A stretch of 59,519 nucleotides of DNA. It comes from Betaproteobacteria bacterium (GTDB taxonomy: Bacteria > Pseudomonadota > Gammaproteobacteria > Burkholderiales > SG8-39). Shown piece after piece: positions 1 through 59,519 of this stretch (positions are counted from its first letter, which is position 1; each line of letters begins with the position of its first letter). Below the pieces are notes generated by a model. That model did no database searches. It was not told the DNA's origin and worked only from the letters and a program-made list of their open reading frames with translations. The stretch spans positions 1-59,519 of the forward strand of contig SCUF01000369.1 of the NCBI GenBank assembly GCA_004298325.1, written 5' to 3'. The translations under genes and the position numbers were made by a program.

Positions 1-1
1 A

Positions 2-1099
2 TTGCTCGATGCTTGCATCAGGGGAAAGACCGTGTTGGTTACGGGCGGCGGCGGCTCGATCGGCTCCGAACTCTGTCGCCAGGCGCTCACGCTCGCGCCG
101 AAGAAGCTCGTTATCCTGGAGCACAGCGAATTCGCTCTCTATAGCATCGAGCAGGAACTTCTGGAGAGGACCGCCAAGGCCGGCAGTGATACTGAACTCG
201 ATTTCGTACTCGGGTCGATCACGGACCGGCAACAGGTCGAGGCGCTGTTTTCACGGGTCGCCATCGATACGGTGTATCACGCGGCCGCGTACAAGCATGT
301 TCCGATCGTAGAACGAAACCCGATCGAGGGGTTCCGCAACAACGTGTTCGGTACGTTGTATGTCGTGCGGGCCGCAGTGCAAGCAGGCGTCGGCCGTTTC
401 GTGTTCATTTCGTCAGACAAGGCCGTGCGGCCGACCAACGTCATGGGCGCGACCAAGCGCGTCGCCGAGCTTGTCGTCGAGTCATCGGCGCGCCAGCATG
501 CGAAAACCGTATTCTCGATGGTGCGTTTCGGCAACGTGCTGGCTTCGTCGGGCTCCGTGGTGCCGCTCTTCTCGCGGCAGATCGCCGCGGGCGGCCCGAT
601 CACGCTCACGCATTCGGACGTGACGCGCTACTTCATGACGATTCGCGAAGCCGTCGAGCTGGTAATCCAGGCCGGAGCGCTAGCCCGCGGCGGTGAACTG
701 TTCGTCCTCGACATGGGCACGCCGGTTCGGATTCGCGACTTGGCGGAGCGAATGATTCGCCTGAGCGGGCGCTCCATACGAGACGAGAACAACGTGAATG
801 GCGATGTCGCGATCGAAGTGACGGGATTACGGCCCGGTGAGAAACTGCACGAAGAGCTGCTGATCGACGGCGACGTGACGGGGACGGTGCACCCTAGGAT
901 CTGGGAGGTGCGCGAAAAATCCTTGGATCTGGGGTCGTTCGAGGCGGAACTGACACAGCTGGAGCATGGCGCACATGGTGGTGCCGCGCGGTCTGCTGTC
1001 CGCGCGATGCTTGCACGCTGGGTTGCGGGCTACCCGGATCCGGGAACGGGCGCTCAACGCAAGTCGCTGCGCGCCGTACCGCTGGCGGGACAGCATTAA
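2..1099 (+). CDS. CapD/WbpM/PglF-family NDP-sugar 4,6-dehydratase/epimerase, C-terminal catalytic domain; 5' end lies outside the window
   Basis: The ORF is open at the window start. It has the Rossmann motif VLVTGGGGSIGSEL and the SSDKAVRPTNVMGATKR core typical of the CapD/WbpM family. Confidence 0.85.
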   Translation: MLDACIRGKTVLVTGGGGSIGSELCRQALTLAPKKLVILEHSEFALYSIEQELLERTAKAGSDTELDFVLGSITDRQQVEALFSRVAIDTVYHAAAYKHVPIVERNPIEGFRNNVFGTLYVVRAAVQAGVGRFVFISSDKAVRPTNVMGATKRVAELVVESSARQHAKTVFSMVRFGNVLASSGSVVPLFSRQIAAGGPITLTHSDVTRYFMTIREAVELVIQAGALARGGELFVLDMGTPVRIRDLAERMIRLSGRSIRDENNVNGDVAIEVTGLRPGEKLHEELLIDGDVTGTVHPRIWEVREKSLDLGSFEAELTQLEHGAHGGAARSAVRAMLARWVAGYPDPGTGAQRKSLRAVPLAGQH

Positions 1100-1306
1100 A
1101 ATAATATCAACCGCTGCTTCAGCGTCATCCGCTTGAGAATGCACGCATAGCGCTGATGGCGGTATCATTCGCGCCTGGCATTTCCGGTGTACCCCATCCA
1201 TGGAACTCATCGAGTTCGAGGCGAAAGAGGCTGCCATGCTCGGCCTGTCTTTGCATCCCTAACAAACTCAGGAGCAGATCGTGGACGCCCCGAAACAGGC
1301 AGCAAC

Positions 1307-2638
1307 GTGATTGTCCAACAGGTAGCGGCATCCGCCCGCGACGCGCTGCTGCGTTCGATTCGCGAGAAGAGGGCTCGCATCGGGATCGTCGGTCTCGGGT
1401 ACGTTGGCCTGCCGCTCGCTTTGCGGTTCACCGAGGTCGGCTTTGAAGTGCTCGGGTTCGATGTGGATGCAAGCAAGGTCGAGGCGTTGAATTCAGGGCG
1501 AAGCTACATCGAGCACATCGCGTCGGCGGCCGTTGCGCAGGCCACGTCGAAGGGTTTCTCGGCGACGGTGGATTTCTCGCGCGTAACCTCGGCCGATGCG
1601 CTCATCATCTGCGTGCCGACGCCTCTCAATCGTTTCCGGGAGCCGGATCTCTCTTTCGTCATCGGCACAACGGACACGCTCGTGCCGTACCTGCGCACCG
1701 GCCAGCTGGTTTCACTTGAGAGCACGACGTACCCGGGAACGACCGACGAGGAACTCAAGCCGCGAATCGAATCGCGCGGCCTGAGGGTCGGGCAGGACGT
1801 CTTTCTCTGCTTTTCGCCCGAACGCGAAGACCCTGGCAATATTGATTTCACGACTCGCACGATTCCCAAAGTGTGTGGCGGCACCACTGCGGCCTGCCGG
1901 GAGGTGGGTGTTGCCTTGTATGGTCAGGTCATCGACAAAGTCGTGCCCGTCAGCTCGACACGAGCCGCGGAAATGACGAAGCTTCTCGAGAATATCCACC
2001 GCGCGGTGAACATCGGGCTGGTGAACGAGATGAAGATCATCTGCGATCGCATGGGCATCGATGTCCACGAGGTTATCCGTGCAGCCGCGACCAAGCCGTT
2101 CGGCTTCGTTCCCTATTGGCCCGGACCTGGGCTTGGGGGTCACTGCATCCCGATCGATCCGTTCTACCTCACGTGGAAGGCGCGGGAATTCGGCCTGCAC
2201 ACGCGGTTCATCGAGCTCGCCGGCGAAGTCAACCATGCGATGCCCGGGTGGGTCGTGAACAAGCTTGCGGCAGCACTCAACGAGCGCGGACGGGCTGTGA
2301 AGGGAAGTCGGATTCTGGTGCTGGGGATCGCCTACAAGAGGGACGTGGACGACATGCGCGAGTCGCCATCGGTCGAATTGATGGAGCTGCTCATCGAACG
2401 CGGCGCGCAGATCGCGTATTCGGACCCCCATGTGCCGGTATTTCCGCGCATGCGCGAACACTTTTTCGAGCTCAGCAGCGTGCCCCTCACGCCACAGGCT
2501 GTTGCCTCGTATGACGTGGTGCTTCTTGCCACGAACCATAGCGCTTTCGATTACGCAATGATTGCCAAACACGCACAGCTCATCGTCGACACGAGAGGCG
2601 TTTACCTCGAGCCGGCGAGTCACGTGGTGAAAGCCTGA
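1307..2638 (+). CDS. wbpA: UDP-N-acetyl-hexosamine 6-dehydrogenase (nucleotide-sugar dehydrogenase, WbpA-like)
   Basis: N-terminal [15 protein letters not shown] fold, and GGHCIPIDP with the catalytic Cys. It sits immediately upstream of wbpB/D/E-like genes. The start is set at the in-frame GTG at 1307; the track start at 1187 would add about 40 non-homologous residues, so the start is uncertain. Confidence 0.85.
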
Positions 2639-2639
2639 C

Positions 2640-3701
2640 GTGCGGCAGTATCCTGCGCCGGTCAGGGATCGCAAGATCAGTTTTGCGATCGTCGGTTGCG
2701 GCCGCATCGCCGCCAATCACATGGGTGCCATCGAGGAGCACGCGGAGCGCGCGAAGCTCGTGGGCGTCTGCGACATCGACTCCACGGCATTGGGCAAGGC
2801 GGTGGCGAGGACGGGTGCGCCGGGATTCACCGGCCTCGAGCAACTGCTGGCTGGCAGTCAACCGGATTGCGTGGTCCTTTCGACGCCCAGCGGCCTGCAC
2901 GCCGAGCAGGCGATTCTGTGCGCCGAGGCGAAGCGCAACGTGATGACCGAGAAACCGATGGCGACGCGCTGGCACGATGGCAAGCAAATGGTCGCGGCCT
3001 GCGACGCCGCGGGCGTGAGGCTCTTCGTGGTGAAGCAGAACCGGCGCAATTCGACATTGCAGCTCGTCAAGAGAGCGCTCGATGCCGGTCGGTTCGGACG
3101 GATCTTTCTTGTCAGTGTCAACGTCTTCTGGACACGGCCGCAGGAGTACTACGACTCTGCGGCATGGAGAGGAACCTGGGAATTCGACGGCGGCGCGTTC
3201 ATGAACCAGGCCAGCCACTACGTGGACCTGCTCGATTGGCTCATCGGGCCGGTCGAGAGCGTGCAGGCCTACACGGCGACGCTCGCGAGGCGCATCGAAG
3301 TGGAGGACACGGGCGTGCTCTCGCTGCGATGGCGCTCCGGTGCGCTGGGTTCGATGTGCGTCACCATGCTCACGTATCCGAAGAACTTGGAGGGCTCAAT
3401 CACCATCATGGGGGAGCGGGGCACGGTGCGCGTCGGCGGCTTGGCCGTCAACCGGATTCAGCACTGGGAATTCGCCGAGGCGGATGCCGACGATGCGCTG
3501 GTGGAGAAGGCGAGTTATGAGACGACCTCCGTATACGGCTTGGGCCATCCGCTCTACTACGACAACGTCATCCAGGTGCTGCGCGGAGAAGCGCAACCGG
3601 AAACCGATGGTCGCGAGGGATTAAAGTCCCTCGAGCTCCTGATCGCGACGTACCTTGCCGCGCGCGACGGACGCCGCGTGCCGCTTCCCCTGGAGTATTG
3701 A
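2640..3701 (+). CDS. wbpB: Gfo/Idh/MocA oxidoreductase, WbpB-like (UDP-GlcNAcA 3-oxidase type)
   Basis: Has FAIVGCGRIAANH and the VMTEKPMA (EKP) motif. A GTG start lies 2 nt after the wbpA stop, in the gene order wbpA-B-D. Confidence 0.8.
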   Translation: MRQYPAPVRDRKISFAIVGCGRIAANHMGAIEEHAERAKLVGVCDIDSTALGKAVARTGAPGFTGLEQLLAGSQPDCVVLSTPSGLHAEQAILCAEAKRNVMTEKPMATRWHDGKQMVAACDAAGVRLFVVKQNRRNSTLQLVKRALDAGRFGRIFLVSVNVFWTRPQEYYDSAAWRGTWEFDGGAFMNQASHYVDLLDWLIGPVESVQAYTATLARRIEVEDTGVLSLRWRSGALGSMCVTMLTYPKNLEGSITIMGERGTVRVGGLAVNRIQHWEFAEADADDALVEKASYETTSVYGLGHPLYYDNVIQVLRGEAQPETDGREGLKSLELLIATYLAARDGRRVPLPLEY

Positions 3702-3704
3702 GGC

Positions 3705-4289
3705 ATGGCTGCCGTGATTCATCCTAGTGCGATCGTCGATGCTGGCGCGCAGATTGGCGAAGGGACGCGGATCTGGCACTGGGTTCACGTATGCGCCGGA
3801 GCGCGAATCGGCAGCAATTGCTCGCTTGGCCAGAACGTGTACGTCGGCAACCAGGTGGCCATCGGGAACAACGTGAAGATCCAGAACAACGTGTCGGTGT
3901 ACGATGCGGTGACACTGGAAGACGATGTGTTTTGCGGTCCCAGCATGGTATTCACGAACGTTTACAATCCACGATCGGCGGTCTCCCGCAAGGACGAGTA
4001 CCGGCCGACGATCGTACGTCGCGGCGCGACGCTCGGCGCAAATTGCACGATCGTCTGCGGGGCGACCATTGGCGAGTATGCGTTTGTCGGTGCCGGCGCA
4101 GTAGTGAATCGCGACGTGCCGCCGCACGCGCTGGTGATCGGGGTACCGGCGCGCGTTGCGGGGTGGATGAGCCGGGCGGGCGAGAGATTGGCGCTGCCCG
4201 CGACGGGAAGCGGCGAAGCCCGCTGCCCGCGGACGGGCGAGTTCTATGTATTGCGGGACAGCGTGTGCGCGCTTCGGCCGGCGACCTGA
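3705..4289 (+). CDS. wbpD: Left-handed beta-helix N-acetyltransferase, WbpD/WlbB-like
   Basis: Hexapeptide repeats run throughout ([13 protein letters not shown].. [13 protein letters not shown].. [13 protein letters not shown]). Size and genomic context fit the WbpD/WlbB family. Confidence 0.8.
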
Positions 4290-4396
4290 GTGCGCTTCGC
4301 CGCGGCCTGCGTGTGTCGGGGTAACCGGCAGGTGATCGCTGGACGAGCCTGCACTGGCGAGAGTGCAATCGAATTTGCTGCCGGGACACGAAGCGA

Positions 4397-5455
4397 ATGA
4401 CGATCAACGTTGGATTGGTGGGGTGCGGCCGGATTGCCGTCAGGCACGCCGATCTCGTAGGCGGAGGGCAGATCCCCGGGATGCGGCTGCAGGCCGTGTG
4501 CGATGTCCAGGCCGACCGGGCGGAGAAATTCGGACGGAAATACGGCGTCCCGACGTACTCGAGCATGACGCAGATGATGGAAGCCGAGCCCGTCAACCTC
4601 GCCGTCGTGCTCACGCCGAGCGGCATGCACGCCGACCACGTGGTTGCGCTCGCCCGGTTCGGCAAGGACGTCATGACGGAGAAGCCGATGGCGCTGCGGC
4701 TCGACGACGCGTCGCGGATGATCCGCGCGTGCGAGGAAGCGCGGGTCCGCCTCTTCGTCGTCAAGCAGAATCGCTTCAATGTGCCGGTGCTCAAGCTGCG
4801 TGAAGCCCTGGAGCAGGGGCGCTTCGGCAAGCTCTTCCTCGGGACGGTCCGCGTTCGCTGGAGCCGCACGCAGGCCTACTACGACCAGGACGCCTGGCGC
4901 GGCACTTGGCGCTATGACGGAGGCGTACTCGCGAATCAGGCAAGCCACCACATCGATCTCCTTGAATGGATGATGGGCGACATCACGAGCCTCTACGCCA
5001 AGAGCATCAATGCCTTTGCCCAGACGGAAACTGAGGACACCGCGGTCGCGGTGGTGAAATTCAGCAACGGAGCATTGGGAACGATCGAGGCAACCACCGC
5101 GGTCCGGCCGAAGGATCTGGAGGGGTCCATTTCGATCCTGGGTTCGGGCGGCTCAGTGGAGATTGGTGGGTTCGCGGTGAACCGGCTGCGCGTGTGGCAG
5201 TTTTCGGACGCGCGGGAGGGCGACGAAGACACGTTGGCGAAATTCTCGGTTAATCCGCCGGATGTATACGGATTCGGTCACCGGGCCTATTACCACCATG
5301 TCGCTGACTGCATCGAGAACGGTGCGGCCCAGTTGGTCGACGGCAGGGAAGGGATGAAGAGCCTGCGCGTGCTGACGGCGATGTACGAGTCGATCGAGAC
5401 TGGGCGCGAGATCACCCTGCATTTCCAGCCCGAAAAGTGCCGCCTCGGGACCTGA
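4397..5455 (+). CDS. Second Gfo/Idh/MocA oxidoreductase, paralogue of the WbpB-like gene
   Basis: Has VGLVGCGRIAVRH and VMTEKPMA. It aligns end to end by eye with the 2640..3701 product (shared VRLFVVKQNR, AWRGTW, GG..NQASH, LEGSI). Confidence 0.8.
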   Translation: MTINVGLVGCGRIAVRHADLVGGGQIPGMRLQAVCDVQADRAEKFGRKYGVPTYSSMTQMMEAEPVNLAVVLTPSGMHADHVVALARFGKDVMTEKPMALRLDDASRMIRACEEARVRLFVVKQNRFNVPVLKLREALEQGRFGKLFLGTVRVRWSRTQAYYDQDAWRGTWRYDGGVLANQASHHIDLLEWMMGDITSLYAKSINAFAQTETEDTAVAVVKFSNGALGTIEATTAVRPKDLEGSISILGSGGSVEIGGFAVNRLRVWQFSDAREGDEDTLAKFSVNPPDVYGFGHRAYYHHVADCIENGAAQLVDGREGMKSLRVLTAMYESIETGREITLHFQPEKCRLGT

Positions 5456-5457
5456 GC

Positions 5458-5934
5458 ATGGCCGAGCCGTCGCGCAGGGCCGTTGGAATCCGCGATGTCC
5501 GCTTCGGCTCGGGCGTGGTGGTGGTCGAGCCGGTAAATCTCTACGAATGCGAGATCGGCGACGATTGCTTCATCGGACCGTTTGTCGAGATTCAGTGCGG
5601 CGTCGTCGTCGGGCGCGGAACCCGAATCCAGTCGCATGGCTTCGTCTGCGAGCTGGTGACCATCGGCCAGGACTGTTTCATTTCGCACGGCGTGATGTTC
5701 ATCAACGACCTGTTCCGATCCGGCGGGCCGAGCGGCCGCGACCGCGCCAAGTGGAAGGCGACGCGGATCGGCGACCGAGTGTCGATCGGATCGAATGCGA
5801 CGATCCTGCCCGTGAACATCTGCAGCGGCACCGTGATCGGAGCCGGCGCCGTGGTGACCCGCGATATCACTTCGCCCGGCGTCTATGTCGGAAACCCGGC
5901 GAGGCCGCTGGCCGGATCCGCGAAAGCGGTTTGA
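5458..5934 (+). CDS. Second hexapeptide-repeat (LbH) acyl/acetyltransferase
   Basis: Hexapeptide repeats are present (IGDDCFIGPFVEI, VGRGTRIQSHGFV, IGQDCFISHGVMF, IGSNATILPVNI, IGAGAVV). The ATG at 5458 lies just after the upstream stop at 5455. Confidence 0.75.
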   Translation: MAEPSRRAVGIRDVRFGSGVVVVEPVNLYECEIGDDCFIGPFVEIQCGVVVGRGTRIQSHGFVCELVTIGQDCFISHGVMFINDLFRSGGPSGRDRAKWKATRIGDRVSIGSNATILPVNICSGTVIGAGAVVTRDITSPGVYVGNPARPLAGSAKAV

Positions 5935-5946
5935 GGGGATCATGCC

Positions 5947-7059
5947 ATGAGAGTCCCATTCGTCGACCTCGCCCAGCAGTACCGGAACCTGCGCACCGAG
6001 ATCGATGCCGCGATCGCTGCGGTCATCGCCGACACCGCGTTCATCGGCGGCCGCGAAAACAGGCACGTGCGACGGTTCGAGGAGGCATTTGCCGAATTCG
6101 TCGGTGCGCGGCACTGCGTGGGGTGCGCGAACGGGACCGATGCCATCGAGATGCTGCTGCAAGCCAGCGGGGTCGGCGACGGCGACGAGGTAATCGTTCC
6201 CGCACACTCCTGGATCTCGACGTCGGAGGCGGTCAGCACGCTCGGCGCGAAGCCCGTATTCGTGGACAGCACGCCGGGCCGGTTTCTCATGAACCCCGAC
6301 CTGATCGAGGCGCGCATCACGCCGCGCACCAAGGCGATCATTCCCGTGCACCTCTACGGCCAGCCGGCGGACATGGACCCGATCCGTGCGATCGCCGACC
6401 GGCACCGGCTTGCCGTGATCGAAGACTGTGCCCAGGCGCACGGCGCGAAATACAAGGGAAGATACGTCGGTACGCTCGGCAATGCGGCGGCGTTCAGTTT
6501 CTACCCGGGCAAGAATCTCGGCGCCTACGGTGACGCGGGCGCCATGGTCACCAATGACGACGCGCTTGCCGAAGCCGTGCGCCGCATCGCGAACCACGGA
6601 CAGTTGCAGAAGCACGATCACCGGATTGAAGGGCGAAATAGCCGCTTGGATGGTGTTCAGGCGGCCGTGCTGTCCGTGAAACTGCGCTACCTCGCACACG
6701 GAAATGCTCTGCGGGCCGAGCACGCCGCGGCTTACGCGACCGCATTGGCGGCTTGCAACGTCGTGACGCCGAACGCGTACCCGGACGCCGCACACGTTTA
6801 CCATCTGTACGTTATCAAGACGCGGCGCCGAGATGAATTGCAGCCTGCGCTAAACCAGTCCGGTGTCGCCACGGGTATCCACTACCCGCAACTTCTGCCG
6901 TTGCTGTCCTGCTACAGCAGATACGGCTATACGCCCGACCAGTTCCCCGTTGCAGCGCGGGACGTTGCGCAGATCCTCTCGCTGCCAATGTTTCCGGAGC
7001 TCACGGCGCAGCAGATATCGTACGTCGCCCAGCAGACCGCCATCTCGCTAGGTGGCTAG
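5947..7059 (+). CDS. wbpE: DegT/DnrJ/EryC1/StrS-family PLP aminotransferase, WbpE-like
   Basis: Begins with VPFVDL, has CANGTDAIE, and has the [24 protein letters not shown]-lysine region. Confidence 0.85.
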
Positions 7060-7076
7060 CGATTGGCCGGGCGGGA

Positions 7077-8369
7077 TCAACGGCCGAGGCGACGGCCTTG
7101 CTCGCGGACGAGGTCCTCGATCAGCCGGATTTCCATCGCCGTTCGCTCCGGCCATGTCTGCAAGTGCTCCACGGCGTAGCGTCGCGCCGCTGCCGCGAGC
7201 CTGCGCCGCTTCTCGCCGTCGCGCAGGACGTCGATGAGGGCACGCGGCAGTTCGTCAAGTCGCCCTTCATCCACCAGGATGCCGGTCACGCCATGCTCGA
7301 TCAGCTTGGGCGTCGCGCCGTTGCTCAGCGTGACTATGCACCTTCCGCAGCAGAGCGCTTCGAGGAGGGGGTTGCCGACGTTGGAAACTCGGTAAAGGGA
7401 TACGAAAACATCCGCGGCATTCATGTACTCCGGGGTCTGCGAGTGGGGTATGGCACCCACGAAGCGCACCTTGCTCGCAACGCCCAGATCCCTTGCCATC
7501 GACTCCAGTCGGCGGCGCTCGTCTCCGTCGCCGACGATGATTGCCGTAACGCCCGGGAACTGATCGAGGACCGCCGGCAGCGCGGCAATCAGGCGGTGGA
7601 CACCCTTCCATTCGACGAGGCGCGTAATGCTCATGACAATCCGGTCCGTGGCCGGAATTTCAAGTGCGCGCTTGAAGGCGTCGACGTCCACGTCCGGCTG
7701 GTAGACCGACTTGTCGATGCCGTTGCGCCAGAACTTGAAACGGTGCGCCGGCGTACCAAGAGCATGCGCGCAGTCGTCGCCGCGCGTTCCATCATTGGTC
7801 ATGATCAGGTAGGCACAGGGGATCCGGAACGCGAGGGCTTCCTCGAATTTGAGGATCCGCTTCCACCACGGCGAAAGCCACGCATGAAGGAACGTTCCAT
7901 ACATTCGGGTGACGTTCGGCATGCGCAGCAGCCGAGCAAGGAGCCAGGCAACAGGGGCGGCCGGGTAGAAGTGCCCGTAGATCACGTCAGGCCGCATGTC
8001 CCGCGCCGACCGGTATGCCGCGGTAAAGGCGGCGGGCAGGAATGCCCACGTGTAAATCTTGGCTGTAATTCGGTGCAACCATCGATGCCGCGGCGAGGCA
8101 ACCGGCCAGCGAAAGCGAAACTGGTGCAGTTCGACGCCTTGGTACTCGTATTTCCGGTTGTCCCTGCCGGGATACAGGAACCGCACACGATGCCCGGCAT
8201 CGACGAAGGCGTGCTGCCCCAGGAAGATTGACGGCATGCCGACGCCCACCGCATCGTCCCACATGGGATGAAATGAGATGCTCAGGACCCGCATTGACGA
8301 TCGGACACGCGCTCGCGTATCTGCAACATCGCCGATCGGTGCGGTCGGCGCTGGTACGCTTTCCGTCAC
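7077..8369 (-). CDS. Glycosyltransferase family 4 (GT-B fold)
   Basis: The C-terminal half shows the GT4 pattern (FVGAIPH.., NPLLEALCCGRCIVT). The GTG start overlaps the upstream stop as GTGA. An alternative ATG at 8294 (MRVLSISF) is equally plausible. Confidence 0.8.
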   Translation of the reverse strand: MTESVPAPTAPIGDVADTRARVRSSMRVLSISFHPMWDDAVGVGMPSIFLGQHAFVDAGHRVRFLYPGRDNRKYEYQGVELHQFRFRWPVASPRHRWLHRITAKIYTWAFLPAAFTAAYRSARDMRPDVIYGHFYPAAPVAWLLARLLRMPNVTRMYGTFLHAWLSPWWKRILKFEEALAFRIPCAYLIMTNDGTRGDDCAHALGTPAHRFKFWRNGIDKSVYQPDVDVDAFKRALEIPATDRIVMSITRLVEWKGVHRLIAALPAVLDQFPGVTAIIVGDGDERRRLESMARDLGVASKVRFVGAIPHSQTPEYMNAADVFVSLYRVSNVGNPLLEALCCGRCIVTLSNGATPKLIEHGVTGILVDEGRLDELPRALIDVLRDGEKRRRLAAAARRYAVEHLQTWPERTAMEIRLIEDLVREQGRRLGR

Positions 8370-9484
8370 GCGATCGTCGCCGCGTAGAGCGACTCGACTT
8401 TCGCCATTTCGCGATGGTAGTTGTTGCGTGTTTCGATGAGTTCGCGCCCTTTAGCCCCCAATTGCCGGGCGCTATCGGGGTGGCGGAGAAGCCAGATGAT
8501 TTTCTCCGCAAGCGCGGCGGGCTGCGTTACGGGAACGAGGAAGCCTTCCTCGCCATCATGCACCCAGGATCGGTTCTGGCCAGAATCGGTGACGACCACC
8601 GGCAATCCACACGCCATGGCCTCCGCCGTGCTCGCCGCGAGCCCGGCATCGGAAAGCGACGTCGAGACATAGACATCCGCCGTGGAAAGAATGCTGGGCA
8701 ATTCGGTGTTCGCGATCGGTCCGCAGAAATTGACAAGATGACCTACTTGCAGTTCGCCAGCGAGCGCGACGAGCATTTCACGCTCCGTGCCGCCGCCCGC
8801 GATGATCACCTGAATGGCGGGGACCGCACGCGCAACGAGCGGTATCGCGCGGAGCAGCGTCGGAAGATCATAGACTGGGTAAAGGGAGCGCAGACTTATA
8901 ATTACTTGCTGACCGCTGTTGCTCCAGCGCGACAGCACATCGGGGTTTTTTCCCAGCGGGCGAAAGCGGTCGGTATCGGTGCCGAAAAGGATGAGGTGCA
9001 GCTTCCTATGCTCGACACCCAGTTCGACCATAGCCTCGACCATGTGCTCCGCATCGCAGGTGATCTCGGTTGCGCGGCGCAGGATGTATTTGAGGATCGG
9101 GCGCTTGATTGGAGATTTCCGGGCAAAGAGTACGTCAGAGCCCCAAGCGGTCAGGATGAACGGTCCCGTGGCCGCCAGCGCGGCGATCAAGCCGTAGGTG
9201 CCGGCATAGTGCGCGTGCACGAGATCGAAAGTTTCGCGGGCAATGAGCCGACGAACGTGCCGCAGGGCGGAAAGCACGGTGCCGGCCTTCGTCACGCCTT
9301 GGCTGATCCTGTGAAACGTTACGCTTGGTAGCGGCTCGCCGACAGTTTGGGGGGACAGTGAAACCCAGTGGACGTGATGGCCGCGATCGGCAAAATACTT
9401 GATCCACCGATAGCTGTGAATGGAATCTGCTGCGGCGAGAAACAGCAAGCGCATTCGATTGGACGCAATCTGGCTCTTGGACAT
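8366..9484 (-). CDS. Glycosyltransferase family 4
   Basis: Has MRLLFLAAADSIHSYRWIKYF at the N-terminus and STSLSDAGLAASTAEAMACGLPVVVTD. The start is set at the ATG at 9484 (alternative 9454). The 150-codon upstream extension in the track has no GT homology. Confidence 0.8.
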   Translation of the reverse strand: MSKSQIASNRMRLLFLAAADSIHSYRWIKYFADRGHHVHWVSLSPQTVGEPLPSVTFHRISQGVTKAGTVLSALRHVRRLIARETFDLVHAHYAGTYGLIAALAATGPFILTAWGSDVLFARKSPIKRPILKYILRRATEITCDAEHMVEAMVELGVEHRKLHLILFGTDTDRFRPLGKNPDVLSRWSNSGQQVIISLRSLYPVYDLPTLLRAIPLVARAVPAIQVIIAGGGTEREMLVALAGELQVGHLVNFCGPIANTELPSILSTADVYVSTSLSDAGLAASTAEAMACGLPVVVTDSGQNRSWVHDGEEGFLVPVTQPAALAEKIIWLLRHPDSARQLGAKGRELIETRNNYHREMAKVESLYAATIA

Positions 9485-9589
9485 GAGAATGATGTTAGCA
9501 GTTAAACTCACGTATGCTACCAGTCGGAGCGCATTCCTCGGCGCTGCGCGCTGGTCGCTTTGGTGAATGCAGACGACTCGCGCGACGAT

Positions 9590-10351
9590 ATGCTGAATCG
9601 CATAAAGGACAGCTTGCGCGGCTTTCCCATCTTTTATCGCGCGGCGCAGCGAACGTACTATTTCGGGCTGTTCGCTATCGAGCGACTGGGTTTTGGTGGT
9701 GCACTGCATGCCTGGATCTGGCGAACGCGCGCCAAGGAGAGTTTCGAATCGCTGCGCCAGAGCGCCATGCATCCGCACCGCGAACTCGTCATTGAGGCAG
9801 TGCGCCGGATTGCACCGTTCGGGTCTCTTCTGGAGGTCGGGTGCCATTCGGGACCGAACCTCGTTCGCCTCGCGCGCGCATTTCCGTCGGCCCGCTTTTC
9901 GGGGCTGGACCTCAATGCTGGGTTCATCGCCCAAGGTCGCGCGTGGATGCGGGAAGAGGGATTAGGCAACGTTGAGCTTGAAGTGGCCACGGCCGAAGCG
10001 CTGGCAGAGCGCGCATCCGGCAGCGTGGATATCGTCCTGGTGGACGCCGTGCTCATGTATATTGGACCGGAGCGCATCGGCGATACCCTGCGGCACATGC
10101 GTCGGATTGCGCGTCGTGGAGTGGTCATCGTCGATTGGATGCTCGGCGCCGATGATTCGCGGCTGCATCATTGGTACGATCTACACTGGGTGCACAATTA
10201 CCCAGCGTTGCTTGGCAAGATCGCGCCCGAGTGCGGTGTGCATGCGACGAGGATTCCGCCCGAGGTCTGGAGCGGCGGCGGGTGGGGCGAGTACGGCACG
10301 CTGTTGTGCATCGAGATTCCGCGGGCGGACGCACCGCCCCGCACAGGATAG
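9590..10351 (+). CDS. Class I SAM-dependent methyltransferase
   Basis: Motif I-like LLEVGCHSGPN is followed by GLDLN and VLVDAVLMY. The ATG at 9590 is preferred over the TTG at 9560. Confidence 0.7.
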   Translation: MLNRIKDSLRGFPIFYRAAQRTYYFGLFAIERLGFGGALHAWIWRTRAKESFESLRQSAMHPHRELVIEAVRRIAPFGSLLEVGCHSGPNLVRLARAFPSARFSGLDLNAGFIAQGRAWMREEGLGNVELEVATAEALAERASGSVDIVLVDAVLMYIGPERIGDTLRHMRRIARRGVVIVDWMLGADDSRLHHWYDLHWVHNYPALLGKIAPECGVHATRIPPEVWSGGGWGEYGTLLCIEIPRADAPPRTG

Positions 10352-10375
10352 ACACGCAAACGTGCGCTCGCTGAA

Positions 10376-11713
10376 GTGAACAGGGGAATCGTGTCCCGCG
10401 CGACGGAGGCGGCGAGGCGCGCACTTTCAAGTGCTCTCGCGCGGGACACCGGCGTGCTCGTCGTCGGCGTCGCGATCTCGCAGGCAATCGCGTTGGGGGC
10501 GATGCCGATTATCACACGGCTGTTCGCGCCAGATGAGTTCGGCATCTTCGCGAGCTTTGCCTCGTTGGTCGGGATCGCAGGAGTCTTTGCCTGCCTGTAC
10601 TTCGAGGCCGTGATTCCACTGGCGCGCTCGGACAGCGAGGCGGCGTCAATCGTTGTGCTGGCTTTGATTTCAGTGTGTGCGACGACCGCGATCGCCGCGT
10701 TGGCGGTCACCTATCTTGGGCACCACTTAGTGGCACAGCTGGGAGCGCCTAGCCTGGACTCCAGCCTATGGCTCCTGCCAGTCAACATTGCTTTGCTGGG
10801 CGCGTTTCAGGCGTGCCTATACCTGGCGCTGCGCAATCGGCGCTTCGCGTCGGTTTCCGCGGCACGCGTGGGGCAGACGCTGAGTGTGTCGGGCGCCCAG
10901 GTCGCTGCCGGGCTGGGGCGCGGCGGAGCTGCGGGCCTGATTCAGGGGTACACGATCGGCCAGCTGATCGCCACGCTGGCGATGGCTCCACACGCGTACA
11001 GCTTCGTCCGGAAGGCCTTTGCGAAACGATCGGATCTGGTCGAGCTGATCGTCGGCAGCGCGCGCCGGTACTTGCCCATTGCGGCATTCGGCAGCCTGGG
11101 GACGTTCATGGTGACGGCGTCCTACCAGGTGATTCCGCTTCTCCTGACGTCGTACTATGGACCTGCCGCGGCGGGTACTTTCTTCATCACCTACCGCGTC
11201 GCCAGCATCCCGATTTCACTTCTTGGTGGACCGATCGGGCAGGTACTGCTGCAGCGGGCATCTGAGCGCGTCGCCGCGGATCAGCCGACCGCGGAACTGG
11301 TCGAGGAGTCGCTTTTGACGCTAGTTCGGCTGGGGCTCTTGCCGTTTGTCATGGTGGCGATTCTTGCCCCGTCAGCCTTCTCGTTCGTATTTGGCGACCA
11401 ATGGCGCGACGCGGGAGCTATCTTTCAGGTGCTGGCAATCCCCTTCTTTCTGCAGTTCGTGACGGGCCCAGTGTCGTCCGTCCTGATTGCGCTCAGGAAG
11501 CAGAAGATCGTCGCGCAGCTGCAGACTGTAATGTTCGCCAGTGCGGTCGGAACACTGACTGCCGGCTATCTGCTGTCGTTTGGAATGATTGGAAGCATCT
11601 CTCTTTATGCCGTGTCCCTGACCGCGATATACACGTACTATTTGCACATCGTGTGCAAGTACTCTTCCGCATCCGGCGCGAGAGTCCTGCACCGGGTCAT
11701 GGGTCGACCTTAG
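10376..11713 (+). CDS. wzx: Wzx-type oligosaccharide flippase (polysaccharide biosynthesis protein, MOP superfamily)
   Basis: About 445 aa with many hydrophobic segments in the typical PST-family layout. It lies next to a wzy-like gene. Confidence 0.7.
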   Translation: MNRGIVSRATEAARRALSSALARDTGVLVVGVAISQAIALGAMPIITRLFAPDEFGIFASFASLVGIAGVFACLYFEAVIPLARSDSEAASIVVLALISVCATTAIAALAVTYLGHHLVAQLGAPSLDSSLWLLPVNIALLGAFQACLYLALRNRRFASVSAARVGQTLSVSGAQVAAGLGRGGAAGLIQGYTIGQLIATLAMAPHAYSFVRKAFAKRSDLVELIVGSARRYLPIAAFGSLGTFMVTASYQVIPLLLTSYYGPAAAGTFFITYRVASIPISLLGGPIGQVLLQRASERVAADQPTAELVEESLLTLVRLGLLPFVMVAILAPSAFSFVFGDQWRDAGAIFQVLAIPFFLQFVTGPVSSVLIALRKQKIVAQLQTVMFASAVGTLTAGYLLSFGMIGSISLYAVSLTAIYTYYLHIVCKYSSASGARVLHRVMGRP

Positions 11714-11719
11714 GTTCGC

Positions 11720-13078
11720 ATGCTGCTGGCGCTTTGGTTTTGCGTTCCATTTGTCTTCGCCGCCGCTTGGTACAAGCTGACCGGCGGCGCGGTGCTGCGG
11801 CACGTCGCGACGCTTCACTTCGTGGTCTACTTCGTCGCAATTTACGCCGGATCCTATTCGCTCTTCGTTGACAACGGCGAAAAAGGGGAAGTCTTCATCT
11901 GGTCTGTGATGGCGTATCCGATTCTCGCGCTCGCGGGGACGGTGGTCGCCCAGGCGTGCTTCCGCACGACGGGATTTCGCCTAAGGCTTGGCGACCTGCG
12001 TACATCTGCGGCAGAACGACAGGTTGTCTACGCTCTGTCTGCATTGTTGGCGGTCTTACTGCTTATCTATGTCGCGATCTTGGGTAATGAAACACCCTTG
12101 TACGTTCTGATTACGCAAGGTCCCATCGAGGCGCAGTTGGCCAGGTATGCTGCGACGAAGGGATACAAAGAGGCTTTTGGCGATGTCGGGCTGATTGTCA
12201 ACCTGTCCCGTGTCTTCACGGACTATTTTGCGCTGTTCCTCTTGGTGTTCGAGTACTGCCGTTCGCGTCGCGGCGAAACGTCCTACCGACGTTTCTGGTT
12301 GATCGCGCTTGCGCTGGTAGTTGCGACCGTACTCTTCGGGGAGCGATATCCCGTTGTCAAGCTCATCGTCTATTTCGCGCTTGCAATCATTGCGTTGAGA
12401 CATCGAAGGCTAGGCGTGGGCCTGGTCGCGTGGCTACTGCTGCTCGTAGCCGTAGTCGTTCCGCTGGTCGGGTTTGTGCACGCCGCGACGAACCTGCACG
12501 TAGGACTAGCCGACCGCGACCTGTGGACCTTACTTGGTTGGTCGTGGGATGTGTTTGCTGAGCGACTTTTTTTCGGTCAGGTGTCGGGGCTTTACCATAC
12601 GTTTGCTTTGGTACCCGATGTCTATGATTTCTTCTGGGGGCGTACACTCAGCAATCCAAGGGATCTGCTGCCCTATGAGCAGGTGCAGCTGCCGTTTCTT
12701 GTCAACGATTCACACGCCGAGTCGGTGCCCGGCGTGCAAGGAAGCGACCCGACCGTCTTCTTCGGCGAGGTTTACGCAAATTTTGGTATCGCCGGAATGC
12801 TTGCCTCGATGGTTGCGGCGGGATTCGTAATGCAGTGGCTCAATTCGACAGTTGCCGGGCGTGTTGATCGGACGCGGTCCACATATTTCGTGGCGTTGCA
12901 TTTCATGGCGATGGTGTACTTGGCGGACTTTGCGATTAGCTTCTCCGCCCTCTATTTCGACTACCGGCTCTACCTCCTGATGTTCTTGCTTTTTGTTCCC
13001 AACATGCTGCCGCTACGAACCTCGCCAAAGGTGCAGGCCGTGCACGGGAACGCAGCTGCGACAGAGTTGAGTCGGTAG
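11720..13078 (+). CDS. wzy: Wzy-like repeat-unit polymerase (polytopic membrane protein)
   Basis: About 452 aa and highly hydrophobic, in a markedly lower-GC stretch directly after wzx. The call rests on context and topology only. Confidence 0.55.
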   Translation: MLLALWFCVPFVFAAAWYKLTGGAVLRHVATLHFVVYFVAIYAGSYSLFVDNGEKGEVFIWSVMAYPILALAGTVVAQACFRTTGFRLRLGDLRTSAAERQVVYALSALLAVLLLIYVAILGNETPLYVLITQGPIEAQLARYAATKGYKEAFGDVGLIVNLSRVFTDYFALFLLVFEYCRSRRGETSYRRFWLIALALVVATVLFGERYPVVKLIVYFALAIIALRHRRLGVGLVAWLLLLVAVVVPLVGFVHAATNLHVGLADRDLWTLLGWSWDVFAERLFFGQVSGLYHTFALVPDVYDFFWGRTLSNPRDLLPYEQVQLPFLVNDSHAESVPGVQGSDPTVFFGEVYANFGIAGMLASMVAAGFVMQWLNSTVAGRVDRTRSTYFVALHFMAMVYLADFAISFSALYFDYRLYLLMFLLFVPNMLPLRTSPKVQAVHGNAAATELSR

Positions 13079-13332
13079 ATGCATGGCACAGACTGAATAT
13101 TGTGTCTGAATCGCGCCAGCGGGGTGCGCCTGCACAAGGGTGACCGTTACATTTTACAAAGCGGGATCTGTCGGTCGTACTAGAGGAAGGATGGAGGCCG
13201 CCGGGGTGTATTCCTTTGACAGAGGCCATTTGCTTGCCTCGCTTTGATCCTCGACCTCGGCGACAAGGTGCTAGCCTGCGGGTGTCCGCGAAGGCGGCGT
13301 TGAATCGATGGGGGCGATACGGCAAGACCCGC

Positions 13333-15168
13333 ATGAGGCCAGTCATATTCGTGTATCACGTCGTAGCCGATCTTACACGCCGTACCCGGTCACGCCTGGA
13401 AATGGTGGTGCGCCGTCTTTTCTGCCAGCGATCGCAGCACGTGCCGGAGCGCTTGATCGTGGCGGTCTCTAGCGTTGCGCTACTGGTCTTCCTCGCTTCT
13501 GTCACCAATCGAGGTTTCGATATCACAGACGAGGGATTCTATTTCCTGACGGCTGCGCACCCTGAGGACGTAGGAGCGTACGTAAGTTTCGGTTACGTCT
13601 ATGGATCAATTCTCGTCAAGTTAGGATTGGAAACCATCCCTGCGACCCGGATCGTGGGTGTGTTTGGACTTGTCTTTGCTGGACTTCTGTTTGGTGCGTC
13701 GCTCGGATATGCCTACAGGAACGTGCAGTCCAATTCCGAGTCGTGGCTTGATCCCGTGATCGCGGCGGGCGTCGGCCTGCACGGCGCCCTGTCGTACTAC
13801 AGCTGGACGTTGATGGGACCGAGTTACAACTATCTCGTTTCCTTGCTCACCCTTCTCTGGTGCCCGGCAGTCCTCGTCGGTCTGATCTCAGGTCACGAAA
13901 TCCGGAGATTTCTGTCACTCGCATTTGCGGGCATCTGCGTGAGCGCGATGATTTTTGTGAAAGCAAGTGCTGGTCTCGGATTCTTGGTGGCTTCCTTAGC
14001 ATTGCTCTACTTGTGGCCGCAGAATCAGGTCGTAAGACTACGAGGATTCCTGCCCTTCTTGGTCGGGTTCGCTGCGTGGTTAGGGCTGCATCTGATCTTC
14101 TTCACGGGCCCCGCAGAGACCTACGAGAGATGGATCGCAGGTTACGAAGTCTCTAGGGCGGCCGGTGTGGGCCAAGGATGGCAATCGTTAGGCCGTTACC
14201 CCAGCGAAGCCCTGGGAGTGTCGCTGCTTCTTGGGAAGCAGTATGGAATTGCCATCGTCGCGATCATTCTTGCAAGAAGCTTGGGCGCGAGCCTTCCCAA
14301 AGTACGGATCGCACTATATCTAGTCGCGGCGTTCTGGGTCACGTGGCAAGGCATCATCGGCGTCGTCTGGCTATCCGGTCCTAGCTGCATCGATTGCAGA
14401 GTCGTGCTGCACTATGCGGGCTGGATCCTAGTCGCGCTGGCCGCGATACTCCCGATTCAGCGAGCGGCCTATGCGGGGCCGAAAGGTCGAGAGTTCTTGA
14501 TCCTGGCTACGTTGCTCGTTGTTCCGGCGCTTGCAAGCATTGGCTCCTCAAATCGCATGGGAGCCGGAATCAGCATGTGTCTCGCGGCATGGATTTTTCT
14601 TCTGTTTCTTCTCTCACATAGGCTTTCATCGCCTGCTTCACGAGTTCCGGCAGTCGCCGGAGTGATCTTTTGTCTGCTCTCGGCGGGCCAAGTTGCGTCC
14701 GCGTTCCTGGTCTCTCCTTATCGCCTTGCGACGGGAATTCTTGAGCAGACCGATTCCGTCGATCTGGCACGTGGTGGGAAGATGCTTGTCGACACGCAGA
14801 CGGCCAAGTTCTGGACCGATATGCAGAGCGCCGGAAAGCGTTGCGGCCTGCGTCGCGACACGTACATTCTCGGATTTTTCGATGTTCCCGGGGTGGTCTT
14901 TGCCCTCGCGGGACGATCGCCAGGCGTGCCTTGGTATTCGAGCGGAGTTGCACACGCCAAGGAGTTTGCGGAATTTGTTCTGTCTCGCACCGACCATTCG
15001 CGGCTCGAGCGGGCCTGGATTCTGAGCAGTGCGAGGGCCAGGGAACAGTTCCCCGACTTGGCCAGATTCAATGTCGACTTTCCAAACGGATTTGAGTTGT
15101 GCGGTTCAGCGTATTGGCCGCAGGAGCACGGGAATATTCAGTTATGGAAGCCGCGGTCGGTCCGGTGA
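13333..15168 (+). CDS. Large polytopic membrane protein of unknown function; candidate GT-C-fold glycosyltransferase
   Basis: It has more than 10 hydrophobic segments followed by a ~130-aa hydrophilic C-terminus. An acidic motif ITDEGFYF sits just after the first TM, resembling the loop-1 DE motif of PMT/ArnT-type GT-C enzymes. The start is uncertain (ATG 13333 or 13402; the track TTG is at 13216). Confidence 0.55.
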   Translation: MRPVIFVYHVVADLTRRTRSRLEMVVRRLFCQRSQHVPERLIVAVSSVALLVFLASVTNRGFDITDEGFYFLTAAHPEDVGAYVSFGYVYGSILVKLGLETIPATRIVGVFGLVFAGLLFGASLGYAYRNVQSNSESWLDPVIAAGVGLHGALSYYSWTLMGPSYNYLVSLLTLLWCPAVLVGLISGHEIRRFLSLAFAGICVSAMIFVKASAGLGFLVASLALLYLWPQNQVVRLRGFLPFLVGFAAWLGLHLIFFTGPAETYERWIAGYEVSRAAGVGQGWQSLGRYPSEALGVSLLLGKQYGIAIVAIILARSLGASLPKVRIALYLVAAFWVTWQGIIGVVWLSGPSCIDCRVVLHYAGWILVALAAILPIQRAAYAGPKGREFLILATLLVVPALASIGSSNRMGAGISMCLAAWIFLLFLLSHRLSSPASRVPAVAGVIFCLLSAGQVASAFLVSPYRLATGILEQTDSVDLARGGKMLVDTQTAKFWTDMQSAGKRCGLRRDTYILGFFDVPGVVFALAGRSPGVPWYSSGVAHAKEFAEFVLSRTDHSRLERAWILSSARAREQFPDLARFNVDFPNGFELCGSAYWPQEHGNIQLWKPRSVR

Positions 15169-15205
15169 TTTCTCACTTGTTTGCGGGAGTCGCAGGGCTA
15201 TGCCC

Positions 15206-15528
15206 CTATCCGACATTCTCAATTGTTTGACGAAGTGCCGTCACCACGCTCTGCACTGACTCGCGCGACATCGGAGGATAGAACGGCAGCGACAATACCT
15301 CAGACCCGATCGCTTCGGCGTTCGTTAACGAGGGCCGCCCCGCGATTATTCCATTTTCTTCTGCAAATCTGGCGTCGCGCTGCCACCGCGCCGGGCCTGG
15401 CCATGTCCTGCCGGTAATACGCCGCCCGGGACAGCTTTGCTACTCGATGGGCCCAGGCAACCGATAAACGATGCTGCCGCCGTTTCGTCGTTCTCAAGAA
15501 ATAGTCCTGTTACGCCGAACGCCGTCAA
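15206..15528 (-). pseudogene. Decayed C-terminal remnant of a DegT-family aminotransferase
   Basis: Three minus-strand frames in series give recognisable DegT pieces. These are TAFGVTGLFLENDETAAASFI (cf. FGDGGAVVTNDDAVAERI), HRVAKLSRAAYYRQ, and FAEENGIIAGR..NAEAIGSEVLSLPFYPPMSRESVQSVVTALRQTIENVG-stop, the canonical DegT C-terminus. No intact ORF covers them. Confidence 0.5.
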
Positions 15529-15543
15529 GGAATTTCCTGCGCG

Positions 15544-16182
15544 TCAAGTCAGCTGAAAATTCCTCACGGAAAAAGGGTTGCCCAGCCCCTGTGTGTCGTC
15601 GGGCAGCGCGTGCGTGACCACAGAGCCGATCCCCAGCCGGCAGCGATCGCCGATGGCAACATCGTTTGACAGGAGGGCTCCCGTTCCGAGGAAGCACTCG
15701 GCGCCGATACGGCAGAAACCCGACACCGTGACCGAGGGACTGAGGTAGGACGCTTCGCCGATCCAGACGTCGTGCGCCAGGTTGACCGCAGTATTCAGGA
15801 GTACGCCGCCCTCGATCGCGCAAGCCGGCCCGATCACGACCCCGGGATAGATCGCGCAGCCTCCACCAATCTTCGACGACGGATGGACGTAGGCCGCCGA
15901 GTGCATCAGGGTGGGCAGCTTTCGGCCGCTGCTTCGCAAGGCCTCAAGGACCGAGCGCTTCTTCTGCAGCTGGCGGTAACCGAGAGCCAGATAGAACTCG
16001 CAATCGCCGAAATCGTCGTCTAGATACCGCTCGAAAGGAACAACCGACTTGCCCGCGCGGCCTTCGGCAGGCAAGCCGAAATAGACCGAGCGGAAGCTGC
16101 CGGCGGCGAGCGAAGGCTCCAGCAGCGAAGCCAGTTGTTCGGCAAGCCGGCCGGCGCCGATGTAAGCGATCTTTCTCATCAT
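15544..16182 (-). CDS. NeuD/PglD-family sugar N-acetyltransferase (N-terminal Rossmann-like domain plus LbH)
   Basis: KIAYIGAGRLAEQL is followed by hexapeptide repeats (IGGGCAIYPGVVIGPACAIEGGVLLN..). The ATG at 16182 overlaps the upstream TGA as ATGA. The track ORF extension to 16731 overlaps the upstream gene. Confidence 0.8.
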   Translation of the reverse strand: MMRKIAYIGAGRLAEQLASLLEPSLAAGSFRSVYFGLPAEGRAGKSVVPFERYLDDDFGDCEFYLALGYRQLQKKRSVLEALRSSGRKLPTLMHSAAYVHPSSKIGGGCAIYPGVVIGPACAIEGGVLLNTAVNLAHDVWIGEASYLSPSVTVSGFCRIGAECFLGTGALLSNDVAIGDRCRLGIGSVVTHALPDDTQGLGNPFSVRNFQLT

Positions 16183-17192
16183 TCGGTTGCGCGGTAGACG
16201 AGCCGTGCGCCGAGCCGGTAGGTGGAATATCCGCCCAGCGCCAGGATCACGGCTGCCGAAAGAAAGTGCCACAGGAGCGCCGAGGAAGCCACCACTTCCT
16301 CCGACAGGCCGAAGCCGTAGGCGTACACCAGCACCGGCAACATCTCCGCCGTGCCGAGTTGCGCCGGCGGCGAAGGCAGCACGAACGCCAGATTGAACAG
16401 CGTGGCGGCCACCACCGCCTGCAGCAGGCTCAGCGGCAGGCTGAACGCGTTCAGCAGGAAGAAAAATGTGATGGCGTCGCACAGCAGGAAGAGAAACGAC
16501 AGGGCGAAGACGATCCCGGTTACGCGCCAGCCGTAGCGGGGAAGATGGCAGTTGACGAGCGTCGTTGCGACAAAACCGAAGGCGCGTGACGACACGAGGC
16601 GCTCCACGCGGTCGGAACGAAAACCCAGGCCGGACAGCACCTGCCTCGTGGCCGATGGAAGGCTTCTCCCGATTACGTCGCCCAACAGGAGAAAGATGCA
16701 GCTCGCAACCGCAATCAGCCCGAACACCCACCCGTACTTGGCGGGATCAATGCCCGCAAAGGCGGTTGCAGGATAGACGCTGAACGCCAGCATCAGCGTG
16801 AGCAGGGCCGAAAAGCGGTCGATCAGCGTTGCGGAAACCGAAGTGGCATACGGAACCGCAGCGACGCTTTTCGCGAGGTAGAGGCGAATCACTTCACCCA
16901 TGCGCACGGGAAAAAGGAAGTTCGCCATGTTGGCGGCGAACATGACGTGGAATCCCGCCGTCCAGGTCATCGGCGCGGAAGTTCGCACGATGTAGGTCCA
17001 TTTCACGCAGCGCACCGCGATGGCGACGAGAAAGCTTGCGAGGGAAGAACCGAGAAGGGCCCAGTCTGCCTGCGCAAAATGAGTGATTGCGGCATGGAAA
17101 TCGAAGAAGTACTGGAAGTAGACCCAGAGCAACGCGATCCCGACGGCGATGCCGGCATACTTCGCCCCCGCTCTGCCGGCCGAGGCGGCCAA
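16179..17192 (-). CDS. Flippase-like membrane protein (lysyl-phosphatidylglycerol-synthase TM-region / UPF0104-like)
   Basis: 337 aa with about 8 TM segments. The N-terminus LLWVYFQYFFDFHAAITHFAQADWALL and RCVKWTYIVR recall the LPG_synthase_TM family. The family was assigned from memory. Confidence 0.6.
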   Translation of the reverse strand: MAASAGRAGAKYAGIAVGIALLWVYFQYFFDFHAAITHFAQADWALLGSSLASFLVAIAVRCVKWTYIVRTSAPMTWTAGFHVMFAANMANFLFPVRMGEVIRLYLAKSVAAVPYATSVSATLIDRFSALLTLMLAFSVYPATAFAGIDPAKYGWVFGLIAVASCIFLLLGDVIGRSLPSATRQVLSGLGFRSDRVERLVSSRAFGFVATTLVNCHLPRYGWRVTGIVFALSFLFLLCDAITFFFLLNAFSLPLSLLQAVVAATLFNLAFVLPSPPAQLGTAEMLPVLVYAYGFGLSEEVVASSALLWHFLSAAVILALGGYSTYRLGARLVYRATE

Positions 17193-17193
17193 G

Positions 17194-18327
17194 TCAGTTG
17201 CCCATGATTCGCTGGAGCATATCGCAAACCCGGTCCACGTGCTCCATGGGCATATTCGGATAGAAAGGGAGTGATATGAGCTGGTCGCCCAGTTTCTCGG
17301 CCACAGGGAAGTTCCCGGGCATGTGTCCCAAAGTCTTCCTGAAGCAGGTGAGGAGATGTATCGCCCGGTAGTTCACCACTGTCTCGATGCCGGCTGCCTT
17401 GAGATGCTCCAGGACCGCGTCCCGATCCTTGGCGACGATACACACCGGGAAGAGGTGCCGCGCATGCCTCGCGTCCTCCCGCGTGCTCATGACGCTCACT
17501 CCGGGAACGCCCTTCAGCCGCTCCGTATAGCGCTGCGCCAGCGCCTCGCGCTTGCGCAGGTTCGGTTCCAGCCGCTCGAACTGGGGCAGCAGCATCGCCG
17601 CCTGGATGTTGCTGAGGTTGTACTTCCAGCCGAATTCGGGCATGTCCCAGTGCTTGTAGCCCTCGCGGTAGCGGTCGTCCGAGGTCTTGGTCATGCCGTG
17701 GTTGGAGAGAGCCCGGAGAGCGGCAGCGACCTGTTCATGGTCGGTCGCGACCGCTCCTCCTTCGCCGCAGGTGATGTTCTTCGTCGCGAAGAAGCTGAAG
17801 CACGCAGTGTCGCCGAGCTCGCCTGGCCCCACCCCGCCGCGCTTGCCTTCAATGCAATGCGCCGAGTCCTCGACGATGCGCAGTCCGTGCTCGTCGGCGA
17901 TCGCGCGCAAGGCCCTCATGTCGCACATGAGGCCATAGAGATGCACGGGCAGGATGGCCTTGGTCCGTTTGCTGATTGCCGCCTCTACGCGGGCAGCGTC
18001 CAGATTGCCGGTGTCCGGCTCGACGTCGACGAACACTGGCTTGGCTCCGGCCTGGACAATCGCCGTAGAGGAGGCGATGAACGTGAGCGGCGTCGTGATC
18101 ACCTCATCGCCCGGCCCGATGCCGAGCGCAAGCAGCGAGAGATGTATGGCGCCGGTGCAGCTGTTCAGCGCCACAGCCTTGTGTCTGCCGAGGTACTGCG
18201 CGAACTCGCGCTCGAACCTGTAAACGTACTCGCCGGTCGTGAGTATCCTTCCCTTCAGCACCTCCCGGATCTCGGCAAGCTCGCGCTCGCCGAGGTCGTG
18301 GACGTAGAACGGCACGCTGCCGATCAA
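17194..18327 (-). CDS. DegT/DnrJ/EryC1/StrS-family PLP aminotransferase
   Basis: Has NSCTGAIHLSLLALGIGPGDEVI and the FSFFATKNITCGEGGA PLP-lysine region. The start is set at the TTG at 18327, which overlaps the upstream TGA (TTGA) and sits 5 nt after AAGGAG. Confidence 0.85.
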   Translation of the reverse strand: MIGSVPFYVHDLGERELAEIREVLKGRILTTGEYVYRFEREFAQYLGRHKAVALNSCTGAIHLSLLALGIGPGDEVITTPLTFIASSTAIVQAGAKPVFVDVEPDTGNLDAARVEAAISKRTKAILPVHLYGLMCDMRALRAIADEHGLRIVEDSAHCIEGKRGGVGPGELGDTACFSFFATKNITCGEGGAVATDHEQVAAALRALSNHGMTKTSDDRYREGYKHWDMPEFGWKYNLSNIQAAMLLPQFERLEPNLRKREALAQRYTERLKGVPGVSVMSTREDARHARHLFPVCIVAKDRDAVLEHLKAAGIETVVNYRAIHLLTCFRKTLGHMPGNFPVAEKLGDQLISLPFYPNMPMEHVDRVCDMLQRIMGN

Positions 18328-19352
18328 TGCGTCTCCTTGCTGCCGTCCGCCATGACGATCGGGATGTGCCGCATCCAGAGCTGTTCGGTCCACCATTCCC
18401 GGTTTGCCTTGTACCAGTCGACCGTCCTCTTCAGGCCGTCCTCGAATCCGATCAGCGGTTCCCATTGCAGCAGCTCCTTTGCCTTTCTCCAGTCGCAGGT
18501 ATGCCGGAAAACCTGACCCGGCCGGTTGCCGATGTTGACGCGCGAAGCGCCGCCTCCTCCCATGATGCCGATGACGGCCGAGGCGATCTCGTTAATGCTC
18601 ATGTGCCGGCCGCTGCCGAGGTTGATGACCTCTCCCACAACGCGGCCGAGGTCCGCGTTGATGATCAGGTCGAGCGCGCGGCAATGGTCGTCGACGTGGA
18701 GGAAATCCCGCGCCGCCGTTCCGTCGCCATGGATCGCCAGCGGCTCGTTGAGAATCACGCTGGTAATGAACCTCGGCACCACCTTCTCCAGGTGCTGGTA
18801 GGGCCCGAAGTTGTTGAACGGGCGGACGATGATCGCGGGAATCTTGTAGGTCGCCCAGTACGAATAGACCAGCCTGTCCGCCCCACATTTGGCCGCCGCG
18901 TAGGGGCTGAGCGGATTGAGGGGATGGTTCTCGTCCATGGCGGCATGCTGCGCCGTGCCGAACACTTCCGAGGTGGAAATATGGATGAAGCGCTCGACCG
19001 TGCGCTTGTGCTTCAGCACCGAGTTCGCCACCACCTGCGTGCCGAGCACATCGGACTCGAAGAACAGGGCATTGTCGAAGATGGAGCGCGTCACGTGCGA
19101 CTCGGCCGCGAAGTGGACCACCACGTCGGACTTCGCCACCAGGGTGTCCACGAGCTCGGCATTGCGCACGTTGCCGTACCAGAACTCCACCCTGTCGGAG
19201 TCGAGCCAGTGCGCGGGCAGGTTGCGGACGTTGCCGGCGTAGGTGAGGGCATCGAGGATCACAATCCTGCAAGCCGGGTACTTGGCATACACGTGGCGCA
19301 CGAAATTGCTGCCGATGAAACCGGCGCCGCCTGTCACGAGAATGGTGTTCAC
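18324..19352 (-). CDS. NAD-dependent NDP-hexose 4,6-dehydratase (RfbB-like SDR)
   Basis: Has ILVTGGAGFIGSNF, HFAAESHVTRSI, STSEVFG and YAAAK (YxxxK). Confidence 0.8.
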   Translation of the reverse strand: MNTILVTGGAGFIGSNFVRHVYAKYPACRIVILDALTYAGNVRNLPAHWLDSDRVEFWYGNVRNAELVDTLVAKSDVVVHFAAESHVTRSIFDNALFFESDVLGTQVVANSVLKHKRTVERFIHISTSEVFGTAQHAAMDENHPLNPLSPYAAAKCGADRLVYSYWATYKIPAIIVRPFNNFGPYQHLEKVVPRFITSVILNEPLAIHGDGTAARDFLHVDDHCRALDLIINADLGRVVGEVINLGSGRHMSINEIASAVIGIMGGGGASRVNIGNRPGQVFRHTCDWRKAKELLQWEPLIGFEDGLKRTVDWYKANREWWTEQLWMRHIPIVMADGSKETH

Positions 19353-20056
19353 TGCTTCTCCCCAGAATCCTGCCGTTGCCGGAACAGGACCGGACTCTCC
19401 TTTCCAGCGTTCAATATTAGATCAATTGCGGAAAGGTATGGAATGAAGGCGCCGTGCTGCTGCGGATACACCGGATGTCGGTATTCCTGCCATTGCACGC
19501 GGATGCCGTCCGCCTCGAACATCGGCACGTCGAGGTATTCGCGCGCGGCGGGGCCGCTGAGGTAGCTCCCGGCGCCGAAATGCCTGCAGATGTTCAGCAG
19601 CCGGCCGCTCTGCCCGCCGCCGATCCCCAGCGCGGAAGAGCGCACGGTCTTGGTCGCGATGCCAAGCCAGCCGCGCATCAGGTCGATCAGCGCGATATCC
19701 AGTTCCGCGAGCAGGGTCCAGCCGGTCTCGAAGAGACGCTCCAGGTCCCGGAGATAGGGTGGCGCGTGCTCTGCATGTGCGTAGTGCTGCCGCAGCGTGC
19801 CGAGGTGCTTTCGTCTCCAGTCCCTGCTGTTGTCGATCCGGATCTCGTTGACACGCGGCTTGTCCTGGCCCTTGTGCAGCACCGGGACCGTCAGCCATGC
19901 GAATCCACCCGGCACTTTGATGCGGTTCCGGTTGCGCCAGCCGTGTTTGTCGAATTGGACGTCGTCGTAGTAGACGAACACATCGACCGAGGCCATTTGA
20001 TCGAAAAAACCGAGCCACGGCAGGTATCCGGGCTGGAGGATGGCCACCGTCGTCAC
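19349..20056 (-). CDS. WbqC-family protein (function unknown)
   Basis: The N-terminus AILQPGYLPWLGFFDQM and FDKHGWRNRNRIK match my recollection of the WbqC-like family. A 4-nt overlap links it to the downstream dehydratase gene. Confidence 0.7.
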   Translation of the reverse strand: MTTVAILQPGYLPWLGFFDQMASVDVFVYYDDVQFDKHGWRNRNRIKVPGGFAWLTVPVLHKGQDKPRVNEIRIDNSRDWRRKHLGTLRQHYAHAEHAPPYLRDLERLFETGWTLLAELDIALIDLMRGWLGIATKTVRSSALGIGGGQSGRLLNICRHFGAGSYLSGPAAREYLDVPMFEADGIRVQWQEYRHPVYPQQHGAFIPYLSAIDLILNAGKESPVLFRQRQDSGEKQ

Positions 20057-20078
20057 GGCCGTTGCATCCGCAGTCGCA

Positions 20079-21848
20079 TCAGGCGAAATGCCTTTCCCAC
20101 CAGACCTGGAACATGGCGAGATTCCAGATGCGCCCGCCGTTCTGCCGCGCGCCGCCGTAGTGCTCGTCGAGCGTGCGCCTCACGGCCTCGGGTTGCAGCA
20201 GCCCGTGCACCGACAACCGCCGTGGCGAGAGACACTCGCGCACGAACGGCTGGAGTTCGTCGAGCAGCCAGTCGTTGATCGGCAGGACAAACCCTTCCTT
20301 CGGGCGATCGATGATTTCCTCCGGCAGCAGGTCCTTCACCGCCTCCTTGAGGATGTGCTTGGTGCGGGCGCCCTTGATTTTTAGGCTGCCCGGCAGCGAA
20401 GCGGCGAATTCCATCAGGCGATAGTCGAGAAACGGCGTCCGCACCTCCACCGAGCGCGCCATCGACAGCCGGTCCACGAACGCGAGCACCTGGTCGGGCA
20501 ACAGCGATTCGAAATCGACGAACAGCGCCCGGTTGAGCGGGTCGGCCGTGTCTGCACTGTCGAACAGTTTCGATACAAGACTTGCGGTAGAGACGGTGCC
20601 GGACAATGCGCGCATTTTTTCCGAAAAGAACGATTCCTTCTCCTGATCGTCCATCAGATACAGGCGCATGCGGCGGGCCAATTCGTCGCCTTCGGCCAGC
20701 GGCAGCTGGCCGGCAGGCCGCGCCGCCATGCGATGCGCCAGGTAGCTGGCGAAGAGTTCGTCCGCGCCGTCCCCGGACAACGCTACCTTCACGTGCTTCG
20801 ATATCAGGCGCGTCAGGAAGTACGTCGACGTCACGCCGGAGAACGGCTCGTCGAACGAGCCGAGGACGGACTCCACGCCGTCGACCAGTTCCCGCTGCGT
20901 CATCACGTGCTCGCGGTGCTCGGTGCCGTACTGCGTCGATACGCGCCTCGCATACTCGCGGTCCGAGTCCTTGAGCATGTAGTCGCGCTCATAGGTGAGG
21001 GAAAACGTCTTTATGGGGGCCGCCGACTGCCGGCTCATCAGGGCGACCACGCTCGAGCTGTCGAGCCCCCCGGAGAGATAGGCGCCAAACGGCACGTCGC
21101 ATTGCATGCGCAATCGTACGCTGTCCTCCAGCAGGCGCCGGATCTCGGCCGCCGCTCCCGCCTCTTCCACCGGGGCGGTTCCGGCGAAGCTGATTCGCCA
21201 CCAGCGAGTGCGCTTCAACTCCCCTTCCCGGAACACCGCGCGCTCTCCGGCGCGAAGCTGCTCGATGCCATCGAAGGCGCTCCATGGTGCGGGAATATTC
21301 TTGAGGCTGAAATAATGGGTGAGCGCCGCGAAATTCGGCGCCTTGACCACGTCCGGGTGCGCGAGGATCCCCTTGGGTTCGGAGGCGAACCAGAGCCTCC
21401 CCGCGTGCTGGCGCAGGTAGAGCGGCTTTACGCCGGCGCGATCGCGTGCAAGGTGCAATTCGCGCTTGCCGCTGTCCCACAGGACGATTGCGAACATCCC
21501 GTTGAGCTGGTGGAGATAGTCCGCCCCGTATTCCTCGTACAGATGGACCAGTACCTCGGTGTCCGAATGGTCCGAGCGGAACCGGTGTCCCCTGGCCTCC
21601 AGCAGCCGGCGCAGTTCGGCGTGGTTGTAGATCTCGCCGTTGAAAACAACGCAGATGCTCCGGTCCTCGTTGTAGGCGGGCTGGCCGCCCGTCTCGAGGT
21701 CGACGATGGCAAGGCGCCGCATTCCCAGGGAAACGGAAGCATCGACGTGGAAGCCGGAACCGTCGGGGCCGCGATGACGAAGCGATTCCGTCATCCTCTC
21801 GAGCGCGCTGCGGTCGCTAGCGCCGGTGAAACCGCAGATGCCGCACAT
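20079..21848 (-). CDS. Asparagine synthase B-like glutamine-dependent amidotransferase
   Basis: Has the N-terminal MCGICGF Ntn nucleophile and the YLSGGLDSS PP-loop. The 589-aa length fits the family. Confidence 0.85.
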   Translation of the reverse strand: MCGICGFTGASDRSALERMTESLRHRGPDGSGFHVDASVSLGMRRLAIVDLETGGQPAYNEDRSICVVFNGEIYNHAELRRLLEARGHRFRSDHSDTEVLVHLYEEYGADYLHQLNGMFAIVLWDSGKRELHLARDRAGVKPLYLRQHAGRLWFASEPKGILAHPDVVKAPNFAALTHYFSLKNIPAPWSAFDGIEQLRAGERAVFREGELKRTRWWRISFAGTAPVEEAGAAAEIRRLLEDSVRLRMQCDVPFGAYLSGGLDSSSVVALMSRQSAAPIKTFSLTYERDYMLKDSDREYARRVSTQYGTEHREHVMTQRELVDGVESVLGSFDEPFSGVTSTYFLTRLISKHVKVALSGDGADELFASYLAHRMAARPAGQLPLAEGDELARRMRLYLMDDQEKESFFSEKMRALSGTVSTASLVSKLFDSADTADPLNRALFVDFESLLPDQVLAFVDRLSMARSVEVRTPFLDYRLMEFAASLPGSLKIKGARTKHILKEAVKDLLPEEIIDRPKEGFVLPINDWLLDELQPFVRECLSPRRLSVHGLLQPEAVRRTLDEHYGGARQNGGRIWNLAMFQVWWERHFA

Positions 21849-22107
21849 GCCGCAAGGATAGATTGTCTCAGTGTTACTGGTTAGCGGGCCGTCGATATCC
21901 GCGCATTCAAGTCAGCCCGCAGACCGCGGCCAAGTCGACGATACTTATTCTCTTGCATGCTACGATTCCCCGTCCATTGAGAAAGTGTACCAACTTGGTA
22001 GAAATGAACATTGATTGAGACGCCCTCCGTTGACTGCTATCCACACAGAAGCTAACCCGTCGGTTAGAAATTCAGGAAAGAAATACACGCTGGATGCCGC
22101 GCTCGCG

Positions 22108-22986
22108 ATGCCGACGTTCGACCGGAGTGTGTCGGCGCTCTGTTGGGTATACAACGAAGAGCAGCTTATCGGCGAGTACCTCGATCGCCTGCACGCGCTC
22201 ATGCACCGGTCAGTCAGCAATTTCGAGATTGTCGTTATCGACGACTGCAGCACAGACAGCACGGCACGGATCATCGCCGACCGGATGGCACGCTACCCCG
22301 AGATTCACTACTTCCGAAACGAGCGCAACATAGATGTTGGGCCGTCATTTAAACGGGCAGTGCGATATGCAACGAAGGAATTTCTATTCTGGCAGACGGT
22401 GGATTGGTCCTACGACATCTCGCTGCTCAGGCTACATCTCGAATTCCTGCGGGATTTCGACGTTGTTGCAGGTGTTAGGCGAGCTCCAGTGCTTGCTGCC
22501 GATCGGTATTTGAAGCCGCTAATGGGTGTTCTAAAATTGCTTAGCATCAAGCACCTTACGCGACGCTCGGACACACCCTGGAAGGCGTTCGTCTCCGTAG
22601 TCAATTATCTTCTCATTCGTCTGCTCTTCGGGGTCAAGCTCTCCGACTACCAGAATGTCGCGTACTATAGGTCCGCCTTAATTCAGACAATCGACTGGGA
22701 GGCGTCAAGTTCTTTTGTATCGCCGGAAACTCATATCAAAGCCTATTGGCGCGGCGCGCGCATAGTGGAGGTACCGATCAGTTTCCGTCCACGGACAGTT
22801 GGAGAGGGGAAAGGCGTCTCCACTCGTACGATTGCCCGTGCCTTGCGGGACATTTTTAAGTGCTGGATTAGATGGCAACTTCTCGGCCGCGTTGAGCGCG
22901 GCCAGACTATCGAGATTGTGCGTATGGTGGAAGCTGAATGGGACCTGAGCGATAGTGGTTATTGGTCCGAAGCGGGAACTTCGTAG
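22108..22986 (+). CDS. GT2 glycosyltransferase of the DPM1/ArnC/GtrB (polyprenyl-phosphate sugar synthase) type
   Basis: Has VVIDDCSTDST, later LSDYQNV and EVPISFRPRTVGEGKGV (cf. EvPi.f.eR..GeSK). The ATG at 22108 is preferred over the TTG at 22015. Confidence 0.75.
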   Translation: MPTFDRSVSALCWVYNEEQLIGEYLDRLHALMHRSVSNFEIVVIDDCSTDSTARIIADRMARYPEIHYFRNERNIDVGPSFKRAVRYATKEFLFWQTVDWSYDISLLRLHLEFLRDFDVVAGVRRAPVLAADRYLKPLMGVLKLLSIKHLTRRSDTPWKAFVSVVNYLLIRLLFGVKLSDYQNVAYYRSALIQTIDWEASSSFVSPETHIKAYWRGARIVEVPISFRPRTVGEGKGVSTRTIARALRDIFKCWIRWQLLGRVERGQTIEIVRMVEAEWDLSDSGYWSEAGTS

Positions 22987-23191
22987 CTGCTCCTGATTTT
23001 AATGCTCCATGTATCAGCACTGAGTCGCTATATTTCAATTTGTAGTACGGCAAGACGCGTTTACCGCACGGCGGATACAGATGCGGGGCATCGGATTTGC
23101 GGGCACGAAATCGACATAAGTCGCTAATAATTCAAGTATAGTTCGTTCTTGGTGCCCACAAAGACTCGCGATCACGGGTAGGGAGCGGATT

Positions 23192-24235
23192 TTGGCGCAG
23201 AAGAACCCGTATTCGATGTCGCAGGCCCATATCGATAAGCTGCTCGAAATCGAGAGCAACCTGCGCGAGCATGTGTACCCACCGCAACTGGTGGTCGAGA
23301 ATACCTCGGCCTGCAACCAGAAGTGCATTCACTGCTCGCATAGGGAGATGCTGCGCCCGAAGAAGCACATGAAGCGCGAGCTGTGGAACAAAATCGTCGA
23401 GGAACTGGGCCGCGAGAGCCCGGACACCGAGATCTGGCCGACCTTCTACGGTGAAGCGCTGGTGATGGGCAGCGAGATTTGGGACCGCATCGACTACGCG
23501 GCCGAGGTCGGCTGCGCGAACCTTGTTCTCAATTCCAACGCCACCTTGCTGCATCGCAAGGACACCTTCGACCGCATCCTGAATTCGCCGCTCAAGCGAT
23601 TCATCCTCAGCCTCGACGGATTCTCCAAGGAGGTCTACGAGAAGGTGCGCGTGCTCGGCGAATGGGACGTCGTCTACCCCGCCGTGGAGGAACTCCTGCG
23701 GCGCAAGGCGGCGAGCGGCAAGCTTTATCCGGCGATCATCTGCCAGTTCTCGATGATGGAAGACAACGAGCACGAGGTGGAGGCATTTCGGAAGTATTGG
23801 AAGGAGCGCGGCGCCGAGGTCAAGGTGAGGCCGAAGCTCGAATGGACGGCCACGGGGACTGTCCGATCGGACCGCATTGACCACGAGACCTCCTTCCGTA
23901 TCGCCTGCCCCTGGGGCAACAACACGATGGCGATACACCAGGACGGCAGCGTCGTCGCCTGTGCGGTCGACTACGAAGGTCGCCTGAAAGTCGGCAATGC
24001 CAACGAGTTCACGCTGCTCGAACTGTGGCAGCGGCTCGGCGTACAGCTGCGCAAGCTTCACCGCGAGCATAACTGGGACAAGATTCCAGAGATCTGCAAG
24101 GGCTGCCGCGACTGGCAGACCGCGGGTGCCGAGTACGAGGAAGAGATCGTTCCCGGCACGCGGCCTTTCTGGTACCGGAAAAAGACGACGCAGTACAAGG
24201 TATTTCCGGTAAAGGCGGAGTTGCCGTATGGCTGA
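23192..24235 (+). CDS. Radical SAM enzyme with truncated SPASM/twitch-like C-terminal domain
   Basis: Has CNQKCIHC (CX3CX2C), CPWGNNTMAIHQDGSVVAC (CX12GX4C) and CKGC. The TTG start at 23192 lies 6 nt after GGAG, with an alternative ATG at 23216. Confidence 0.8.
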   Translation: MAQKNPYSMSQAHIDKLLEIESNLREHVYPPQLVVENTSACNQKCIHCSHREMLRPKKHMKRELWNKIVEELGRESPDTEIWPTFYGEALVMGSEIWDRIDYAAEVGCANLVLNSNATLLHRKDTFDRILNSPLKRFILSLDGFSKEVYEKVRVLGEWDVVYPAVEELLRRKAASGKLYPAIICQFSMMEDNEHEVEAFRKYWKERGAEVKVRPKLEWTATGTVRSDRIDHETSFRIACPWGNNTMAIHQDGSVVACAVDYEGRLKVGNANEFTLLELWQRLGVQLRKLHREHNWDKIPEICKGCRDWQTAGAEYEEEIVPGTRPFWYRKKTTQYKVFPVKAELPYG

Positions 24236-25304
24236 GCATGTCGTTTCCGTTCCGTTTCCCGCGGTGCCGAAGAAGAAGCGGGAGCAGGTCGTTCATACCC
24301 AGGAGCAATACGGCCTGCGGCCGGAAGCATCCGAGTTCCCAATGATGCTTGTGTTGTCGTTCGTCTATCCATGCAATGCGCTCTGTCCGCACTGCCCGTA
24401 CACGAACTCCAATATTCGAGACACCTACAAGGACGCGCCGTACATGTCGGAGGAGATCTTCAAGAAGATCGCCGACGAATCGGGCCCGCACGGCGCCTAC
24501 CTGCGTATTTCCGGCGGGGGCGAGCCGATGCTGCATCCGCGCTCCTGGGAACTCCTGGTGTACGCAAAATCAATGGGCTGCAAGGTCGGCCTGATCACCA
24601 ACGGCTCCTGCTTTACCGAGCGTAACTCGCGCCTTCTGCTTGAGGCAGGTGTCGATATGATCGAGTTCTCGGTGGATGCCTGCGACGAGAAAACTTATGA
24701 CGTGGTGCGAAAGGGGCTCAAGTGGGAGCGCCTGCTCAAGAACGCACGCCGCATGCTCGCGATGCGCGACAACCTGCGCAGCACCTCCAAAATCATTGCC
24801 TCCGGCGTCGACCAGAAGGGCGTCGACATCGAGGCGGTCGAGCGCTTCTGGCGCGATGAGATGGGCGTCGACAACTTCATCAAGCGCAAATTCCTGACCT
24901 GGGGCGTCAATACCAGCCTCGACTCGTCGCGCTCCGCCGACCCGGCCGCCTACCTGAACACGGACGAAGTGCCTTGCCCGTTCATCTTTGAGCGCCTGAA
25001 CATCGACAGCCGAGGCAACGTAATGGTCTGCGGTTACGACATCTCCGCCAACACCAGCATGGGCATCGTCGGCAAGCAGTCGATCCGCGACATCTGGCAC
25101 GGCGAGGGCTTCCGTTTTTACCGGGAAAAGCACCTCGCCAACCGTGGCTCAGAGATCTTGATGTGTGCGAGTTGCCCTGACTGGAAGTACCGCTCCTGGC
25201 AGCACAACTACTGGAAAGTCGTGGACAATGCGGAAACCGTGCGCCAGCAGAAGATGAGCAAGCTGAGCGAGCACGACGACTTCCAGACGCCGTCGATGGA
25301 GTAG
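24228..25304 (+). CDS. Radical SAM enzyme with truncated SPASM/twitch-like domain (same architecture as the upstream gene)
   Basis: Has CNALCPHC (CX3CX2C), CPFIFERLNIDSRGNVMVC (CX12GX4C) and CASC. The ATG overlaps the upstream gene by 8 nt, with GGAG 7 nt upstream. Confidence 0.8.
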   Translation: MAEHVVSVPFPAVPKKKREQVVHTQEQYGLRPEASEFPMMLVLSFVYPCNALCPHCPYTNSNIRDTYKDAPYMSEEIFKKIADESGPHGAYLRISGGGEPMLHPRSWELLVYAKSMGCKVGLITNGSCFTERNSRLLLEAGVDMIEFSVDACDEKTYDVVRKGLKWERLLKNARRMLAMRDNLRSTSKIIASGVDQKGVDIEAVERFWRDEMGVDNFIKRKFLTWGVNTSLDSSRSADPAAYLNTDEVPCPFIFERLNIDSRGNVMVCGYDISANTSMGIVGKQSIRDIWHGEGFRFYREKHLANRGSEILMCASCPDWKYRSWQHNYWKVVDNAETVRQQKMSKLSEHDDFQTPSME

Positions 25305-25394
25305 CCGCGCTGCGGTTCGGCGCGTTGAGACAAGTCTCCATGCGTCGATGGAAGTGGCTTCCCTCGTCCTTGTTGGGGTTTTTCTTGTGACCAG

Positions 25395-26306
25395 ATGACC
25401 GATTCAATTGAATGGATTTTCGAGCCAGTTCAGGCTTGCCTGATCTGCGGCGGCCAGCAAAGCAGCACCGTCCTGGAAAGAACAATTCGATCGATCCCGC
25501 TTCGTTTCGTGCGCTGCAAAGCATGTAGCCTCGTTTACCAGAATCCCAGGCCGACAAGCGAGACTTTGAAGCGCTACTTCAGTTCCACAACGTTCGTCAA
25601 GGATTCTGACAATGAAGGTTACTCCCTAGACGAGCTCTTGGGCTATCCGGACTATCTGGATTGGGATATCAGCTACAGGAAAAGCGCTTCGCTGCGGCTC
25701 GGGCGCATTGCACGATTTACGCAACCTCCGCGCGAGCTGCTTGAAATTGGAACGGCGACAGGCTCGTTCTTGGCAGCCGCGCGCGCCGCGGGCTATTCAG
25801 TAAGGGGACTTGACGTGTCGGAAACCCTTGCCCGCATTGCGAGGGAAAGATTCGGCCTCGAAATCGACACGGGATTCATTGAAGATTTCCCGCTTCCCGA
25901 ACGGCATTACGATGTCATCTGCGCATTTGGGGGCATTGCCTGCTGGAGTGATCCTGTGCGCGGGCTCGCAAATGTGGCGCGAGCGCTAAAGCCGGGGGGT
26001 CTTCTCGTAATAAATCATCCGAATCTGGATTCGCTCTTCGTTCGCGCTCTGAACAAGCGCTACTTCGAATTCAACCACGCGAGCCTAACGGTGCTATCAA
26101 ATACCACAATGAGACTTTGCCTGGATCGGGCGGGCTTTAGAATTCTGTTCTCAGAGAATGAACGCCAGTTCGCATCGGTTGGCAGGATCGTCAGCTACTT
26201 GAAGCTGAATGCGGCTGCGAGGCTTTCCAAATTCATGCGATTCGCGCACTGGATCGTCCCTGTCATCGCATTTGGAACTACGTTTTCAATCAGTACGACG
26301 AAGTAA
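25395..26306 (+). CDS. Class I SAM-dependent methyltransferase with N-terminal CxxC..CxxC zinc ribbon
   Basis: Has CLICGG..(19 aa)..CKAC, then motif I LLEIGTATGSF and LKPGGLLVINHPN. Confidence 0.7.
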   Translation: MTDSIEWIFEPVQACLICGGQQSSTVLERTIRSIPLRFVRCKACSLVYQNPRPTSETLKRYFSSTTFVKDSDNEGYSLDELLGYPDYLDWDISYRKSASLRLGRIARFTQPPRELLEIGTATGSFLAAARAAGYSVRGLDVSETLARIARERFGLEIDTGFIEDFPLPERHYDVICAFGGIACWSDPVRGLANVARALKPGGLLVINHPNLDSLFVRALNKRYFEFNHASLTVLSNTTMRLCLDRAGFRILFSENERQFASVGRIVSYLKLNAAARLSKFMRFAHWIVPVIAFGTTFSISTTK

Positions 26307-26539
26307 GGCGTTCTCTATCGACCGGCAGTCGTCATTCTGCCAGGCCACGTCATCTTCTCCCGACGCCTTTGATGCAGCGCGTGTCGAGAACGCTCCGGTC
26401 GGGGCACCGACGTCTGTTGGGCAGACTTCGCAAGCAATGCAGGCATAGACTTCTTGGTCTGCGCCAGCGCCGGCACGCCTGTGGCTTGAGCCACCATTGC
26501 GCATGCGCGCGCAGTCTCGCGCCAGTCGGCTTGTCGCGC

Positions 26540-26596
26540 ACGGACTACAATAAGACCTGGTCTCACAGGGCTCTCGATAACTGTACGCCGAAAGAG
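26540..26596 (+). mobile_element. Relic of the C-terminus of a DDE (rve-type) transposase
   Basis: The translation TDYNKTWSHRALDNCTPKE matches the W..YN..RPH.AL...TP.E tail of IS3/IS481-like integrase-core transposases. It has no intact ORF or start and sits in a 387-bp non-coding gap. Confidence 0.4.
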
Positions 26597-26693
26597 GGCC
26601 GGGAGGACCGAGACTCGCAGGCAAACGGTACCAACTCGGGTTGACCCTAACTGCGCGGCGTCAGAATAGTTGCGGAAGGTTGTGGAGGGAGTC

Positions 26694-28508
26694 ATGTGCG
26701 GAATCTTTGGCGTTGTTTCTAAATCGACCGTTTCACCTGCGGATTTGAGATTGCTGGCAACGTGCTCGCAGCAAAGGGGCAAGGATTCGAGCGGGCTCTT
26801 CTTCACTGGACAGGGCGGCTATCGGCTGTATCGCGCAACGGAGGCGATTACGTCGCTGCTGGATACCGTAAATCCGCGCCGATCATCGTTTGTCATGGGT
26901 CACAGCCGCCTGATTACGAATGGCCTGGCCGACAATCAGCCTGTCTACCGTGACTCGGTATGCGTGATTCACAACGGAATTGTCGTCAACCATGACTCGT
27001 TGTGGGAGACCGTAGGCAAGCAGCGCAGACAGGAAATCGATACCGAGATTATTGCGGCAATTGCTGCCCGCGCGCTGGAGAACGGCGAACCTGTCGAAGA
27101 AATTGCCAAGAGTGTGATCTCTCAGTGCAAAGGGGTTGTAGCGTGTGCGGTGGCTCTTCCCCGCCTTGGGCACCTTTGCTTGTTTTCAAACAACGGAAGC
27201 CTGTATCTGGGCGCCAAGGGCGACAGCACCTACTTTGCCTCCGAAAGCTATCCGTTGACGAAGCTTGGATGTGCCGATGTGCGGCAGGTGAGGGACGGCG
27301 TCGTGCTGGACATACCGGCCTCACCAGCAGAAGTCACGATTCAGGAGGTCAATGGCCGCGAGACCAATCTGATCCCTAGCCTTGGCAAACATTCGGGGGA
27401 GGAAAAGCTGCTGGAGTATCGGCCCTGCGTGTCGCGCCGTTGCTCGAAGTGCCTGTTGCCGGAAACCATGCCGTTCATACGCTTTGACCACGAGGGGGTA
27501 TGCAACTACTGCCACCATTACAAGCCACGGAACAGGCCGCGTCCTACAGCGGAATTGTTCAAACTAGTTGAGCCGTATCGCCGTACCCACGGCGACGACT
27601 GCATTGTGCCCTTCTCCGGGGGCCGGGACAGTTGCTACGGTCTGCATCTCATCGTCAATGAACTGAAGATGAAGCCGATCACTTATACATATGACTGGGG
27701 CATGGTGACCGACTTGGGCAGACGGAACATCAGCCGGATGTGTGCCGAGCTTGGTGTCGAGAACATCATTGTGGCCGACGACATTACGAAGAAGCGCAAG
27801 AATATTGCGATGAATCTGAAAGCCTGGTTGAAGTCGCCTCACCTCGGAATGGTAAGCATCCTGACGGCGGGAGATAAGCATTTCTTCAGGCACGTTGAGA
27901 CGGTCAAGGCGCAAACTGGCATCTCCCTGAATTTGTGGGGAGTGAATCCCTTGGAGGTCACACACTTCAAGGCCGGTTTTCTCGGTGTGCCTCCTGATTT
28001 TGAGGAGGAACGCGTCTATTCTCATGGCGCGATGAAGCAGCTCAGGTATCACATGCTGCGCCTGAAGGCGATGCTACAGAGCCCGGGCTACTTCAACAGG
28101 TCTCTGTGGGACACGCTATCCGGAGAGTACTATCGAAGCTTTACCAAGAAGTCCGACTATTACCACATATTCGACTACTGGCGCTGGGACGAGAAGCTCA
28201 TCGATCGCACGCTGGAAAAGTACGAATGGGAGAAGGCACCTGATACCAGGGCGACGTGGCGCATTGGAGACGGCACAGCTGCCTTCTACAACTACGTGTA
28301 CTACTCAGTTGCCGGGTTTAGCGAACACGACACATTCCGCAGCAATCAGATTCGGGAAGGGGATCTGACCCGCGAAGAGGCACTGGCGATGGTCGAGGAT
28401 GAGAACAGACCTCGATATCCCAACATCAAGTGGTATCTGGATGCCATCGGCATGGACTTCGAGGAAGTGATTCAAGTGGTCAACGCCATTCCGAAGCTTT
28501 GCCGCTAG
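26694..28508 (+). CDS. Fusion protein: class-II (Ntn) glutamine amidotransferase domain plus N-acetyl-sugar amidotransferase (WbpG/WbuX-type PP-loop enzyme)
   Basis: Has an MCGIFGV N-terminus (the ATG at 26694 places Cys at position 2) and HNG/ASE glutaminase-like blocks. These are followed by CSKCLLPE..CNYCHHY zinc-ribbon and IVPFSGGRDSCYGLH PP-loop (SGGxDS) motifs. Confidence 0.8.
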   Translation: MCGIFGVVSKSTVSPADLRLLATCSQQRGKDSSGLFFTGQGGYRLYRATEAITSLLDTVNPRRSSFVMGHSRLITNGLADNQPVYRDSVCVIHNGIVVNHDSLWETVGKQRRQEIDTEIIAAIAARALENGEPVEEIAKSVISQCKGVVACAVALPRLGHLCLFSNNGSLYLGAKGDSTYFASESYPLTKLGCADVRQVRDGVVLDIPASPAEVTIQEVNGRETNLIPSLGKHSGEEKLLEYRPCVSRRCSKCLLPETMPFIRFDHEGVCNYCHHYKPRNRPRPTAELFKLVEPYRRTHGDDCIVPFSGGRDSCYGLHLIVNELKMKPITYTYDWGMVTDLGRRNISRMCAELGVENIIVADDITKKRKNIAMNLKAWLKSPHLGMVSILTAGDKHFFRHVETVKAQTGISLNLWGVNPLEVTHFKAGFLGVPPDFEEERVYSHGAMKQLRYHMLRLKAMLQSPGYFNRSLWDTLSGEYYRSFTKKSDYYHIFDYWRWDEKLIDRTLEKYEWEKAPDTRATWRIGDGTAAFYNYVYYSVAGFSEHDTFRSNQIREGDLTREEALAMVEDENRPRYPNIKWYLDAIGMDFEEVIQVVNAIPKLCR

Positions 28509-28558
28509 GAGCGTCGAGGCCTCACCGGGCCGATGCTCATGGCGAGACAACAAGCACA

Positions 28559-29782
28559 GTGAATATCTGGATACTTTCTCCGCACGAGTCGCCCCACGGC
28601 CATACGTCGCGGACATATGATTACTCGCAGGCGCTCCTCAAGCGCGGACACCAGGTCACGGTCTTTACCAGCAGTTACTCTCACCGGACGCACGAGGAGC
28701 TGCTTCGTCCGGGGGAGAAATGCCGCATTGAGAATGTCGATGGAGTGCGCGTCGTTTGGCTGAGAACCTTTCACTACACGGGCAATGGCTGGCAACGTGG
28801 GATCAACATGCTCTCCTTCGCCAAGCAGGCGTTGATGGCAGCCCGCACGCTGGATGAAAAGCCTTCGGTCGTAATGGGAGATTCGGTCCCCCCAATGGCA
28901 GGGTGGGCAGCGGCGAGGATTGCGGCGTCAAAAGGGTCTGCGTTCGTTTATCAGATCCGTGACGTATGGCCCATCGCGCTTGTATATGACGGCGGTCTGT
29001 CGCGGTGGAGTCCCGTCTACTTCGCCTTTCGAGCTATCGAGAAGTACCTGTACCGCAGGGCTGATCACGTGTGCGCGACGATGCCGTTCTTGCATGATCA
29101 CATCCGTTCGAGTGGCGGAAATCCGGACCGAGTTACATGCGTGCCCAATGGTGTGCGCCTGGAGTCATACGCTGACCCGCGCGGCTACGATGGAGGTATC
29201 GCACGCCCTCTCACCGTGATGTACGTAGGCGCCTTCGGGGTAGCCCACGACGTTATCACCATTGTCCGGGCCGCCAGGATACTGAAGGAGAATCGCCATT
29301 TGCGTTTTGTCATCGTCGGCGACGGAGTCAAGCGCACAGAATGCGAACACGAAGCGGCGGCGTCCGGCCTCACAAACGTGGAGTTTCGCGCGCCGGTGCC
29401 GAAGTCGGCCGTGCCTGCTCTTCAGGCAGATGCCGATGTGCTCATCGCGTGCGTCACTGACTCCCGTTCTTACCAGTTCGGCATCAATCTAAACAAGCTG
29501 TATGACTATTTCGCGTCTGGCCGGCCGGTAATCTTTTCCGGACGTGCCCCGAACGATCCAGTTGCCGCTTCCGGCGCCGGATTCAGCATTCCACCCGAGG
29601 ACCCGGTAGCCATGGCCGCGGCGCTGGAGAAGCTTGCGGCAATGCGTCCTGACGAGCGGGCAGCCCTGGGGCGCCGGGCGCGCGCTTATGCAGAAGCGCA
29701 CTTCGACGTTCGAAGGCTTGCCACTGTCTTGGAAGAGCTTCTAATGAGAGCGGTCGTCGACAGCAGATCCGTCCGCGGATGA
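28559..29782 (+). CDS. Glycosyltransferase family 4 (WbuB-like)
   Basis: Has NIWILSPHESPHGHTSRTYDYSQALLKRGHQVTVFTS at the N-terminus, and a GT-B C-terminal half. The GTG start at 28559 was chosen because the upstream track extension overlaps the previous gene. Confidence 0.8.
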   Translation: MNIWILSPHESPHGHTSRTYDYSQALLKRGHQVTVFTSSYSHRTHEELLRPGEKCRIENVDGVRVVWLRTFHYTGNGWQRGINMLSFAKQALMAARTLDEKPSVVMGDSVPPMAGWAAARIAASKGSAFVYQIRDVWPIALVYDGGLSRWSPVYFAFRAIEKYLYRRADHVCATMPFLHDHIRSSGGNPDRVTCVPNGVRLESYADPRGYDGGIARPLTVMYVGAFGVAHDVITIVRAARILKENRHLRFVIVGDGVKRTECEHEAAASGLTNVEFRAPVPKSAVPALQADADVLIACVTDSRSYQFGINLNKLYDYFASGRPVIFSGRAPNDPVAASGAGFSIPPEDPVAMAAALEKLAAMRPDERAALGRRARAYAEAHFDVRRLATVLEELLMRAVVDSRSVRG

Positions 29783-30312
29783 GAACCAGTTATGCGGTTT
29801 ATCAGCGTCCGGCTGGTTCTCCGCGCAGGGCAGCGCCCATTCCCGGCTTCCGCCTGTTTCGGTGGTCCCCTACCCTACTAGCGGCGGCCCCGGTCGAGCT
29901 CGTGCACGATCGAAACGGCTTTCGCAAGAATTGGCTGTACCATCTGCCCGCAATTCTTTTCAGACCAAGTAAGACATACGCGGTTTACATGCTGCTTCGC
30001 GACGAGATGCCCCTTTGCCAATGCATTCTGACGCCCGCTTCCAAGAGATTCGCGTTCATGCAGCCGGACGATTGGCAGATCGGGCTCGTGTATACCGCCC
30101 CCGAATACCGCGGACAGGGAATCGGAAGAATCATGGTGGAGGAGATACTGCGAGAACGTGGCGAAAGCGGTTCGTACTGGTGGCTGACGGAAGATGAAAA
30201 CGTCCCATCGCGACGGCTCGCGGAGAGCACTTTGTTCGTACACGTGGGGGAGGCCGTCAGAAGAAGGGGCCTGTCTGGGGTGCCTTACTTTGAGATCGGG
30301 AAAGTCGCCTGA
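29779..30312 (+). CDS. GNAT-family N-acetyltransferase
   Basis: Has motif A, YRGQGIGRIMVEEI. The start overlaps the upstream stop as ATGA. Confidence 0.7.
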   Translation: MRTSYAVYQRPAGSPRRAAPIPGFRLFRWSPTLLAAAPVELVHDRNGFRKNWLYHLPAILFRPSKTYAVYMLLRDEMPLCQCILTPASKRFAFMQPDDWQIGLVYTAPEYRGQGIGRIMVEEILRERGESGSYWWLTEDENVPSRRLAESTLFVHVGEAVRRRGLSGVPYFEIGKVA

Positions 30313-30461
30313 TTACTTGGCGAGTCAGGAGTGGTCGATTCCGATCACGTCGTCTAGAATGAGTCATCTACTGCCATTTCAGCTCCGCGGGGTTCGACGA
30401 TTCCGCTGAGTTGCGTTCTCATTGGGCATTCTTCAGCTGTCCGCTTACCAAACTAGAGCAA

Positions 30462-31574
30462 ATGACCACAAGATCCATACCGTTCTTCCCTTACTCGCAA
30501 CTGTTCACTGCACGCGAATCCGATCTCATGGAAGTCATGCGCGATGTCTGTCGTCGCGGCGCATACATCCTGCAGAAGGACTGCAAGGAGTTCGAGGCGA
30601 CGCTGGCGGCGTTCATGGGTGTCAAGCACGCGTTCGGCGTTGCCAACGGCACCGACGCCATCATCATCGGCCTGAAGGCGGTCGGCATCGGGCCCGGTGA
30701 TGAAGTGATCCTGCCCTCGCACACCTACATTGCCACGGCCGCGGCCGTGCACATGGTGGGCGCAACGCCGGTGCTCGCGGAGCCCGGTCCGGACCACATG
30801 CTCGACGCCGCCGACGTCGAGAGGCGCATCACGCCGAAGACCCGGGCCATCATGCCGGTCCAGCTCAACGGCCGGACCTGCGACATGGATGCGCTCGGAG
30901 CGGTCGCTGCCAGGCACAAGCTTGTGATCGTCGAGGACGCGGCGCAGGGCCTCGGGTCGAAGTTCAAGGGCCGCAGCGCCGGGACCATCGGACGCTTCGG
31001 CACGATCAGTTTCTACCCAGCCAAGCTGCTCGGTTGCTTCGGCGACGGCGGCGCCGTCGTGACGAACGATGACGCGGTCGCGGAACGGATCAGCCTGCTG
31101 AAAGACCATGGGCGCAACGCCGACGGCCGCGTCGTCGCTTGGGGCTACAACTCGCGGCTCGACAATCTTCAGGCAGCGATCCTGAATTACAAGATGAAGA
31201 CTTTTCCGGCGGACATCGAGCATCGCCGGCGGGTCGCGGCGCTGTATCAGGCGGGGCTCGGCGACCTGGAGGAGCTGACGCTGCCTCCCGGACCCGAAGC
31301 TGATCCGCGCCATTTCGACGTCTACCAGAACTACGAATTGGAGGCCGACCGGCGCGACGATTTGCGCGCGCACCTAGAGAGCCGCGGCATCCGCACGATC
31401 ATCCAGTGGGCCGGGACGCCGGTGCATCAGTTCCGCGAACTGGGCTTCGCTGTCAGCCTGCCGCGCACGGACGCCTTCTTCAAGCGCTGCTTCATGCTGC
31501 CCATGAACGTGGCGCTGTCCGACGACGATGTCGCGTACATCGTTGCGGCGATCCGCAGTTTCTACGGAAAGTGA
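30462..31574 (+). CDS. DegT/DnrJ/EryC1/StrS-family PLP aminotransferase
   Basis: Has VANGTDAIIIGLKAVGIGPGDEVILP and the ISFYPAKLLGCFGDGGAVVTND region. The start is the ATG at 30462 (MTTRSIPFF). Confidence 0.85.
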   Translation: MTTRSIPFFPYSQLFTARESDLMEVMRDVCRRGAYILQKDCKEFEATLAAFMGVKHAFGVANGTDAIIIGLKAVGIGPGDEVILPSHTYIATAAAVHMVGATPVLAEPGPDHMLDAADVERRITPKTRAIMPVQLNGRTCDMDALGAVAARHKLVIVEDAAQGLGSKFKGRSAGTIGRFGTISFYPAKLLGCFGDGGAVVTNDDAVAERISLLKDHGRNADGRVVAWGYNSRLDNLQAAILNYKMKTFPADIEHRRRVAALYQAGLGDLEELTLPPGPEADPRHFDVYQNYELEADRRDDLRAHLESRGIRTIIQWAGTPVHQFRELGFAVSLPRTDAFFKRCFMLPMNVALSDDDVAYIVAAIRSFYGK

Positions 31575-32632
31575 CGGCGTCGGGCGCCGCACTCGGCCCG
31601 CTCGCGGATCCCGCCTACGGGCACGGGCCGCTGTCGCTCGGCGACACTCCGCCGGAGCGGCTGCGCGGGCAGCTGCACACGATGCTGCGCATCCGGATGG
31701 CCGAGCAGCATCTCGCGCTGATGCGCCGCGACGGACTGATCGGCGGGCCGGTGCACCTCGGCGCCGGGCAGGAAGCCGTCGCCGTGGGCGTCTCGCAATG
31801 GCTGCGCGGCACGGACCGCGTCTTCGGCGGTCATCGTTCCCACTCGCACCTGATTGCGCTGGGCGGCAGCCTGCACGGGCTGTTCGCCGAGGTGCTCGGC
31901 AAGGACACGGGCCTGTCCCGCGGCATGGGCGGCTCGATGCACCTTTGGGATCAGCCGCGCGGATTCTACGGGTCGGTTCCGATCGTGGCGGGCACGGTGC
32001 CGCTGGCGGTCGGTGCGGCGCTCGCAGCACGAATGCAGTCCACTGGCGACGTGGCGGTCGCGTACTTCGGCGACGGCGCGGTGGAAGAGGGCGTCGTCCA
32101 GGAGTCGCTAAATCTTGCGCGCATGCTGAAGGCGCCCGTGCTCTTCGTAGTGGAGAACAACCTGTTCTCCAGCCACATGCACATCTCCCTGCGACAGCCC
32201 TCCAACGCGACGGTGCGCTTCGCGCAGGCGCACGATATCCGCGCCGAACTCGTCGACGGCAACGACGTGGTTGCCGTGCAGGGGGCGGCGGAACGGCTCG
32301 TCGGCCATGCACGGAGGGGCGAGGGGCCTGGGTTCCTCGAGGCTGTGACCTACCGCTGGTACGGACATGTGGACTGGCGCGATGACGTCGACGTCGGCGT
32401 GAACCGTTCGATCGCAGATCTCGAGAACTGGCGCGCGCGCGACCCGATCGGCCGTCTTGCGGCCGCCTTGAAGGCTGCGGGCGAGTGGAGCGACGGGCGG
32501 CACGAAGCCGCGACGATGGAGATCCGCGGCGAGATCGATCAGGCCTGGCAGCAGGCCGTGGCGGATCCCTATCCGGCGCCTGAGGCGCTGCTCGATCGCG
32601 TCTACGCGGCCAGGCGCGCGGCGCGCCCATGA
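31571..32632 (+). CDS. Thiamine-diphosphate-dependent 2-oxoacid dehydrogenase E1 component, alpha subunit-like
   Basis: Has the TPP motif GDGAVEEG..(24)..VENN. The GTG at 31571 overlaps the upstream TGA (GTGA). The track ORF start at 31406 lies inside the aminotransferase gene. Confidence 0.8.
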   Translation: MTASGAALGPLADPAYGHGPLSLGDTPPERLRGQLHTMLRIRMAEQHLALMRRDGLIGGPVHLGAGQEAVAVGVSQWLRGTDRVFGGHRSHSHLIALGGSLHGLFAEVLGKDTGLSRGMGGSMHLWDQPRGFYGSVPIVAGTVPLAVGAALAARMQSTGDVAVAYFGDGAVEEGVVQESLNLARMLKAPVLFVVENNLFSSHMHISLRQPSNATVRFAQAHDIRAELVDGNDVVAVQGAAERLVGHARRGEGPGFLEAVTYRWYGHVDWRDDVDVGVNRSIADLENWRARDPIGRLAAALKAAGEWSDGRHEAATMEIRGEIDQAWQQAVADPYPAPEALLDRVYAARRAARP

Positions 32633-33618
32633 GTTCTGCAACGAATTACAACTACGGTACCGCAATCCTGGCGGCGTTCGAATACCTGCTCGGCCGCTAC
32701 CCGGAAGTGTTCGTCATCGGGCAGGGCCTCTGGAGCCCGTGGTACGTCGGGAATTCGATGACGGCGCTCGACCGGAAGTTCGGGGTCGAGCGGATCATCG
32801 ACACGCCGGTTTCGGAGGCGGCCTGCACGGGCGCCGCGGTCGGAGCCGCGCTCGCCGGCATGCGCCCGATCGTCGTGCATCCACGAATCGACTTCATGCT
32901 CTACGCGATGGACGCGGTGGTGAACCAGGCGGCGAAGTGGTCACACATGGTCGGGGGGCAGGCGCATCCGGGACTGACCGTGCGCGCGATCATCAATCGC
33001 GGCGGCGAGCAGGGCGCGCAGCATTCGCAGGCGCTGCATGCTTGGTTCGCGCACGTGCCGGGACTGCGCGTCGTCATGCCCGCCACCGTTGCCGACGCGC
33101 GCGACCTGCTGATCGCGTCGGTGCTCAGTCCCGACCCGGTCGTCTATATCGACGATCGCTGGCTCTACGACCAGACCGACGACCTGCCGCCGATCGTGGA
33201 GCTCGATCTGGCCGATGTGCGACCCAAGGTGCTGCGGGAAGGGGACGACCTCACGCTGGCGAGCGCCGGACACTCGACGCGGATCGCCCTCGACGCGGCC
33301 ATCCGCCTCGCCGAGCAGGACGTGCGCGCCGAGGTGGTCGACCTGCGCGTCCTGAACCCGATGAATCTGGACGTCGTCATCGAGTCCGTGCGCCGCACGG
33401 GCCGGCTGCTTGCCGTCGACGGCGGATGGCGGACCTGCGGACTCGCAGGCGAGGTTATCGCGCGCGTCAGCGAGGCGATCGCGCCGCGCGAATGGCGGGC
33501 CGCGCCGAAGCGCTTGACGCTTCCCGATGCGCCGGCGCCGACCTCGCGGGTGCTCGAGAGCATCTACTATCCAGGCGTCCCGCAGGCCGTCGCGATCGCC
33601 TGCGAACTCGTTTCCTGA
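32629..33618 (+). CDS. 2-oxoacid dehydrogenase E1 component, beta subunit-like (transketolase-like Pyr and C-terminal domains)
   Basis: Has DTPVSEAACTGAAVGAALAGMRPIV and DLRVLNPMNLD. It overlaps the alpha-subunit gene by 4 nt. Confidence 0.85.
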   Translation: MSSATNYNYGTAILAAFEYLLGRYPEVFVIGQGLWSPWYVGNSMTALDRKFGVERIIDTPVSEAACTGAAVGAALAGMRPIVVHPRIDFMLYAMDAVVNQAAKWSHMVGGQAHPGLTVRAIINRGGEQGAQHSQALHAWFAHVPGLRVVMPATVADARDLLIASVLSPDPVVYIDDRWLYDQTDDLPPIVELDLADVRPKVLREGDDLTLASAGHSTRIALDAAIRLAEQDVRAEVVDLRVLNPMNLDVVIESVRRTGRLLAVDGGWRTCGLAGEVIARVSEAIAPREWRAAPKRLTLPDAPAPTSRVLESIYYPGVPQAVAIACELVS

Positions 33619-33625
33619 CCGGGCC

Positions 33626-34369
33626 GTGAAGCGGTTGATCGACGTTCTGCTGTCGGCGGTGGGGCTGCTGGCGTCGAGCCCGGTGCTAGTGCCGGTGATG
33701 CTGCTCGTCTGGTGGCGGGACCGGCATTCGCCCTTCTACGTCGCGCCGCGGGTCGGTCGCCAGGGCGCCCCCTTCCTCATGGTCAAGCTGCGCTCGATGG
33801 TCGTGAACGCGGACCGCACGGGCGTCGATTCGACGGGCGCGAACGACGCGCGCATTACGCCCGTCGGTCACTTCATCCGCCGCTACAAGCTGGACGAACT
33901 GACGCAGCTCTGGAACGTGCTCCGCGGCGACATGAGCCTGGTGGGGCCGCGGCCGAACGTGAAGCGCGAGACCGACCTCTACACGCCGATCGAGCGGCGG
34001 CTTCTCGAGGTGCGGCCCGGCGTCACGGACTTCTCGTCGATCGTCTTCTCCGACGAAGGCGACATCCTCAAGGACCAAGTCGATCCGGACATCGCGTACA
34101 ACCAGCTGATCCGCCCGGGCAAGAGCCTGCTGGGGCTGTTCTACCTCGAGCACCGGTCGCTTGGGCTCGATCTGCAGCTGATCGCGCTCACCGCAGTGGC
34201 GATCGTATCGCGGCGCAGGGCCTTGAGGGGCGTGCAGCGAATTCTGGCGCAGCTCGGAGCGGAGCGCAGGTTGCTGGAGATCGCGGAGCGGGCGAAGCCC
34301 CTCGAGCCGATGCCGCCTCCGGGCGCGACGAAGCTGGTGACTTCGCGCGACGGAAACCCGTTCGCGTAG
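33626..34369 (+). CDS. Small monotopic phosphoglycosyl transferase (bacterial sugar transferase, PglC/WbaP-C-terminal type)
   Basis: Has one N-terminal hydrophobic helix, then PFLMVKLRSM and DELTQLWNVLRGDMSLVGPRP. The start is the GTG at 33626. Confidence 0.85.
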   Translation: MKRLIDVLLSAVGLLASSPVLVPVMLLVWWRDRHSPFYVAPRVGRQGAPFLMVKLRSMVVNADRTGVDSTGANDARITPVGHFIRRYKLDELTQLWNVLRGDMSLVGPRPNVKRETDLYTPIERRLLEVRPGVTDFSSIVFSDEGDILKDQVDPDIAYNQLIRPGKSLLGLFYLEHRSLGLDLQLIALTAVAIVSRRRALRGVQRILAQLGAERRLLEIAERAKPLEPMPPPGATKLVTSRDGNPFA

Positions 34370-34391
34370 GCGCTGCCGCGCCCGCTCCCGG

Positions 34392-35561
34392 TCAGGTCCG
34401 GAAGCGGAACAGCCGGCGAATGCGTTGCACCTTCGGCGCGGCGCCCGGAACCTGGGCCGCGTTGACGAAGGCCTGACGCGCCAGCACCCACAGGAAAACG
34501 AGGAACGCACCGATCAGGGTCGTCAGCACGGCAATCTGCGCGCGCCTGGGCTTGGAGCGCTGCTCCGGCGTTTGCGCCGGGTCCACTACCTGGATCACTG
34601 TTCCTTCCCTTGCTTCGTCCAAGCGTGCCAGTTCGTACTGCTTTGCCATCAAGTCAAAGAGCGTTTCGTAATACTTGAAATCGCGGTACTTTGAGATGTA
34701 CTCGGCGCCTCCACCGGCGTCTTTGTTCGCAGTCGTTTGCTCCGCCTTGACCAGTTCTGATCTCAGTGCAGCGAGTTCACTAGCTGCACGCCGAAGCTCC
34801 GGATTGGCATCCGTCATATATACGCGCATCGAGTTCAGCTTCACTTCTTGCGCGGTGATCTGCGCCTTCAGGCGGGCAAGGGCCTCGAGTGCCGTCTGCG
34901 GAACTGTCTTCAGCGCCGCCTCGCTCACGCCGCTGCCGCGCAGCGCGATCTCAGCTCTCGCAAGGTTGTCCTTGGCTAGTTTCAACTGTTCGTCGAAGAA
35001 TAGCCGCCGCTGCGCCGCCTCAGTCACGGCGAGCGAATTGGTCAGGTCGCGCAACCCCGCAACGAGCGCGTTCGCCAGCTCTGCCGAGCGCACCGGGTCT
35101 TGATCGTCGACTTCAATGGAGATGATGCCGTCCTTGGCGCCCACTGAGATGCGCACGTTGCGCTCCAACTTGGTCCGCGTTTCGGCGAGGAGGGGCGACT
35201 TGTAAAGCTCGCGGAGCTTGAAGCGCTCGATGATGGGATCGAGCACGGCCCTGGACTTCATCAGCGCGACGTACTGATCCGCGGGACTCTTCGCTCCATA
35301 CGAACCGCCGACGAACCCTGCCAGCGCGCCGAGTTGGGTAGCGAGCGCCGCGGCGCCGCTTTGCTGCTGCTGTGGCGACAGAATGCGAGTCGAAGCTGTG
35401 TAGGTTGGCTGGATCAGATAACTGACGCCGAGCGCCACAAATCCCGCCGCCAGTGGAAGCATCACGAGCAGCTTCCAGTTCTCCGCGACGAGAACCGCGA
35501 CGTCGAGCAGGCTGATGCTCTCGTCGCCGGCCCCGGATTGTGCGTTCTCCACTGGATTCAT
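34392..35561 (-). CDS. Polysaccharide co-polymerase (Wzz/PCP family) without a kinase domain
   Basis: Has N- and C-terminal TM helices flanking a coiled-coil-rich periplasmic region. The segment LLDVAVLVAENWKLL..PTYTAS is Wzz-like. No Walker motifs are present. Confidence 0.75.
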   Translation of the reverse strand: MNPVENAQSGAGDESISLLDVAVLVAENWKLLVMLPLAAGFVALGVSYLIQPTYTASTRILSPQQQQSGAAALATQLGALAGFVGGSYGAKSPADQYVALMKSRAVLDPIIERFKLRELYKSPLLAETRTKLERNVRISVGAKDGIISIEVDDQDPVRSAELANALVAGLRDLTNSLAVTEAAQRRLFFDEQLKLAKDNLARAEIALRGSGVSEAALKTVPQTALEALARLKAQITAQEVKLNSMRVYMTDANPELRRAASELAALRSELVKAEQTTANKDAGGGAEYISKYRDFKYYETLFDLMAKQYELARLDEAREGTVIQVVDPAQTPEQRSKPRRAQIAVLTTLIGAFLVFLWVLARQAFVNAAQVPGAAPKVQRIRRLFRFRT

Positions 35562-35571
35562 GCGGCGCGCC

Positions 35572-37947
35572 TCATTTCAGCACCTGGATCGCGGCAGCCC
35601 CCAGTCCGAATTGATAGAAGATCTGGCTCCAGTCCTTGAGCGTCCGAACCCATGTCGTGCGCTCGAAGTCCTCGGGCACCACGATCGCGTCGCCGGGCAT
35701 GGGTTTCAGCGAACCGAGGGAACCCAGGAAAAGCCCTGATTGACGCCTACTAACCACGGAGCCGTCTGCCCGGATGACGAAAGTGGATCGCTCGTCCGCT
35801 TCGCGTCTCGGGCCGCCGGCCTGCGCGAGGTAATCGTCCACGCTCTTGGTCGGGCGGTAGACGAAGCTAGATTCGTTGTACACCGAGCCGAACACGCTCA
35901 CCATCGAGGGCGTCGACGGGACCAGCACGCGGTCGCCGTCCTCAAGTGAAATGTCGGGGAGGTCGGCGAGCCTCGCCTGTTCGGGAAGCTCGAGCACGAT
36001 GCGGCCCGTAGGTTTTAGAGCGCGCATGCGGGAGACGAGGGCTTTCTGCGCCTCCTGTTCCGACTTGAGCGCCGTGGCGTCTTCGGGGGTAAGCGCGCTC
36101 TGGGCCCGGCGGACGGAGGCCTGCTGCATCTCGCGCTCGACCTGATCGAGCGCGCGCGCGAGGCGATCTTCCTGCTGCTTGCGTGTCGATTCACGCGTCA
36201 GTTCGGTGCCGAAGACGTAGGCCTGGGGCGTCACGCCGCCGGCGCGCGCGATGAGCTGGCGCAGCGTCTCGCCGGGTTTCGCCTGGTAGACGCCCGAATG
36301 GTTGAACTCGCCGTCGAGGTGCACCACCACCGAGCGCCGCCCGACCGGGGCGCCGACGTCGCGCTTGGAGAATACCGTGACCACGTCGCCGGGCTTGAGC
36401 ACGAGGTTCTGCGCCGGGTCGTTCTCGAGCACCGCTTTTCCGAGGTTGAACGGGATCAGCGTGGTCGAGAGGTCCGTCTCGTTCATTCGCTCGATGACGG
36501 CGTAATCCCAGTTGATCTCTTCGGCGAGGTTGCGGATGTCGTCGAGCAGCCGACGCTCGGTGATGGCTTCCCGCTGCGGGACCCCAGTCGTATCGCGCGC
36601 GAGCGGGTCGCGTTGCGTAATACCATTAGCCAACTCCCGCTCAGCGCCGACTGTATCGCGGCGCGTGCGCTCTCTCGATTCCAGCTGCACGGTGAGGTTC
36701 TTGCGCAGGTAGTAATCGCGCGTGATGAGCGCTTCCTTGTCCGGGATCAGGTCGCGGATCTTCATGCCCTCGCGATAGGGATAGCGCAGCGCCTGCGCCA
36801 CGTTGCCGCGCAAGGTGACGGCGTTCTCGAACTTGGGCGAGATGGCGAGCACGGTGATCAGGTCGCCGTCCTTCGCCGCGCGTGCCAGCGATTGCGCATC
36901 GAGCGAGAGCTGGTCGACGACGCGCTTGTCGCGGTTTTCGATCCGTTCGAGCGTGGCGCGGCGCGTCTGCGCGATGGTCGAGAGGCCCCCGGCCAGATCG
37001 ATCAGCTGCGACAGGCTCGTGCTGCCCTTCAGTTCGAACACGGCGGCATTGCGCACGCTGCCGCCCACGGCGGCCTGCGGCCCCACGGGCGGGATATAGA
37101 TCACGTCGCCCGGCAGGAGCGCGGCGTCCTTCGACTTGTCCCCCGCGAGGAGCAGGTCGTAGAGATCCATCTCGGTCACGACCCTGGTGCCGCGCTTGAG
37201 CTGAATGCCGCGCATCGAGCCGTGCGGCGACGGCCCGCCCGCGGAAAAAAGCGCGTTGACGAGCGTGGAGAGCGAACTCACGGTGTAGGCGCCGGGCCGC
37301 TGGGCGTGGCCGACGACGAAGATGCGGATCGAGCGCAGCTGTCCGAGCGTCACCACCAACTCGAAATTGCGGAACACGCGGCCGATCGCGGTGCGGATCA
37401 CGCCGGAGAGGTCCTGGTAGCGGATGCCGGCGACGTTGATCGCGCCTACCTGCGGGATGCTGATGAGGCCGCTGCGATCCACCGTGGCGCGGTAGTCGAT
37501 GTCCACCTGGCCCCAGGCGCGCACCAGCAGCTCGTCCCCCGACCCGATCACGTAGTCCGCGGTGACGGGGATGTTCTCCACCGGAGCAAAAGCTGCTGGT
37601 CCGTCGCGGAACAGGTCCTGGCCGAAGATCGGCAGCATACGACCGAGCGAGGTGGCGACGAGTTTCTGGAATTCGTTCGGCTCGGGCGCCGGGAGGGGCT
37701 GTGGCGCGGACGCGGCTGCCGGAGCCTCGCCCGGGCGCGGCGGTTGCAGCGGCGCGCGGCCCTGGGGCGTCGCTGATGGGCCGGTACTCGATCCCGAGAT
37801 CGCTGGCGTGGTCTGCGTTCCCGCACCGATCGCCTGCTGGCGCAGCTGCTCGAGGCGCGGGTCCTGGGCGTTAACGGCGGCGGGTAGCGCGAGGGCGGGG
37901 AACGCGACGGCGAGCAGAATGCGGCGGAGCAGGACGTGCATGGGCAT
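35572..37947 (-). CDS. Outer-membrane polysaccharide export (OPX) protein with multiple SLBB-like repeats
   Basis: Has a signal-peptide-like MPMHVLLRRILLAVAFPALALPAAVNA. The Poly_export-like segment YVIGSGDELLVRAWG is followed by repeated G.V..PG.Y modules. The start is the ATG at 37947 or 37941. Confidence 0.8.
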   Translation of the reverse strand: MPMHVLLRRILLAVAFPALALPAAVNAQDPRLEQLRQQAIGAGTQTTPAISGSSTGPSATPQGRAPLQPPRPGEAPAAASAPQPLPAPEPNEFQKLVATSLGRMLPIFGQDLFRDGPAAFAPVENIPVTADYVIGSGDELLVRAWGQVDIDYRATVDRSGLISIPQVGAINVAGIRYQDLSGVIRTAIGRVFRNFELVVTLGQLRSIRIFVVGHAQRPGAYTVSSLSTLVNALFSAGGPSPHGSMRGIQLKRGTRVVTEMDLYDLLLAGDKSKDAALLPGDVIYIPPVGPQAAVGGSVRNAAVFELKGSTSLSQLIDLAGGLSTIAQTRRATLERIENRDKRVVDQLSLDAQSLARAAKDGDLITVLAISPKFENAVTLRGNVAQALRYPYREGMKIRDLIPDKEALITRDYYLRKNLTVQLESRERTRRDTVGAERELANGITQRDPLARDTTGVPQREAITERRLLDDIRNLAEEINWDYAVIERMNETDLSTTLIPFNLGKAVLENDPAQNLVLKPGDVVTVFSKRDVGAPVGRRSVVVHLDGEFNHSGVYQAKPGETLRQLIARAGGVTPQAYVFGTELTRESTRKQQEDRLARALDQVEREMQQASVRRAQSALTPEDATALKSEQEAQKALVSRMRALKPTGRIVLELPEQARLADLPDISLEDGDRVLVPSTPSMVSVFGSVYNESSFVYRPTKSVDDYLAQAGGPRREADERSTFVIRADGSVVSRRQSGLFLGSLGSLKPMPGDAIVVPEDFERTTWVRTLKDWSQIFYQFGLGAAAIQVLK

Positions 37948-38032
37948 GCGGACCGGGCGGCGGATTGAGGGACGAATTCTAGCGCGGGGGGAACGGGCCG
38001 GGGTCAGGATTCGGCGCGCCGGCGATTGGGCT

Positions 38033-38437
38033 TCACTCCATGAGCTCGAACCGGACGCCGATCCGTTCATAGGTCGCCAGGGCGCGGCGGTCTCTCGTGT
38101 GCAGTGCGGCGCCGGCGTGCTTTGCGGTCGCCGCAATCAGGGCATCGTAGGTCGCGCCGCCGGTCAGTCCCGCCGCCGCCGCAGCGGCGATGAGCGCCGC
38201 GTGCGCATCGGCCGGCAGGGTGATCGGCGGAAACGGGAATCTCTCGGCGAGAAATGCGGCCGCGATCTCTGCGCTCGCCCGGTGCGGTGCGGGCAGGCGT
38301 GTCAGTACGGAGTAGCTTTCGATCAGCGCATGCGCGGGCACCTGGGGTCGGCGATCGAGCAGTTGCGCCGCCGTGCGGTGCGCTTCGTGCCACGATGCGA
38401 ACGCCGCGACGACGACGCTGGTATCGACCGCGATCAA
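38033..38437 (-). CDS. vapC: PIN-domain toxin VapC
   Basis: Has LIAVDTSVVV.. with acidic PIN residues and is about 134 aa. The TTG start overlaps the antitoxin stop as TTGA. Confidence 0.8.
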   Translation of the reverse strand: MIAVDTSVVVAAFASWHEAHRTAAQLLDRRPQVPAHALIESYSVLTRLPAPHRASAEIAAAFLAERFPFPPITLPADAHAALIAAAAAAGLTGGATYDALIAATAKHAGAALHTRDRRALATYERIGVRFELME

Positions 38438-38679
38438 CGACGGATCTGTTCGATCGTGTCGCGCACGATATCGTCGGTAAGCGGGGGCAACTTCCGGGCA
38501 GACACCGCGACGCTGCCACTGCCACGCTTGACGAGCCTCATCGACGTTGGCGCGGGCACGATTTCCAGCCTGCCGTCGCACTCCCGGATTTCGACCGCGC
38601 GGCCGCCGGTCAGACCGAGCCGCTCGCGCAGCGCCTTCGGCACCACGATCCGGCCCGCAGCATCGATGGTAGATTTCAT
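38434..38679 (-). CDS. vapB: AbrB/MazE/SpoVT-type antitoxin VapB
   Basis: The 81-aa product has GRIVVPKALRERLGL, a SpoVT/AbrB swapped-hairpin motif. It lies directly upstream of the PIN gene. Confidence 0.8.
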   Translation of the reverse strand: MKSTIDAAGRIVVPKALRERLGLTGGRAVEIRECDGRLEIVPAPTSMRLVKRGSGSVAVSARKLPPLTDDIVRDTIEQIRR

Positions 38680-38773
38680 GGCACGAGCATACCATTCGGC
38701 CTTGGATTAGCCCCAAGTCTGCCGAATTCCCGCGCGGTTTGCATGATTTGCAGGCTCGGTGCATATTATCTGC

Positions 38774-39946
38774 ATGTGGATCGTAAGGCAGGCAGAGTCC
38801 CTCGTGCGACGCATGGCGCGGCAGTTCCCGGCCGTGCTGGTGACGGGCGCCCGGCAGAGCGGCAAGACTTCGTTGCTGCGCCATCTGTATCCGCGTGCGT
38901 CCTACCTGAGCCTTGATTTGCCCGCCCATGCCGAAGGGGCGCGCACTGTGCCCGAGGCTTTGCTGGCCGACTACCCGGAGCCCGTGATCATCGACGAAGT
39001 GCAGTACGCGCCGTCGTTGCTGCGCCATATCAAGGCGCGGATCGACGGCAACCGCGTGCCGGGCCGCTATTTCCTGACGGGTTCCCAGGTGTTCTCACTG
39101 ATGCAGGGGGTCTCCGAAAGCCTGGCGGGGCGCTGCGGCGTGCTCAACCTGCACACGCTTTCGCGCGCCGAGCTGCTCGAGGCCGGCCGCGGGATCGAAG
39201 AGCCAAGGTATATCTACCTTGGCGGCTACCCGGAATTGCACGTCGGCGCCGACCCGGAACTGTGGTTTCCGTCCTACGTGGCGACCTACCTCGAGCGCGA
39301 CGTGCGCAACGTGCTGCGCATCGCTGACCTGCCGCAGTTCAATCGCTTCCTGCGCGCGTGCGCGCTGCGGACCGCGCAGGTGCTCAATTATTCCGATCTC
39401 GCGCGCGACACGGGAATCGCGCCCAACACCGCCCGCAACTGGCTGGGCCTGCTGCAAGCTTCGGCGGTCGTGGCGCTGATCGAGCCGTTCTTCGGCAACC
39501 GCAGCAAGCGCCTGATCAAGGCGCCGAAGCTGGTCATGCTCGACACGGGCCTGGCGGCATTTCTCGCGGGATTCCGGTCGGCGAGGGAACTTGCCGCTTC
39601 GGCGCTCGCGGGGTCGTTCTGGGAGTCGCACGTCTTCGGCGAGATCACGCGCCAGGCCGCGAACCGCGGCGATCCCGCGCCGGTTCTTTACTGGCGCACG
39701 GCAAGCGGCCCCGAAGTGGATCTGGTGATCGAGCGCTCGGGCGCAACGGTCATCGCGATCGAGTGCAAATGGAAGGAGCATCCCGATGCGTCGGATTCGG
39801 CTGGCCTGCGGGCGCTCGAGGCGGCCGAAGGCAAGCGCGTCAAGGAAAAGATCATTGTCTGCCGCACCAAAACGCCCTACAGACTGGTCGACGGCACCTG
39901 GGTATTGAGCGTCGCCGAGGCGCTCGAGCGAGTTGCAGCGCGATGA
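38774..39946 (+). CDS. AAA-family ATPase with a DUF4143-like C-terminal domain
   Basis: Has Walker A VTGARQSGKTS and Walker B-like VIIDEVQ. The overall AAA_14 plus DUF4143 layout was assigned from memory. Confidence 0.75.
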   Translation: MWIVRQAESLVRRMARQFPAVLVTGARQSGKTSLLRHLYPRASYLSLDLPAHAEGARTVPEALLADYPEPVIIDEVQYAPSLLRHIKARIDGNRVPGRYFLTGSQVFSLMQGVSESLAGRCGVLNLHTLSRAELLEAGRGIEEPRYIYLGGYPELHVGADPELWFPSYVATYLERDVRNVLRIADLPQFNRFLRACALRTAQVLNYSDLARDTGIAPNTARNWLGLLQASAVVALIEPFFGNRSKRLIKAPKLVMLDTGLAAFLAGFRSARELAASALAGSFWESHVFGEITRQAANRGDPAPVLYWRTASGPEVDLVIERSGATVIAIECKWKEHPDASDSAGLRALEAAEGKRVKEKIIVCRTKTPYRLVDGTWVLSVAEALERVAAR

Positions 39947-39977
39947 AATGGACGCCGCCTGACCCCGATCGATTGAC

Positions 39978-41042
39978 GTGCGCTTGATCACTCTCCAGGC
40001 CCTTCTTCCGCACCTCGGCTTCGGGCTGGCGCTGGTGCTTCTTTCGGCGGCGCTGACCCGGCTCGCGAGCCGGCGGCTGCGCGTGATGGACGTGCCGAAC
40101 GAGCGCTCGTCGCACGTCGCCCCGGTGCCCAAGACGGGCGGCGTCGCCATCGTGGCGACCTTTCTCGCCGGCATGGTGGCGATCTACTTCTTCGCGCGCG
40201 AGGCGCGCATCGAGGACCGCTACTTCTGGGGTTTGCTCGCCTGCGTCGTGTTTCTTGCGGTGGTTTCGTTCGTAGACGACGTCAACCAGCGCTCGTACGC
40301 GGCGAAGCTCGCGACACAGGTGCTGTGCGCGGTGGCGGTGGTGCTGGCGGGCTTCACCATCGAGCGGCTCTGGATCCCGCTGCGCGGCGAAGCGCCGCTG
40401 GGCTGGCTCGCGTACCCGGTGACGCTTTTCTGGGTGATCGGGCTGACCAACACCTGCAATTTCATGGACGGGCTGGACGGTCTTGCGGCGGGCGTGGCGG
40501 CGATCGCGGGCGCTTTCCTTTGCGCGATCGCGCTGTCGCAGGATAGCGTGTTCGTCTACGCGGCCTCGTACGCGCTGGTGGCCGCGGCGCTCGGTTTTCT
40601 GGTCTTCAATTTTCCGCCGGCGCGCATCTTCATGGGCGATGCCGGGAGCACGTTCTTCGGTTTCGCGTTTGCGGCGCTCGCGCTGATCGGCGCGCACTTC
40701 GACCGGGGGCACCTCTCGTTCTACGTCGTGCCGCTGCTGCTCTTCCAGTTCATCTTCGACACCTTCTTCACCTTCGTGCGGCGGCTGCTGCGCGGCGAGC
40801 CGGTGCATATGGCGCATCGCACGCACCTGTACCAGTTGCTGCAGCGCTCGGGCTACAGCCACCGCGCCGTGACGCTATTTCACTATGCGGTGGCGATCGC
40901 GCAGGGCATCGGCGCGATCGTGCTCGTCAAGCTCGAGCCGCAATACCGCGCCGCGGTGTTCCTGCCGTTTCTCGCTTTCAACGTGCTGTATGCGTGGTGG
41001 GTGCTCCGCCGCGCACAACGCGCCGGACTGGGGTCAGAGTAG
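39978..41042 (+). CDS. Polyprenyl-phosphate N-acetylhexosamine-1-phosphate transferase (WecA/WbpL, MraY-like family)
   Basis: Has VMDVPNERSSH, NFMDGLDGLA and about 10 TM segments. The last five codons (GLGSE-TAG) are REP sequence. Confidence 0.85.
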   Translation: MRLITLQALLPHLGFGLALVLLSAALTRLASRRLRVMDVPNERSSHVAPVPKTGGVAIVATFLAGMVAIYFFAREARIEDRYFWGLLACVVFLAVVSFVDDVNQRSYAAKLATQVLCAVAVVLAGFTIERLWIPLRGEAPLGWLAYPVTLFWVIGLTNTCNFMDGLDGLAAGVAAIAGAFLCAIALSQDSVFVYAASYALVAAALGFLVFNFPPARIFMGDAGSTFFGFAFAALALIGAHFDRGHLSFYVVPLLLFQFIFDTFFTFVRRLLRGEPVHMAHRTHLYQLLQRSGYSHRAVTLFHYAVAIAQGIGAIVLVKLEPQYRAAVFLPFLAFNVLYAWWVLRRAQRAGLGSE

Positions 41043-41094
41043 GGGGTCAGAGTAGGGGGTCAGAGTAGGGGGTCAGAGTCCTTACTCTGACCCC
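41030..41094. repeat. REP array: four tandem 13-nt units (GGGGGTCAGAGTA), the last paired with an inverted copy
   Basis: Forward units lie at 41030, 41043, 41056 and 41069, and the inverted TACTCTGACCCC at 41083..41094. The last pair forms an 11-bp perfect stem with a 4-nt loop (41069..41094). The array sits between the convergent wecA-like and galE genes. Confidence 0.9.
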
Positions 41095-41096
41095 AA

Positions 41097-42107
41097 TCAG
41101 GCGTAGCCGTCGGGATTCTGCGTCTGCCAACGCCAGGCGTCGCGGCACATGTCGTCGAGCCCCAGTTCGGCGCGCCAACCGAGTTCCCGCGCGGCAAGCG
41201 AGGCGTCGGCCCAGAAGGCGGCTATATCCCCTGCACGGCGCGATACAAATTCGTACGGCACCTCCCTGCCGATCAGGCGCGCGAACGCGGTCACCACCTG
41301 CAGTACGGAGAGCCCGCTGCCGGTGCCGAGATTTGCGGTGATCGAGCGCTCGCGCTCTTCCAGGTAACGCAGGGCGGTGACGTGACCGGCGGCGAGGTCC
41401 ATGACGTGAATGTAGTCGCGCACGCCGGTGCCGTCGGGCGTCGGGTAGTCGTTGCCGAAGACGCGCAGCTTCGCCAGCCGGCCGCTGGCCACCTGCGTGA
41501 GGTATGGAAAAAGATTGTTCGGAATGCCGCGGGGATCCTCGCCGATGCGTCCCGAAGGATGCGCACCGATGGGGTTGAAGTAGCGCAGACAGGTATAGCG
41601 GAAATCGGGGTCCGAGCCCGATTGGTCGGCAAGCAGCTGCTCGATCACCAGCTTGGTGCGGCCGTAGGGGCTTTCCGGACGCAGCGGGTGCTCTTCACGG
41701 TAGGGCAGGTATTCGGGCGCGCCGTACACCGTAGCGGACGAACTGAACACGATCCGGCGCACGCCGTGCCGCTGCATCGCCTCCAGGAGCGCGATCGTGC
41801 CGCCGACGTTGTTGTCCCAGTAAAGGAGCGGCTTCTCGACCGATTCGCCCACGGCCTTCAGGCCCGCGAAGTGGACCACGGCCCCGATCGCATGCGCCGC
41901 GAATACGCTTTCGAGGGCGGCGCGGTCTCGCAGGTCCGCGTGCCGGAATTCGATCGTGGCGTCCGGTGCGAGCTCGCGGATGCGCCCGAGCACCGAGGGC
42001 TTGGAATTGCAGAGGTTGTCGACGATGATCAGCCGATATCCCGCCTGCGCCAGCGCTACGCACGTGTGCGAGCCGATGTAACCGAGTCCGCCCGTGACCA
42101 GAATCAT
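41097..42107 (-). CDS. galE: UDP-glucose 4-epimerase
   Basis: Has ILVTGGLGYIGSH and YGRTK (YxxxK). The 336-aa product follows the GalE pattern over its full length. Confidence 0.9.
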   Translation of the reverse strand: MILVTGGLGYIGSHTCVALAQAGYRLIIVDNLCNSKPSVLGRIRELAPDATIEFRHADLRDRAALESVFAAHAIGAVVHFAGLKAVGESVEKPLLYWDNNVGGTIALLEAMQRHGVRRIVFSSSATVYGAPEYLPYREEHPLRPESPYGRTKLVIEQLLADQSGSDPDFRYTCLRYFNPIGAHPSGRIGEDPRGIPNNLFPYLTQVASGRLAKLRVFGNDYPTPDGTGVRDYIHVMDLAAGHVTALRYLEERERSITANLGTGSGLSVLQVVTAFARLIGREVPYEFVSRRAGDIAAFWADASLAARELGWRAELGLDDMCRDAWRWQTQNPDGYA

Positions 42108-42113
42108 TAGAAT

Positions 42114-42193
42114 GGGGTCAGAGTAAAGGGTCAGAGTAAACCGCGTCGCAATCTGAGTTATTGATTTTCAATGACAAATCTTACTCTGACCCC
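42114..42193. repeat. REPIN (two forward REP units plus one inverted unit)
   Basis: GGGGTCAGAGTA lies at 42114..42125, GGGTCAGAGTA at 42128..42138 and TACTCTGACCCC at 42182..42193. Confidence 0.9.
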
Positions 42194-43256
42194 ATTATCG
42201 GCGCTGCTCGACAACGTCAATGTCGAGGCGATGGAGGAGATGCCTTCGCCCGCCGAGGTGGAGGCGCGCGTGCCGCTCACGGAAGGCGCGGCGCGCACGG
42301 TGCTCGCCGGGCGGAACGCGGTGCGCGCAATCCTCGATCGCAAGGATGCGCGGCGTTTCGTCGTCGTGGGTCCGTGCTCGATCCACGACCCCGCGGCGGC
42401 ACTCGATTACGCCGAGCGGCTGCGGCGGCTCGCCGACGAGGTGCGCGAGACGCTCGCGCTCGTGATGCGCGTGTACTTCGAGAAGCCGCGCACCGCGACC
42501 GGCTGGAAGGGTTTCATCAACGATCCGGGCATGGACGATTCGTTCCGCATCGACGAGGGGATCGTGCGCGCGCGCGAGTTGCTGATGCGCCTGGCCGAAC
42601 TGGGGCTTCCGACCGCGTCGGAGGCGCTCGACCCGATCTGCCCGCAGTATCTCTCGGAGCTGATTTCCTGGTACGCGATCGGCGCGCGCACCTCCGAGTC
42701 GCAGACGCACCGCGAGATGGCGAGCGGGCTGTCGGCGCCGGTGGGCTTCAAGAACGGCACCGACGGCGGGCTCGAGGTGGCGGTCAACGCGATCCGCTCG
42801 GCCGCCTCGCCGCACGGCTTTCTCGGCGTCAACCAGGCGGGCAAGACGAGCGTGATCCGCTCCAGGGGCAACCGCCACACGCACCTGGTGCTGCGCGGCG
42901 GCGGCGGACGCCCCAATTACGACACGGTGAGCGTGCGCCTCGCGGAGAATGCGCTCGCCAAGGTGGGACTCGCGCCCAATATCGTGATCGACTGCTCGCA
43001 CGTCAACTCGATGCGGGACCACGCGCTGCAGCCGCTCGTGTTCAACGATTGCGTGCACCAGATCATCGAGGGCAACCGCTCGATCGTCGGCATGATGCTC
43101 GAATCGAACCTCGAGGCGGGCAACCAGCCGATCCCAGAGGACCTCTCGAAACTGCGTTACGGCGTCTCCGTCACCGACCCGTGCATCGACTGGGCCACCA
43201 CCGAGGAAGTCCTGCGCCGCGCGCACCGCGACCTGATCAAATTGGGGTCAGAGTAA
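42171..43256 (+). CDS. aroG: 3-deoxy-7-phosphoheptulonate (DAHP) synthase, class I
   Basis: Has VVVGPCSIHD and FEKPRTATGWKGFINDP. The feedback isozyme type cannot be determined. The start codon and the first ~8 codons lie inside a REPIN, and the last codons (LGSE-TAA) are REP sequence. Confidence 0.9.
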   Translation: MTNLTLTPLSALLDNVNVEAMEEMPSPAEVEARVPLTEGAARTVLAGRNAVRAILDRKDARRFVVVGPCSIHDPAAALDYAERLRRLADEVRETLALVMRVYFEKPRTATGWKGFINDPGMDDSFRIDEGIVRARELLMRLAELGLPTASEALDPICPQYLSELISWYAIGARTSESQTHREMASGLSAPVGFKNGTDGGLEVAVNAIRSAASPHGFLGVNQAGKTSVIRSRGNRHTHLVLRGGGGRPNYDTVSVRLAENALAKVGLAPNIVIDCSHVNSMRDHALQPLVFNDCVHQIIEGNRSIVGMMLESNLEAGNQPIPEDLSKLRYGVSVTDPCIDWATTEEVLRRAHRDLIKLGSE

Positions 43257-43331
43257 CTTTTGTTTCGATTGTTCAGGTACTTGCGTGAATCGCAGTAAAG
43301 CTTCCGGGTCACCACGGTTTACTCTGACCCC
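43244..43331. repeat. REPIN (inverted REP doublet, 64-nt spacer)
   Basis: GGGGTCAGAGTA lies at 43244..43255 and TACTCTGACCCC at 43320..43331. Confidence 0.9.
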
Positions 43332-44103
43332 AATATGCCTCGCGTTTCTGCTCAATGTGCCGATGGCGATCGCCGCGCCTGATATTGCGGATCTGTGGGA
43401 CTTCGATCGGCCCGACCTGTCGGAGGAGCGCTTCCGCGCGGCACTCGGCGATGCGGCAGGAGATGCGCGGCTCGAGCTGCTGACGCAGATCGCGCGCAGC
43501 TACTCGCTGCGCGCGCGGTATGAGGACGCTCACAGGCTGCTGGACGAGATCGAGCCGCAGCTCGCCGCGGCGGGGCCGGCGCCGCGCGTGAGGTATCTGC
43601 TGGAGCGCGGGCGCACGTTCCGGTCGGGCGGCGCCCCCGACAAGGCTGGGCCGTTGTTCGCCGAAGCCTGGGAACTCGGCCGCACGAGCGGCCTCGACGG
43701 CCTCGCCATCGATGCCGCGCACATGGTTGCACTGGTCGAGCCGAAGACCGAGGATCGGCTGGCGTGGAATGAGCGCGCGCTGGAACTTTCGCGGCGCGCG
43801 ACCGAGCCGTATGCGCGCAATTGGCAGGCGTCGCTGCACAACAATATCGGTTGGTCGCTGCACGACGCGGGCCGATTTGCGGAGGCCCTCGTTCATTTCG
43901 AAACGGCGCGGAAAGAACGCGAGCGCCGCAAGCAGGTGAACGAGATTCGCATCGCGAAGTGGGCCGTGGCGCGCTGCCTCCGGTCGCTCGGCCGTCGCGA
44001 CGAGGCGCTCGCCATTCAACTCGCGCTCAAGGCCGAGTGGGCGGCCGATGGCAAAGTGGATCAGTCCGTGATGGAGGAACTCGGGCTGTTGGGTATCCGG
44101 TAG
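43285..44103 (+). CDS. Hypothetical exported protein, TPR-like helical repeats
   Basis: Has a signal-peptide-like N-terminus (RSKASGSPRFTLTPICLAFLLNVPMAIA-AP) that is partly encoded by the REPIN arm. The body is helical and Ala/Leu/Arg-rich. The GTG start is uncertain. Confidence 0.5.
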   Translation: MNRSKASGSPRFTLTPICLAFLLNVPMAIAAPDIADLWDFDRPDLSEERFRAALGDAAGDARLELLTQIARSYSLRARYEDAHRLLDEIEPQLAAAGPAPRVRYLLERGRTFRSGGAPDKAGPLFAEAWELGRTSGLDGLAIDAAHMVALVEPKTEDRLAWNERALELSRRATEPYARNWQASLHNNIGWSLHDAGRFAEALVHFETARKERERRKQVNEIRIAKWAVARCLRSLGRRDEALAIQLALKAEWAADGKVDQSVMEELGLLGIR

Positions 44104-44118
44104 CTCAGGGGTTATAAT
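44089..44118 (+). promoter_or_regulatory. Candidate sigma70-type promoter of the second vapBC operon
   Basis: TTGGGT (44089..44094), an 18-nt spacer and TATAAT (44113..44118) lie 28 nt upstream of the vapB ATG. A TAATcATTA palindrome overlaps the -10 element. Confidence 0.35.
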
Positions 44119-44145
44119 CATTACCCGGTATTACTTGAGACGACC

Positions 44146-44379
44146 ATGGATGCAACGACGGTCACGAGCAAGGGTCAGGTTACGATTCCCAAGGAAGTGC
44201 GCAGGCGCTTCGGCATTCGCCAGGGAAGCCGGGTGGAGTTCGCCATCGTCGGCAACCGCATCGAAATGCGGCTGGCCAGTCGGCCGCTGGAGACGGGGAA
44301 GAGCGGTTACGGAATGCTGAGAAGCCGGCGGCGCGCGGCGCCGGCGGATCTCGACCCGGCTTCGCTCATCAAGCGCTAG
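44146..44379 (+). CDS. vapB: AbrB/SpoVT-type antitoxin VapB
   Basis: The 77-aa product has the KGQVTIPKEVRRRFGI motif. It lies upstream of the PIN gene. Confidence 0.8.
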   Translation: MDATTVTSKGQVTIPKEVRRRFGIRQGSRVEFAIVGNRIEMRLASRPLETGKSGYGMLRSRRRAAPADLDPASLIKR

Positions 44380-44388
44380 CCCGACGCC

Positions 44389-44805
44389 ATGATCGGGCTG
44401 GACACCAATGTCCTTGCGCGATACTACGTTGCCGATACGGCAGACGCCGAGAGTGCTCGCCAGCGTGAAGCGGCTCGACGGCTGATCGACTCGGGCGCGC
44501 CGTTGGCGGTATCCAAGACCGCGCTGCTGGAACTCGAGTGGGTGATGCGCGGCTATTACGAGTTCGATCCCGGGCGTATTTTGAGGGCCTTGCGCCATTT
44601 GCTGGCGCTCCCGTACGTCGAAATCGAAGACCGTGCCGCAGTAGAGGCTGCCTTGTCCCACTACGAGAGCGGGCTCGATTTTGCCGACGCCATGCATCAT
44701 GCCGCCTATCGGCAATGCCGCGCGATGGCGACCTTCGACGATCGCAGATTCGCACGCCGCGCGAAGCGCATGGGGCTGACGCCACCGGTCGTGCAGCCGA
44801 CGTGA
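44389..44805 (+). CDS. vapC: PIN-domain toxin VapC
   Basis: Has an MIGLDTNVLARYY N-terminus and conserved acidic residues (D5, E.., D..). It is 138 aa. Confidence 0.85.
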   Translation: MIGLDTNVLARYYVADTADAESARQREAARRLIDSGAPLAVSKTALLELEWVMRGYYEFDPGRILRALRHLLALPYVEIEDRAAVEAALSHYESGLDFADAMHHAAYRQCRAMATFDDRRFARRAKRMGLTPPVVQPT

Positions 44806-44837
44806 TGTTTGGCCGGTTCTAGTTCCCTAACTGTAAT

Positions 44838-44849
44838 GGGGTCAGAGTA
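44838..44849. repeat. Single REP unit flanking the 3' side of the RAYT gene
   Basis: An exact GGGGTCAGAGTA lies 26 nt from the RAYT stop codon. Confidence 0.85.
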
Positions 44850-44874
44850 ACTTTTTCCTCGCAACGACAAAGAG

Positions 44875-45603
44875 TTAGCGCGGAAGCTGCCGTTGCGGCG
44901 ATCTCTGTGAGGTGACTCCCAAGCGCGCGATGCGGGGTTCGCGCGCACGACGCAGTGCCGCGAGGACATCGGCGTTGACCCGGGCACGGAACTCTTCCGA
45001 ACCAAGGGGCCGTCCCTTGTTCAGGCAGAAGCGTATCGAATCGAGATCCTGGTGCGAAATGCCGTCGGCGAACAATTCGCCATAGGCCCGTCTGCATTCG
45101 GACGGTGTTCGTCCCAGTCGCAGATAGCACTCGTGCTCAGTGACGAGCGGGTCGCGGTGCGCGCCGGTGTAGTGCCGGTAGCTCGACCACGGGTAGTCCA
45201 GAGCCGACGCCGTCATCCCCGCGCGCACGGGGTTGTTCTCGATGTAGCGCTGGCAGACGAGGAAATACCGCTCGCTGTCGATCACGCTGGAACGGAAGCG
45301 GCCTTCCCAAAGCGTACCGGTGCGCCCGTGGATCTTGTTGAAGGTGCGTACATAGCGGCGCCCGAGATGCTGCATGAGGCCTGACACGGCGTGGGGTTCC
45401 TGCGGCGTGACCAGCAGATGCACGTGGTTCGTCATCAGCACGTAGGCATGGACCGAGCAGGCATACCGTTCGATTGCGCGGCGCAGGCAAGCGAGGTAAC
45501 GCCGGAAATCGTCGTCGCACGCAAAACATGCGCCGCGGTTATTGCCCCGCTGCACGACGTGGACCGGCACTCCCGCCAAGGCTAATCGCGGCGCTCGTGC
45601 CAT
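44875..45603 (-). CDS. REP-associated tyrosine transposase (RAYT; IS200/IS605 TnpA-like Y1 HUH enzyme)
   Basis: Has the HUH motif in LMTNHVHLLV, GRTGTLWEGRF, and the catalytic-Tyr motif QRYIENNPVRAG followed by YPWSSY. REP units in opposite orientations flank it on both sides. Confidence 0.85.
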   Translation of the reverse strand: MARAPRLALAGVPVHVVQRGNNRGACFACDDDFRRYLACLRRAIERYACSVHAYVLMTNHVHLLVTPQEPHAVSGLMQHLGRRYVRTFNKIHGRTGTLWEGRFRSSVIDSERYFLVCQRYIENNPVRAGMTASALDYPWSSYRHYTGAHRDPLVTEHECYLRLGRTPSECRRAYGELFADGISHQDLDSIRFCLNKGRPLGSEEFRARVNADVLAALRRAREPRIARLGVTSQRSPQRQLPR

Positions 45604-45659
45604 GACTGCTCGCCTCCCCCTATCCCCATGCCGCCTTCAACGCGTAGCGGCGGAAAAGG

Positions 45660-47351
45660 TTACTCCGACCCCTGACTCTGACCCCCTACTCTGACCCCAC
45701 CTTGCCATTCGATTTTGCCTTCCGCGAGATCGCGCGCCAGCGCGGCGGGATCGCGCTCGCGCGGATCGCCGTAGCCGCCGCCGCCGGCGGAGTCCATGGT
45801 GACGACGTCGCCGGGCGAGAGGCGCGTGAGGCCGTAAGGGTTGCCGGGCTGGTCGTTGACGAGGAACCGCGCGCGCGCGCCGGGTGCGCCGCCGAAGAGG
45901 CCTTCGGGCGGCAGGCTGAAACGCCCCGACTGCATCGCGAGGTGCACCGGCCCGAGCGGTGCGTGCGCATCGCTCGGCACGCGGAAGACTTCGCGCCGGC
46001 CAAGCGCGCCGCGCTGCTTGCCCGCGCCGCCCGATCCCGGCAGGAGCTCGCGCCGCTCGACGATGAGCGGCGAATCGCTTTCGAGAATCTCGACCGGCGT
46101 ATTGGCGCCGTTCGCCGGGAAGATGAACGAGCCCTCGCCGTCGCGCGCGGCGCCCGCGCCCATGCCGCCGCCGCGAATGAGCACGGTATGGAACGGCTCG
46201 CCGTCGCCGCGCCGGCCGTAGAACACCTGCATCGTCGCCGGCGTGCCGCCGCTTGCCGCGACCACGCGCTGCGGCAGCGCCTCAGCCAGCGCGCGGTAGA
46301 TGATCTCGGTCATGAAGTGGCCGATCTGCATGCGCGCCGCGACCGCCGCCGGAAAGCGGCAATTGACCACCGTGCCCTCGGGCGCGATCAGATGGATCGG
46401 CGCGGCGGCGCCGTCGTTATTGGGAATGTCCGGATCGAAGATGCTCTTCACCGCCATGTGCACGTAGGCGTAGGTGAAGTTGTAGACCACGTTGCCGCCC
46501 CAGTCGACCTGCGGCGACGAGCCCGTGAGATCGACCTGGATGTCGCTGCCATTGATCGTGACCGCGCAGCGGATGACGACGGCGGGCGCGCCTTCGGTCT
46601 GTTCGATGTGTCCTTCGGCGCGGTACACGCCCGCCGGTGCGCGCGCGATCGATTCGCGCAGGCTGCGCTCGCTGCGCGAAATGATTTCCTCCGCGAGGTC
46701 GTCGAGCGCCTCGAGCCGGTACTCCTCCAGCATGCGCACGATTCTCTCGGCGCAGACGTGATTCGCCGCGATCTGCGAGCGGATGTCGCCATTCACCTGG
46801 TCGGGCGTGCGCACGTTGGCGCGGATCATCGCGAGCACCCCTTCGTTCAGCTGCCCGGCCTCGTAGAGCTTGACGAGCGGGATGAAGAGCCCCTCCTCGA
46901 ACACGTCGTGGTTGTCGGAGGAGACGCGCCCGCCGATGTCCGAGTGGTGCAGGATGCAGGCGGTGAACGCGGCGAGCCGGTCGCGATGGAAGATCGGCGA
47001 GAGCACGCAGACGTCGTTCAGGTGCCCTGCGAGTGCCCAGGGGTCATTGGTGATGTACACGTCGCCGGGGCGGAAACTTTCAGGCGGGAGCTTGCGCACC
47101 AGGTTCTTGATGCCGAGTGCCATCGCGCCCGACTGCCCCGGCGTGGCGAGCGTGCCCTGCGCGAGCTCGCGCCCTTGCCGATCGGTGAACATGCAGGTGT
47201 AGTCGTGGCCATCGCGCAGGATGCTGGAGAACGCCGTGCGCGCGACGGCCGCATCGGCCTCGTCGACGATCGAGATCAGGCGCCGCCAGAGGATTTCGAG
47301 GGTGATGGGGTCGAATTTTGGCTTCGGCGCTTGGACTTCGCGTTGGTTCAT
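45660..47351 (-). CDS. hyuB: Hydantoinase B / oxoprolinase-family protein (ATP-dependent lactamase/carboxylase beta-type subunit)
   Basis: Has DPITLEILWRRLISIVDEA at the N-terminus and the family pattern throughout. The start is the ATG at 47351. The tail GGVRVGGQSQGSE-TAA is REP-encoded. Confidence 0.85.
   Translation of the reverse strand: MNQREVQAPKPKFDPITLEILWRRLISIVDEADAAVARTAFSSILRDGHDYTCMFTDRQGRELAQGTLATPGQSGAMALGIKNLVRKLPPESFRPGDVYITNDPWALAGHLNDVCVLSPIFHRDRLAAFTACILHHSDIGGRVSSDNHDVFEEGLFIPLVKLYEAGQLNEGVLAMIRANVRTPDQVNGDIRSQIAANHVCAERIVRMLEEYRLEALDDLAEEIISRSERSLRESIARAPAGVYRAEGHIEQTEGAPAVVIRCAVTINGSDIQVDLTGSSPQVDWGGNVVYNFTYAYVHMAVKSIFDPDIPNNDGAAAPIHLIAPEGTVVNCRFPAAVAARMQIGHFMTEIIYRALAEALPQRVVAASGGTPATMQVFYGRRGDGEPFHTVLIRGGGMGAGAARDGEGSFIFPANGANTPVEILESDSPLIVERRELLPGSGGAGKQRGALGRREVFRVPSDAHAPLGPVHLAMQSGRFSLPPEGLFGGAPGARARFLVNDQPGNPYGLTRLSPGDVVTMDSAGGGGYGDPRERDPAALARDLAEGKIEWQGGVRVGGQSQGSE
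45661..45698. repeat. Three tandem inverted REP units flanking the 5' side of the RAYT gene
   Basis: TACTCCGACCCC lies at 45661..45672, GACTCTGACCCC at 45674..45685 and TACTCTGACCCC at 45687..45698, giving a 13-nt period. The array also encodes the last 13 codons of hyuB. Confidence 0.9.
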
Positions 47352-47368
47352 ATTTGAAGTTCCCCGTT

Positions 47369-47407
47369 CTGCCGGCTTGCCGCGAGATTCATGCGGCAAG
47401 CCGGCAG
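47369..47407 (-). other. Perfect 15-bp stem / 9-nt loop hairpin in the hyuA-hyuB intercistronic spacer
   Basis: CTGCCGGCTTGCCGC (47369..47383) and GCGGCAAGCCGGCAG (47393..47407) are exact reverse complements. No U-tract follows on the transcribed (minus) strand. Confidence 0.8.
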
Positions 47408-47442
47408 ATCTATGAGAATCAAAAAAGGCGCTGACCGATGCA

Positions 47443-49524
47443 TTACGCTTCCCGTTTCTGAATCCAGAGAAACCCGTAATCGTCGACCTCCACCTTCCCG
47501 TCCTCCCCCACGATCACGGTCGATTCGCGCTCCTCGATGATCGCCGGGCCCTCGAAGCTCGCGTCGGGGAAGAGCTTGTAACGGTCGTAGACCGTGTGCG
47601 CAACGAATTCGTGCGCGATCCCCGAATACGCGCGCCGCTCGCACTTCACCGCGTCGCTGGCGCGGCCGCCCGCCGGCCGCGCGAGCTTCGGCAGCTCGAG
47701 CAGCTGCACCGGCAGGCTCGCGCGGACGCTGAAGTTGACGAACTCCACGGGAGACTCGGGGTAGGTGCGGCCGTAGAGCCGCTCGTATTCGGCGTCGAAG
47801 TTGCGGCGCAGCTCCTCGCGGTCGAGCTTTGCGAAATCGCCCTGCGGCACGGGGAGATAGGTTTCCGATCCTTGCCCGATGAAGCGTGCGTCCACCGAGC
47901 GCGCGAACTCAATGCGACCGTCAGCTCCTGCGCGGCGCAGGGTGCGCTCGCCCTCGGCTTCGAGGGCGCGGAAGATTCTCTCGATCTCGGCAAAATCCGC
48001 CGTGGCGAGCGGCGTCTTGTGGCTGCGCACGAGGTCGAACGCCCGCGGCGCGGTGAAAAAGCCGAGCGCCGAGCCTACGCCCGCGTTGGGCGGCACGATG
48101 AGGCAGGGCGCGCCGAGTTTGCGCGTCAGGCCCCAGGCGTGTACCGGCCCCGCGCCGCCGAACGCGGCCACCGTCGCCACGCGGGGATTGCCGCCGCGTT
48201 CCGCGATGTGCGTCTTGGCGGCGGCCGCCATGGTCTCGTTGATCAGGTCGTGGATGCCCCAGGTCGCCTCGATGAAGGAAACGCCGAGCGGCTTCGCCAC
48301 ATGTTCCTCGATGCCGCGGCGCGCCGCCGCCGCATCGAGCTTCATCGTCCCGCCGAGGAAATACCCGGCGTCGAGGTAGCCGAGCAGAAGATCGGCGTCG
48401 GTCACGGTGGGAAGCGTGCCGCCGCGCCCGTAGCAGATCGGCCCGGGTTCGGCGCCCGAGCTGTCGGGGCCCACCTGCAGCGTGCCCAGGCGGCTCCTGC
48501 GCGCGAGGCTGCCGCCGCCCGCGCCGATCTCCATCAGGTCCACCACCGGCACCTGGATCGTGAGCCCGCTGCCTTTCATGAAGCGCTGCACGCGCCCGAC
48601 TTCGAAGGTCGGCACGATGCCGGCGACGCCGCCCTGGATGAGGCAGGACTTGGCCGTGGTGCCGCCCATGTCGAAGCAGAACATCTCGGGCAGATCAAAG
48701 AGGCGGCTGAAGTACTGGCCCGCGATCACCGCCGCGGTCGGGCCGGATTCGATGATGCGCACCGGAAATTCGGCCGCGGTTTCGGCGGAGGTCACGCCGC
48801 CGGAGGAGAGCATGATGAACAGCCGCCCGTGAAAGCCGATGCCGGCGAGGCGCTCGGCCAGCCGGCGGAGGTAGGTTTCGGTGAGCGGCTTGACGTAGGC
48901 GTTGGTGACCGTGGTGCTGGTGCGCTCGTACTCGCGGATCTGCGGCAGCACCTCGGCGGAGATCGAGACCGAGGCGCCGGGGAATTCTTCGGCGAGGATG
49001 CGTTTCAGCGCCCGCTCGTGCGCCGGATTCTCGAAGGAATTGAGCAGGCATACGGCGACCGACTCGGCGCCCAGAGCCTGCAGCGCGCGCACCGTCTCGC
49101 GCGCCGCGCTTTCGTCCAGCGGCTGCAGCACGCTGCCGTCGGCGCGCACGCGCTCGTTCACCTCCAGCCGGCGCTGGCGCGGCACGAGCGGCTCGGGCAT
49201 TTCGGCGAAGACATCGTAGGCGGCGTAGCGGATCTCGCGCCCGAGCTCCAGCACGTCGCGAAACCCCCGTGTCGTGATGAGCCCCGTGCAAGCGCCTTTG
49301 CGCTCGATGATGGCGTTGATGACGAGCGTGGTGCCGTGGATCACTTCCTCGAGCCGCGCCGTGCAGCCGGGAAGCTGCGCTTCGAGCGCCCTCAAGCCGG
49401 CCTCGATCGCGTCCGAGGGGTCGCGTGGCGTGGTGAGGCACTTCCAGGTCTCGATGCGCCCGCCCGAGTCGTCCAGCAGGACGAAGTCGGTGAAGGTGCC
49501 GCCCACATCGATGCCCACCCGCAT
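47443..49524 (-). CDS. hyuA: Hydantoinase A / oxoprolinase-family protein (alpha-type subunit)
   Basis: Has MRVGIDVGGTFTDFVLL at the N-terminus. The ATG at 49524 is preceded by AAGGAGG. The 240-codon upstream extension in the track is antisense to the GntR gene. Confidence 0.85.
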   Translation of the reverse strand: MRVGIDVGGTFTDFVLLDDSGGRIETWKCLTTPRDPSDAIEAGLRALEAQLPGCTARLEEVIHGTTLVINAIIERKGACTGLITTRGFRDVLELGREIRYAAYDVFAEMPEPLVPRQRRLEVNERVRADGSVLQPLDESAARETVRALQALGAESVAVCLLNSFENPAHERALKRILAEEFPGASVSISAEVLPQIREYERTSTTVTNAYVKPLTETYLRRLAERLAGIGFHGRLFIMLSSGGVTSAETAAEFPVRIIESGPTAAVIAGQYFSRLFDLPEMFCFDMGGTTAKSCLIQGGVAGIVPTFEVGRVQRFMKGSGLTIQVPVVDLMEIGAGGGSLARRSRLGTLQVGPDSSGAEPGPICYGRGGTLPTVTDADLLLGYLDAGYFLGGTMKLDAAAARRGIEEHVAKPLGVSFIEATWGIHDLINETMAAAAKTHIAERGGNPRVATVAAFGGAGPVHAWGLTRKLGAPCLIVPPNAGVGSALGFFTAPRAFDLVRSHKTPLATADFAEIERIFRALEAEGERTLRRAGADGRIEFARSVDARFIGQGSETYLPVPQGDFAKLDREELRRNFDAEYERLYGRTYPESPVEFVNFSVRASLPVQLLELPKLARPAGGRASDAVKCERRAYSGIAHEFVAHTVYDRYKLFPDASFEGPAIIEERESTVIVGEDGKVEVDDYGFLWIQKREA

Positions 49525-49555
49525 GACGCGCCTCCTTGACGCTTGGCGGCTGAAA

Positions 49556-49568
49556 GTATACCGTATAC
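49556..49568. promoter_or_regulatory. Candidate GntR-family operator in the divergent hyuA/gntR promoter region
   Basis: GTATAC-C-GTATAC forms two abutting GTATAC palindromes containing the perfect inverted repeat TATAC-c-GTATA. It lies in the 54-bp gap between the divergent starts. The GT..AC cores fit FadR/GntR-type operators. Confidence 0.35.
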
Positions 49569-49578
49569 AGTACACGTC

Positions 49579-50241
49579 ATGTCCCCGGCCCTGCAAGTCC
49601 TCGAGCGCGCCCTGCCGCTCGGCGACCGCGTCTACGCGACGCTGCGCGACTACCTGCGCGCGGGGCGCCTCGCGACCGGGCATCCGCTGCAGGAAGCCGC
49701 GCTCGCGGCGCAGCTCGGGGTGTCGCGCACGCCCGTGCGCGAGGCCCTGGCGCGGCTCGCGAGCGAGGGGCTGGTGGTGGCCGAGGGCCGCAGCTTCACG
49801 GTCCCCGCGCTCACCGACGCCGACATCCGGGACATCTACGAGCTGCGTTTCCTGCTCGAGCCGCAGGCGCTGAGCGAAATCGCGCAAAGCCGGCCCGGCC
49901 GCAAGGAGCTCGCGCCGCTCCGGAAGGCGCTCGACGACATGGCCGCTGCGCACGAAGACGGCGACGGCGCCGAATTCATGGAAGCCAATTACCGCTTCCG
50001 CGCCGAGTGGATGGCGCGGGTGCCCAACCGGCGCCTCGCGCGCGCGATCGAGCTCTACGCCGATCACGTGCGGTACTTGCGCGCCTTCACGCTCGGCGAG
50101 GCCGGGGTGCGCGCCAGGGTGCTGAAGGGGCTCAAGCGCCTGGTGGCGACGCTCGAAGCCGCAGACGGCGAGGGCGCCGCCGCGGCGATGCTCGCGCATC
50201 TCGACACAGCCAAGAGGATCCTGCTGGAAAGGAAGGCATGA
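49579..50241 (+). CDS. GntR-family transcriptional regulator with FCD-type C-terminal domain
   Basis: Has the wHTH segment LAAQLGVSRTPVREALARLASEGLV and a helical C-terminal domain. The start is the ATG at 49579. Confidence 0.85.
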   Translation: MSPALQVLERALPLGDRVYATLRDYLRAGRLATGHPLQEAALAAQLGVSRTPVREALARLASEGLVVAEGRSFTVPALTDADIRDIYELRFLLEPQALSEIAQSRPGRKELAPLRKALDDMAAAHEDGDGAEFMEANYRFRAEWMARVPNRRLARAIELYADHVRYLRAFTLGEAGVRARVLKGLKRLVATLEAADGEGAAAAMLAHLDTAKRILLERKA

Positions 50242-50242
50242 C

Positions 50243-51448
50243 ATGACCTACAAGGCGGAAATTCCGTATGGCGCCTACTGGAGCACGCCGTTTGCGCGCT
50301 GGCAGGGGGCGTTCGCCAACCTGAACGCGCTCGAATTCGCGGCGCACGTGACGAAGAAGGAGCTCGCGCGGCGCGGCATCGAGCCGGGGGTGTTCGATCA
50401 CGGCGTGCTCGGCTTCAGCGTGCCGCAAAAGCACTCGTTCTACGGCCTGCCGTGGCTCTCCGGCATGGCGGGCGTGGGCCAGGCGGGCGGGCCTACCCTG
50501 ATGCAGGCCTGCGCCACGGGGGTGCGCGTGCTGCTCGCGGGGGTGCAGGAAATCGAGTGCGGCCTGTCGGAGGTGGCGCTCACCGTGACCTGCGACCGCA
50601 CTTCGAACGGCCCGCACCTGTATTACCCCAATCCGCGCGCACCCGGCGGCACCGGCGCGCACGAGGACTGGGTGATGGACAACTTCAGCTTCGATCCGCT
50701 GGGCAAGCACGCCATGATCCGCACCGCGGAAAACGTCGCCGCCAAGCACAAGATCTCCACCGCCGAGCAGCACGCGGTGGTGCTGAAGCGCGAGGCGCAG
50801 TACCGCGAGGCGCTGGCGAACGACAGCGCCTTCCACAAGCGCTTCATGACGCTGCCCTTCGAGGTTCCCGATCCCGCCTACCGCAGGACGGCGACGACGA
50901 TCACGGGCGACGAGGGCGTCAATTACTCCACCGCCGAAGGCCTTGCCAAGCTGCGCCCGGTGGTGGAAGGCGGCAGCGTCACCTTCGGCGGCCAGACGCA
51001 TCCGGCCGACGGCAACGCAGCCATCGTACTGGCCGCGCCCGGGCGCGCGAGGGAACTCAGCAAGGACCCGAAGATCCGCGTGCGCCTGCTCGGCTTCGGA
51101 CAGTCGCGCGCCGCGCTCGCCTACATGCCGGAGGCGCCCATCCCCGCGGCGCAGAAAGCGCTCGCGCAGGCGGGGCTCGGTTTCGGCGATATGGACGCGA
51201 TCAAGACGCACAATCCCTTCGCGGTGAACGACGTGCTCTTTTCGCGCAGCACGGGCGTGCCGCTCGAGCGGGTGAACAATTACGGCTGCTCCCTGGTGTG
51301 GGGGCATCCGCAGGCGCCGATGGGCACGCGCGGCGTCATCGAGCTGATCGAGGAGCTCGCGCTGCGCGGCGGCGGCCGAGGCCTGTTTACCGGTTGCGCG
51401 GCGGGCGACACCGCGATGGCGGTGGTGCTGGAGGTGACCGGCGCGTGA
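50243..51448 (+). CDS. Thiolase-family protein (acetyl-CoA C-acyltransferase-like)
   Basis: Has the LMQACATGVRVL (nucleophile Cys) region, a GHPQAPMGTRG segment, and a C-terminal GCAAGDTAMAVVLE. Confidence 0.75.
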   Translation: MTYKAEIPYGAYWSTPFARWQGAFANLNALEFAAHVTKKELARRGIEPGVFDHGVLGFSVPQKHSFYGLPWLSGMAGVGQAGGPTLMQACATGVRVLLAGVQEIECGLSEVALTVTCDRTSNGPHLYYPNPRAPGGTGAHEDWVMDNFSFDPLGKHAMIRTAENVAAKHKISTAEQHAVVLKREAQYREALANDSAFHKRFMTLPFEVPDPAYRRTATTITGDEGVNYSTAEGLAKLRPVVEGGSVTFGGQTHPADGNAAIVLAAPGRARELSKDPKIRVRLLGFGQSRAALAYMPEAPIPAAQKALAQAGLGFGDMDAIKTHNPFAVNDVLFSRSTGVPLERVNNYGCSLVWGHPQAPMGTRGVIELIEELALRGGGRGLFTGCAAGDTAMAVVLEVTGA

Positions 51449-51457
51449 AAGTCATCG

Positions 51458-52972
51458 ATGGACCTGTCGGCCTGGATTGAGCGGCACGCGGCGTTCGCGC
51501 CGGCGAAGACCGCGCTGCGCTTCGGCGACGAGGCGATCGGCTACGGCGCGCTCGCGCAGCACATTGCGCGCGTGGCGGGGGCGCTCGCCGCGCTGGGCGT
51601 GAAGCCGCGCGATGCGGTGGCCTATCTCGGCCTCAACCATCCGGACGCGCTCGCGCTGCTTTTTGCCTGCGCGCGGCTCGGTGCGATGTTCATGCCGCTC
51701 AACTGGCGCCTCGCGCCCGCGGAGCACGCGCGCATGCTCGCCGATTGCCCGCCGCGGCTGCTCTACGTGGAAGGCGCGTTCGCCGCGCACGCGAAGGCGA
51801 TTACGGCGATCCCGCAGTCGACCCGCCAGCTGCCGCTCGATCGCGAGACGTGGCGTGTCGCCGCCGGCACGGTGCCGCGCGAGGGCGACGAGAGCTCGCC
51901 GCTGCTCCTGTGCTACACCTCGGGCTCGACCGGCGCGCCGAAGGGCGTGGTGCTGACGCAGCGCGCGCTGTTCTACAACGCGGTCAACAGCAGCCACATG
52001 CACGATCTGACGAGCGCCGACCGCGTGCTGACGACGCTGCCGCTGTTTCACGTCGGCGGGCTCAACATCCAGACCACGCCGGCGCTGCACGCGGGTGCCA
52101 CGGTCACGTTGCATCCGAAGTTCGACCCGCTCGCGGCGCTCGAGGCGATCGAGCGCGAGCGCATCACCCTCGCCGTGCTGGTGCCGGCACAGCTCCAGGC
52201 GATGATGCAGACACCGCGCTGGCAAAGCGCCGACCTTTCGAGCCTGCGCATGATCACCACCGGCTCCACGATCGTCCCGGCAGCGTTCGTGAGCAAGGTG
52301 AACGCGCGCGGCGTGCCGCTCATCCAGGTCTACGGCTCCACCGAGACCTGCCCGATCGCGAGCTACGTGCGCGCCGCGGATGCCGAGCGCAAGGCCGGCT
52401 CGGCCGGCGTGCCGGCACTGCATTGCGAGATCCGCATCGCGGGCGACGACGGCCGCGAGCTGCCGGCGGGACGCGACGGCGAGATCCTGGTGCGTGGCCC
52501 GAACGTGGCGACGGGCTACTGGAACGCGCCGGAACTGAGCGCGCAGACCTTTGCCGAGGGCTGGTACCGCTCGGGCGACATCGGCCATTTCGACGCCGAA
52601 GGGCATCTCCATGTCGTGGCGCGAAAGAAGGACATGATCATCTCGGGCGGCGAGAACATCTACCCGGCGGAGCTGGAGAACATCCTGCTCGAAGCGCCCG
52701 CGGTGCAGGAGGCCTGCGTCGTGGGGCGGCAGGACGAGCGCTGGGGCGAGGCCGTGGTCGCGGCGGTGGTGCTGAAGGCCGGCAGCCGCATGAGCGAGGC
52801 CGAGGTGATGGCGCTCTTCCAGGGACGGATCGCGCGCTACAAGCAGCCGCGCGAGGTGCGCTTTCTGGCGCAGCTGCCCAGGAGCGCGCTCGGCAAGATC
52901 CTCAAGGACGAGGTGCGCACGGCGGTCGCGCAGGCGGCGGCCGGGCCGGCGAGGCGGGCGCATGGACTTTGA
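51458..52972 (+). CDS. AMP-dependent acyl-CoA synthetase/ligase
   Basis: Has the AMP-binding motif LCYTSGSTGAPKGVVLT, plus YGSTET, GDIGHFDAEGHLHVVARKKDMI and a conserved C-terminal K. Confidence 0.85.
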   Translation: MDLSAWIERHAAFAPAKTALRFGDEAIGYGALAQHIARVAGALAALGVKPRDAVAYLGLNHPDALALLFACARLGAMFMPLNWRLAPAEHARMLADCPPRLLYVEGAFAAHAKAITAIPQSTRQLPLDRETWRVAAGTVPREGDESSPLLLCYTSGSTGAPKGVVLTQRALFYNAVNSSHMHDLTSADRVLTTLPLFHVGGLNIQTTPALHAGATVTLHPKFDPLAALEAIERERITLAVLVPAQLQAMMQTPRWQSADLSSLRMITTGSTIVPAAFVSKVNARGVPLIQVYGSTETCPIASYVRAADAERKAGSAGVPALHCEIRIAGDDGRELPAGRDGEILVRGPNVATGYWNAPELSAQTFAEGWYRSGDIGHFDAEGHLHVVARKKDMIISGGENIYPAELENILLEAPAVQEACVVGRQDERWGEAVVAAVVLKAGSRMSEAEVMALFQGRIARYKQPREVRFLAQLPRSALGKILKDEVRTAVAQAAAGPARRAHGL

Positions 52973-54095
52973 ACTGCGCGACGAGCAGCGCGCCATCCGG
53001 GAAGCCTTCGCGCGCTTCAGCGACGAGCGCATCGCGCCGCGTGCCGCCGCGCTCGATGCGGCGCACGCTTTCCCGCGCGAGCTGTTCGGCGAACTCGCGG
53101 CGATGGGGCTGTTCGCCATGCGCTACCCGGAAGACGCGGGCGGCAGCGGCACCGGGCTCACCGAGTTCTGCCTCGCGCTGGAAGAGATCGCGCGCGGCTC
53201 GCTGTCGCTCGCCGGGTGTGCGGCGATGCAATCGCTCATGGGAACGAAATTCCTGCACATGCTCGGCAATGCGGACGTGCTCGAGCGCCTGTTCAAGCCG
53301 GCGCTCAGGGGCGAGAAGATCGGCGCCATCTGCATGACCGAGCCGAACGCGGGTTCCGACCTCGAAGGCATCGCCACCACGGCGAAAAAGGTCGCGGGCG
53401 GCTACCGCCTGAACGGGCAGAAGACCTGGGTCACCTCCGCCCGGGTGGCGGACTTCTTCACCGTGTTCGCCCGGGCGGGCGAGGCGAAGAAACTCACCAT
53501 CTTCCTGGTAGAGCGTTCGTCCGCCGGCCTCGCGATCGGGCGGCAGATCGAGAAGATGGGCGTCTGGGCGATGCCGACCTCCGAGCTCGCCTTCGACGAC
53601 TGCTTCGTGCCCGACGGCCTTCGCCTGTCGCGCGAGGAAGGCGACGGCGAAGGGCACCTGAGGAAGACGCTTGCCGAGATCCGCATCATCACCGGCGCGA
53701 TGGCCAACGGCGTGGCACGCGCGGCGCTCGAAGCGGCGCTGCGCTACGCGGGCGAGAGAAAGCAGTTCGGCAAGCCGATCAACCGCTACCAGGCGATCCA
53801 GATGAAACTGGCGGAGATGGCCACCGGGCTCGAGGCGGCGGTGCAGCTCGTGTACCGCGCCGCCTGGCTGCACGACGCGGGCAAGCCCCACCACAAGGAG
53901 GCGGCGATGGCGAAGCTCTTCGCGAGCGAAACCGCGGCACGCGTCTGCGACCAGGCCGCGCGCGTGTTCGCCTCCTACGGCTACGCCATGGAATATCCCG
54001 TGCAGCGCTACCTGCGCGACGTGCGCTTCACCCTCATCGGCGGCGGCACGAGCGAGATCCTCAAGCTCATCATCGCCAAGGAGCTGAGCCAATGA
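52962..54095 (+). CDS. Acyl-CoA dehydrogenase
   Basis: Has ICMTEPNAGSDL, a QFGKPI segment, and a C-terminal YEGTSEI-like GGGTSEILKLIIAKEL. Confidence 0.9.
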   Translation: MDFELRDEQRAIREAFARFSDERIAPRAAALDAAHAFPRELFGELAAMGLFAMRYPEDAGGSGTGLTEFCLALEEIARGSLSLAGCAAMQSLMGTKFLHMLGNADVLERLFKPALRGEKIGAICMTEPNAGSDLEGIATTAKKVAGGYRLNGQKTWVTSARVADFFTVFARAGEAKKLTIFLVERSSAGLAIGRQIEKMGVWAMPTSELAFDDCFVPDGLRLSREEGDGEGHLRKTLAEIRIITGAMANGVARAALEAALRYAGERKQFGKPINRYQAIQMKLAEMATGLEAAVQLVYRAAWLHDAGKPHHKEAAMAKLFASETAARVCDQAARVFASYGYAMEYPVQRYLRDVRFTLIGGGTSEILKLIIAKELSQ

Positions 54096-54107
54096 ACCCG
54101 CCAAAAA

Positions 54108-54153
54108 GGGGTCAGGACCCTTTTTCGATATGTGCTAATTGGGTCCTGACCCC
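54108..54153. repeat. Variant palindromic element related to the REP family
   Basis: GGGGTCAGGACCC (54108..54120) and GGGTCCTGACCCC (54141..54153) are exact reverse complements with a 20-nt spacer. They share the GGGGTCAG core with the main REP. Confidence 0.8.
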
Positions 54154-54162
54154 TTATTCCAT

Positions 54163-54555
54163 ATGAACCGGCCGATCAAGGTGGTGGTCGCGAAGCCCGG
54201 GCTGGACGGCCACGACCAGGGCGCGAAGGTGGTGGCGCGCGCGCTCATGGACGCCGGCATGGAAGTGATCTATACCGGTCTGCGGCAGACGCCGGAAGCC
54301 GTGGCGCGCATCGCGCAGGACGAGGACGCCGACGTGATCGCGCTTTCGTCTATGGCGGGCTCGCACGTGCCGTTCTGCGAGAAACTCAAGCCGCTCCTCG
54401 AGCAGGCGGGGCTTTCCGACAAGCTCTGGGTGATCGGCGGCAACCTGCCGAAGCAGGACCACGCGCGGCTGAAGGAACTGGGGTTCCGCGGCGTGTTCCC
54501 CTCCAGCTCGCGCCTGGACGACATCGTCAATTTCGTGAAGGCGAACGTGGCATGA
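54163..54555 (+). CDS. Cobalamin-binding small subunit of a split acyl-CoA mutase
   Basis: Has the DxHxxG motif in GLDGHDQGAKV and SSMAGSH. It is 130 aa, starting at the ATG at 54163. Confidence 0.85.
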   Translation: MNRPIKVVVAKPGLDGHDQGAKVVARALMDAGMEVIYTGLRQTPEAVARIAQDEDADVIALSSMAGSHVPFCEKLKPLLEQAGLSDKLWVIGGNLPKQDHARLKELGFRGVFPSSSRLDDIVNFVKANVA

Positions 54556-56159
54556 ACGATCGACTGAAACTGCGGCCGGTGACGAACGAATCCGGCATCG
54601 AGATCCAGCCGCGCTACGGCGCCATGGACGTGGAGGCGAGCGGCGGCTTCGGCTTTATCGGAGAGCCGGGCGAGTACCCCTTCGTGCGCGGCATCCACCC
54701 GCAGATGTACCGCCAGCGGCCGTACACGATGCGCCAGTACACCGGCTTCGGCAATCCGGCCGACACCAACCAGCGCTTCAAGTACCTGATCGCGAACGGG
54801 CAGACGGGCCTCAACGTGGCCTTCGACCTGCCCACGCAGTGCGGACTGGATTCGGACGATCCGCTCGCGCACGGCGAAGTGGGCCGGGTCGGCATGGCGG
54901 TCGACACGTTGCGCGATTTCGAGATCGCGTTCGATGGCATCGACCTCGACAAGATCACGGTGTCGCTCACGGTGAACGGCGCCGCGCCGCAGCTGATCGC
55001 GATGTACCTCGCGATGGCGGAAAAGCGCGGCTACGACGTGGCGAAGCTGCGCGGCACGGCACAGAACGACATCCTCAAGGAATTCATCGGCCGCGGCACC
55101 TGGATCTACCCGGTCGAGCCCTCGGTGCGGCTGGTGGGCGACACGATCGAGTATTGCGCGCGCCACGCGCCCAAGTACAGCCCGGTGTCGGTGTGCGGCT
55201 ATCACATCCGCGAATCCGGCGCCAACCCGGTGCAGGAGATGGCCTACGCCTTCTGCATCGCCAGGGCCTACGCCGACGACGCGCTCGCGCGGGGGCTCGA
55301 TATCGACGCGTTCGCCGGGCGCCTGTCTTTCAATTTCAACGTCTTCGGCAGCATCTTCGAGCAGGTTTGCAAGTTCCGCGCCGCGCGCGGGCTGTGGGCG
55401 AAGATCGTGAAGGAGCAATACGGCGCGAAGCAGCCCGAGTCCGGGTGGCTGCGGATGATCGCGGGCGGCGGCGGCGGCGGGCTCACCTTCGAGCAGCCCG
55501 AGGTCAACATCGTGCGCGGCGCGTACTACGCGCTGATCGCGGCGCTCGGCGGCGCGCAGACCATGGCGCTGTGCTGCTTCGACGAGGCCTATACCATCCC
55601 GACCGAGTACGCGCAGCGCATATCGCTGCGCACGATGCAGCTCCTGATCGAGGAGATGGGGCTCGCCGACACGGTGGATCCGCTCGGCGGCTCGTGGTTC
55701 GTAGAGACGCTCACCAACCAGATGCGGCAGAAGATGGAAGAGACGATGGCCGAGGTCGATGCGCAGGGCGGCATCGTCAAGCTCGTCGCCGAGGGCGCGA
55801 TCCAGGCCAAGGTCTCGGCGCAGGCCTACCGCATGCAGCGCGCGATCGAGTCGGGCGAGTTCCGCAAGGTCGGCGTCAACTGCTACCGCAACGAGCAGGC
55901 CGACGACCTCGAAGTGCAGATGCACCCGTACAAGGAAGAGGACACGCGGCGCCAGATTGCAAGCCTGGAGGGCGCGCGCGGCGCGCGCGACGTGAGGCGC
56001 GTGGGCGAAGCGCTGGCGAAGGTCCGTGGCGCGGCCGAAGGCGGGGCCAACGTCATGCCGGCGGTAGTCGAGGCGGTGAAGGCCTACGCCACGGTCGGCG
56101 AAATCACCCAGCAGCTCGCCGGCGTCTACGGCCGCTATCGCGAACCCGTACGCTTCTAA
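54552..56159 (+). CDS. Methylmalonyl-CoA-mutase-family catalytic (large) subunit
   Basis: Has MRQYTGFG, NQRFKYLIANGQTGLNVAFDLPTQ, GTAQNDILKEF, CGYHIRESGA and VDPLGGSWFVE. It overlaps the small-subunit gene by 4 nt. Confidence 0.9.
   Translation: MNDRLKLRPVTNESGIEIQPRYGAMDVEASGGFGFIGEPGEYPFVRGIHPQMYRQRPYTMRQYTGFGNPADTNQRFKYLIANGQTGLNVAFDLPTQCGLDSDDPLAHGEVGRVGMAVDTLRDFEIAFDGIDLDKITVSLTVNGAAPQLIAMYLAMAEKRGYDVAKLRGTAQNDILKEFIGRGTWIYPVEPSVRLVGDTIEYCARHAPKYSPVSVCGYHIRESGANPVQEMAYAFCIARAYADDALARGLDIDAFAGRLSFNFNVFGSIFEQVCKFRAARGLWAKIVKEQYGAKQPESGWLRMIAGGGGGGLTFEQPEVNIVRGAYYALIAALGGAQTMALCCFDEAYTIPTEYAQRISLRTMQLLIEEMGLADTVDPLGGSWFVETLTNQMRQKMEETMAEVDAQGGIVKLVAEGAIQAKVSAQAYRMQRAIESGEFRKVGVNCYRNEQADDLEVQMHPYKEEDTRRQIASLEGARGARDVRRVGEALAKVRGAAEGGANVMPAVVEAVKAYATVGEITQQLAGVYGRYREPVRF
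55464..55481 (+). repeat. (GGC)5GGG triplet microsatellite encoding Gly6 inside the mutase large subunit
   Basis: It reads directly as ggc ggc ggc ggc ggc ggg, in frame (residues 305-310). Confidence 0.9.
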
Positions 56160-56161
56160 TT

Positions 56162-56240
56162 GGGGTCAGAGTACGGGGTCAGAGTCAAGCGAACGAGAGG
56201 TAACTATATGACAGATCAACAAAAATCTTACTCTGACCCC
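56162..56240. repeat. REPIN (two forward REP units plus one inverted unit, 42-nt spacer)
   Basis: GGGGTCAGAGTA lies at 56162..56173, GGGGTCAGAGTC at 56175..56186 and TACTCTGACCCC at 56229..56240. Confidence 0.9.
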
Positions 56241-57095
56241 ATTTCCTATGCGGCGCCACGCACGCTCGACGAGGCGGCGGCGCTGCTGAGCGCGGGCAAC
56301 GTCACGGTGCTCGCGGGCGGCACGGACCTCATGCCGCAGACGCAGTCGGGCAAAGTGAAATTCAAGCCGCTGCTGATGAACGTCCGGCGGGTGGCCGGAT
56401 TGGGCGGCATCGCCGAAGCCGCAGGAACGATCCGCATCGGCGCGCTCGCCACGATCACGGAATTGCTGCAGAGCGAGCTGGTGCGCGACCGCCTGGGCAT
56501 CCTGTGGCAGGCGTGCGAGCACTTCGCGAGCGACCAGATCCGCAACGCGGCGACGATCGGCGGCAACGTCTGCAATGCGTCGCCCGCGGGGGACACGCTG
56601 GTGCCGCTGCTCGCGCTGAATGCCCGCGTGCTGCTCGTCAGCAAGCCGAACGGGGCGCTCGTGGAGCGCCGCCTGCCGCTCGCGGGATTCTTCGTCGCGC
56701 CGGGCCGCTCGCAGCTCGCCGCGTCCGAATTGCTTGCTGCCGTCGAAGTGCCGCTGCCGCCGCGCGGCTTCGCAGGCGAATTCTTCAAGTTCGGCACGCG
56801 GCCCGGGCTCGACATCTCGGCGATCTCGATGGCGCTCGGCGGCGTGCGCGAGAACCGGACGCTGCGCGACGTGCGCGTCGCCTTCGGTGCCGTCGCGCCG
56901 ACCCCGATCCGCGGCCCGAAAACCGAGGCCGCGCTCGAAGGCCGCACGCTCGATGCTGCGGCGATCGAAACCGCGGTTGCGGCGGCGCTGGCCGACATCC
57001 GCCCGATCAGCGACGTGCGCGCCACCGACTGGTACCGGCGCGAGCTGGTCGGCAACCTACTGCGAAGGATGCTTTCCCATGTCTGCGAACGTTGA
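56208..57095 (+). CDS. Molybdenum hydroxylase FAD-binding (medium, CoxM-like) subunit
   Basis: Has VLAGGTDLMPQ and an FAD_binding_5-type pattern. The ATG at 56208 lies inside the REPIN spacer, 7 nt after GAGAGG. The N-terminal MTDQQKSYSDP is REPIN-encoded. Confidence 0.85.
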   Translation: MTDQQKSYSDPISYAAPRTLDEAAALLSAGNVTVLAGGTDLMPQTQSGKVKFKPLLMNVRRVAGLGGIAEAAGTIRIGALATITELLQSELVRDRLGILWQACEHFASDQIRNAATIGGNVCNASPAGDTLVPLLALNARVLLVSKPNGALVERRLPLAGFFVAPGRSQLAASELLAAVEVPLPPRGFAGEFFKFGTRPGLDISAISMALGGVRENRTLRDVRVAFGAVAPTPIRGPKTEAALEGRTLDAAAIETAVAAALADIRPISDVRATDWYRRELVGNLLRRMLSHVCER

Positions 57096-57570
57096 AATCG
57101 ACTTCACGCTGAACGGCGTCGGGCGGCGCGTCTCGGTGACCCCCGGGATGAGCGCGCTCACCCTGCTGCGCGACGTGCTCGACCTCACCGGCACCAAGTA
57201 CGGCTGCGGCGAGGGCGAATGCGGCGCCTGCACCATCCGCGTCGATGGCGTGACGGTGAATTCCTGCCTCATGTTCGCGGTCGACTGCGATGGCCGCGAG
57301 GTGGTGACGATCGAAGGTTTGGCGTCCGATCCGCGCGCGCAGCGCCTGCAGCAGAAATTCGTGGAGCACGGCGCGGTGCAGTGCGGCTTCTGCACGCCGG
57401 GTCTGGTGATGCAGGCGAATCACCTGCTGGACGTGCATCCCCATCCCGGCGCCGCCGAAGTCCAGCGCGGCATCGAAGGCAATCTCTGCCGCTGCACCGG
57501 CTACAAGAAAATCGTCGAAGCGATCCAGGACTCGGGGTCAGAGTCCGTTAGATCGGAGCTAACTCTATGA
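57079..57570 (+). CDS. Molybdenum hydroxylase [2Fe-2S] (small, CoxS-like) subunit
   Basis: Has CGEGECGACT, CGFCTPG and CRCTGY. The start is the ATG at 57079. The tail SGSESVRSELTL-TGA is REPIN-encoded. Confidence 0.9.
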   Translation: MSANVEIDFTLNGVGRRVSVTPGMSALTLLRDVLDLTGTKYGCGEGECGACTIRVDGVTVNSCLMFAVDCDGREVVTIEGLASDPRAQRLQQKFVEHGAVQCGFCTPGLVMQANHLLDVHPHPGAAEVQRGIEGNLCRCTGYKKIVEAIQDSGSESVRSELTL

Positions 57571-57599
57571 GCGCAATGGAAAAAACTTACTCTGACCCC
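57534..57599. repeat. REPIN (inverted REP doublet, 42-nt spacer)
   Basis: GGGGTCAGAGTC lies at 57534..57545 and TACTCTGACCCC at 57588..57599. Confidence 0.9.
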
Positions 57600-59519
57600 A
57601 AGTTCTCCTCGCTGATCGGCAAGCGCATTCCGAAGATGGATGCGCCGGAAAAGGCGGGCGGGAGGACGCGCTACATCCACGACATCAATCTGCCGGGGCA
57701 GCTCTGGGGGAAGATCCTGCGCTCGACGCAGGTGCACGCGCGCATCCGCTCGATCGACACGAGCGCGGCGAAGGCCCTGCCGGGCGTGCACGCCGTGATC
57801 ACCGCGGCCGACGTGCCCTGGCAGCGGCCGATCGGCGTGGCGAAAGACCACCTGCCGCTCAAGACCGATCGCGTGCGCAGCCCGCGCGACGAGATCGCCG
57901 CGGTGGCCGCCGACTCGCCCGAGATCGCCGCGGCCGCGCTGAAGCTCATCCGCGTCGAGTACGAGCCGCTGCCGGCGCTGATCGATCCGGTCGAGGCGCT
58001 GCAACCCGGTGCGCCGCTGATTCACCCCGAGCCGCACGGCGGCGACGGCGGGCCGGCGCTCAAGCCCGGCGCGCCGATCGCCTTTGCCGGCAAGCCCGAC
58101 AACGTCGCGATGACTTTCGAATACGCGCAGGGCGACGTGGCGCAGGGCGAAGCGTCCTCCGACATGGTGATCGAAGACGTGTTCCACCTGCATTACGTCA
58201 CGCACTGCTGCATGGGCGTCTCGGGCGTGATCGCCGAGTTCGACGCCACCGGCAATCTGCTGCTTTACTCCAACACCCAGGTGCCGTTCCTCCATAAGCG
58301 CGAGTTCGCCGAACTGCTCAACATCGATCCGGGCCGCATCCGCATCATCCAGCCGCCGATCGGCGGCGGCTTCGGCTCCAAGCTCGACATCTATCCCTTC
58401 GAGCCGATCGCGATCTTTCTCGCCAAGGCGACGCACCGGCCGGTGAAGCTCGTCTTCACGCGCGAGGAGGAATTCGCCGCCTCGCCCACGCGCCAGCCGG
58501 TGCTGCTGAAGCTGCGCTCGGGCTGCACCCGGGACGGCACGCTCACCTTCCGTGCCGTGGAGACCCTGCACGACAACGGCGCCTACACTTCCTGGGGCGC
58601 GACGACGCCGTTCGTCATGATGCAGACGATCTCGTCGCTGTACCGCGTGCCGCACTGCAAGTACCTGACGCGCGCCGTCTACACCAACAACCCCTACGCG
58701 GGGTCGTTTCGCGGCTACGGCAACCTGCAGGCGACCTTCGCGGTGGAAGCTCACATGGACAAGCTCGCGGCGGCGATCGGCATGGATCCGCTCGATTTCC
58801 GCCTCAGGAACGCACAGGACCCGGGCGAAGTGACGCCGCAGGGGATGCACTTCAAGTCCTGCGGCTTCAAGCAATGCCTCTCGAGTGCCGCGGCGCGCAG
58901 CGACTACCAGAAGAAACACCGCGCGTACGCCGCGCGCCAGAAAGACGCGGATCCCGTCAAGCGCGGCGTCGGCATGGCCTCGATGCTGCACGTCGGCGGC
59001 GGCGCCAAGATCTATCCGTCGGACGGCTGCGGCACGATCCTCAAGATCGACGATTTCGCGCACCTCACGCTGATCACCGGCGCCTCCGAAATCGGGCAGG
59101 GCTCGGAGACCGTGCTGGCGCAGCTGGTGTGCGAGGAACTGGGCCTGCCGCTTTCGGCGGCGACGGTGGTGAACAACGACACCGACATCACGCCCTGGGA
59201 CGTCGGCGTGCACGCTTCGCGCACCACCTTCATCGCCGGCAATTCGGCGATCGGCGCCGCGCGCAAGGCGAAAGCGAAAATTCTCGGCGCGGCCGCCGCC
59301 AAGCTGGGACAGCCGGCCGAGGCGCTCGAGCTGCGCGGCGGCTTCGTGGTGCAGAAAGCCGACGGCCTGCAGCTGCTGGATCTCGGCAAGTTCCTGCGTT
59401 CGCTGCACTTCTCCGACAAGGCGGAGCTCGTGATGACGACCTTCTATTACGAGCCGCCGAGCAAGCACCAGGACCGGCAGTTCAAGGGCGACGTCTCGGC
59501 CGCCTACGCCTGGGCGACG
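57567..59519 (+). CDS. Molybdenum hydroxylase molybdopterin-binding (large, xanthine-dehydrogenase-family) subunit; 3' end lies outside the window
   Basis: This ORF is not in the supplied track. My hand translation from the ATG at 57567 (ATGA overlap with the upstream stop) gives MSAMEKTYSDPKFSSLIGKRIPKMDAPEKAGGRTRYIHDINLPGQLWGKILRS.. It also gives QPPIGGGFGSKLD, NPYAGSFRGYGN and a final QFKGDVSAAYAWAT. I saw no stop in the stretches I translated. The frame reaches the window end after 651 codons. Confidence 0.85.
   Translation, partial: MSAMEKTYSDPKFSSLIGKRIPKMDAPEKAGGRTRYIHDINLPGQLWGKILRSTQVHARIRSIDTSAAKALPGVHAVITAADVPWQRPIGVAKDHLPLKTDRVRSPRDEIAAVAADSPEIAAAALKLIRVEYEPLPALIDPVEALQPGAPLIHPEPHGGDGGPALKPGAPIAFAGKPDNVAMTFEYAQGDVAQGEASSDMVIEDVFHLHYVTHCCMGVSGVIAEFDATGNLLLYSNTQVPFLHKREFAELLNIDPGRIRIIQPPIGGGFGSKLDIYPFEPIAIFLAKATHRPVKLVFTREEEFAASPTRQPVLLKLRSGCTRDGTLTFRAVETLHDNGAYTSWGATTPFVMMQTISSLYRVPHCKYLTRAVYTNNPYAGSFRGYGNLQATFAVEAHMDKLAAAIGMDPLDFRLRNAQDPGEVTPQGMHFKSCGFKQCLSSAAARSDYQKKHRAYAARQKDADPVKRGVGMASMLHVGGGAKIYPSDGCGTILKIDDFAHLTLITGASEIGQGSETVLAQLVCEELGLPLSAATVVNNDTDITPWDVGVHASRTTFIAGNSAIGAARKAKAKILGAAAAKLGQPAEALELRGGFVVQKADGLQLLDLGKFLRSLHFSDKAELVMTTFYYEPPSKHQDRQFKGDVSAAYAWAT

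Follow-up and report, generated by a model that had tools for sequence, protein, structure and literature searches.

The question raised by this locus is what two neighbouring radical SAM proteins act on within a glycan locus, and with which other enzymes they work. The window (the whole stretch of 59,519 nucleotides that was analysed) holds at 22108-26306 four adjacent, co-directional open reading frames on the plus strand, as a sequence-only reading of this DNA had described. Together with the intergenic region ahead of them they are:

21849..22107, no strand: divergent intergenic region, by gene layout between the AsnB operon (minus strand) and the GT2/rSAM operon (plus strand)
22108..22986, plus strand: GT2 (PF00535, E 1.8e-19; reading frame open from 22015)
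23192..24235, plus strand: rSAM-A, radical SAM protein of 347 aa (PF04055 and PF13186, both above the Pfam cut-offs)
24228..25304, plus strand: rSAM-B, radical SAM protein of 358 aa (PF04055 and PF13186)
25395..26306, plus strand: class I SAM methyltransferase of 303 aa (PF13489, E 1.8e-18)

The rSAM-A gene has a TTG start codon with AGGGAG 8 nt upstream, and its reported overlap with the gene of the second ~350-aa protein is exactly 8 nt, the same as in the loci L001, L003 and L089. The divergent intergenic region is presumed to hold the promoters of both operons, while a consensus promoter scan of it gave nothing above chance. The lower-GC block proposed earlier is real (0.535-0.60 per kb vs. 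0.62-0.70 in the flanks) but heterogeneous: the codon-usage outliers are the GT2 (GC3 0.62), methyltransferase (0.61) and WbuX-fusion (0.69) genes, whereas the GC3 of both rSAM genes is host-like (0.83-0.84).

Both radical SAM proteins carry the motifs that had been noticed at first sight, namely CX3CX2C (C41/C45/C48 in rSAM-A and C49/C53/C56 in rSAM-B), CX12GX4C (C239-X12-G-X4-C257 and C250-X12-G-X4-C268) and CX2C (C302-X2-C305 and C313-X2-C316). These motifs are conserved, with C41, C45, C48, C108, C239, C257, C302 and C305 invariant among 54 rSAM-A homologues and C118, C250, C268, C313 and C316 invariant among 36 rSAM-B orthologues, 94% of which also keep C49/C53/C56. The domains and the spacing of the auxiliary Cys residues (18/45/3) are identical in the two proteins, and in both these residues align to the auxiliary-cluster Cys of BtrN (in rSAM-B: C268, C313 and C316). 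The earlier assignment of both as radical SAM enzymes whose auxiliary domain is a shortened SPASM domain of the twitch type is supported. With 21% identity (E 3e-18) and colinear Cys residues, the two are, as judged by sequence comparison, old paralogues.

None of the curated family models claims either protein, and no paper naming them was found. The homologues of rSAM-A form 572 clusters, the top 120 of which (64-93% identical) bear generic names only. Foldseek matches of the rSAM-A AF2 model (pLDDT 90) are SPASM/twitch enzymes, all at 18% identity or less, and no solved structure is more than 18% identical to either protein. The closest solved relatives of the pair include BtrN, BlsE, DesII and SpeY, which act on sugars or cyclitols. 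Peptide-modifying SPASM enzymes (SuiB, CteB, SkfB, anSME) rank as high as the sugar enzymes in both fold and sequence searches, so that homology alone cannot decide between a small-molecule and a peptide substrate.

Gene neighbourhoods were compared in a wider phmmer set of 43 module loci and in 24 well-flanked ones, taken from many different phyla. The latter include loci of Alpha-, Beta-, Gamma- and Epsilonproteobacteria, Nitrospirae, Marinimicrobia, Methylomirabilota and SAR11. The four genes first grouped together do not recur as a cassette, since GT2 orthologues are found in 4 of the 24 well-flanked loci (7/43 by phmmer) and methyltransferase orthologues in none (3/43 by phmmer). Besides rSAM-B (23/24), the conserved partners are different genes: an RmlB-like dehydratase (22/24), a DegT protein (21/24), an AsnB-like protein (21/24), a WbqC protein (20/24) and an N-acyltransferase (23/24). 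In the window these lie on the minus strand at 15544-21848, outside the coordinates given for the cassette in the sequence-only reading:

20079..21848, minus strand: AsnB-like glutamine-dependent amidotransferase of 589 aa (PF00733 and GATase domains; N-terminal MCGICG), core
19349..20056, minus strand: WbqC-family protein of 235 aa (PF08889, E 2e-76), core
18324..19352, minus strand: RmlB-like NDP-hexose 4,6-dehydratase of 342 aa, core
17194..18465, minus strand: DegT-family sugar aminotransferase (PF01041, E 1e-121), core
16179..17192, minus strand: LPG_synthase_TM-family membrane protein (PF03706, E 1.7e-34), accessory
15544..16182, minus strand: N-acetyltransferase of the hexapeptide (LbH) type, built like PglD/NeuD; 212 aa, first residues MMRKIAY (Hexapep E 5e-14)

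None of 15 control loci with more distant rSAM relatives has any module partner, and the link is reciprocal, as two WbqC homologues chosen blind to context also adjoin twin rSAM genes. The gene set of which the pair is part is widespread and highly conserved, has no name as yet, and seems to build a modified amino sugar. At the thresholds used, the Epsilonproteobacterial loci L036-L038 have no DegT or WbqC, so that the amino-sugar route may not be universal. Homologues of the rSAM proteins down to 33% identity lie in glycan or flagellin-glycosylation loci, and relatives of rSAM-A at 33-39% identity are found in Lachnospiraceae flagellin/nonulosonate islands beside DegT and PglD-like genes. Among the examined loci, no homologue adjoins precursor peptides, sulfatases or cofactor genes.

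The AsnB-like orthologues are 50-62% identical and usually lie directly 3' of rSAM-B. The dehydratase (56-68% identity across loci) has dTDP-glucose 4,6-dehydratases as its best PDB matches (DesIV, 1r66, 260 bits). The DegT protein best matches ArnB (250 bits) and perosamine synthase (229 bits), scores by which C4 rather than C3 regiochemistry would be weakly favoured; as its reading frame overlaps the dehydratase gene, translation probably begins downstream of 18465. The part of the N-acyltransferase in the module falls to the LbH gene here and to a GNAT or formyltransferase in other loci. A nucleotidyltransferase gene was not found within the window. Furthermore, members of this radical SAM clade are fused to acyltransferase domains in three independent cases: GNAT with rSAM-B in Sulfurospirillum (L037/L038) and, in the wider clade, rSAM with a C-terminal GNAT (P0392) and LbH with rSAM (P0458). 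An acyltransferase gene also sits between rSAM-A and rSAM-B in L036, L040 and L041.

The preferred reading, to which we give slightly better than even chances, is that rSAM-A and rSAM-B are paralogous BtrN-type twitch enzymes, and that the conserved pathway to which they belong comprises seven functions and yields a modified amino sugar linked to a nucleotide. The substrate of the two radical steps, which would be coupled to N-acylation, is best read as a nucleotide-linked derivative of 4-amino-4,6-dideoxyhexose. From the observed domains, Cys motifs, gene set and fusions we infer the substrate, step order and reaction type as follows. The RmlB-like enzyme would yield an NDP-4-keto-6-deoxyhexose, which DegT would convert to an NDP-amino-dideoxyhexose, most likely the 4-amino-4,6-dideoxy form, and an amine would then be capped by the N-acyltransferase (LbH-type here, GNAT or formyltransferase elsewhere). 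In two successive steps, each rSAM enzyme would use a 5'-deoxyadenosyl radical for hydrogen abstraction, either at the sugar itself or at the substituent on its nitrogen, with the fully Cys-ligated auxiliary cluster as a putative electron conduit. Oxidation of a carbinol to a ketone, as by BtrN and SpeY, would be the first choice for the radical reaction, and epimerisation the second. Finally, the AsnB-like and WbqC proteins, whose roles are guessed, may add or amidate a carboxyl-bearing substituent; it counts against this pathway that a 6-deoxyhexose offers no obvious carboxylate for amidation. In the window, the GT2 may load the finished sugar onto polyprenyl phosphate, the LPG_synthase_TM protein, a possible lipid-linked sugar flippase, may flip it, and the zinc-ribbon methyltransferase may methylate. 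In the majority of the other loci these three genes are missing, the LPG_synthase_TM gene being present in 8/43 module loci including the Methylobacter locus (L003/L013). None of the organisms with the module could be linked to a solved glycan structure.

Among known systems, BtrN (2-deoxy-scyllo-inosamine dehydrogenase of butirosin; PDB 4m7t) and SpeY (7wzv) likewise combine a radical SAM core with a single auxiliary [4Fe-4S] site (CX17C-X44-CX2C) in a C-terminal domain that aligns with the pair, act on amino-cyclitol or sugar-like substrates, and have a DegT-family aminotransferase in their pathway. However, identity is ~16% with significant similarity only in the C-terminal domain, the proteins here are ~100 residues longer and form a coupled pair, and they are found in loci for cell-surface glycans, not in antibiotic clusters, and are tied there to an N-acyltransferase, AsnB and WbqC. 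The desosamine enzymes DesIV, DesI and DesII offer the same order of RmlB-type 4,6-dehydratase, DegT 4-aminotransferase and radical SAM enzyme on a TDP-4-amino-4,6-dideoxyhexose, DesIV being the best PDB match of the window dehydratase and DesII one of the rSAM fold matches. DesII, though, has no twitch auxiliary cluster, is 12-14% identical and removes the amine, whereas the module keeps an N-acyltransferase, implying that the amine is retained. BlsE (cytosylglucuronate decarboxylase of blasticidin S; PDB 7vob), a sugar-acting SPASM/twitch-type enzyme followed by transamination, is the best sequence match to the N-terminal core of rSAM-B (E 9e-9), but TIGR04466 gives a score of 47 where its cut-off is 400, and BlsE acts on a nucleoside uronic acid and has no paired paralogue. 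The verdict on the pair is that of a real, uncharacterised variant of the sugar-acting twitch enzymes.

The carboxylate that AsnB requires, absent from a 6-deoxy sugar, favours a reading, on balance rather unlikely, in which the pair leaves the sugar ring alone and acts on an amino-acid-like N-acyl substituent. This substituent would be joined to the amine of the sugar by WbqC and amidated by the AsnB-like enzyme, and the GNAT or formyltransferase would cap its alpha-amine. The radical steps could be epimerisation at the alpha-carbon (EpeE/PoyD-type) or the crosslinking of a side chain. In favour, the fold matches include an epimerase, EpeE, the GNATs of the module belong to the Acetyltransf_3 (RimL-like) type, and WbqC homologues without rSAM genes adjoin PIG-L deacetylases and amino-sugar genes, which fits re-acylation of a sugar amine. 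The WbqC AF2 model (pLDDT 92) gives only weak matches to HUP-class nucleotide-binding folds, which point the same way; however, WbqC is a protein of no demonstrated activity, neither its fold nor its profile finds a significant neighbour in the PDB, and PglD-like proteins, GNATs and formyltransferases are also classic direct N-acyltransferases of NDP-amino sugars. In addition, the only invariant Cys besides the cluster ligands, C108 in rSAM-A and C118 in rSAM-B, would by its sequence position lie at the start of a barrel strand, away from the usual active-site end.

It is quite improbable that the GT2, both rSAM proteins and the methyltransferase act as a unit at the membrane on a polyprenyl-phosphate-linked sugar, as their adjacency and common direction, the nearby LPG_synthase_TM gene and the seven GT2-bearing loci might suggest. 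The GT2, described earlier as of the polyprenyl-phosphate-sugar-synthase type, does have DPMS/ArnC-like features, but the matches behind them, to ArnC, DPMS and dolichyl-P hexose transferase, are weak (ArnC equivalog 28 vs. a cut-off of 529), and no C-terminal TM segment is recognisable by eye. The Arn system (ArnA/B/C/E/F/T) resembles the accessory layer of the locus in its DegT amine, N-formyl or N-acetyl cap, polyprenyl-phosphate-loading GT2 and membrane flippase, and WbpB/WbpE/WbpD run parallel to an order of oxidation, transamination and acetylation; however, the dehydratase here is RmlB-like and not ArnA-like, and any oxidation would be achieved by radical SAM chemistry instead of NAD. 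The methyltransferase ribbon is CxxC-22-CxxC (C15, C18, C41, C44), not the spacing of 19 given before, and its supposed likeness to the zinc-binding domain of NDP-hexose C-methyltransferases is not borne out (PF08421, 14.8 bits vs. a threshold of 31.3); a motif C..CGLVY.NP is shared with the methyltransferases of L026 and L087. Against such a unit stand the absence of both genes from most rSAM-pair loci, the different neighbours of rSAM-A relatives at 87-90% identity, the GC3 that looks foreign in the GT2 and methyltransferase genes but not in the rSAM genes, and the lack of any membrane segment recognisable by eye in either rSAM protein.

A role as protein maturases that post-translationally modify an enzyme of the module, for instance AsnB or WbqC, analogous to anSME for sulfatases, is very doubtful. 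Peptides or proteins are the substrates of most members of the SPASM family, the pair strictly co-occurs with AsnB and WbqC, and the best sub-threshold NCBIfam matches include the metalloenzyme maturases W_rSAM_matur and rSAM_Geo_metal, but at 68-78 bits these fall far below the cut-offs of 380-400, and distant relatives occur without AsnB or WbqC. The SPASM peptide maturases (anSME, SuiB, CteB, SkfB) share the overall fold, top Foldseek ranks and Pfam SPASM model with the pair; except for SkfB, they carry seven Cys residues in their motif and a second auxiliary cluster, whereas the four-Cys twitch pattern here is that of small-molecule enzymes. Domains for peptide recognition are also frequent among them, and their substrates are peptides or proteins; nothing of the kind is present here, where only about 30 residues precede the radical SAM core, and the fusion partners are acyltransferases, not a putative target protein. 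The RiPP alternative raised earlier from the SPASM matches and a 41-codon ORF at 23002..23127 is rejected as having next to no probability, since the 39 other loci compared show neither a counterpart of this ORF nor any conserved small ORF upstream of rSAM-A, the preceding gene in several loci extends right up to rSAM-A, the module has no RiPP recognition domain, protease or exporter, and all examined loci show a glycan-gene context.

Taken together, the twitch radical SAM pair in a glycan context stands, while its grouping with the GT2 and methyltransferase as one unit does not. The conserved set differs from the four genes first drawn, and it is in this module that real new chemistry may lie.

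The radical SAM (rSAM) pair of the window's cell-surface glycan locus lies within four co-directional genes that are present as the sequence-only reading had drawn them:

22108..22986, + strand, GT2 glycosyltransferase (PF00535, E 1.8e-19; ORF open from 22015)
23192..24235, + strand, rSAM-A, 347 aa (PF04055 and PF13186)
24228..25304, + strand, rSAM-B, 358 aa (PF04055 and PF13186)
25395..26306, + strand, class I methyltransferase, 303 aa

The start codon of rSAM-A is TTG, with AGGGAG ahead of it, and the 8-nt overlap with rSAM-B is shared with Rhodocyclaceae, Methylobacter and a close relative of the window. The lower-GC block previously described here is real but mixed in make-up, as GC3 differs from gene to gene: both rSAM genes are host-like (0.83-0.84), and the compositional outliers are the genes for the GT2 (0.62) and the methyltransferase (0.61). 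No Rfam element was found in 21800-26700 at E up to 1, and a promoter and terminator scan gave counts not above those of shuffled sequence.

Both rSAM proteins belong to the radical SAM superfamily, with the CX3CX2C motif formed by C41/C45/C48 in rSAM-A and C49/C53/C56 in rSAM-B. PF04055 scores 39.0 and 61.5 bits (cut-off 29.5) and the SPASM model PF13186 39.5 and 37.4 bits (cut-off 21.5). The cysteine pattern noticed from the sequence, CX3CX2C followed by CX12GX4C, a gap and CX2C, was confirmed in both. Among 54 homologues of rSAM-A, C41, C45, C48, C108, C239, C257, C302 and C305 are invariant; 36 rSAM-B orthologues all retain C118, C250, C268, C313 and C316, and C49/C53/C56 are kept in 94%. 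A role of C108/C118 as catalytic H-donor was set aside, since, judged by sequence position, these residues would sit where a barrel strand begins. Aligned over 294 residues, the two proteins are 21% identical (E 3e-18) and their cysteines are colinear; they are old paralogues.

A complete SPASM domain carries seven cysteines (CX9-15GX4C ... CX2CX5CX3C ... C). The BtrN-type twitch domain is a truncated SPASM domain with four cysteines, arranged as CX17C, about 44 residues and CX2C, and binds one auxiliary cluster. A full SPASM assignment with two auxiliary clusters was rejected for the pair, as only four C-terminal cysteines are present and CX5CX3C is absent after CX2C. The C-terminal cysteine spacing is 18/45/3 in both proteins, in agreement with the twitch pattern, and C268, C313 and C316 of rSAM-B align with the auxiliary-cluster cysteines of BtrN. 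Together with the lack of CX5CX3C, this spacing and alignment argue that both enzymes are of the twitch type with one predicted auxiliary cluster each.

No NCBIfam model exceeded its cut-off for rSAM-A, rSAM-B or the methyltransferase; the best matches of the rSAM pair were spiro-SPASM (TIGR04321, 71.4 and 41.5 bits against 250), the tungsten (W)-cofactor maturase (TIGR04317, 68.4 and 78.0 against 380) and the twitch domain-containing radical SAM protein (NF033640, 32.9 and 60.5 against 170). A structural model of rSAM-A (pLDDT 90) matched SuiB, CteB, SkfB, BtrN, BlsE, anSME, DesII, EpeE and SpeY in Foldseek, with every solved structure at 18% identity or less. By sequence, BlsE is the nearest solved structure for the rSAM core and BtrN for the C-terminal domain, and DesII and SpeY are weaker matches. 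The likeness to BtrN and SpeY is significant in the C-terminal domain only (E 3e-5 and 7e-9); the core stretch of BtrN reaches an i-Evalue of 0.68, and fold-level identity is about 16%. Orthology to BtrN or SpeY, which requires full-length similarity or a curated match, was rejected, as neither was found. The pair would function like the sugar-acting twitch enzymes while, to judge from the failing full-length similarity and curated models, standing outside the BtrN, SpeY, BlsE and DesII families.

Homologues fall into 572 clusters for rSAM-A and 1424 for rSAM-B, the best 120 of each being 64-93% and 71-94% identical, respectively, and bearing generic names only. A library clustered at 50% identity contains essentially one full-length cluster for the rSAM-A orthologues (559 bits); the next matches score 307 bits or less and several are fragments. 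The wider clade comprises 455 representatives at E up to 1e-30. A plasmid collection held no close relative of rSAM-A, the best match being 27% identical.

The genomic company of the pair is highly regular. Identical gene strings were found in the first three contexts (a Rhodocyclaceae MAG, a Methylobacter MAG and Magnetospirillum), consisting of rSAM-A, rSAM-B, an AsnB-like amidotransferase, a GNAT or formyltransferase, WbqC, an SDR dehydratase and a DegT aminotransferase. A scan of species-representative genomes, with ORFs scored against the proteins of the window, yielded 80 loci. rSAM-A is present at 50% identity or above in 42 of them, and 24 of these are flanked by 8 kb or more on each side. 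These well-flanked loci contain rSAM-B (23/24), a GNAT and/or formyltransferase (23/24), the dehydratase (22/24), DegT (21/24), the AsnB-like protein (21/24) and WbqC (20/24). The canonical gene order is kept in twelve loci, and across many phyla the set retains 52-93% identity, with Methylocapsa acidiphila B2, Methylocapsa polymorpha RX1 and Dongia sedimenti as cultured carriers. None of 15 control loci with rSAM relatives below 30% identity carries any of the partners. Conversely, two WbqC homologues (~60% identical), chosen blind to context, each lie beside two rSAM/SPASM genes. Immediate neighbours differ in close relatives of the window (rSAM-A 87-90% identical); the pair is therefore mobile as a unit of two genes inside a common pathway. 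The partner genes of the window are encoded on the opposite, minus strand and diverge from the GT2 gene:

20079..21848, - strand, AsnB-like amidotransferase, core partner
19349..20056, - strand, WbqC, core partner
18324..19352, - strand, dehydratase, core partner
17194..18465, - strand, DegT aminotransferase, core partner
16179..17192, - strand, LPG_synthase_TM protein
15544..16182, - strand, hexapeptide acetyltransferase

Several other features of the region were observed. A WbpA/B/D/E-like set at 1187..7059 encodes a UDP-sugar 6-dehydrogenase, a DegT aminotransferase, and two each of GFO/IDH/MocA oxidoreductases and hexapeptide acyltransferases, and suggests that this polysaccharide also contains a 2,3-diacetamido-2,3-dideoxy-uronic acid. 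Two large ORFs without a Pfam match (11720..13078 and 13216..15168) sit between the Wzx flippase and the acetyltransferase; they may encode Wzy or another membrane glycan enzyme, the sole match of the former being a sub-threshold O-antigen polymerase model. A 612-aa protein encoded at 26670..28508 joins a class II glutamine amidotransferase domain to a WbuX-type N-acetyl-sugar amidotransferase (TIGR03573, 130 bits, under the cut-off of 203) and may be able to form acetamidino groups on its own. A thiamine-diphosphate E1 alpha/beta pair (31406..33618; E1_dh, then Transket_pyr and Transketolase_C) lies inside the glycan locus, between a second DegT gene and that of the initiating sugar transferase, where polysaccharide clusters do not usually have such genes. 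To the right, the glycan region is bounded by a PIN-domain gene together with an IS200-type Y1 transposase (44389..45603), followed by unrelated metabolic genes for hydantoinase A/B, thiolase, acyl-CoA ligase and a B12 mutase. Cobalamin-binding (B12) radical SAM genes also occur in several of the glycan loci with rSAM homologues (L003, 1..1243 and 20009..21038; L091, 2979..4577). Polysaccharide loci from the environment may thus hold radical SAM enzymes more often than the sequence-only reading assumed.

The partners give clues to the sugar. The dehydratase of the window is closest to dTDP-glucose 4,6-dehydratases (DesIV, 260 bits), and DegT is closest to ArnB and perosamine synthase, with a modest margin over 3-aminotransferases; ArnB and perosamine synthase are 4-aminotransferases. 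Depending on the lineage, the acyltransferase slot is occupied by a GNAT, a formyltransferase or an LbH protein, all of them classic types of NDP-amino-sugar N-acyltransferases. A GNAT domain forms the N-terminus of a 473-aa rSAM-B in Sulfurospirillum (L037/L038, 10986..12407). Between rSAM-A and rSAM-B, L040 and L041 have an ORF matching a formyltransferase model and L036 has a 161-aa ORF. Within the wider clade, one protein (P0392) carries a C-terminal GNAT and another (P0458) an N-terminal hexapeptide LbH domain. That fusions with two acyltransferase folds arose independently argues for a single molecule as the substrate of both the radical step and N-acylation.

Maf-type (MptE-like) flagellin glycosyltransferases are encoded beside the rSAM genes in Sulfurospirillum (L038, 3045..4943) and beside the rSAM gene in Lachnospiraceae (L065, 3125..5032), where flagellin, not O-antigen, may carry the product. 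Lachnospiraceae have a single rSAM-A relative (33-39% identical) in flagellin/nonulosonate islands, flanked by DegT and a PglD-like acetyltransferase and near PseB-like, cytidylyltransferase, ATP-grasp and metallophosphoesterase genes. Such contexts tie the whole rSAM clade to amino-sugar tailoring. A recurring sub-block in this family (L052, 9929..14171; L065, 9995..14187) is made up of a twitch rSAM, a short SDR, a metallophosphoesterase, an ATP-grasp protein and a hexapeptide acyltransferase, so that the distant relatives have other partners.

WbqC has more than 5000 homologue clusters, no match whatever in NCBIfam, and is named only as uncharacterised in the papers searched. Its AlphaFold model (pLDDT 92) gave nothing significant against the PDB by sequence, profile and Foldseek, and the structure search returned weak hints of HUP-class nucleotide-binding folds; the family may have an as yet unsolved fold. 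The name wbqC might derive from the O121 gene cluster of E. coli (N-acetylglycyl-Qui4N), a lead that does not enter the reasoning here. Homologues at 40% identity also occur without rSAM genes beside PIG-L deacetylases, as in an amino-sugar cluster on a Bacillus cereus plasmid and in a pseudaminic-acid cluster. These neighbourhoods suggest that WbqC alters the N-substituent of amino sugars. The AsnB-like protein retains the N-terminal cysteine of glutamine-hydrolysing amidotransferases and would therefore be expected to amidate a carboxylate.

Taken together, a route can be proposed in which an NDP-hexose would be dehydrated to an NDP-4-keto-6-deoxyhexose and aminated to an NDP-amino-dideoxyhexose. 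Two radical SAM steps linked to N-acylation would follow, on either the sugar or its N-substituent, and AsnB and WbqC would put on an amide-bearing group. On balance we regard this route as a whole as somewhat more likely than not. Its logic recalls DesIV/DesI/DesII (dehydratase, aminotransferase, radical SAM) and WbpB/E/D (oxidise, transaminate, acetylate). A BtrN/SpeY-like carbinol oxidation is our tentative first choice for the radical steps and epimerisation the second. Outside the core, an Arn-like layer for delivery and tailoring may be provided in the window by the GT2, the LPG_synthase_TM protein and the methyltransferase.

It is rather unlikely that the enzymes act instead on an amino-acyl substituent. 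Doubt weighs more heavily on the membrane-level unit of the sequence-only reading, in which the four genes from GT2 to methyltransferase act together. GT2 orthologues occur in 4/24 well-flanked loci and methyltransferase orthologues in 0/24, and phmmer over all 43 loci found them in 7 and 3, respectively. DPMS/GtrB/ArnC-type GT2 enzymes combine a GT-A domain with interface or TM helices and C-terminal motifs typical of the family. The GT2 matches PF00535 above cut-off and otherwise gives only weak partial matches to dolichyl-P hexose transferase (residues 172-233), ArnC and DPMS; no C-terminal TM segment could be recognised by eye. TylC3-type NDP-hexose C-methyltransferases join a PF08421 zinc domain to a C-methyltransferase C-terminal domain. 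The zinc ribbon of the methyltransferase reads CxxC-22-CxxC, correcting the spacing of 19 given before. The protein scores 14.8 bits against 31.3 with PF08421 (E 0.034) and matches generic class I methyltransferase models only. With PF08421 sub-threshold and Methyltransf_14 absent, a sugar C-methyltransferase was rejected.

Quite improbable is a role of the pair as protein maturases; the maturase models among their best NCBIfam matches are far below cut-off. RiPP maturation, raised earlier as an alternative, deserves almost no credence, as the 400 nt upstream of rSAM-A in 39 loci hold no shared precursor peptide or small ORF and no Rfam element was detected.

What appears to be new is the coupled pair of twitch enzymes, its fixed partnership with AsnB and WbqC, and its home in primary surface-glycan and flagellin loci of many phyla, including cultured carriers. 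A full-text literature search, with most subscription journals outside its coverage, returned no description of this set. It is possible, though we hold it with reserve, that the conserved set makes a sugar undescribed in any glycan, that the twin rSAM chemistry is new for nucleotide sugars, that WbqC is a new enzyme fold, and that the product decorates O-antigens, exopolysaccharides and flagellins across many phyla, including methanotrophs, SAR11 and Campylobacterales. Radical C-H functionalisation could, for example, create a carboxyl/amide-bearing branch that AsnB would amidate.

To our knowledge, only a small number of twitch radical SAM enzymes act on sugars, among them BtrN, SpeY and BlsE, and each belongs to an antibiotic pathway. 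If the proposed route is correct, a paired version would be embedded in primary cell-surface glycan synthesis, and the cultured carriers make direct testing possible. Solving the pathway would assign functions to two unnamed radical SAM families, the WbqC family and a dedicated AsnB paralogue. A new bacterial sugar would probably come to light as well, of interest for serotyping, for recognition by phages and the immune system, and for the glycosylation of flagellin.

Follow-up and report, generated by a model that had tools for sequence, protein, structure and literature searches.

The repeat that recurs in the second part of the window (the whole stretch of DNA analysed here, 59,519 nucleotides) seems to represent, with a probability of about 80%, the dispersed terminal inverted repeats of a TIRtron, whose TIRYT-type Y1/HUH transposase is encoded among them (Table 1). 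A TIRtron consists of a single-copy TIRYT-type transposase gene and a short recognised sequence, in this case the core GGGGTCAGA followed by GTA. This class of repeat and transposase is already known and little studied; the takeover of operon junctions is a lineage-specific twist.

Table 1. Positions in the window of the repeats, the transposase gene and adjoining genes.
Feature	Position	Strand	Remarks
Four direct cores (13-nt period), 2 nt, one inverted core	41030..41094	.	fold -46.9 kcal/mol, z -6.9
GT4 gene	39978-41042	+	convergent with epimerase gene across the 41030..41094 array
Epimerase gene	41097-42107	-	convergent with GT4 gene, divergent from DAHP-synthase gene
Doublet: two direct cores, 43-nt loop, inverted core	42114..42193	.	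fold -36.3 kcal/mol, z -5.6
Doublet, 64-nt loop, at DAHP-synthase end/TPR-gene start junction	43244..43331	.	fold -37.9 kcal/mol, z -4.2
Single core, downstream flank of transposase gene	44838..44849	+	25 nt beyond transposase stop
TIRYT-type Y1/HUH tyrosine transposase, 242 aa	44875..45603	-	Pfam, NCBIfam, catalytic motifs
18-nt block GCGTTGAAGGCGGCATGG, between upstream core and transposase start codon	45626..45643	-	conserved in relatives
Three tandem cores, 13-nt period	45661..45698	-	~60 nt upstream of transposase start
Doublet: two direct cores, 42-nt loop, inverted core	56162..56240	.	fold -27.5 kcal/mol, z -2.6
Doublet, 42-nt loop, at coxS-like/coxL-like junction	57534..57599	.	fold -33.5 kcal/mol, z -4.0

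Scanning both strands for the 12-nt unit GGGGTCAGAGTA with at most one mismatch, we recovered 19 sites, every one inside 41030-57599, against a chance expectation of 0.06 (maximum 2 in 100 dinucleotide-preserving shuffles), and no copy in positions 1-41029. Looser variants in the window (3 sites with two mismatches, 24 with three) are scattered in a chance-like manner and form no pair or array, and the family is sharply bounded in sequence. A first-pass annotation had listed the same 19 sites and an empty first 41 kb, and its spacers for the inverted doublets (2, 43, 64, 42 and 42 nt) and its 13-nt tandem period (41030/43/56/69, 42114/27, 45661/74/87 and 56162/75) were correct on re-measurement. 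The 11-nt truncated unit that it placed at 42128 is indeed a repeat, but a one-mismatch copy, AGGGTCAGAGTA, at 42127. The copies also lie at gene boundaries, as had been claimed, but not simply in extragenic DNA, since several overlap first or last codons. The doublets have stems of 12–16 bp, with fold energies of -27 to -47 kcal/mol.

The protein encoded amid the repeats matches Pfam Y1_Tnp (E 2.8e-14) and contains the HUH (H60-V61-H62) and catalytic (Y120-x3-N124-P125) motifs, both invariant across 27 homologues. TIR-associated tyrosine transposases (TIRYTs) and TIRtrons were described by Di Nocera, De Gregorio & Rocco (2013; PMC3733652), with genes flanked by TIRs sharing GGGGWSAS, which also occur as genomic dimers or clusters. 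The motif GGGG[AT][CG]A[CG] was linked to TnpA-Y1 subclass 2.1, to which TIRYTs belong (Quentin et al., 2018; PMC6006769), and TIRYTs also correspond to Bertels' Group 1 RAYTs (PMC5581495). Near subclass 2.1 genes REP-like sequences were not found by Quentin et al. (PMC6006769), and Group 1 RAYTs have low flanking-16-mer counts according to Bertels et al. (PMC5581495). By sequence comparison, our transposase groups with this TIRYT/subclass 2.1/Group 1 set and not with the REPIN-associated Group 2/3 RAYTs, being 44–52% identical over its full length to published TIRYTs (E 1e-57 to 1e-74) vs 22–27% to classical RAYTs of E. coli, P. fluorescens and S. maltophilia. It resembles TIRYTs in size and type (Y1/HUH, ~230–250 aa), in its motifs (MARxPR...QRGNNR...LMTNHVHLL...GTLWEGR...YIExNPVRAG...WSS...LGS), in the location of its gene within inverted GGGG[AT][CG]A[CG] repeats, the downstream one of which often overlaps the gene 3' end, and in the additional genomic copies as singles, dimers and clusters. 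The start of the window core, GGGGTCAG, fits GGGGWSAS; however, the published consensus has 8 nt and the one observed here 9 (GGGGTCAGA) or 11–12 nt (GGGGTCAGAGTA), the REPIN-like hairpin doublets, 13-nt arrays and fusions with gene ends and gene starts are distinct, and Pfam found no C-terminal HTH in our protein, although subclass 2.1 is reported to have one.

The gene had been annotated as a cognate RAYT in the middle of a REP-bearing region, which stands as to the Y1_Tnp gene and fails as to the classical RAYT. A classical REP/REPIN population, in which GTAG-tagged imperfect palindromes of 20–40 nt are paired and copied by a short Group 2/3 RAYT (~150–190 aa), is an improbable reading, although the inverted doublets fold strongly, inverted copies flank the Y1 gene and the best NCBIfam match is REP_Tyr_transpos ('REP-associated tyrosine transposase'). 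This match, in fact, scores 72.7 bits, under the equivalog cutoff of 80, the protein is longer and closer to TIRYTs, and the 12-nt unit, which is not itself palindromic and has no GTAG or CGTC tag, does not deserve the REP label. The window system shares with the REPIN/RAYT systems of Pseudomonas and Enterobacteria (PMC3116915, PMC2817692) a single-copy Y1 gene flanked by its own repeats, inverted doublets whose spaced units form a long hairpin, copies that persist vertically at orthologous sites and, in many other genomes with window-type cores, halves that are themselves small hairpins (stems of 5 bp or more in 34% of element halves vs 9% of controls). Unlike in those systems, the enzyme comes from a different RAYT group, the conserved part is in the loop of the half-hairpin and not in its stem, tandem 13-nt arrays occur, and the window halves are mostly bare cores, whose flanks rarely pair, and the half-element hairpin is weak here.

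The association of gene and repeat extends well beyond the window. The gene has a direct core ~60–70 nt upstream and, at the stop or beyond it, an inverted one in the window (where core 44838..44849 is inverted relative to the upstream cores) and in L122, L127, L124, L125/126 and L036, loci with 46–90% identity. In a set of 80 homologue loci picked by protein homology alone, a core with up to 3 mismatches is present in 59 of the 78 upstream flanks and 52 of the 69 downstream flanks, but in only 14 of the 294 control windows. About 75% of the loci thus carry a GGGGTCAGA-type core ahead of the gene and an inverted one that lies at the stop or overlaps it (controls, 5%), and in 18 of these loci the transposase ORF terminates at the TGA that the inverted core contains. 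This comparison, which the first-pass annotation had called for, agrees with its tie between a dispersed hairpin-forming repeat and a neighbouring IS200-like tyrosine transposase, the gene being bracketed by inverted copies. The 18-nt block GCGTTGAAGGCGGCATGG, a candidate promoter or 5' UTR element, is conserved in L122 and L127 and to some extent in L124 and L125. Exact doublets are found at numerous distinct chromosomal sites, and the genomes that contain them, more than 100, belong to Gamma- and Betaproteobacteria and Gemmatimonadota, a breadth that is partly ascertainment because the scan demanded exact cores; the part conserved in this clade is the 9-nt GGGGTCAGA, and the 11–12-nt version GGGGTCAGAGTA recurs exactly in these genomes.

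Many Tn3-family terminal repeats begin with GGGGTC, as does the core, and the doublets look like short TIR-bounded elements. They might then be MITEs of a DDE transposon (Tn3-family-like), mobilised in trans, with the Y1 gene as a bystander, but we regard this as highly improbable: the palindrome runs past the core on both sides, the outer flanks are inverted repeats and not direct target duplications, MITEs do not typically occur as solo cores or 13-nt tandem arrays, the window region yielded no DDE transposase, and the frequency of core-flanked Y1 genes among homologue loci collected without bias is high. A role as operators for a DNA-binding regulator, or as intrinsic terminators of transcription, is barely credible either: the sequence is short, conserved and paired at gene boundaries, and one hairpin (41069-41094) lies between convergent genes, but terminator-like sites are not enriched (11 vs 9.3 expected), every window doublet lacks a U-tract, copies extend into coding ends, and the core adjoins unrelated genes in several phyla besides bracketing the Y1 gene.

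In the TIRtron, the enzyme would cut and rejoin single-stranded DNA at or beside the core, by analogy with the TnpA of IS200/IS605 and with TnpA-REP of E. coli, and would thereby move or maintain the repeats; over time, this could seed single cores, inverted doublets (long REPIN-like hairpins) and short tandem arrays. Copies would last only where harm is small, namely at gene boundaries, and the repeats may bring the host some benefit. The E. coli REP/BIME system with TnpA-REP (4ER8; PMC3479197, PMC8266576) would share HUH/Tyr cleavage of single-stranded DNA at a short conserved sequence beside a hairpin, whereas recognition sequence and repeat anatomy differ, and a PDB sequence search with our transposase gave no detectable match to any chain. 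This last result, like the sub-cutoff NCBIfam score, the undetected HTH and the weak half-element hairpins of the window, weighs against the TIRtron reading.

One frame of the core contains TAA/TAG, and the opposite strand contains TGA; copies in the last codons of a gene therefore give it a new stop. Among 387 cores, 33 terminate an ORF of at least 150 codons, and another 17 do this when read on the opposite strand. In the window, the GT4 stop is the TAG of the first core of its array (...GLGSE*), the DAHP-synthase stop is a core's TAA (...KLGSE*), and the hydantoinase-B gene (45660-47399, minus strand) runs through all three cores upstream of the transposase, the last of which supplies its TAA stop (...GGQSQGSE*), GSE* being the C-terminal end of all three proteins. 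The doublet at 42114..42193 separates the epimerase gene from the divergently oriented DAHP-synthase gene. The called start of the latter (ATG 42171) falls in the doublet's loop, in which case the inverted core would correspond to codons 4–8, but an in-frame ATG at 42231 may be the start instead. In the following doublet, the loop opens the TPR ORF (GTG 43285), with a signal-peptide-like N-terminus.

Two operon junctions have a doublet that contains the translation start of the downstream gene. At the methylmalonyl-CoA-mutase/coxM-like junction the loop of 56162..56240 holds GAGAGG-N8-ATG (ATG 56208), centred 21–22 nt from each arm, and the inverted core encodes the YSDP of the coxM-like N-terminus (MTDQQKSYSDPISYAAPRTL...). 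The coxS-like ORF crosses the left core of its doublet and ends at the TGA of ATGA (57567-57570), the ATG of which, preceded by GGAG, starts the coxL-like gene, again with YSDP from the inverted core (MSAMEKTYSDPKF...). Outside the clade coxM-like homologues begin with MxxIxxY.AP and inside it with M.EQQKSYSDP.SYAAP, and L129 has the same operon without elements, where the native state is still seen as one TAA|ATG junction and one overlapping junction. In this lineage, the two doublets have taken the place of compact native junctions, with their loops now holding the downstream Shine-Dalgarno and start codon. Other small repeats also overlap coding regions or extend into them, among them Rickettsia palindromic elements and Neisseria Correia elements. 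These and the GTAG REPs likewise give stops to flanking ORFs with their termini (TAG in GTAG REPs; PMC3733652), and some copies are translated within proteins; unlike them, the window doublets also give the Shine-Dalgarno and start of the downstream gene, at two junctions of one operon.

Whatever their origin, the doublets might now be cis-regulatory elements of the host, RNA hairpins at cistron boundaries that would couple translation or stabilise mRNA segments and be kept by selection for this role and not by transposase activity, a reading that we consider possible but rather doubtful. Besides the strong stems, it is favoured by the similar placement of both cox-like AUGs (21–22 nt from each arm of a 42-nt loop, with a good Shine-Dalgarno), by GGAGCTAAC..TATGA common to both loops, by the three different element-borne stops of the coxS-like gene in three genomes, and by retention of the elements both at orthologous junctions and in coxM homologues with as little as ~75% identity. 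Nevertheless, of the 304 doublet sides in other genomes, 264 lack a long ORF that exits across the arm, because of which start donation is not a family property, the operon of L129 lacks the elements altogether, and neither an Rfam family matching the doublets nor a terminator signature was found.

In relatives with 87–96% DNA identity, doublets persist at the same junctions (L122 and L127, for instance, have orthologues of the doublet at the DAHP-synthase/TPR junction). Between orthologous cores, 3 of 120 nt differ (2.5%), compared with 36 of 346 third codon positions (10%) and 37 of 188 loop positions (20%). The cores are thus constrained relative to both, which agrees with a cis-regulatory role, but transposase recognition or gene conversion among copies explains this conservation equally. 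Variation between relatives is confined to array copy number and doublet/solo status, as in the cores upstream of the transposase (3 in the window, 2 in L127, 1 in L122), and every comparable window doublet is also present in relatives, so that there is no fresh insertion to show ongoing mobility. Tandem arrays could form by replication slippage, with no need of the enzyme.

In the first 41 kb, ~33 junctions and non-coding DNA amounting to several kb are free of copies, so the near absence of intergenic space suggested for this part does not explain its emptiness; in the rest of the window, where non-coding DNA totals ~0.8 kb, 7 of 15 junctions are occupied (Fisher p = 9e-5). The glycan cluster has a lower GC3, which makes a foreign origin or turnover of the cluster plausible.

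Rescanning with GGGGTCAGAGTA on both strands, with at most one mismatch allowed, recovered all 19 copies of the 12-nt unit (the core) claimed in the first-pass annotation, at the same positions (41030-57599), against a chance expectation of 0.06 copies in shuffled sequence. Inspection of the loci bore out both the 13-nt period of the tandem arrays (41030/43/56/69, 42114/27, 45661/74/87 and 56162/75) and the five inverted doublets, in which cores of opposite orientation enclose a loop, with spacers of 2, 43, 64, 42 and 42 nt. The family has a sharp edge, with sites carrying two or three mismatches being scattered, unpaired and chance-like. Cores occupy seven junctions over 16.6 kb (gene map in the table below, built from GC3-guided ORF mapping and Pfam scans); every cluster lies at a gene boundary, as had been proposed, but the copies are not strictly extragenic, some being within gene ends. 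Many copies are bare cores arranged in 13-nt arrays, the flank-to-flank stems around cores are mostly of 1-4 bp and half-hairpins are weak.

Folded as single strands, the five doublets reached -27.5 to -46.9 kcal/mol (z-scores of -2.6 to -7.4), and the unpaired arrays gave no strong fold in the same test. Rfam returned no matches at E <= 1 for 40900-57800 on either strand, which excludes a known structured RNA at the level of Rfam, and a terminator/promoter scan found terminator-like sites at background and hairpins without U-tracts. Since these scans gave nothing above background, both the known-RNA-family and the terminator readings were rejected.

Gene map of the repeat-bearing part of the window
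Feature	Position	Strand	Remark
GT4 glycosyltransferase	39978-41042	+	
Epimerase	41097-42107	-	
DAHP synthase	42171-43256	+	
TPR protein	43285-44103	+	
AbrB/MazE antitoxin and PIN toxin pair	44146-44805	+	antitoxin 44146-44379; PIN-domain toxin 44389-44805
Y1_Tnp gene	44875-45603	-	Pfam Y1_Tnp, E 2.8e-14
Hydantoinase B	45660-47399	-	
Hydantoinase A	47443 to about 49524	-	
GntR/FCD regulator	49543-50241	+	
Thiolase, acyl-CoA ligase, acyl-CoA dehydrogenase, B12-binding subunit, methylmalonyl-CoA-mutase-like (MCM)	50243-56159	+	
coxM-like	56208-57095	+	ATG at 56208
coxS-like	57079-57570	+	
coxL-like	57567 to window end	+	

A 933-aa ORF at 47443-50244(-) was discarded as an over-extended call, the opposite strand carrying the GntR/FCD regulator as in L122, a contig of a relative; hydantoinase A, which has 693 aa there, probably starts at ATG 49524 in the window.

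The first-pass annotation placed a cognate RAYT gene in the middle of this region. A Y1 transposase gene is indeed present and bracketed by cores, upstream at 45661-45698(-), about 60 nt from the start, and downstream at 44838(+), 25 nt past the stop, but it is of the TIRYT (TIR-associated tyrosine transposase) type. Compared with the sequences of Additional file 5 of Di Nocera, its 242-aa product shares 44-52% identity over about 210 aa with five TIRYTs (psu2716, swd1484, pfs148A, sml1152 and sml4509; E 1e-57 to 1e-74) and only 22-27% with the classical RAYTs eco b228, pfs4255 and sml2816 of E. coli, P. fluorescens and S. maltophilia. The best NCBIfam match is the REP-associated tyrosine transposase family, at 72.7 bits versus a cutoff of 80, and a PDB sequence search gave no matches. 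H60-V61-H62 (HUH) and Y120-x3-N124-P125 are invariant in 27 homologues, so that the class-2 motif Y---NP of TnpA-Y1 enzymes is present as Y-x3-NP. An IS200/IS605 insertion sequence was considered and rejected, given that the gene keeps the same chromosomal slot across relatives (between hydantoinase B and the TPR gene in the window, L122 and the 90%-identity homologue locus L127) and that the NCBIfam IS200 score is 20.9 bits versus a cutoff of 55.

TIRYT genes have been described as flanked by inverted repeats sharing GGGGWSAS, and not by REPs, in units named TIRtrons, with further repeats dispersed over the genome singly, as dimers or in clusters (Di Nocera, 2013; PMC3733652). Of the 26 TIRYTs, 20 were assigned to subclass 2.1 of TnpA-Y1, the equivalent of Bertels' Group 1 RAYTs; the repeat consensus was given as GGGG[AT][CG]A[CG] and REP-like sequences were not found near subclass 2.1 genes (Quentin, 2018; PMC6006769). 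The counts of flanking 16-mers were low for Group 1 RAYTs (Bertels, 2017; PMC5581495). In the literature searched, TIRYTs were mentioned only in PMC3733652 and PMC6006769, and a search with the core sequence listed only eukaryotic qPCR-primer papers, none on bacterial repeats. The window has the features of a TIRtron: an HUH motif and catalytic tyrosine, combined with the length and sequence signatures of TIRYTs rather than of RAYTs, and gene-flanking GGGGWSAS-type inverted repeats with extra dispersed copies, the core GGGGTCAG matching that consensus. A classical REP, in contrast, is an imperfect palindrome of 20-40 nt with a GTAG/CGTC head, and the 12-mer has neither an internal palindrome nor a GTAG or CGTC head at the window loci inspected. 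The likeness to REPINs (Bertels and Rainey, 2011) lies in inverted units with a spacer that form a long hairpin and in a transposase gene bracketed by units; it is one of architecture and not of Group 2/3 membership, since the enzyme comes from a different RAYT group. The proposed REP/REPIN family is thus retained as to its REPIN-like doublets, but it is not a classical GTAG-type REP. From the identity to TIRYTs and the fit of the core to GGGGWSAS the locus is a TIRtron with dispersed repeats, and, judged by its sequence, the feature is a TIRYT/TIRtron repeat family, probably of the Group 1/subclass 2.1 type, a filing to which the first-pass interpretation was close.

Subclass 2.1/Group 1 enzymes are described as long proteins whose C-terminus carries an HTH-like extension (Bac_DnaA_C, HTH_23 or HTH_28; Quentin, 2018; Bertels, 2017). 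The transposase is extended at its C-terminus by about 100 aa that include a conserved ...G.PLGS..F... block, and its C-terminal 103 aa gave no Pfam match to an HTH domain even at E <= 10; we infer the subclass 2.1 placement from the similarity to TIRYTs alone, 20/26 of them being subclass 2.1. The last 40 or so residues (44875-44995(-)) are unalignable between the window and L122, and the flanking DNA is about 90% identical; with only 69% protein identity to its L122 counterpart, the transposase diverges faster than its neighbours.

The association of gene and core extends to distant homologues. Five homologue loci (L127, 90% identity; L122, 69%; L124, 60%; L125/126, 55%; L036, 46%) have an identical flanking layout, in which a direct core precedes the gene by about 60-70 nt and an inverted one coincides with the stop or closely follows it; the cores are slightly diverged in L125/126. 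Since the genome scan for doublets had required exact cores, a test based on the protein was also run, on 80 metagenome loci chosen by protein homology alone (45-56% identity). A core with at most three mismatches was present in 59/78 upstream and 52/69 downstream flanks versus 14/294 control windows; about 75% of the 80 loci thus have a flanking core. The conserved part across these loci is GGGGTCAGA, the last three bases varying (CTC commonest, then TCA, GCC, GCA, GTA and others), and in 18 of them the transposase stop codon is a TGA within the inverted core. Between the upstream core and the start of the transposase gene is a block of 18 nt, GCGTTGAAGGCGGCATGG (45626-45643(-); about 9962-9979 in L122), which homologue loci retain down to about 55-60% protein identity and which may serve that gene as a promoter, operator or 5' UTR element. 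The toxin-antitoxin pair adjoins the downstream flanking core, between the TPR gene and the transposase, and is an insertion specific to the genome of the window, as the transposase abuts the TPR gene in L122 and L127.

Contigs L122 and L128 of one relative (GCA_040960765.1) are syntenic with 35.6-59.5 kb of the window (86-96% DNA identity) and hold 16 core copies in about 33 kb, with doublets at the same junctions (DAHP/TPR, epimerase/DAHP, MCM/coxM and coxS/coxL). In ten explicit orthologous core pairs, with non-orthologous array copies left out, 3/120 nt differ (2.5%), versus 36/346 (10.4%) for DAHP-synthase third codon positions and 37/188 (19.7%) for loop positions (Fisher p = 0.006 and p = 3e-6, respectively). 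This contrast in divergence indicates that selection, enzyme recognition or conversion keeps the cores constant, with the loops drifting. Arrays differ in copy number among relatives: the site upstream of the transposase has 3, 2 or 1 copies, and the epimerase/DAHP junction has 2, at least 4 or 1. No window-unique insertion was seen among the relatives compared, and hence nothing points directly to recent transposition; element-free junctions were seen only in the distant relative L129.

At least 120 stretches from GTDB species genomes contain exact GGGGTCAGAGT-N36-66-ACTCTGACCCC doublets. The matches listed are mostly from Gammaproteobacteria (Lysobacterales, Halieaceae, Pseudomonadales, Chromatiales, Kangiella, Marinicella and others), with further ones from Betaproteobacteria (Massilia, Collimonas, Rhodocyclaceae and others) and five from Gemmatimonadota, one of these on the closed chromosome of a Gemmatimonas; Rhodothermales, Planctomycetota and Caulobacteraceae are each the label of a single locus, to be read with caution because these come from MAGs. 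Several genomes give loci at far-apart chromosomal positions, which shows dispersal. A tblastn search with the transposase against the 120 doublet loci gave a single match, L036, which fits a single-copy gene but says little when taken alone.

The anatomy in these other genomes is a REPIN-like architecture. The palindrome runs past the core on both sides, with 133 doublets having complementary flank-extended arms, and the extensions are genome-specific and mutually complementary (e.g., GATCAAA-core-AACTTGATC ... GATCAAGTT-core'-TTTGATC). The outer flank tends to pair with the inner flank of the same half, leaving a loop of about 15 nt that contains the core, and half-hairpin stems of at least 5 bp are found in 34% of halves versus 9% of shuffled-partner controls. 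Repeats derived from a DDE-type MITE are unlikely, since the outer flanks are inverted and not direct repeats, arrays and solo cores exist, and no DDE transposase is nearby, the gene that tracks the core being Y1.

The cores also supply stop codons. Over all loci, 33/387 cores give the terminating TAA/TAG of an ORF of 150 codons or more and 17 more give an opposite-strand TGA, with no comparable spike of stops at any other offset within the element. GT4, DAHP synthase and hydantoinase B stop at such a core-end TAA/TAG, read GGG-TCA-GAG-TAA, so that each ends in GSE*. The coxS-like reading frame passes through a core, and its stop differs between contigs: in the window it is the TGA of ATGA, in L128 a TAA in the loop and in L130, another relative contig, the TAA of the core.

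At the 5' ends of genes, inverted cores 56229 and 57588 lie within the first codons of coxM-like and coxL-like, coding for YSDP. coxM-like homologues at about 70-73% identity are uniformly of 288 aa and begin MxxIxxY.AP.SLEEAA, whereas nearly all those listed at about 75% or more have 290-301 aa and carry the core-encoded motif; most of the latter begin M(T/I)E(Q/H)QKSYSDPxSYAAPRTLDEAA, some carry the motif twice (YSDPKYSDPK) and a few begin with a shorter MTNSDPNSYAAP. In L129, the same operon has no cores in 12.9 kb, the MCM TAA abuts the coxM ATG and coxS overlaps coxL, whereas L128 and the window have full doublets at both cox-like junctions, and in L130 one junction carries a solo inverted core (MTNSDPNS...), the other a nested double doublet. 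With the element-free L129 for comparison, the window reveals how such repeats rebuild gene ends, three of its proteins having gained a GSE C-terminus and two a YSDP N-terminus. At the L130 coxS/coxL junction (11321-11416) the core period is 15 nt, in frame and coding for YSDPKYSDPN, versus 13 nt outside the CDS, and similar in-frame duplications occur in some coxM-like homologues (P0131 and P0133).

Translation of coxM-like and coxL-like must begin inside the element, as no usable later start is present and the conserved N-terminus begins after the arm; each window ATG is preceded by GAGAGG or GGAG and lies 21-22 nt from either arm in a 42-nt loop. The two loops seem to be copies of one another, given their common GGAGCTAAC..TATGA. 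In-loop starts of DAHP synthase and TPR are uncertain, because alternative downstream starts exist. The arm falls within an ORF of 150 or more codons on 16/30 doublet sides in the clade of the window versus 40/304 elsewhere, a census used only for this clade-versus-elsewhere contrast, as its frame is wrong for the DAHP-synthase doublet. Start donation is thus not general to the family, 264/304 sides elsewhere being without a long ORF leaving through the arm; it is specific to the clade of the window and best documented in the cox-like operon.

A putative host-function layer at the two cox-like junctions (translational coupling or mRNA segment stability) is compatible with this sequence arrangement. 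One element would bring stops in three frames (core TAA, loop TAA and the TGA of ATGA) as well as a Shine-Dalgarno sequence and, at the centre of a 42-nt loop of ribosome-footprint size, an AUG; two paralogous copies would have replaced the native mutase/cox-like operon junctions, and would be kept for setting translational coupling or segmental mRNA stability. To the joint reading, that doublets were co-opted as portable intercistronic cassettes and that Group 1/TIRYT transposases maintain REPIN-type populations with a 9-12-nt core common across phyla, we tentatively give about three chances in ten. Mobility, enzyme action on the cores and any regulatory role are what we infer.

RAYT-type domesticated transposases are widespread, and Group 1 (subclass 2.1, TIRYT) is their largest and most broadly distributed group, described as having no REP-like partners or only small repeat families; we know of no biochemistry for it. 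The TIRYT/TIRtron kind itself is already known, if barely studied. Of more interest here are a 9-12-nt core common across phyla, the pairing of REPIN-like doublets with a transposase group described as having no REP-like partners, and a documented case of doublets that replace operon junctions and supply stops and starts. The window and its relatives are a clean and compact case of a TIRYT gene, probably of Group 1, with a dispersed hairpin-doublet family, and the short, strongly constrained core, exact in Gamma- and Betaproteobacteria and Gemmatimonadota, provides a concrete oligonucleotide substrate for tests of binding and cleavage. The findings are also relevant to annotation (start/stop calling, small artefactual peptide motifs) and to the evolution of operon junctions.

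The first 41 kb have no copies, a claim that held on rescanning. One explanation offered for this, a near absence of intergenic space, fails: this part has about 33 junctions, all empty, and several kb of apparently non-coding DNA, whereas the remaining 18.5 kb have 15 junctions, 7 of them occupied, and about 0.8 kb of non-coding DNA (Fisher p = 9e-5). The other explanation, recent acquisition of the glycan cluster, is plausible. Many genes at about 8-30 kb have a GC3 of 0.61-0.76 versus 0.85-0.92 in the repeat-bearing part, and low-GC stretches (0.56-0.59) lie in the polysaccharide cluster at about 8.4-30.4 kb. Lower GC and GC3 of this kind are typical of exchanged glycan loci, and these base-composition values would fit a foreign or frequently exchanged cluster. 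L122 has a doublet after the polysaccharide-export gene, where the window runs directly into Wzz.

An AAA_14/DUF4143 ATPase gene lies at 38759-39946(+), between the polysaccharide-export gene and GT4, a place without a gene in L122. At 41030-41094 the window has a 4+1 core array, where L122 (13732-15709) has a 639-aa Polysacc_synt_2 gene flanked by two doublets; the sequence difference suggests a deletion or rearrangement between cores. Epimerase and GT4 are the neighbours of the L122 gene, and a partial homologue, 69% identical, is found at the far left end of the window (2-1099).

Follow-up and report, generated by a model that had tools for sequence, protein, structure and literature searches.

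A family of short repeats that belongs to an adjacent RAYT-like transposase supplies the first or last codons of several neighbouring genes in a stretch of 59,519 nucleotides from an uncultured Burkholderiales genome (the window), among them genes at two junctions of one operon, mutase/FAD and 2Fe-2S/Mo. These repeat-borne termini look like by-products of insertion and of selection on the survivors, and are probably explained by the ordinary colonisation of a compact genome by REPINs with subsequent selection for the copies that keep the genes working. The finding cleanly illustrates what has been reported before for repeats of this type and does not introduce a new kind of element. The features involved are collected in Table 1.

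Table 1. Repeat copies and the genes that they enter or adjoin
Feature	Position	Strand	Remarks
WecA-like glycosyltransferase gene	39978..41042	+	last 4 codons and stop inside first repeat unit
REP array	41030..41094	+	four tandem 13-nt units (GGGGTCAGAGTAG) and one inverted unit; hairpin -46.9 kcal/mol
REPIN C	42114..42193	+	two forward units, 45-nt spacer, inverted arm; contains DAHP synthase ATG 42171
DAHP synthase gene	42171..43256	+	first 8 codons (MTNLTLTP) and last 4 codons with stop (LGSE-stop) repeat-encoded
REPIN D	43244..43331	+	forward arm, 66-nt spacer, inverted arm; supplies DAHP synthase stop
TPR-like protein gene	43285..44103	+	start uncertain: GTG 43285 in REPIN D or ATG 43363 downstream
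Repeat unit and inner flank directly 3' of transposase gene	44838..44888	+	contains transposase stop TAA
RAYT-like (Y1/HUH) transposase gene	44875-45603	minus	242 aa; inverted repeat copies on both sides
Three tandem 13-nt units	45660..45698	minus	between HyuB and transposase start; encode HyuB tail GVRVGGQSQGSE and stop
HyuB (hydantoinase B) gene	45660..47351	minus	repeat-encoded C-terminal extension
REPIN A	56162..56240	+	two forward units, 44-nt spacer (GAGAGG, TAACT box, ATG 56208), inverted arm
FAD-binding subunit gene	56208..57095	+	first 11 codons (MTDQQKSYSDP) repeat-encoded
2Fe-2S subunit gene	57079..57570	+	last 12 codons and stop repeat-encoded
REPIN B	57534..57599	+	forward arm, 44-nt spacer (GGAG, TAACT box, ATGA 57567-57570), inverted arm
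Mo-binding subunit gene	57567..59519, runs off window	+	first 11 codons (MSAMEKTYSDP) repeat-encoded

The repeat family and its transposase

The 11-mer core GGGGTCAGAGT occurs 19 times with at most one mismatch in the 59.5-kb window against 0.63 matches expected, a number reached in none of the shuffles (0/100). All 19 copies are confined to 41030-57599, where they occupy seven sites over about 17 kb, and the additional matches that appear in the rest of the window when two mismatches are admitted stay at chance level. Units of the repeat are arranged as singlets, as 13-nt tandem arrays and as inverted pairs able to fold into hairpins; the four inverted pairs, with spacers of 44, 44, 45 and 66 nt, have the architecture of REPINs. 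For all of them a long hairpin is predicted, with minimum free energies between -27.5 and -37.9 kcal/mol and z-scores of -2.6 to -6.5 for the four pairs (-2.6 to -6.9 across all REPIN folds), and the GC content of the spacers is 36-45% versus 68% locally. The unit differs from a classic REP unit, an imperfect palindrome of 20-40 nt with a GTAG or CGTC tag, in that the 11-nt core is not self-complementary and that GTAG arises in the window solely via the tandem linker AG; complementarity between the two sides of the core is weak (mean stem 2.52 versus 1.49 in shuffles). The start of the core, GGGGTCAG, agrees with GGGGWSAS (W=T, S=C, A, S=G), and the TIR-type class fits the unit better than the classic REP unit does. 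Equally, a target-site duplication of the classical MITE type is lacking, with REPIN B having no flanking direct duplication (gactc on its left, aagtt on its right) and the AATT/ATT flanks of the other REPINs being part of the inverted symmetry. An Rfam search of 40.5-58 kb at the E-value threshold gave zero family matches, and a string search of the literature with the 10-mer and 11-mer core retrieved eukaryotic primer coincidences only.

The product of the transposase gene matches Pfam Y1_Tnp (E 2.8e-14). Its best model is NCBIfam REP_Tyr_transpos with 72.7 bits, for which the cut-off is 80, while IS200 scores 20.9 bits; its top PDB match is E. coli TnpAREP 4ER8 (E 0.016), with the HxH (HvH) and Y..NPV motifs aligned, and JGI has annotated one relative as a REP-associated tyrosine transposase. 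The gene is bracketed by a forward unit at 44838 and by reverse units at 45662-45698, and the same flanked and syntenic arrangement has been found in four related contigs (L201, L203, L204 and L205). Furthermore, inverted repeat units equally flank a RAYT of 46% identity in a gammaproteobacterial MAG, with a unit upstream of the RAYT in locus L035. The transposase was reached through synteny alone, and all-against-all clustering of the ORFs from 120 repeat-bearing genome loci gave zero enriched protein families. The repeat is a genuine mobile REP/REPIN family of this single-copy transposase, by which it is presumably mobilised. An uptake signal or protein-binding motif, prompted by the exactness of the 11-mer and its wide taxonomic spread, was dropped in view of the repeat-flanked transposase and of the polymorphism between sites described below.

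In other genomes, matches to the core span Beta-, Gammaproteobacteria and Gemmatimonadota, with many core copies per contig. Among the core-plus-stop sites of the 120 genome loci, 21 of 209 terminate ORFs that are 150 codons or longer versus 7.5 expected (P = 3e-5), and the share of such sites that end long ORFs in other genomes is only about 6-10%.

Gene termini encoded by the repeat

Several coding sequences had been described in the initial annotation as reading into the repeat, and every one of these reading-frame statements was confirmed by direct reading of the sequence. In the operon, REPIN A begins 2 nt past the mutase stop, and the N-terminus of the FAD subunit from ATG 56208 reads MTDQQKSYSDP-ISY.., with the Pfam domain FAD_binding_5 starting at residue 12. 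At the second junction, the 2Fe-2S subunit ends as ..AIQD SGSESVRSELTL-stop with the TGA at 57568-57570, a REPIN-encoded end as claimed, its Fer2_2 domain extending up to residue 150 of 163, so that the recognisable family sequence lies outside the repeat-derived residues as had been stated. The Mo subunit starts with MSAMEKTYSDP-KFSSLIGK, and its ATG 57567 indeed overlaps the 2Fe-2S stop as ATGA (57567-57570). The spacers of REPINs A and B are identical at 24/44 positions (P = 1.4e-4 from composition), in agreement with an earlier count of 22/42 once the different arm definition (spacer of 44 vs 42 nt) is considered; also the proposed common offset of the ATG holds, which occupies positions 23-25 of the 44 nt in both, 7-8 nt past GAGG/GGAG and midway along the hairpin loop. 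Further canonical starts in frame come only within the conserved domain, the first being a GTG at codon 33 for the FAD subunit and the ATG after LIGKRIPK for the Mo subunit. A scan of REPINs A and B for promoters and terminators found zero promoter-like or terminator-like signals, so the operon is probably still one transcript.

Both operon junctions show a presence/absence polymorphism, being filled in the window and in L121 (84% identity) and empty in the relatives L122-L145. In L121, REPINs are located at the same two junctions; the spacers again measure 44 nt and contain an in-frame ATG at 23-25, and the frames are kept with the repeat-borne starts MIEHQKSYSDP and MAANPKTYSDP. In L122-L145 the core is absent; the mutase stop abuts or is near the FAD ATG, for example in ttcTAGATGacggacatcgag, which reads RF-stop MTDIETY, and the 2Fe-2S end ..AIAAAADAATQGAEHGRR-stop overlaps the Mo start MGAAEKP..LIGKR. 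Among relatives closer than ~70% identity no empty site was found. The native junction termini look replaced and not merely interrupted, for which simple insertion is an insufficient explanation. A founder REPIN of the A/B subtype could already have carried the ATG and the SD-like motif, as these are common to all four in-operon copies.

The GSE-stop ends that had been assigned to the WecA-like enzyme and DAHP synthase read LGSE-stop and are encoded as CTG GGG TCA GAG TAG (stop 41040-41042) and TTG GGG TCA GAG TAA (stop 43254-43256), respectively; the galE stop is located 3 nt past the REP array. REPIN C takes up all of the 63 nt that separate the divergent genes galE (minus, start 42107) and DAHP synthase. 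It has a TTG at the position homologous to the ATG of REPINs A and B, the ATG used following 10 nt later in a different frame, and its sole promoter-like match begins at this DAHP synthase ATG itself and is thus not useful. The next in-frame start of DAHP synthase is M21, past the invariant residues L13, N15, N17 and V18. DAHP synthases of relatives with the repeat have a MTNLTLTP-like start and an LGSE end, such repeat-borne termini being confined to the closest clade, and the ATG of L203 lies in the linker between two tandem units; relatives without the repeat start with MNVRRSP and end in ..GAALERRRALA (native ends MNVRRSP.. and ..RDLGAALERRRALA). Comparison with repeat-free orthologues, as recommended in the initial annotation, has thereby revealed differing native termini for FAD, 2Fe-2S/Mo and DAHP synthase.

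Of four N-termini initially considered repeat-derived, those of DAHP synthase, FAD and Mo stand, and the signal peptide of the TPR-like protein is uncertain. The TPR ORF from GTG 43285 has a signal-peptide-like N-terminus that includes ..RFTLTPICL.., with the inverted arm read as TLTP; in the protein database the gene is called from ATG 43363, past the repeat, and relatives are called both with and without the extension. The spacer of REPIN D, within which this GTG would be located, is unrelated to the other REPIN spacers. HyuB reads through the three 13-nt units to a stop at 45660-45662; the position of this stop within the repeat had been given correctly, and the tail preceding it consists of 12 repeat-encoded residues instead of 13. 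In the window as well as in L201 and L204, HyuB takes its stop from the repeat, and L203 has the native end ..AEGKI-stop with the repeat 2 nt past the stop. Frames across the repeat arms are open in L121, L201 and L203.

Origin of the repeat-borne termini

According to the explanation favoured here, the repeat family would have colonised gene boundaries over about 17 kb around the transposase gene in a genome almost devoid of intergenic DNA, with native operon junctions that abut or overlap, so that insertions would hit gene termini, and the present copies would be the survivors that leave both neighbouring genes functional. An upstream ORF that enters the forward unit finds TAA or TAG after the core in one frame, which creates the recurrent LGSE-stop tail, and ends in the other frames at whichever stop comes first within the AT-rich spacer; with three 13-nt units, every reading frame meets a stop. 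A downstream ORF takes an ATG or GTG in the spacer and subsequently passes the inverted arm in either open frame (YSDP or TLTP). At mutase/FAD and 2Fe-2S/Mo, one 66-nt REPIN subtype is present and would have replaced the native coupled junction with its ATG now being the start codon, and the right half of the A/B spacer derives from the transposase stop codon and 3' flank. The repeat-borne ATGs of the FAD, Mo and DAHP synthase genes are very probably in use because the conserved domains of these proteins are preceded by no further start in frame, and, on the same ground, the SD-like sequences of the repeat are likely to be used. SD and ATG would presumably have been sharpened by selection after insertion and not have been built into the element.

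The initial annotation had gone further and considered the element to be an insertable stop/ribosome-binding-site/start cassette. In this case, the REPIN subtype would be an intrinsic portable module with GAGG-TAACT-ATG shaped by selection on the element itself, allowing insertion into operons without loss of downstream expression. GAG[GC]TAACTnnATG is indeed located at the same spacer positions in four copies with 44-nt spacers (A and B of the window and of L121), both junctions belong to one operon with the repeat in the single orientation that offers an ATG, and the ATG occupies the centre of the hairpin loop. However, A and B possibly go back to one founder, so the four copies represent at most two independent events, and the master-like copy flanking the transposase, without SD, has TTG at the position of the ATG and CCGCG in place of GGAG/GAGG. 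Starts are located elsewhere in other copies, with the different-frame ATG of REPIN C, a GTG at another position in the unrelated spacer of REPIN D, if used, and the linker ATG of L203, and the REPIN spacers of other genomes are unrelated. Furthermore, the reverse complement of 44838..44888 can be aligned gap-free with REPINs A and B over their right halves; judged by this alignment, the TAACT box is evidently the transposase stop codon with its 3' flank and not an evolved ribosome-binding module. An intrinsic cassette is therefore unlikely. In BIMEs, too, inter-REP segments are known to contain the 3' end of the rayt gene and the sequence downstream of it (Nunvar et al., 2010, PMC2817692). 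Doubtful to the same extent is a role of the 66-nt operon REPINs as a translational coupling device, in which an 11-bp stem would enclose a 44-nt loop, SD and AUG would lie at the tip of this loop, and the upstream ribosome, on reaching or entering the left arm, would have to melt the stem before the downstream cistron could be initiated; the REPIN would then actively set the stoichiometry of FAD, 2Fe-2S and Mo and would be retained in operons for this reason.

Alternatively, two singlet insertions might have trapped the native FAD and Mo starts between units, with the repeat supplying neither start codon nor SD. The 12 nt past the ATG loosely resemble native N-termini (MTD equals the MTD of L124, and MSAMEK approaches MGAAEK), and REP insertions in frame inside ORFs are known (Di Nocera, De Gregorio and Rocco, 2013; PMC3733652). 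Yet MTD occurs in only one of about 15 orthologues, and beyond the ATG and the A-run the identity to native codons is at chance (5/11 and 3/12). Moreover, all four copies, although from two unrelated junctions, agree in the 44-nt spacer and in the place of the ATG, and the stretch between TAACT box and arm (box included) is gap-free against the 3' flank of the transposase, a place at which no such gene begins; given the constant spacing and gap-free homology, trapped starts are very improbable. Least credible of all is an annotation artefact with extragenic repeats, true starts past the inverted arms and over-extended N-termini, which would agree with many REPs at ORF N-termini reflecting mis-called starts (PMC3733652) and with the database start and the variable calls of the TPR gene, but which is opposed by the lack of an in-frame ATG, GTG or TTG between the arm and the conserved, invariant residues of FAD, Mo and DAHP synthase, by C-terminal read-in that is independent of annotation and by arm frames kept open in L121, L201 and L203.

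Relation to known repeat systems

The arrangement resembles REP/REPIN-RAYT systems (PMC2817692; Bertels & Rainey, 2011, PMC3116915) in having a single Y1/HUH gene with inverted copies on its flanks and the repeat dispersed nearby, in the occurrence of singlets, tandem clusters and hairpin-folding inverted doublets, in a transposase vertically kept at a syntenic site with copies concentrated near the rayt and in spacers that contain the transposase 3' flank. Unlike in these systems, the 11-nt core is not a palindrome and lacks a fixed GTAG tag, and the transposase is longer (242 aa) and just under the NCBIfam RAYT cut-off. REPs overlapping ORF ends and the GGGGWSAS repeat class were both described in 2013 (PMC3733652). 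The TIRtrons/TIRYT presented there equally consist of RAYT-like genes flanked by GGGGWSAS inverted repeats, a likeness established for the motif rather than for the full 11-mer or the transposase subgroup. TIRtron repeats also occur as singles, dimers or clusters, some of them with self-complementary tracts, and members of the class are known from several phyla, consistent with the matches in Beta-, Gammaproteobacteria and Gemmatimonadota. TIRYT can be distinguished from RAYTs by length and signature residues; the 242 aa and the RAYT score below threshold are in keeping with this. The paper does not describe operon junctions that have been rebuilt from repeats of this kind, as seen here. On the other hand, its intragenic REPs resemble the present case with repeats in ORFs or at their N- or C-termini that are translated as short peptides (Di Nocera et al., 2013, PMC3733652).

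A literature search for MITEs that supply start or stop codons found nothing useful. Rickettsia palindromic elements are said to have been observed within ORFs by Ogata et al. in 2000 and to be translated as short peptide segments. Unlike those elements and the intragenic REPs, the repeat supplies a start or stop codon at several adjacent genes, three of which are without an alternative start. In E. coli, REPs near stop codons reportedly modulate the translation of the upstream gene with ribosome stalling and tmRNA tagging, as Liang, Rudd and Deutscher are said to have found in 2015 in Mol Cell. Similarly, a stable hairpin is located here at the stop or within a few nt of it, so that a terminating ribosome would meet the stem, although the stop codon is, unlike in those REPs, inside the repeat.

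REPIN-type repeats are not strictly extragenic here; they can overwrite the last and first codons of their neighbours, operon junctions included, and gene termini rebuilt in this way can persist through speciation. The two operon junctions offer a simple setting to test a start codon inside a REPIN hairpin and its dependence on upstream translation. For genome annotation, repeat-encoded N-termini should not be trimmed automatically, with LGSE-stop tails and ..YSDP or ..TLTP heads flagging repeat-borne ends.

Repeat units and the associated transposase

Within the window, 19 matches to the core GGGGTCAGAGT with at most one mismatch were found against 0.63 expected, a count reached by no shuffle, and all 19 lie within 41030-57599 as single, tandem or inverted units (see table), while at two mismatches further matches elsewhere in the window remain at chance level. 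Positions 1-41000 carry no copy. The copies cluster from about 4 kb upstream to about 12 kb downstream of a transposase gene, in line with a previous report of new copies arising preferentially close to the rayt gene (PMC2817692). No Rfam family matched at the repeat region.

Repeat units, repeat-borne gene termini and the transposase in the window
Feature	Position	Strand	Remark
Tandem 13-nt array	41030-41079	+	
Single forward unit	44838-44848		
Tandem 13-nt array	45660-45698		three reverse units (45662-45698)
Inverted pair, REPIN C	42114-42193		spacer 45 nt
Inverted pair, REPIN D	43244-43331		spacer 66 nt
Inverted pair, REPIN A	56162-56240		spacer 44 nt
Inverted pair, REPIN B	57534-57599		spacer 44 nt
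DAHP synthase start	ATG 42171		MTNLTLTP
FAD subunit start	ATG 56208		MTDQQKSYSDP
Mo subunit start	ATG 57567		overlaps 2Fe-2S stop as ATGA
WecA-like protein end	TAG 41040-42		LGSE-stop
DAHP synthase end	TAA 43254-56		LGSE-stop
HyuB end	45660-62	-	GVRVGGQSQGSE-stop
2Fe-2S subunit end	TGA 57568-70		SGSESVRSELTL-stop
Y1/IS200-like transposase, RAYT-like, 242 aa	44875-45603	-	Pfam, NCBIfam, PDB

The transposase ORF matches Pfam Y1_Tnp (E 2.8e-14); its top NCBIfam model is the REP-associated tyrosine transposase (72.7 bits, cut-off 80), and the best match among solved structures is E. coli TnpAREP, the HxH and Y..NPV motifs of the two being aligned. The gene stands between inverted copies of the repeat, the forward unit at 44838 and the three reverse units at 45662-45698. 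Four related metagenomic or MAG contigs carry a syntenic transposase gene, with DAHP synthase/TPR on one side and hyuB on the other, and in all four it is again flanked by inverted units. In a MAG from Gammaproteobacteria, a 46%-identity homologue adjoins the same core. Transposase similarity, inverted flanking units and synteny therefore indicate a REP/REPIN-RAYT arrangement, with the transposase as the likely mobilising enzyme of the repeat family, and the term REPIN used in the initial annotation is justified. The system is of the GGGGWSAS TIR type and thus of an already known kind: according to Di Nocera et al. (2013; PMC3733652), the repeats flanking the transposase in TIRtrons/TIRYTs share GGGGWSAS, which the window core GGGGTCAG fits, and inverted pairs across phyla with lineage-specific flanks and spacers match the class as described there.

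Such pairs turned up in at least 120 stretches from Beta- and Gammaproteobacteria and Gemmatimonadota when one genome per species was scanned for the pattern. Among the listed stretches flanks and spacers are lineage-specific, and the two flanks of a core complement each other (mean stem 2.52 vs 1.49 in shuffled pairs), so that each unit could fold into a small hairpin whose loop holds the conserved core.

As side observations, the related contig L204 holds a second Y1 transposase paralogue (2344-3018, 35% identity) flanked by a different palindrome, AAAAAGGGAAGCGTCCCCTTTTT, and thus two transposase/repeat pairs occur in one genome; in the window, a PIN-domain (VapC-like toxin) ORF (44389-44805, +; Pfam PIN, E 1.7e-9) separates the TPR gene from the transposase.

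Gene termini encoded by the repeat

Direct reading of the sequence bore out all reading-frame statements of the initial annotation, including the GSE-stop ends of the WecA-like protein, DAHP synthase and HyuB, the repeat-encoded 2Fe-2S end and the ATGA overlap at 57567. The LGSE stop is a TAA or TAG that follows the core in one frame, and the 13-nt period provides stops in all three frames from three units, the route by which HyuB ends. HyuB of the window and of the related contigs L201 and L204 ends within the repeat; that of L203 has a native end, AEGKI-stop, with the repeat 2 nt past the stop. In the listed genome loci, core-plus-stop sites end ORFs of at least 150 codons in 21 of 209 cases (7.5 expected, P = 3e-5), and GSE-stop tails are therefore a recurrent, yet minority outcome.

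Conserved family sequence does lie outside the repeat-encoded residues, as Pfam FAD_binding_5 begins at residue 12 of the FAD subunit and Fer2_2 ends at residue 150/163 of the 2Fe-2S subunit. Past the arm, the first in-frame canonical start is GTG at codon 33, within the FAD-binding domain (FAD subunit), an ATG following the universally conserved LIGKRIPK (Mo subunit) and M21, after the invariant L13, N15, N17 and V18 (DAHP synthase). From these sequences, we infer that the repeat-borne ATGs of the three genes are used, a conclusion hard to avoid. The proposed REPIN-derived signal peptide of the TPR protein is only a possibility: a plausible signal peptide results if the long ORF is read from GTG 43285, but the protein database has the gene begin at ATG 43363 and close relatives show every start variant, one reading the arm in the other frame without a hydrophobic stretch. 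Distant homologues have native signal peptides.

The 63-nt gap between the divergent galE (-) and DAHP synthase (+) genes (42108-42170) is entirely repeat sequence; both promoters must lie in the repeat or inside neighbouring genes; L204 has two extra genes (glyoxalase, abhydrolase) between them. Between wecA and galE, L201 (7041-8922) carries a 610-aa CapD-like gene that the window lacks, and a four-unit array (41030-41094) occupies exactly that junction in the window. In L201, the 3' end of wecA contains a palindrome variant, GGGGTCAGGTCCGAGACCTGACCCC. These observations point to a deletion mediated by the repeat.

Orthologues with and without the repeat

Among 80 related loci from a metagenome scan with the FAD subunit as query, the core is present only in L121 (84% identity), while L122-L127 (~70% identity) and more distant loci have native operon junctions. 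There, the mutase stop abuts or nears the FAD ATG, for example in ttcTAGATGacggacatcgagACCTAT (RF-stop, then MTDIETY; other FAD starts are MAGIERY, MGIERY and MAVEEY), and the 2Fe-2S end AIAAAADAATQGAEHGRR-stop overlaps the Mo start MGAAEKPAAKDTLIGKR. L121 has REPINs at the same two junctions as the window, each with a 44-nt spacer and ATG at 23-25, the frames being kept (MIEHQKSYSDP-HSY in FAD, MAANPKTYSDP-NFSLIGK in Mo), and the L121 2Fe-2S gene ends with the left-arm TAA (AIQQSGSE-stop). The closest clade of DAHP synthases has MTNLTLTP-like starts and often LGSE ends, in one case in-frame LGSES repeats, while relatives at <=84% identity start with MNVRRSP and end in RDLGAALERRRALA. The comparison with repeat-free relatives advised in the initial annotation thus identifies the repeat-borne termini at the operon junctions as derived and different from the native ones, and they stayed in frame through substantial divergence.

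Native terminal codons appear to have been replaced rather than merely interrupted: MNVRRSP gave way to MTNLTLTP at nearly equal length, and neither the native 2Fe-2S tail nor the native Mo head has left a relic. No empty site was found in any relative closer than ~70% identity. A 2013 survey already covered such repeats overlapping ORF termini (Di Nocera et al., PMC3733652), and junction replacement inside an operon, kept in two lineages, makes a neat example within reach of experiment that would not surprise the specialist.

In L203 (158-183, 1234-1274) and L204 (9821-9893, 11083-11123) the tandem period is 15 nt vs 13 nt in the window, so that ORFs run through in-frame LGSES repeats; in the reverse direction, the AATG linker puts an ATG in each unit.

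Origin of the spacer start codons

Spacers A and B are identical at 24/44 positions (P = 1.4e-4) with the ATG at 23-25 in both, equivalent to the 22/42 first counted with slightly longer arms. Their right half, which opens with G[CG]TAACT, includes the ATG and the A-run and extends to the arm, aligns gap-free to the transposase 3' sequence in the window and L121, the TAA of the TAACT box being the stop codon of the transposase itself; inter-REP segments that took up the rayt 3' end in exactly this way have been described (Nunvar et al., 2010; PMC2817692). The interpretation of the initial annotation is supported only in part, as several points argue against a built-in stop/ribosome-binding site/start cassette: the transposase-flanking copy has TTG at the ATG position and CCGCG at the SD-like position, REPIN C has TTG there and starts from an ATG 10 nt downstream in another frame, the REPIN D spacer is unrelated, and the L203 DAHP synthase ATG (MTLTP) comes from an AATG that links two tandem units of 15 nt. 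SD and ATG are therefore not read as a designed property of the element; selection acting on individual insertions probably fixed or retained them. A designed property is the less probable alternative; A and B may share a single founder in which the ATG was already present.

All REPINs are predicted to fold as long RNA hairpins, in A and B with a stem of at least 11 bp and a 44-nt loop centred on the ATG. A scan of REPINs A and B found neither a U-run after the hairpins nor a promoter-like site within, and thus the operon is probably still one transcript. In the window, a ribosome translating the 2Fe-2S gene would pass the left arm and reach the ATGA; in L121, it would stop within the arm, 33 nt short of the ATG. 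The hairpin may couple initiation at the downstream gene to translation of the upstream one, which is a testable idea.
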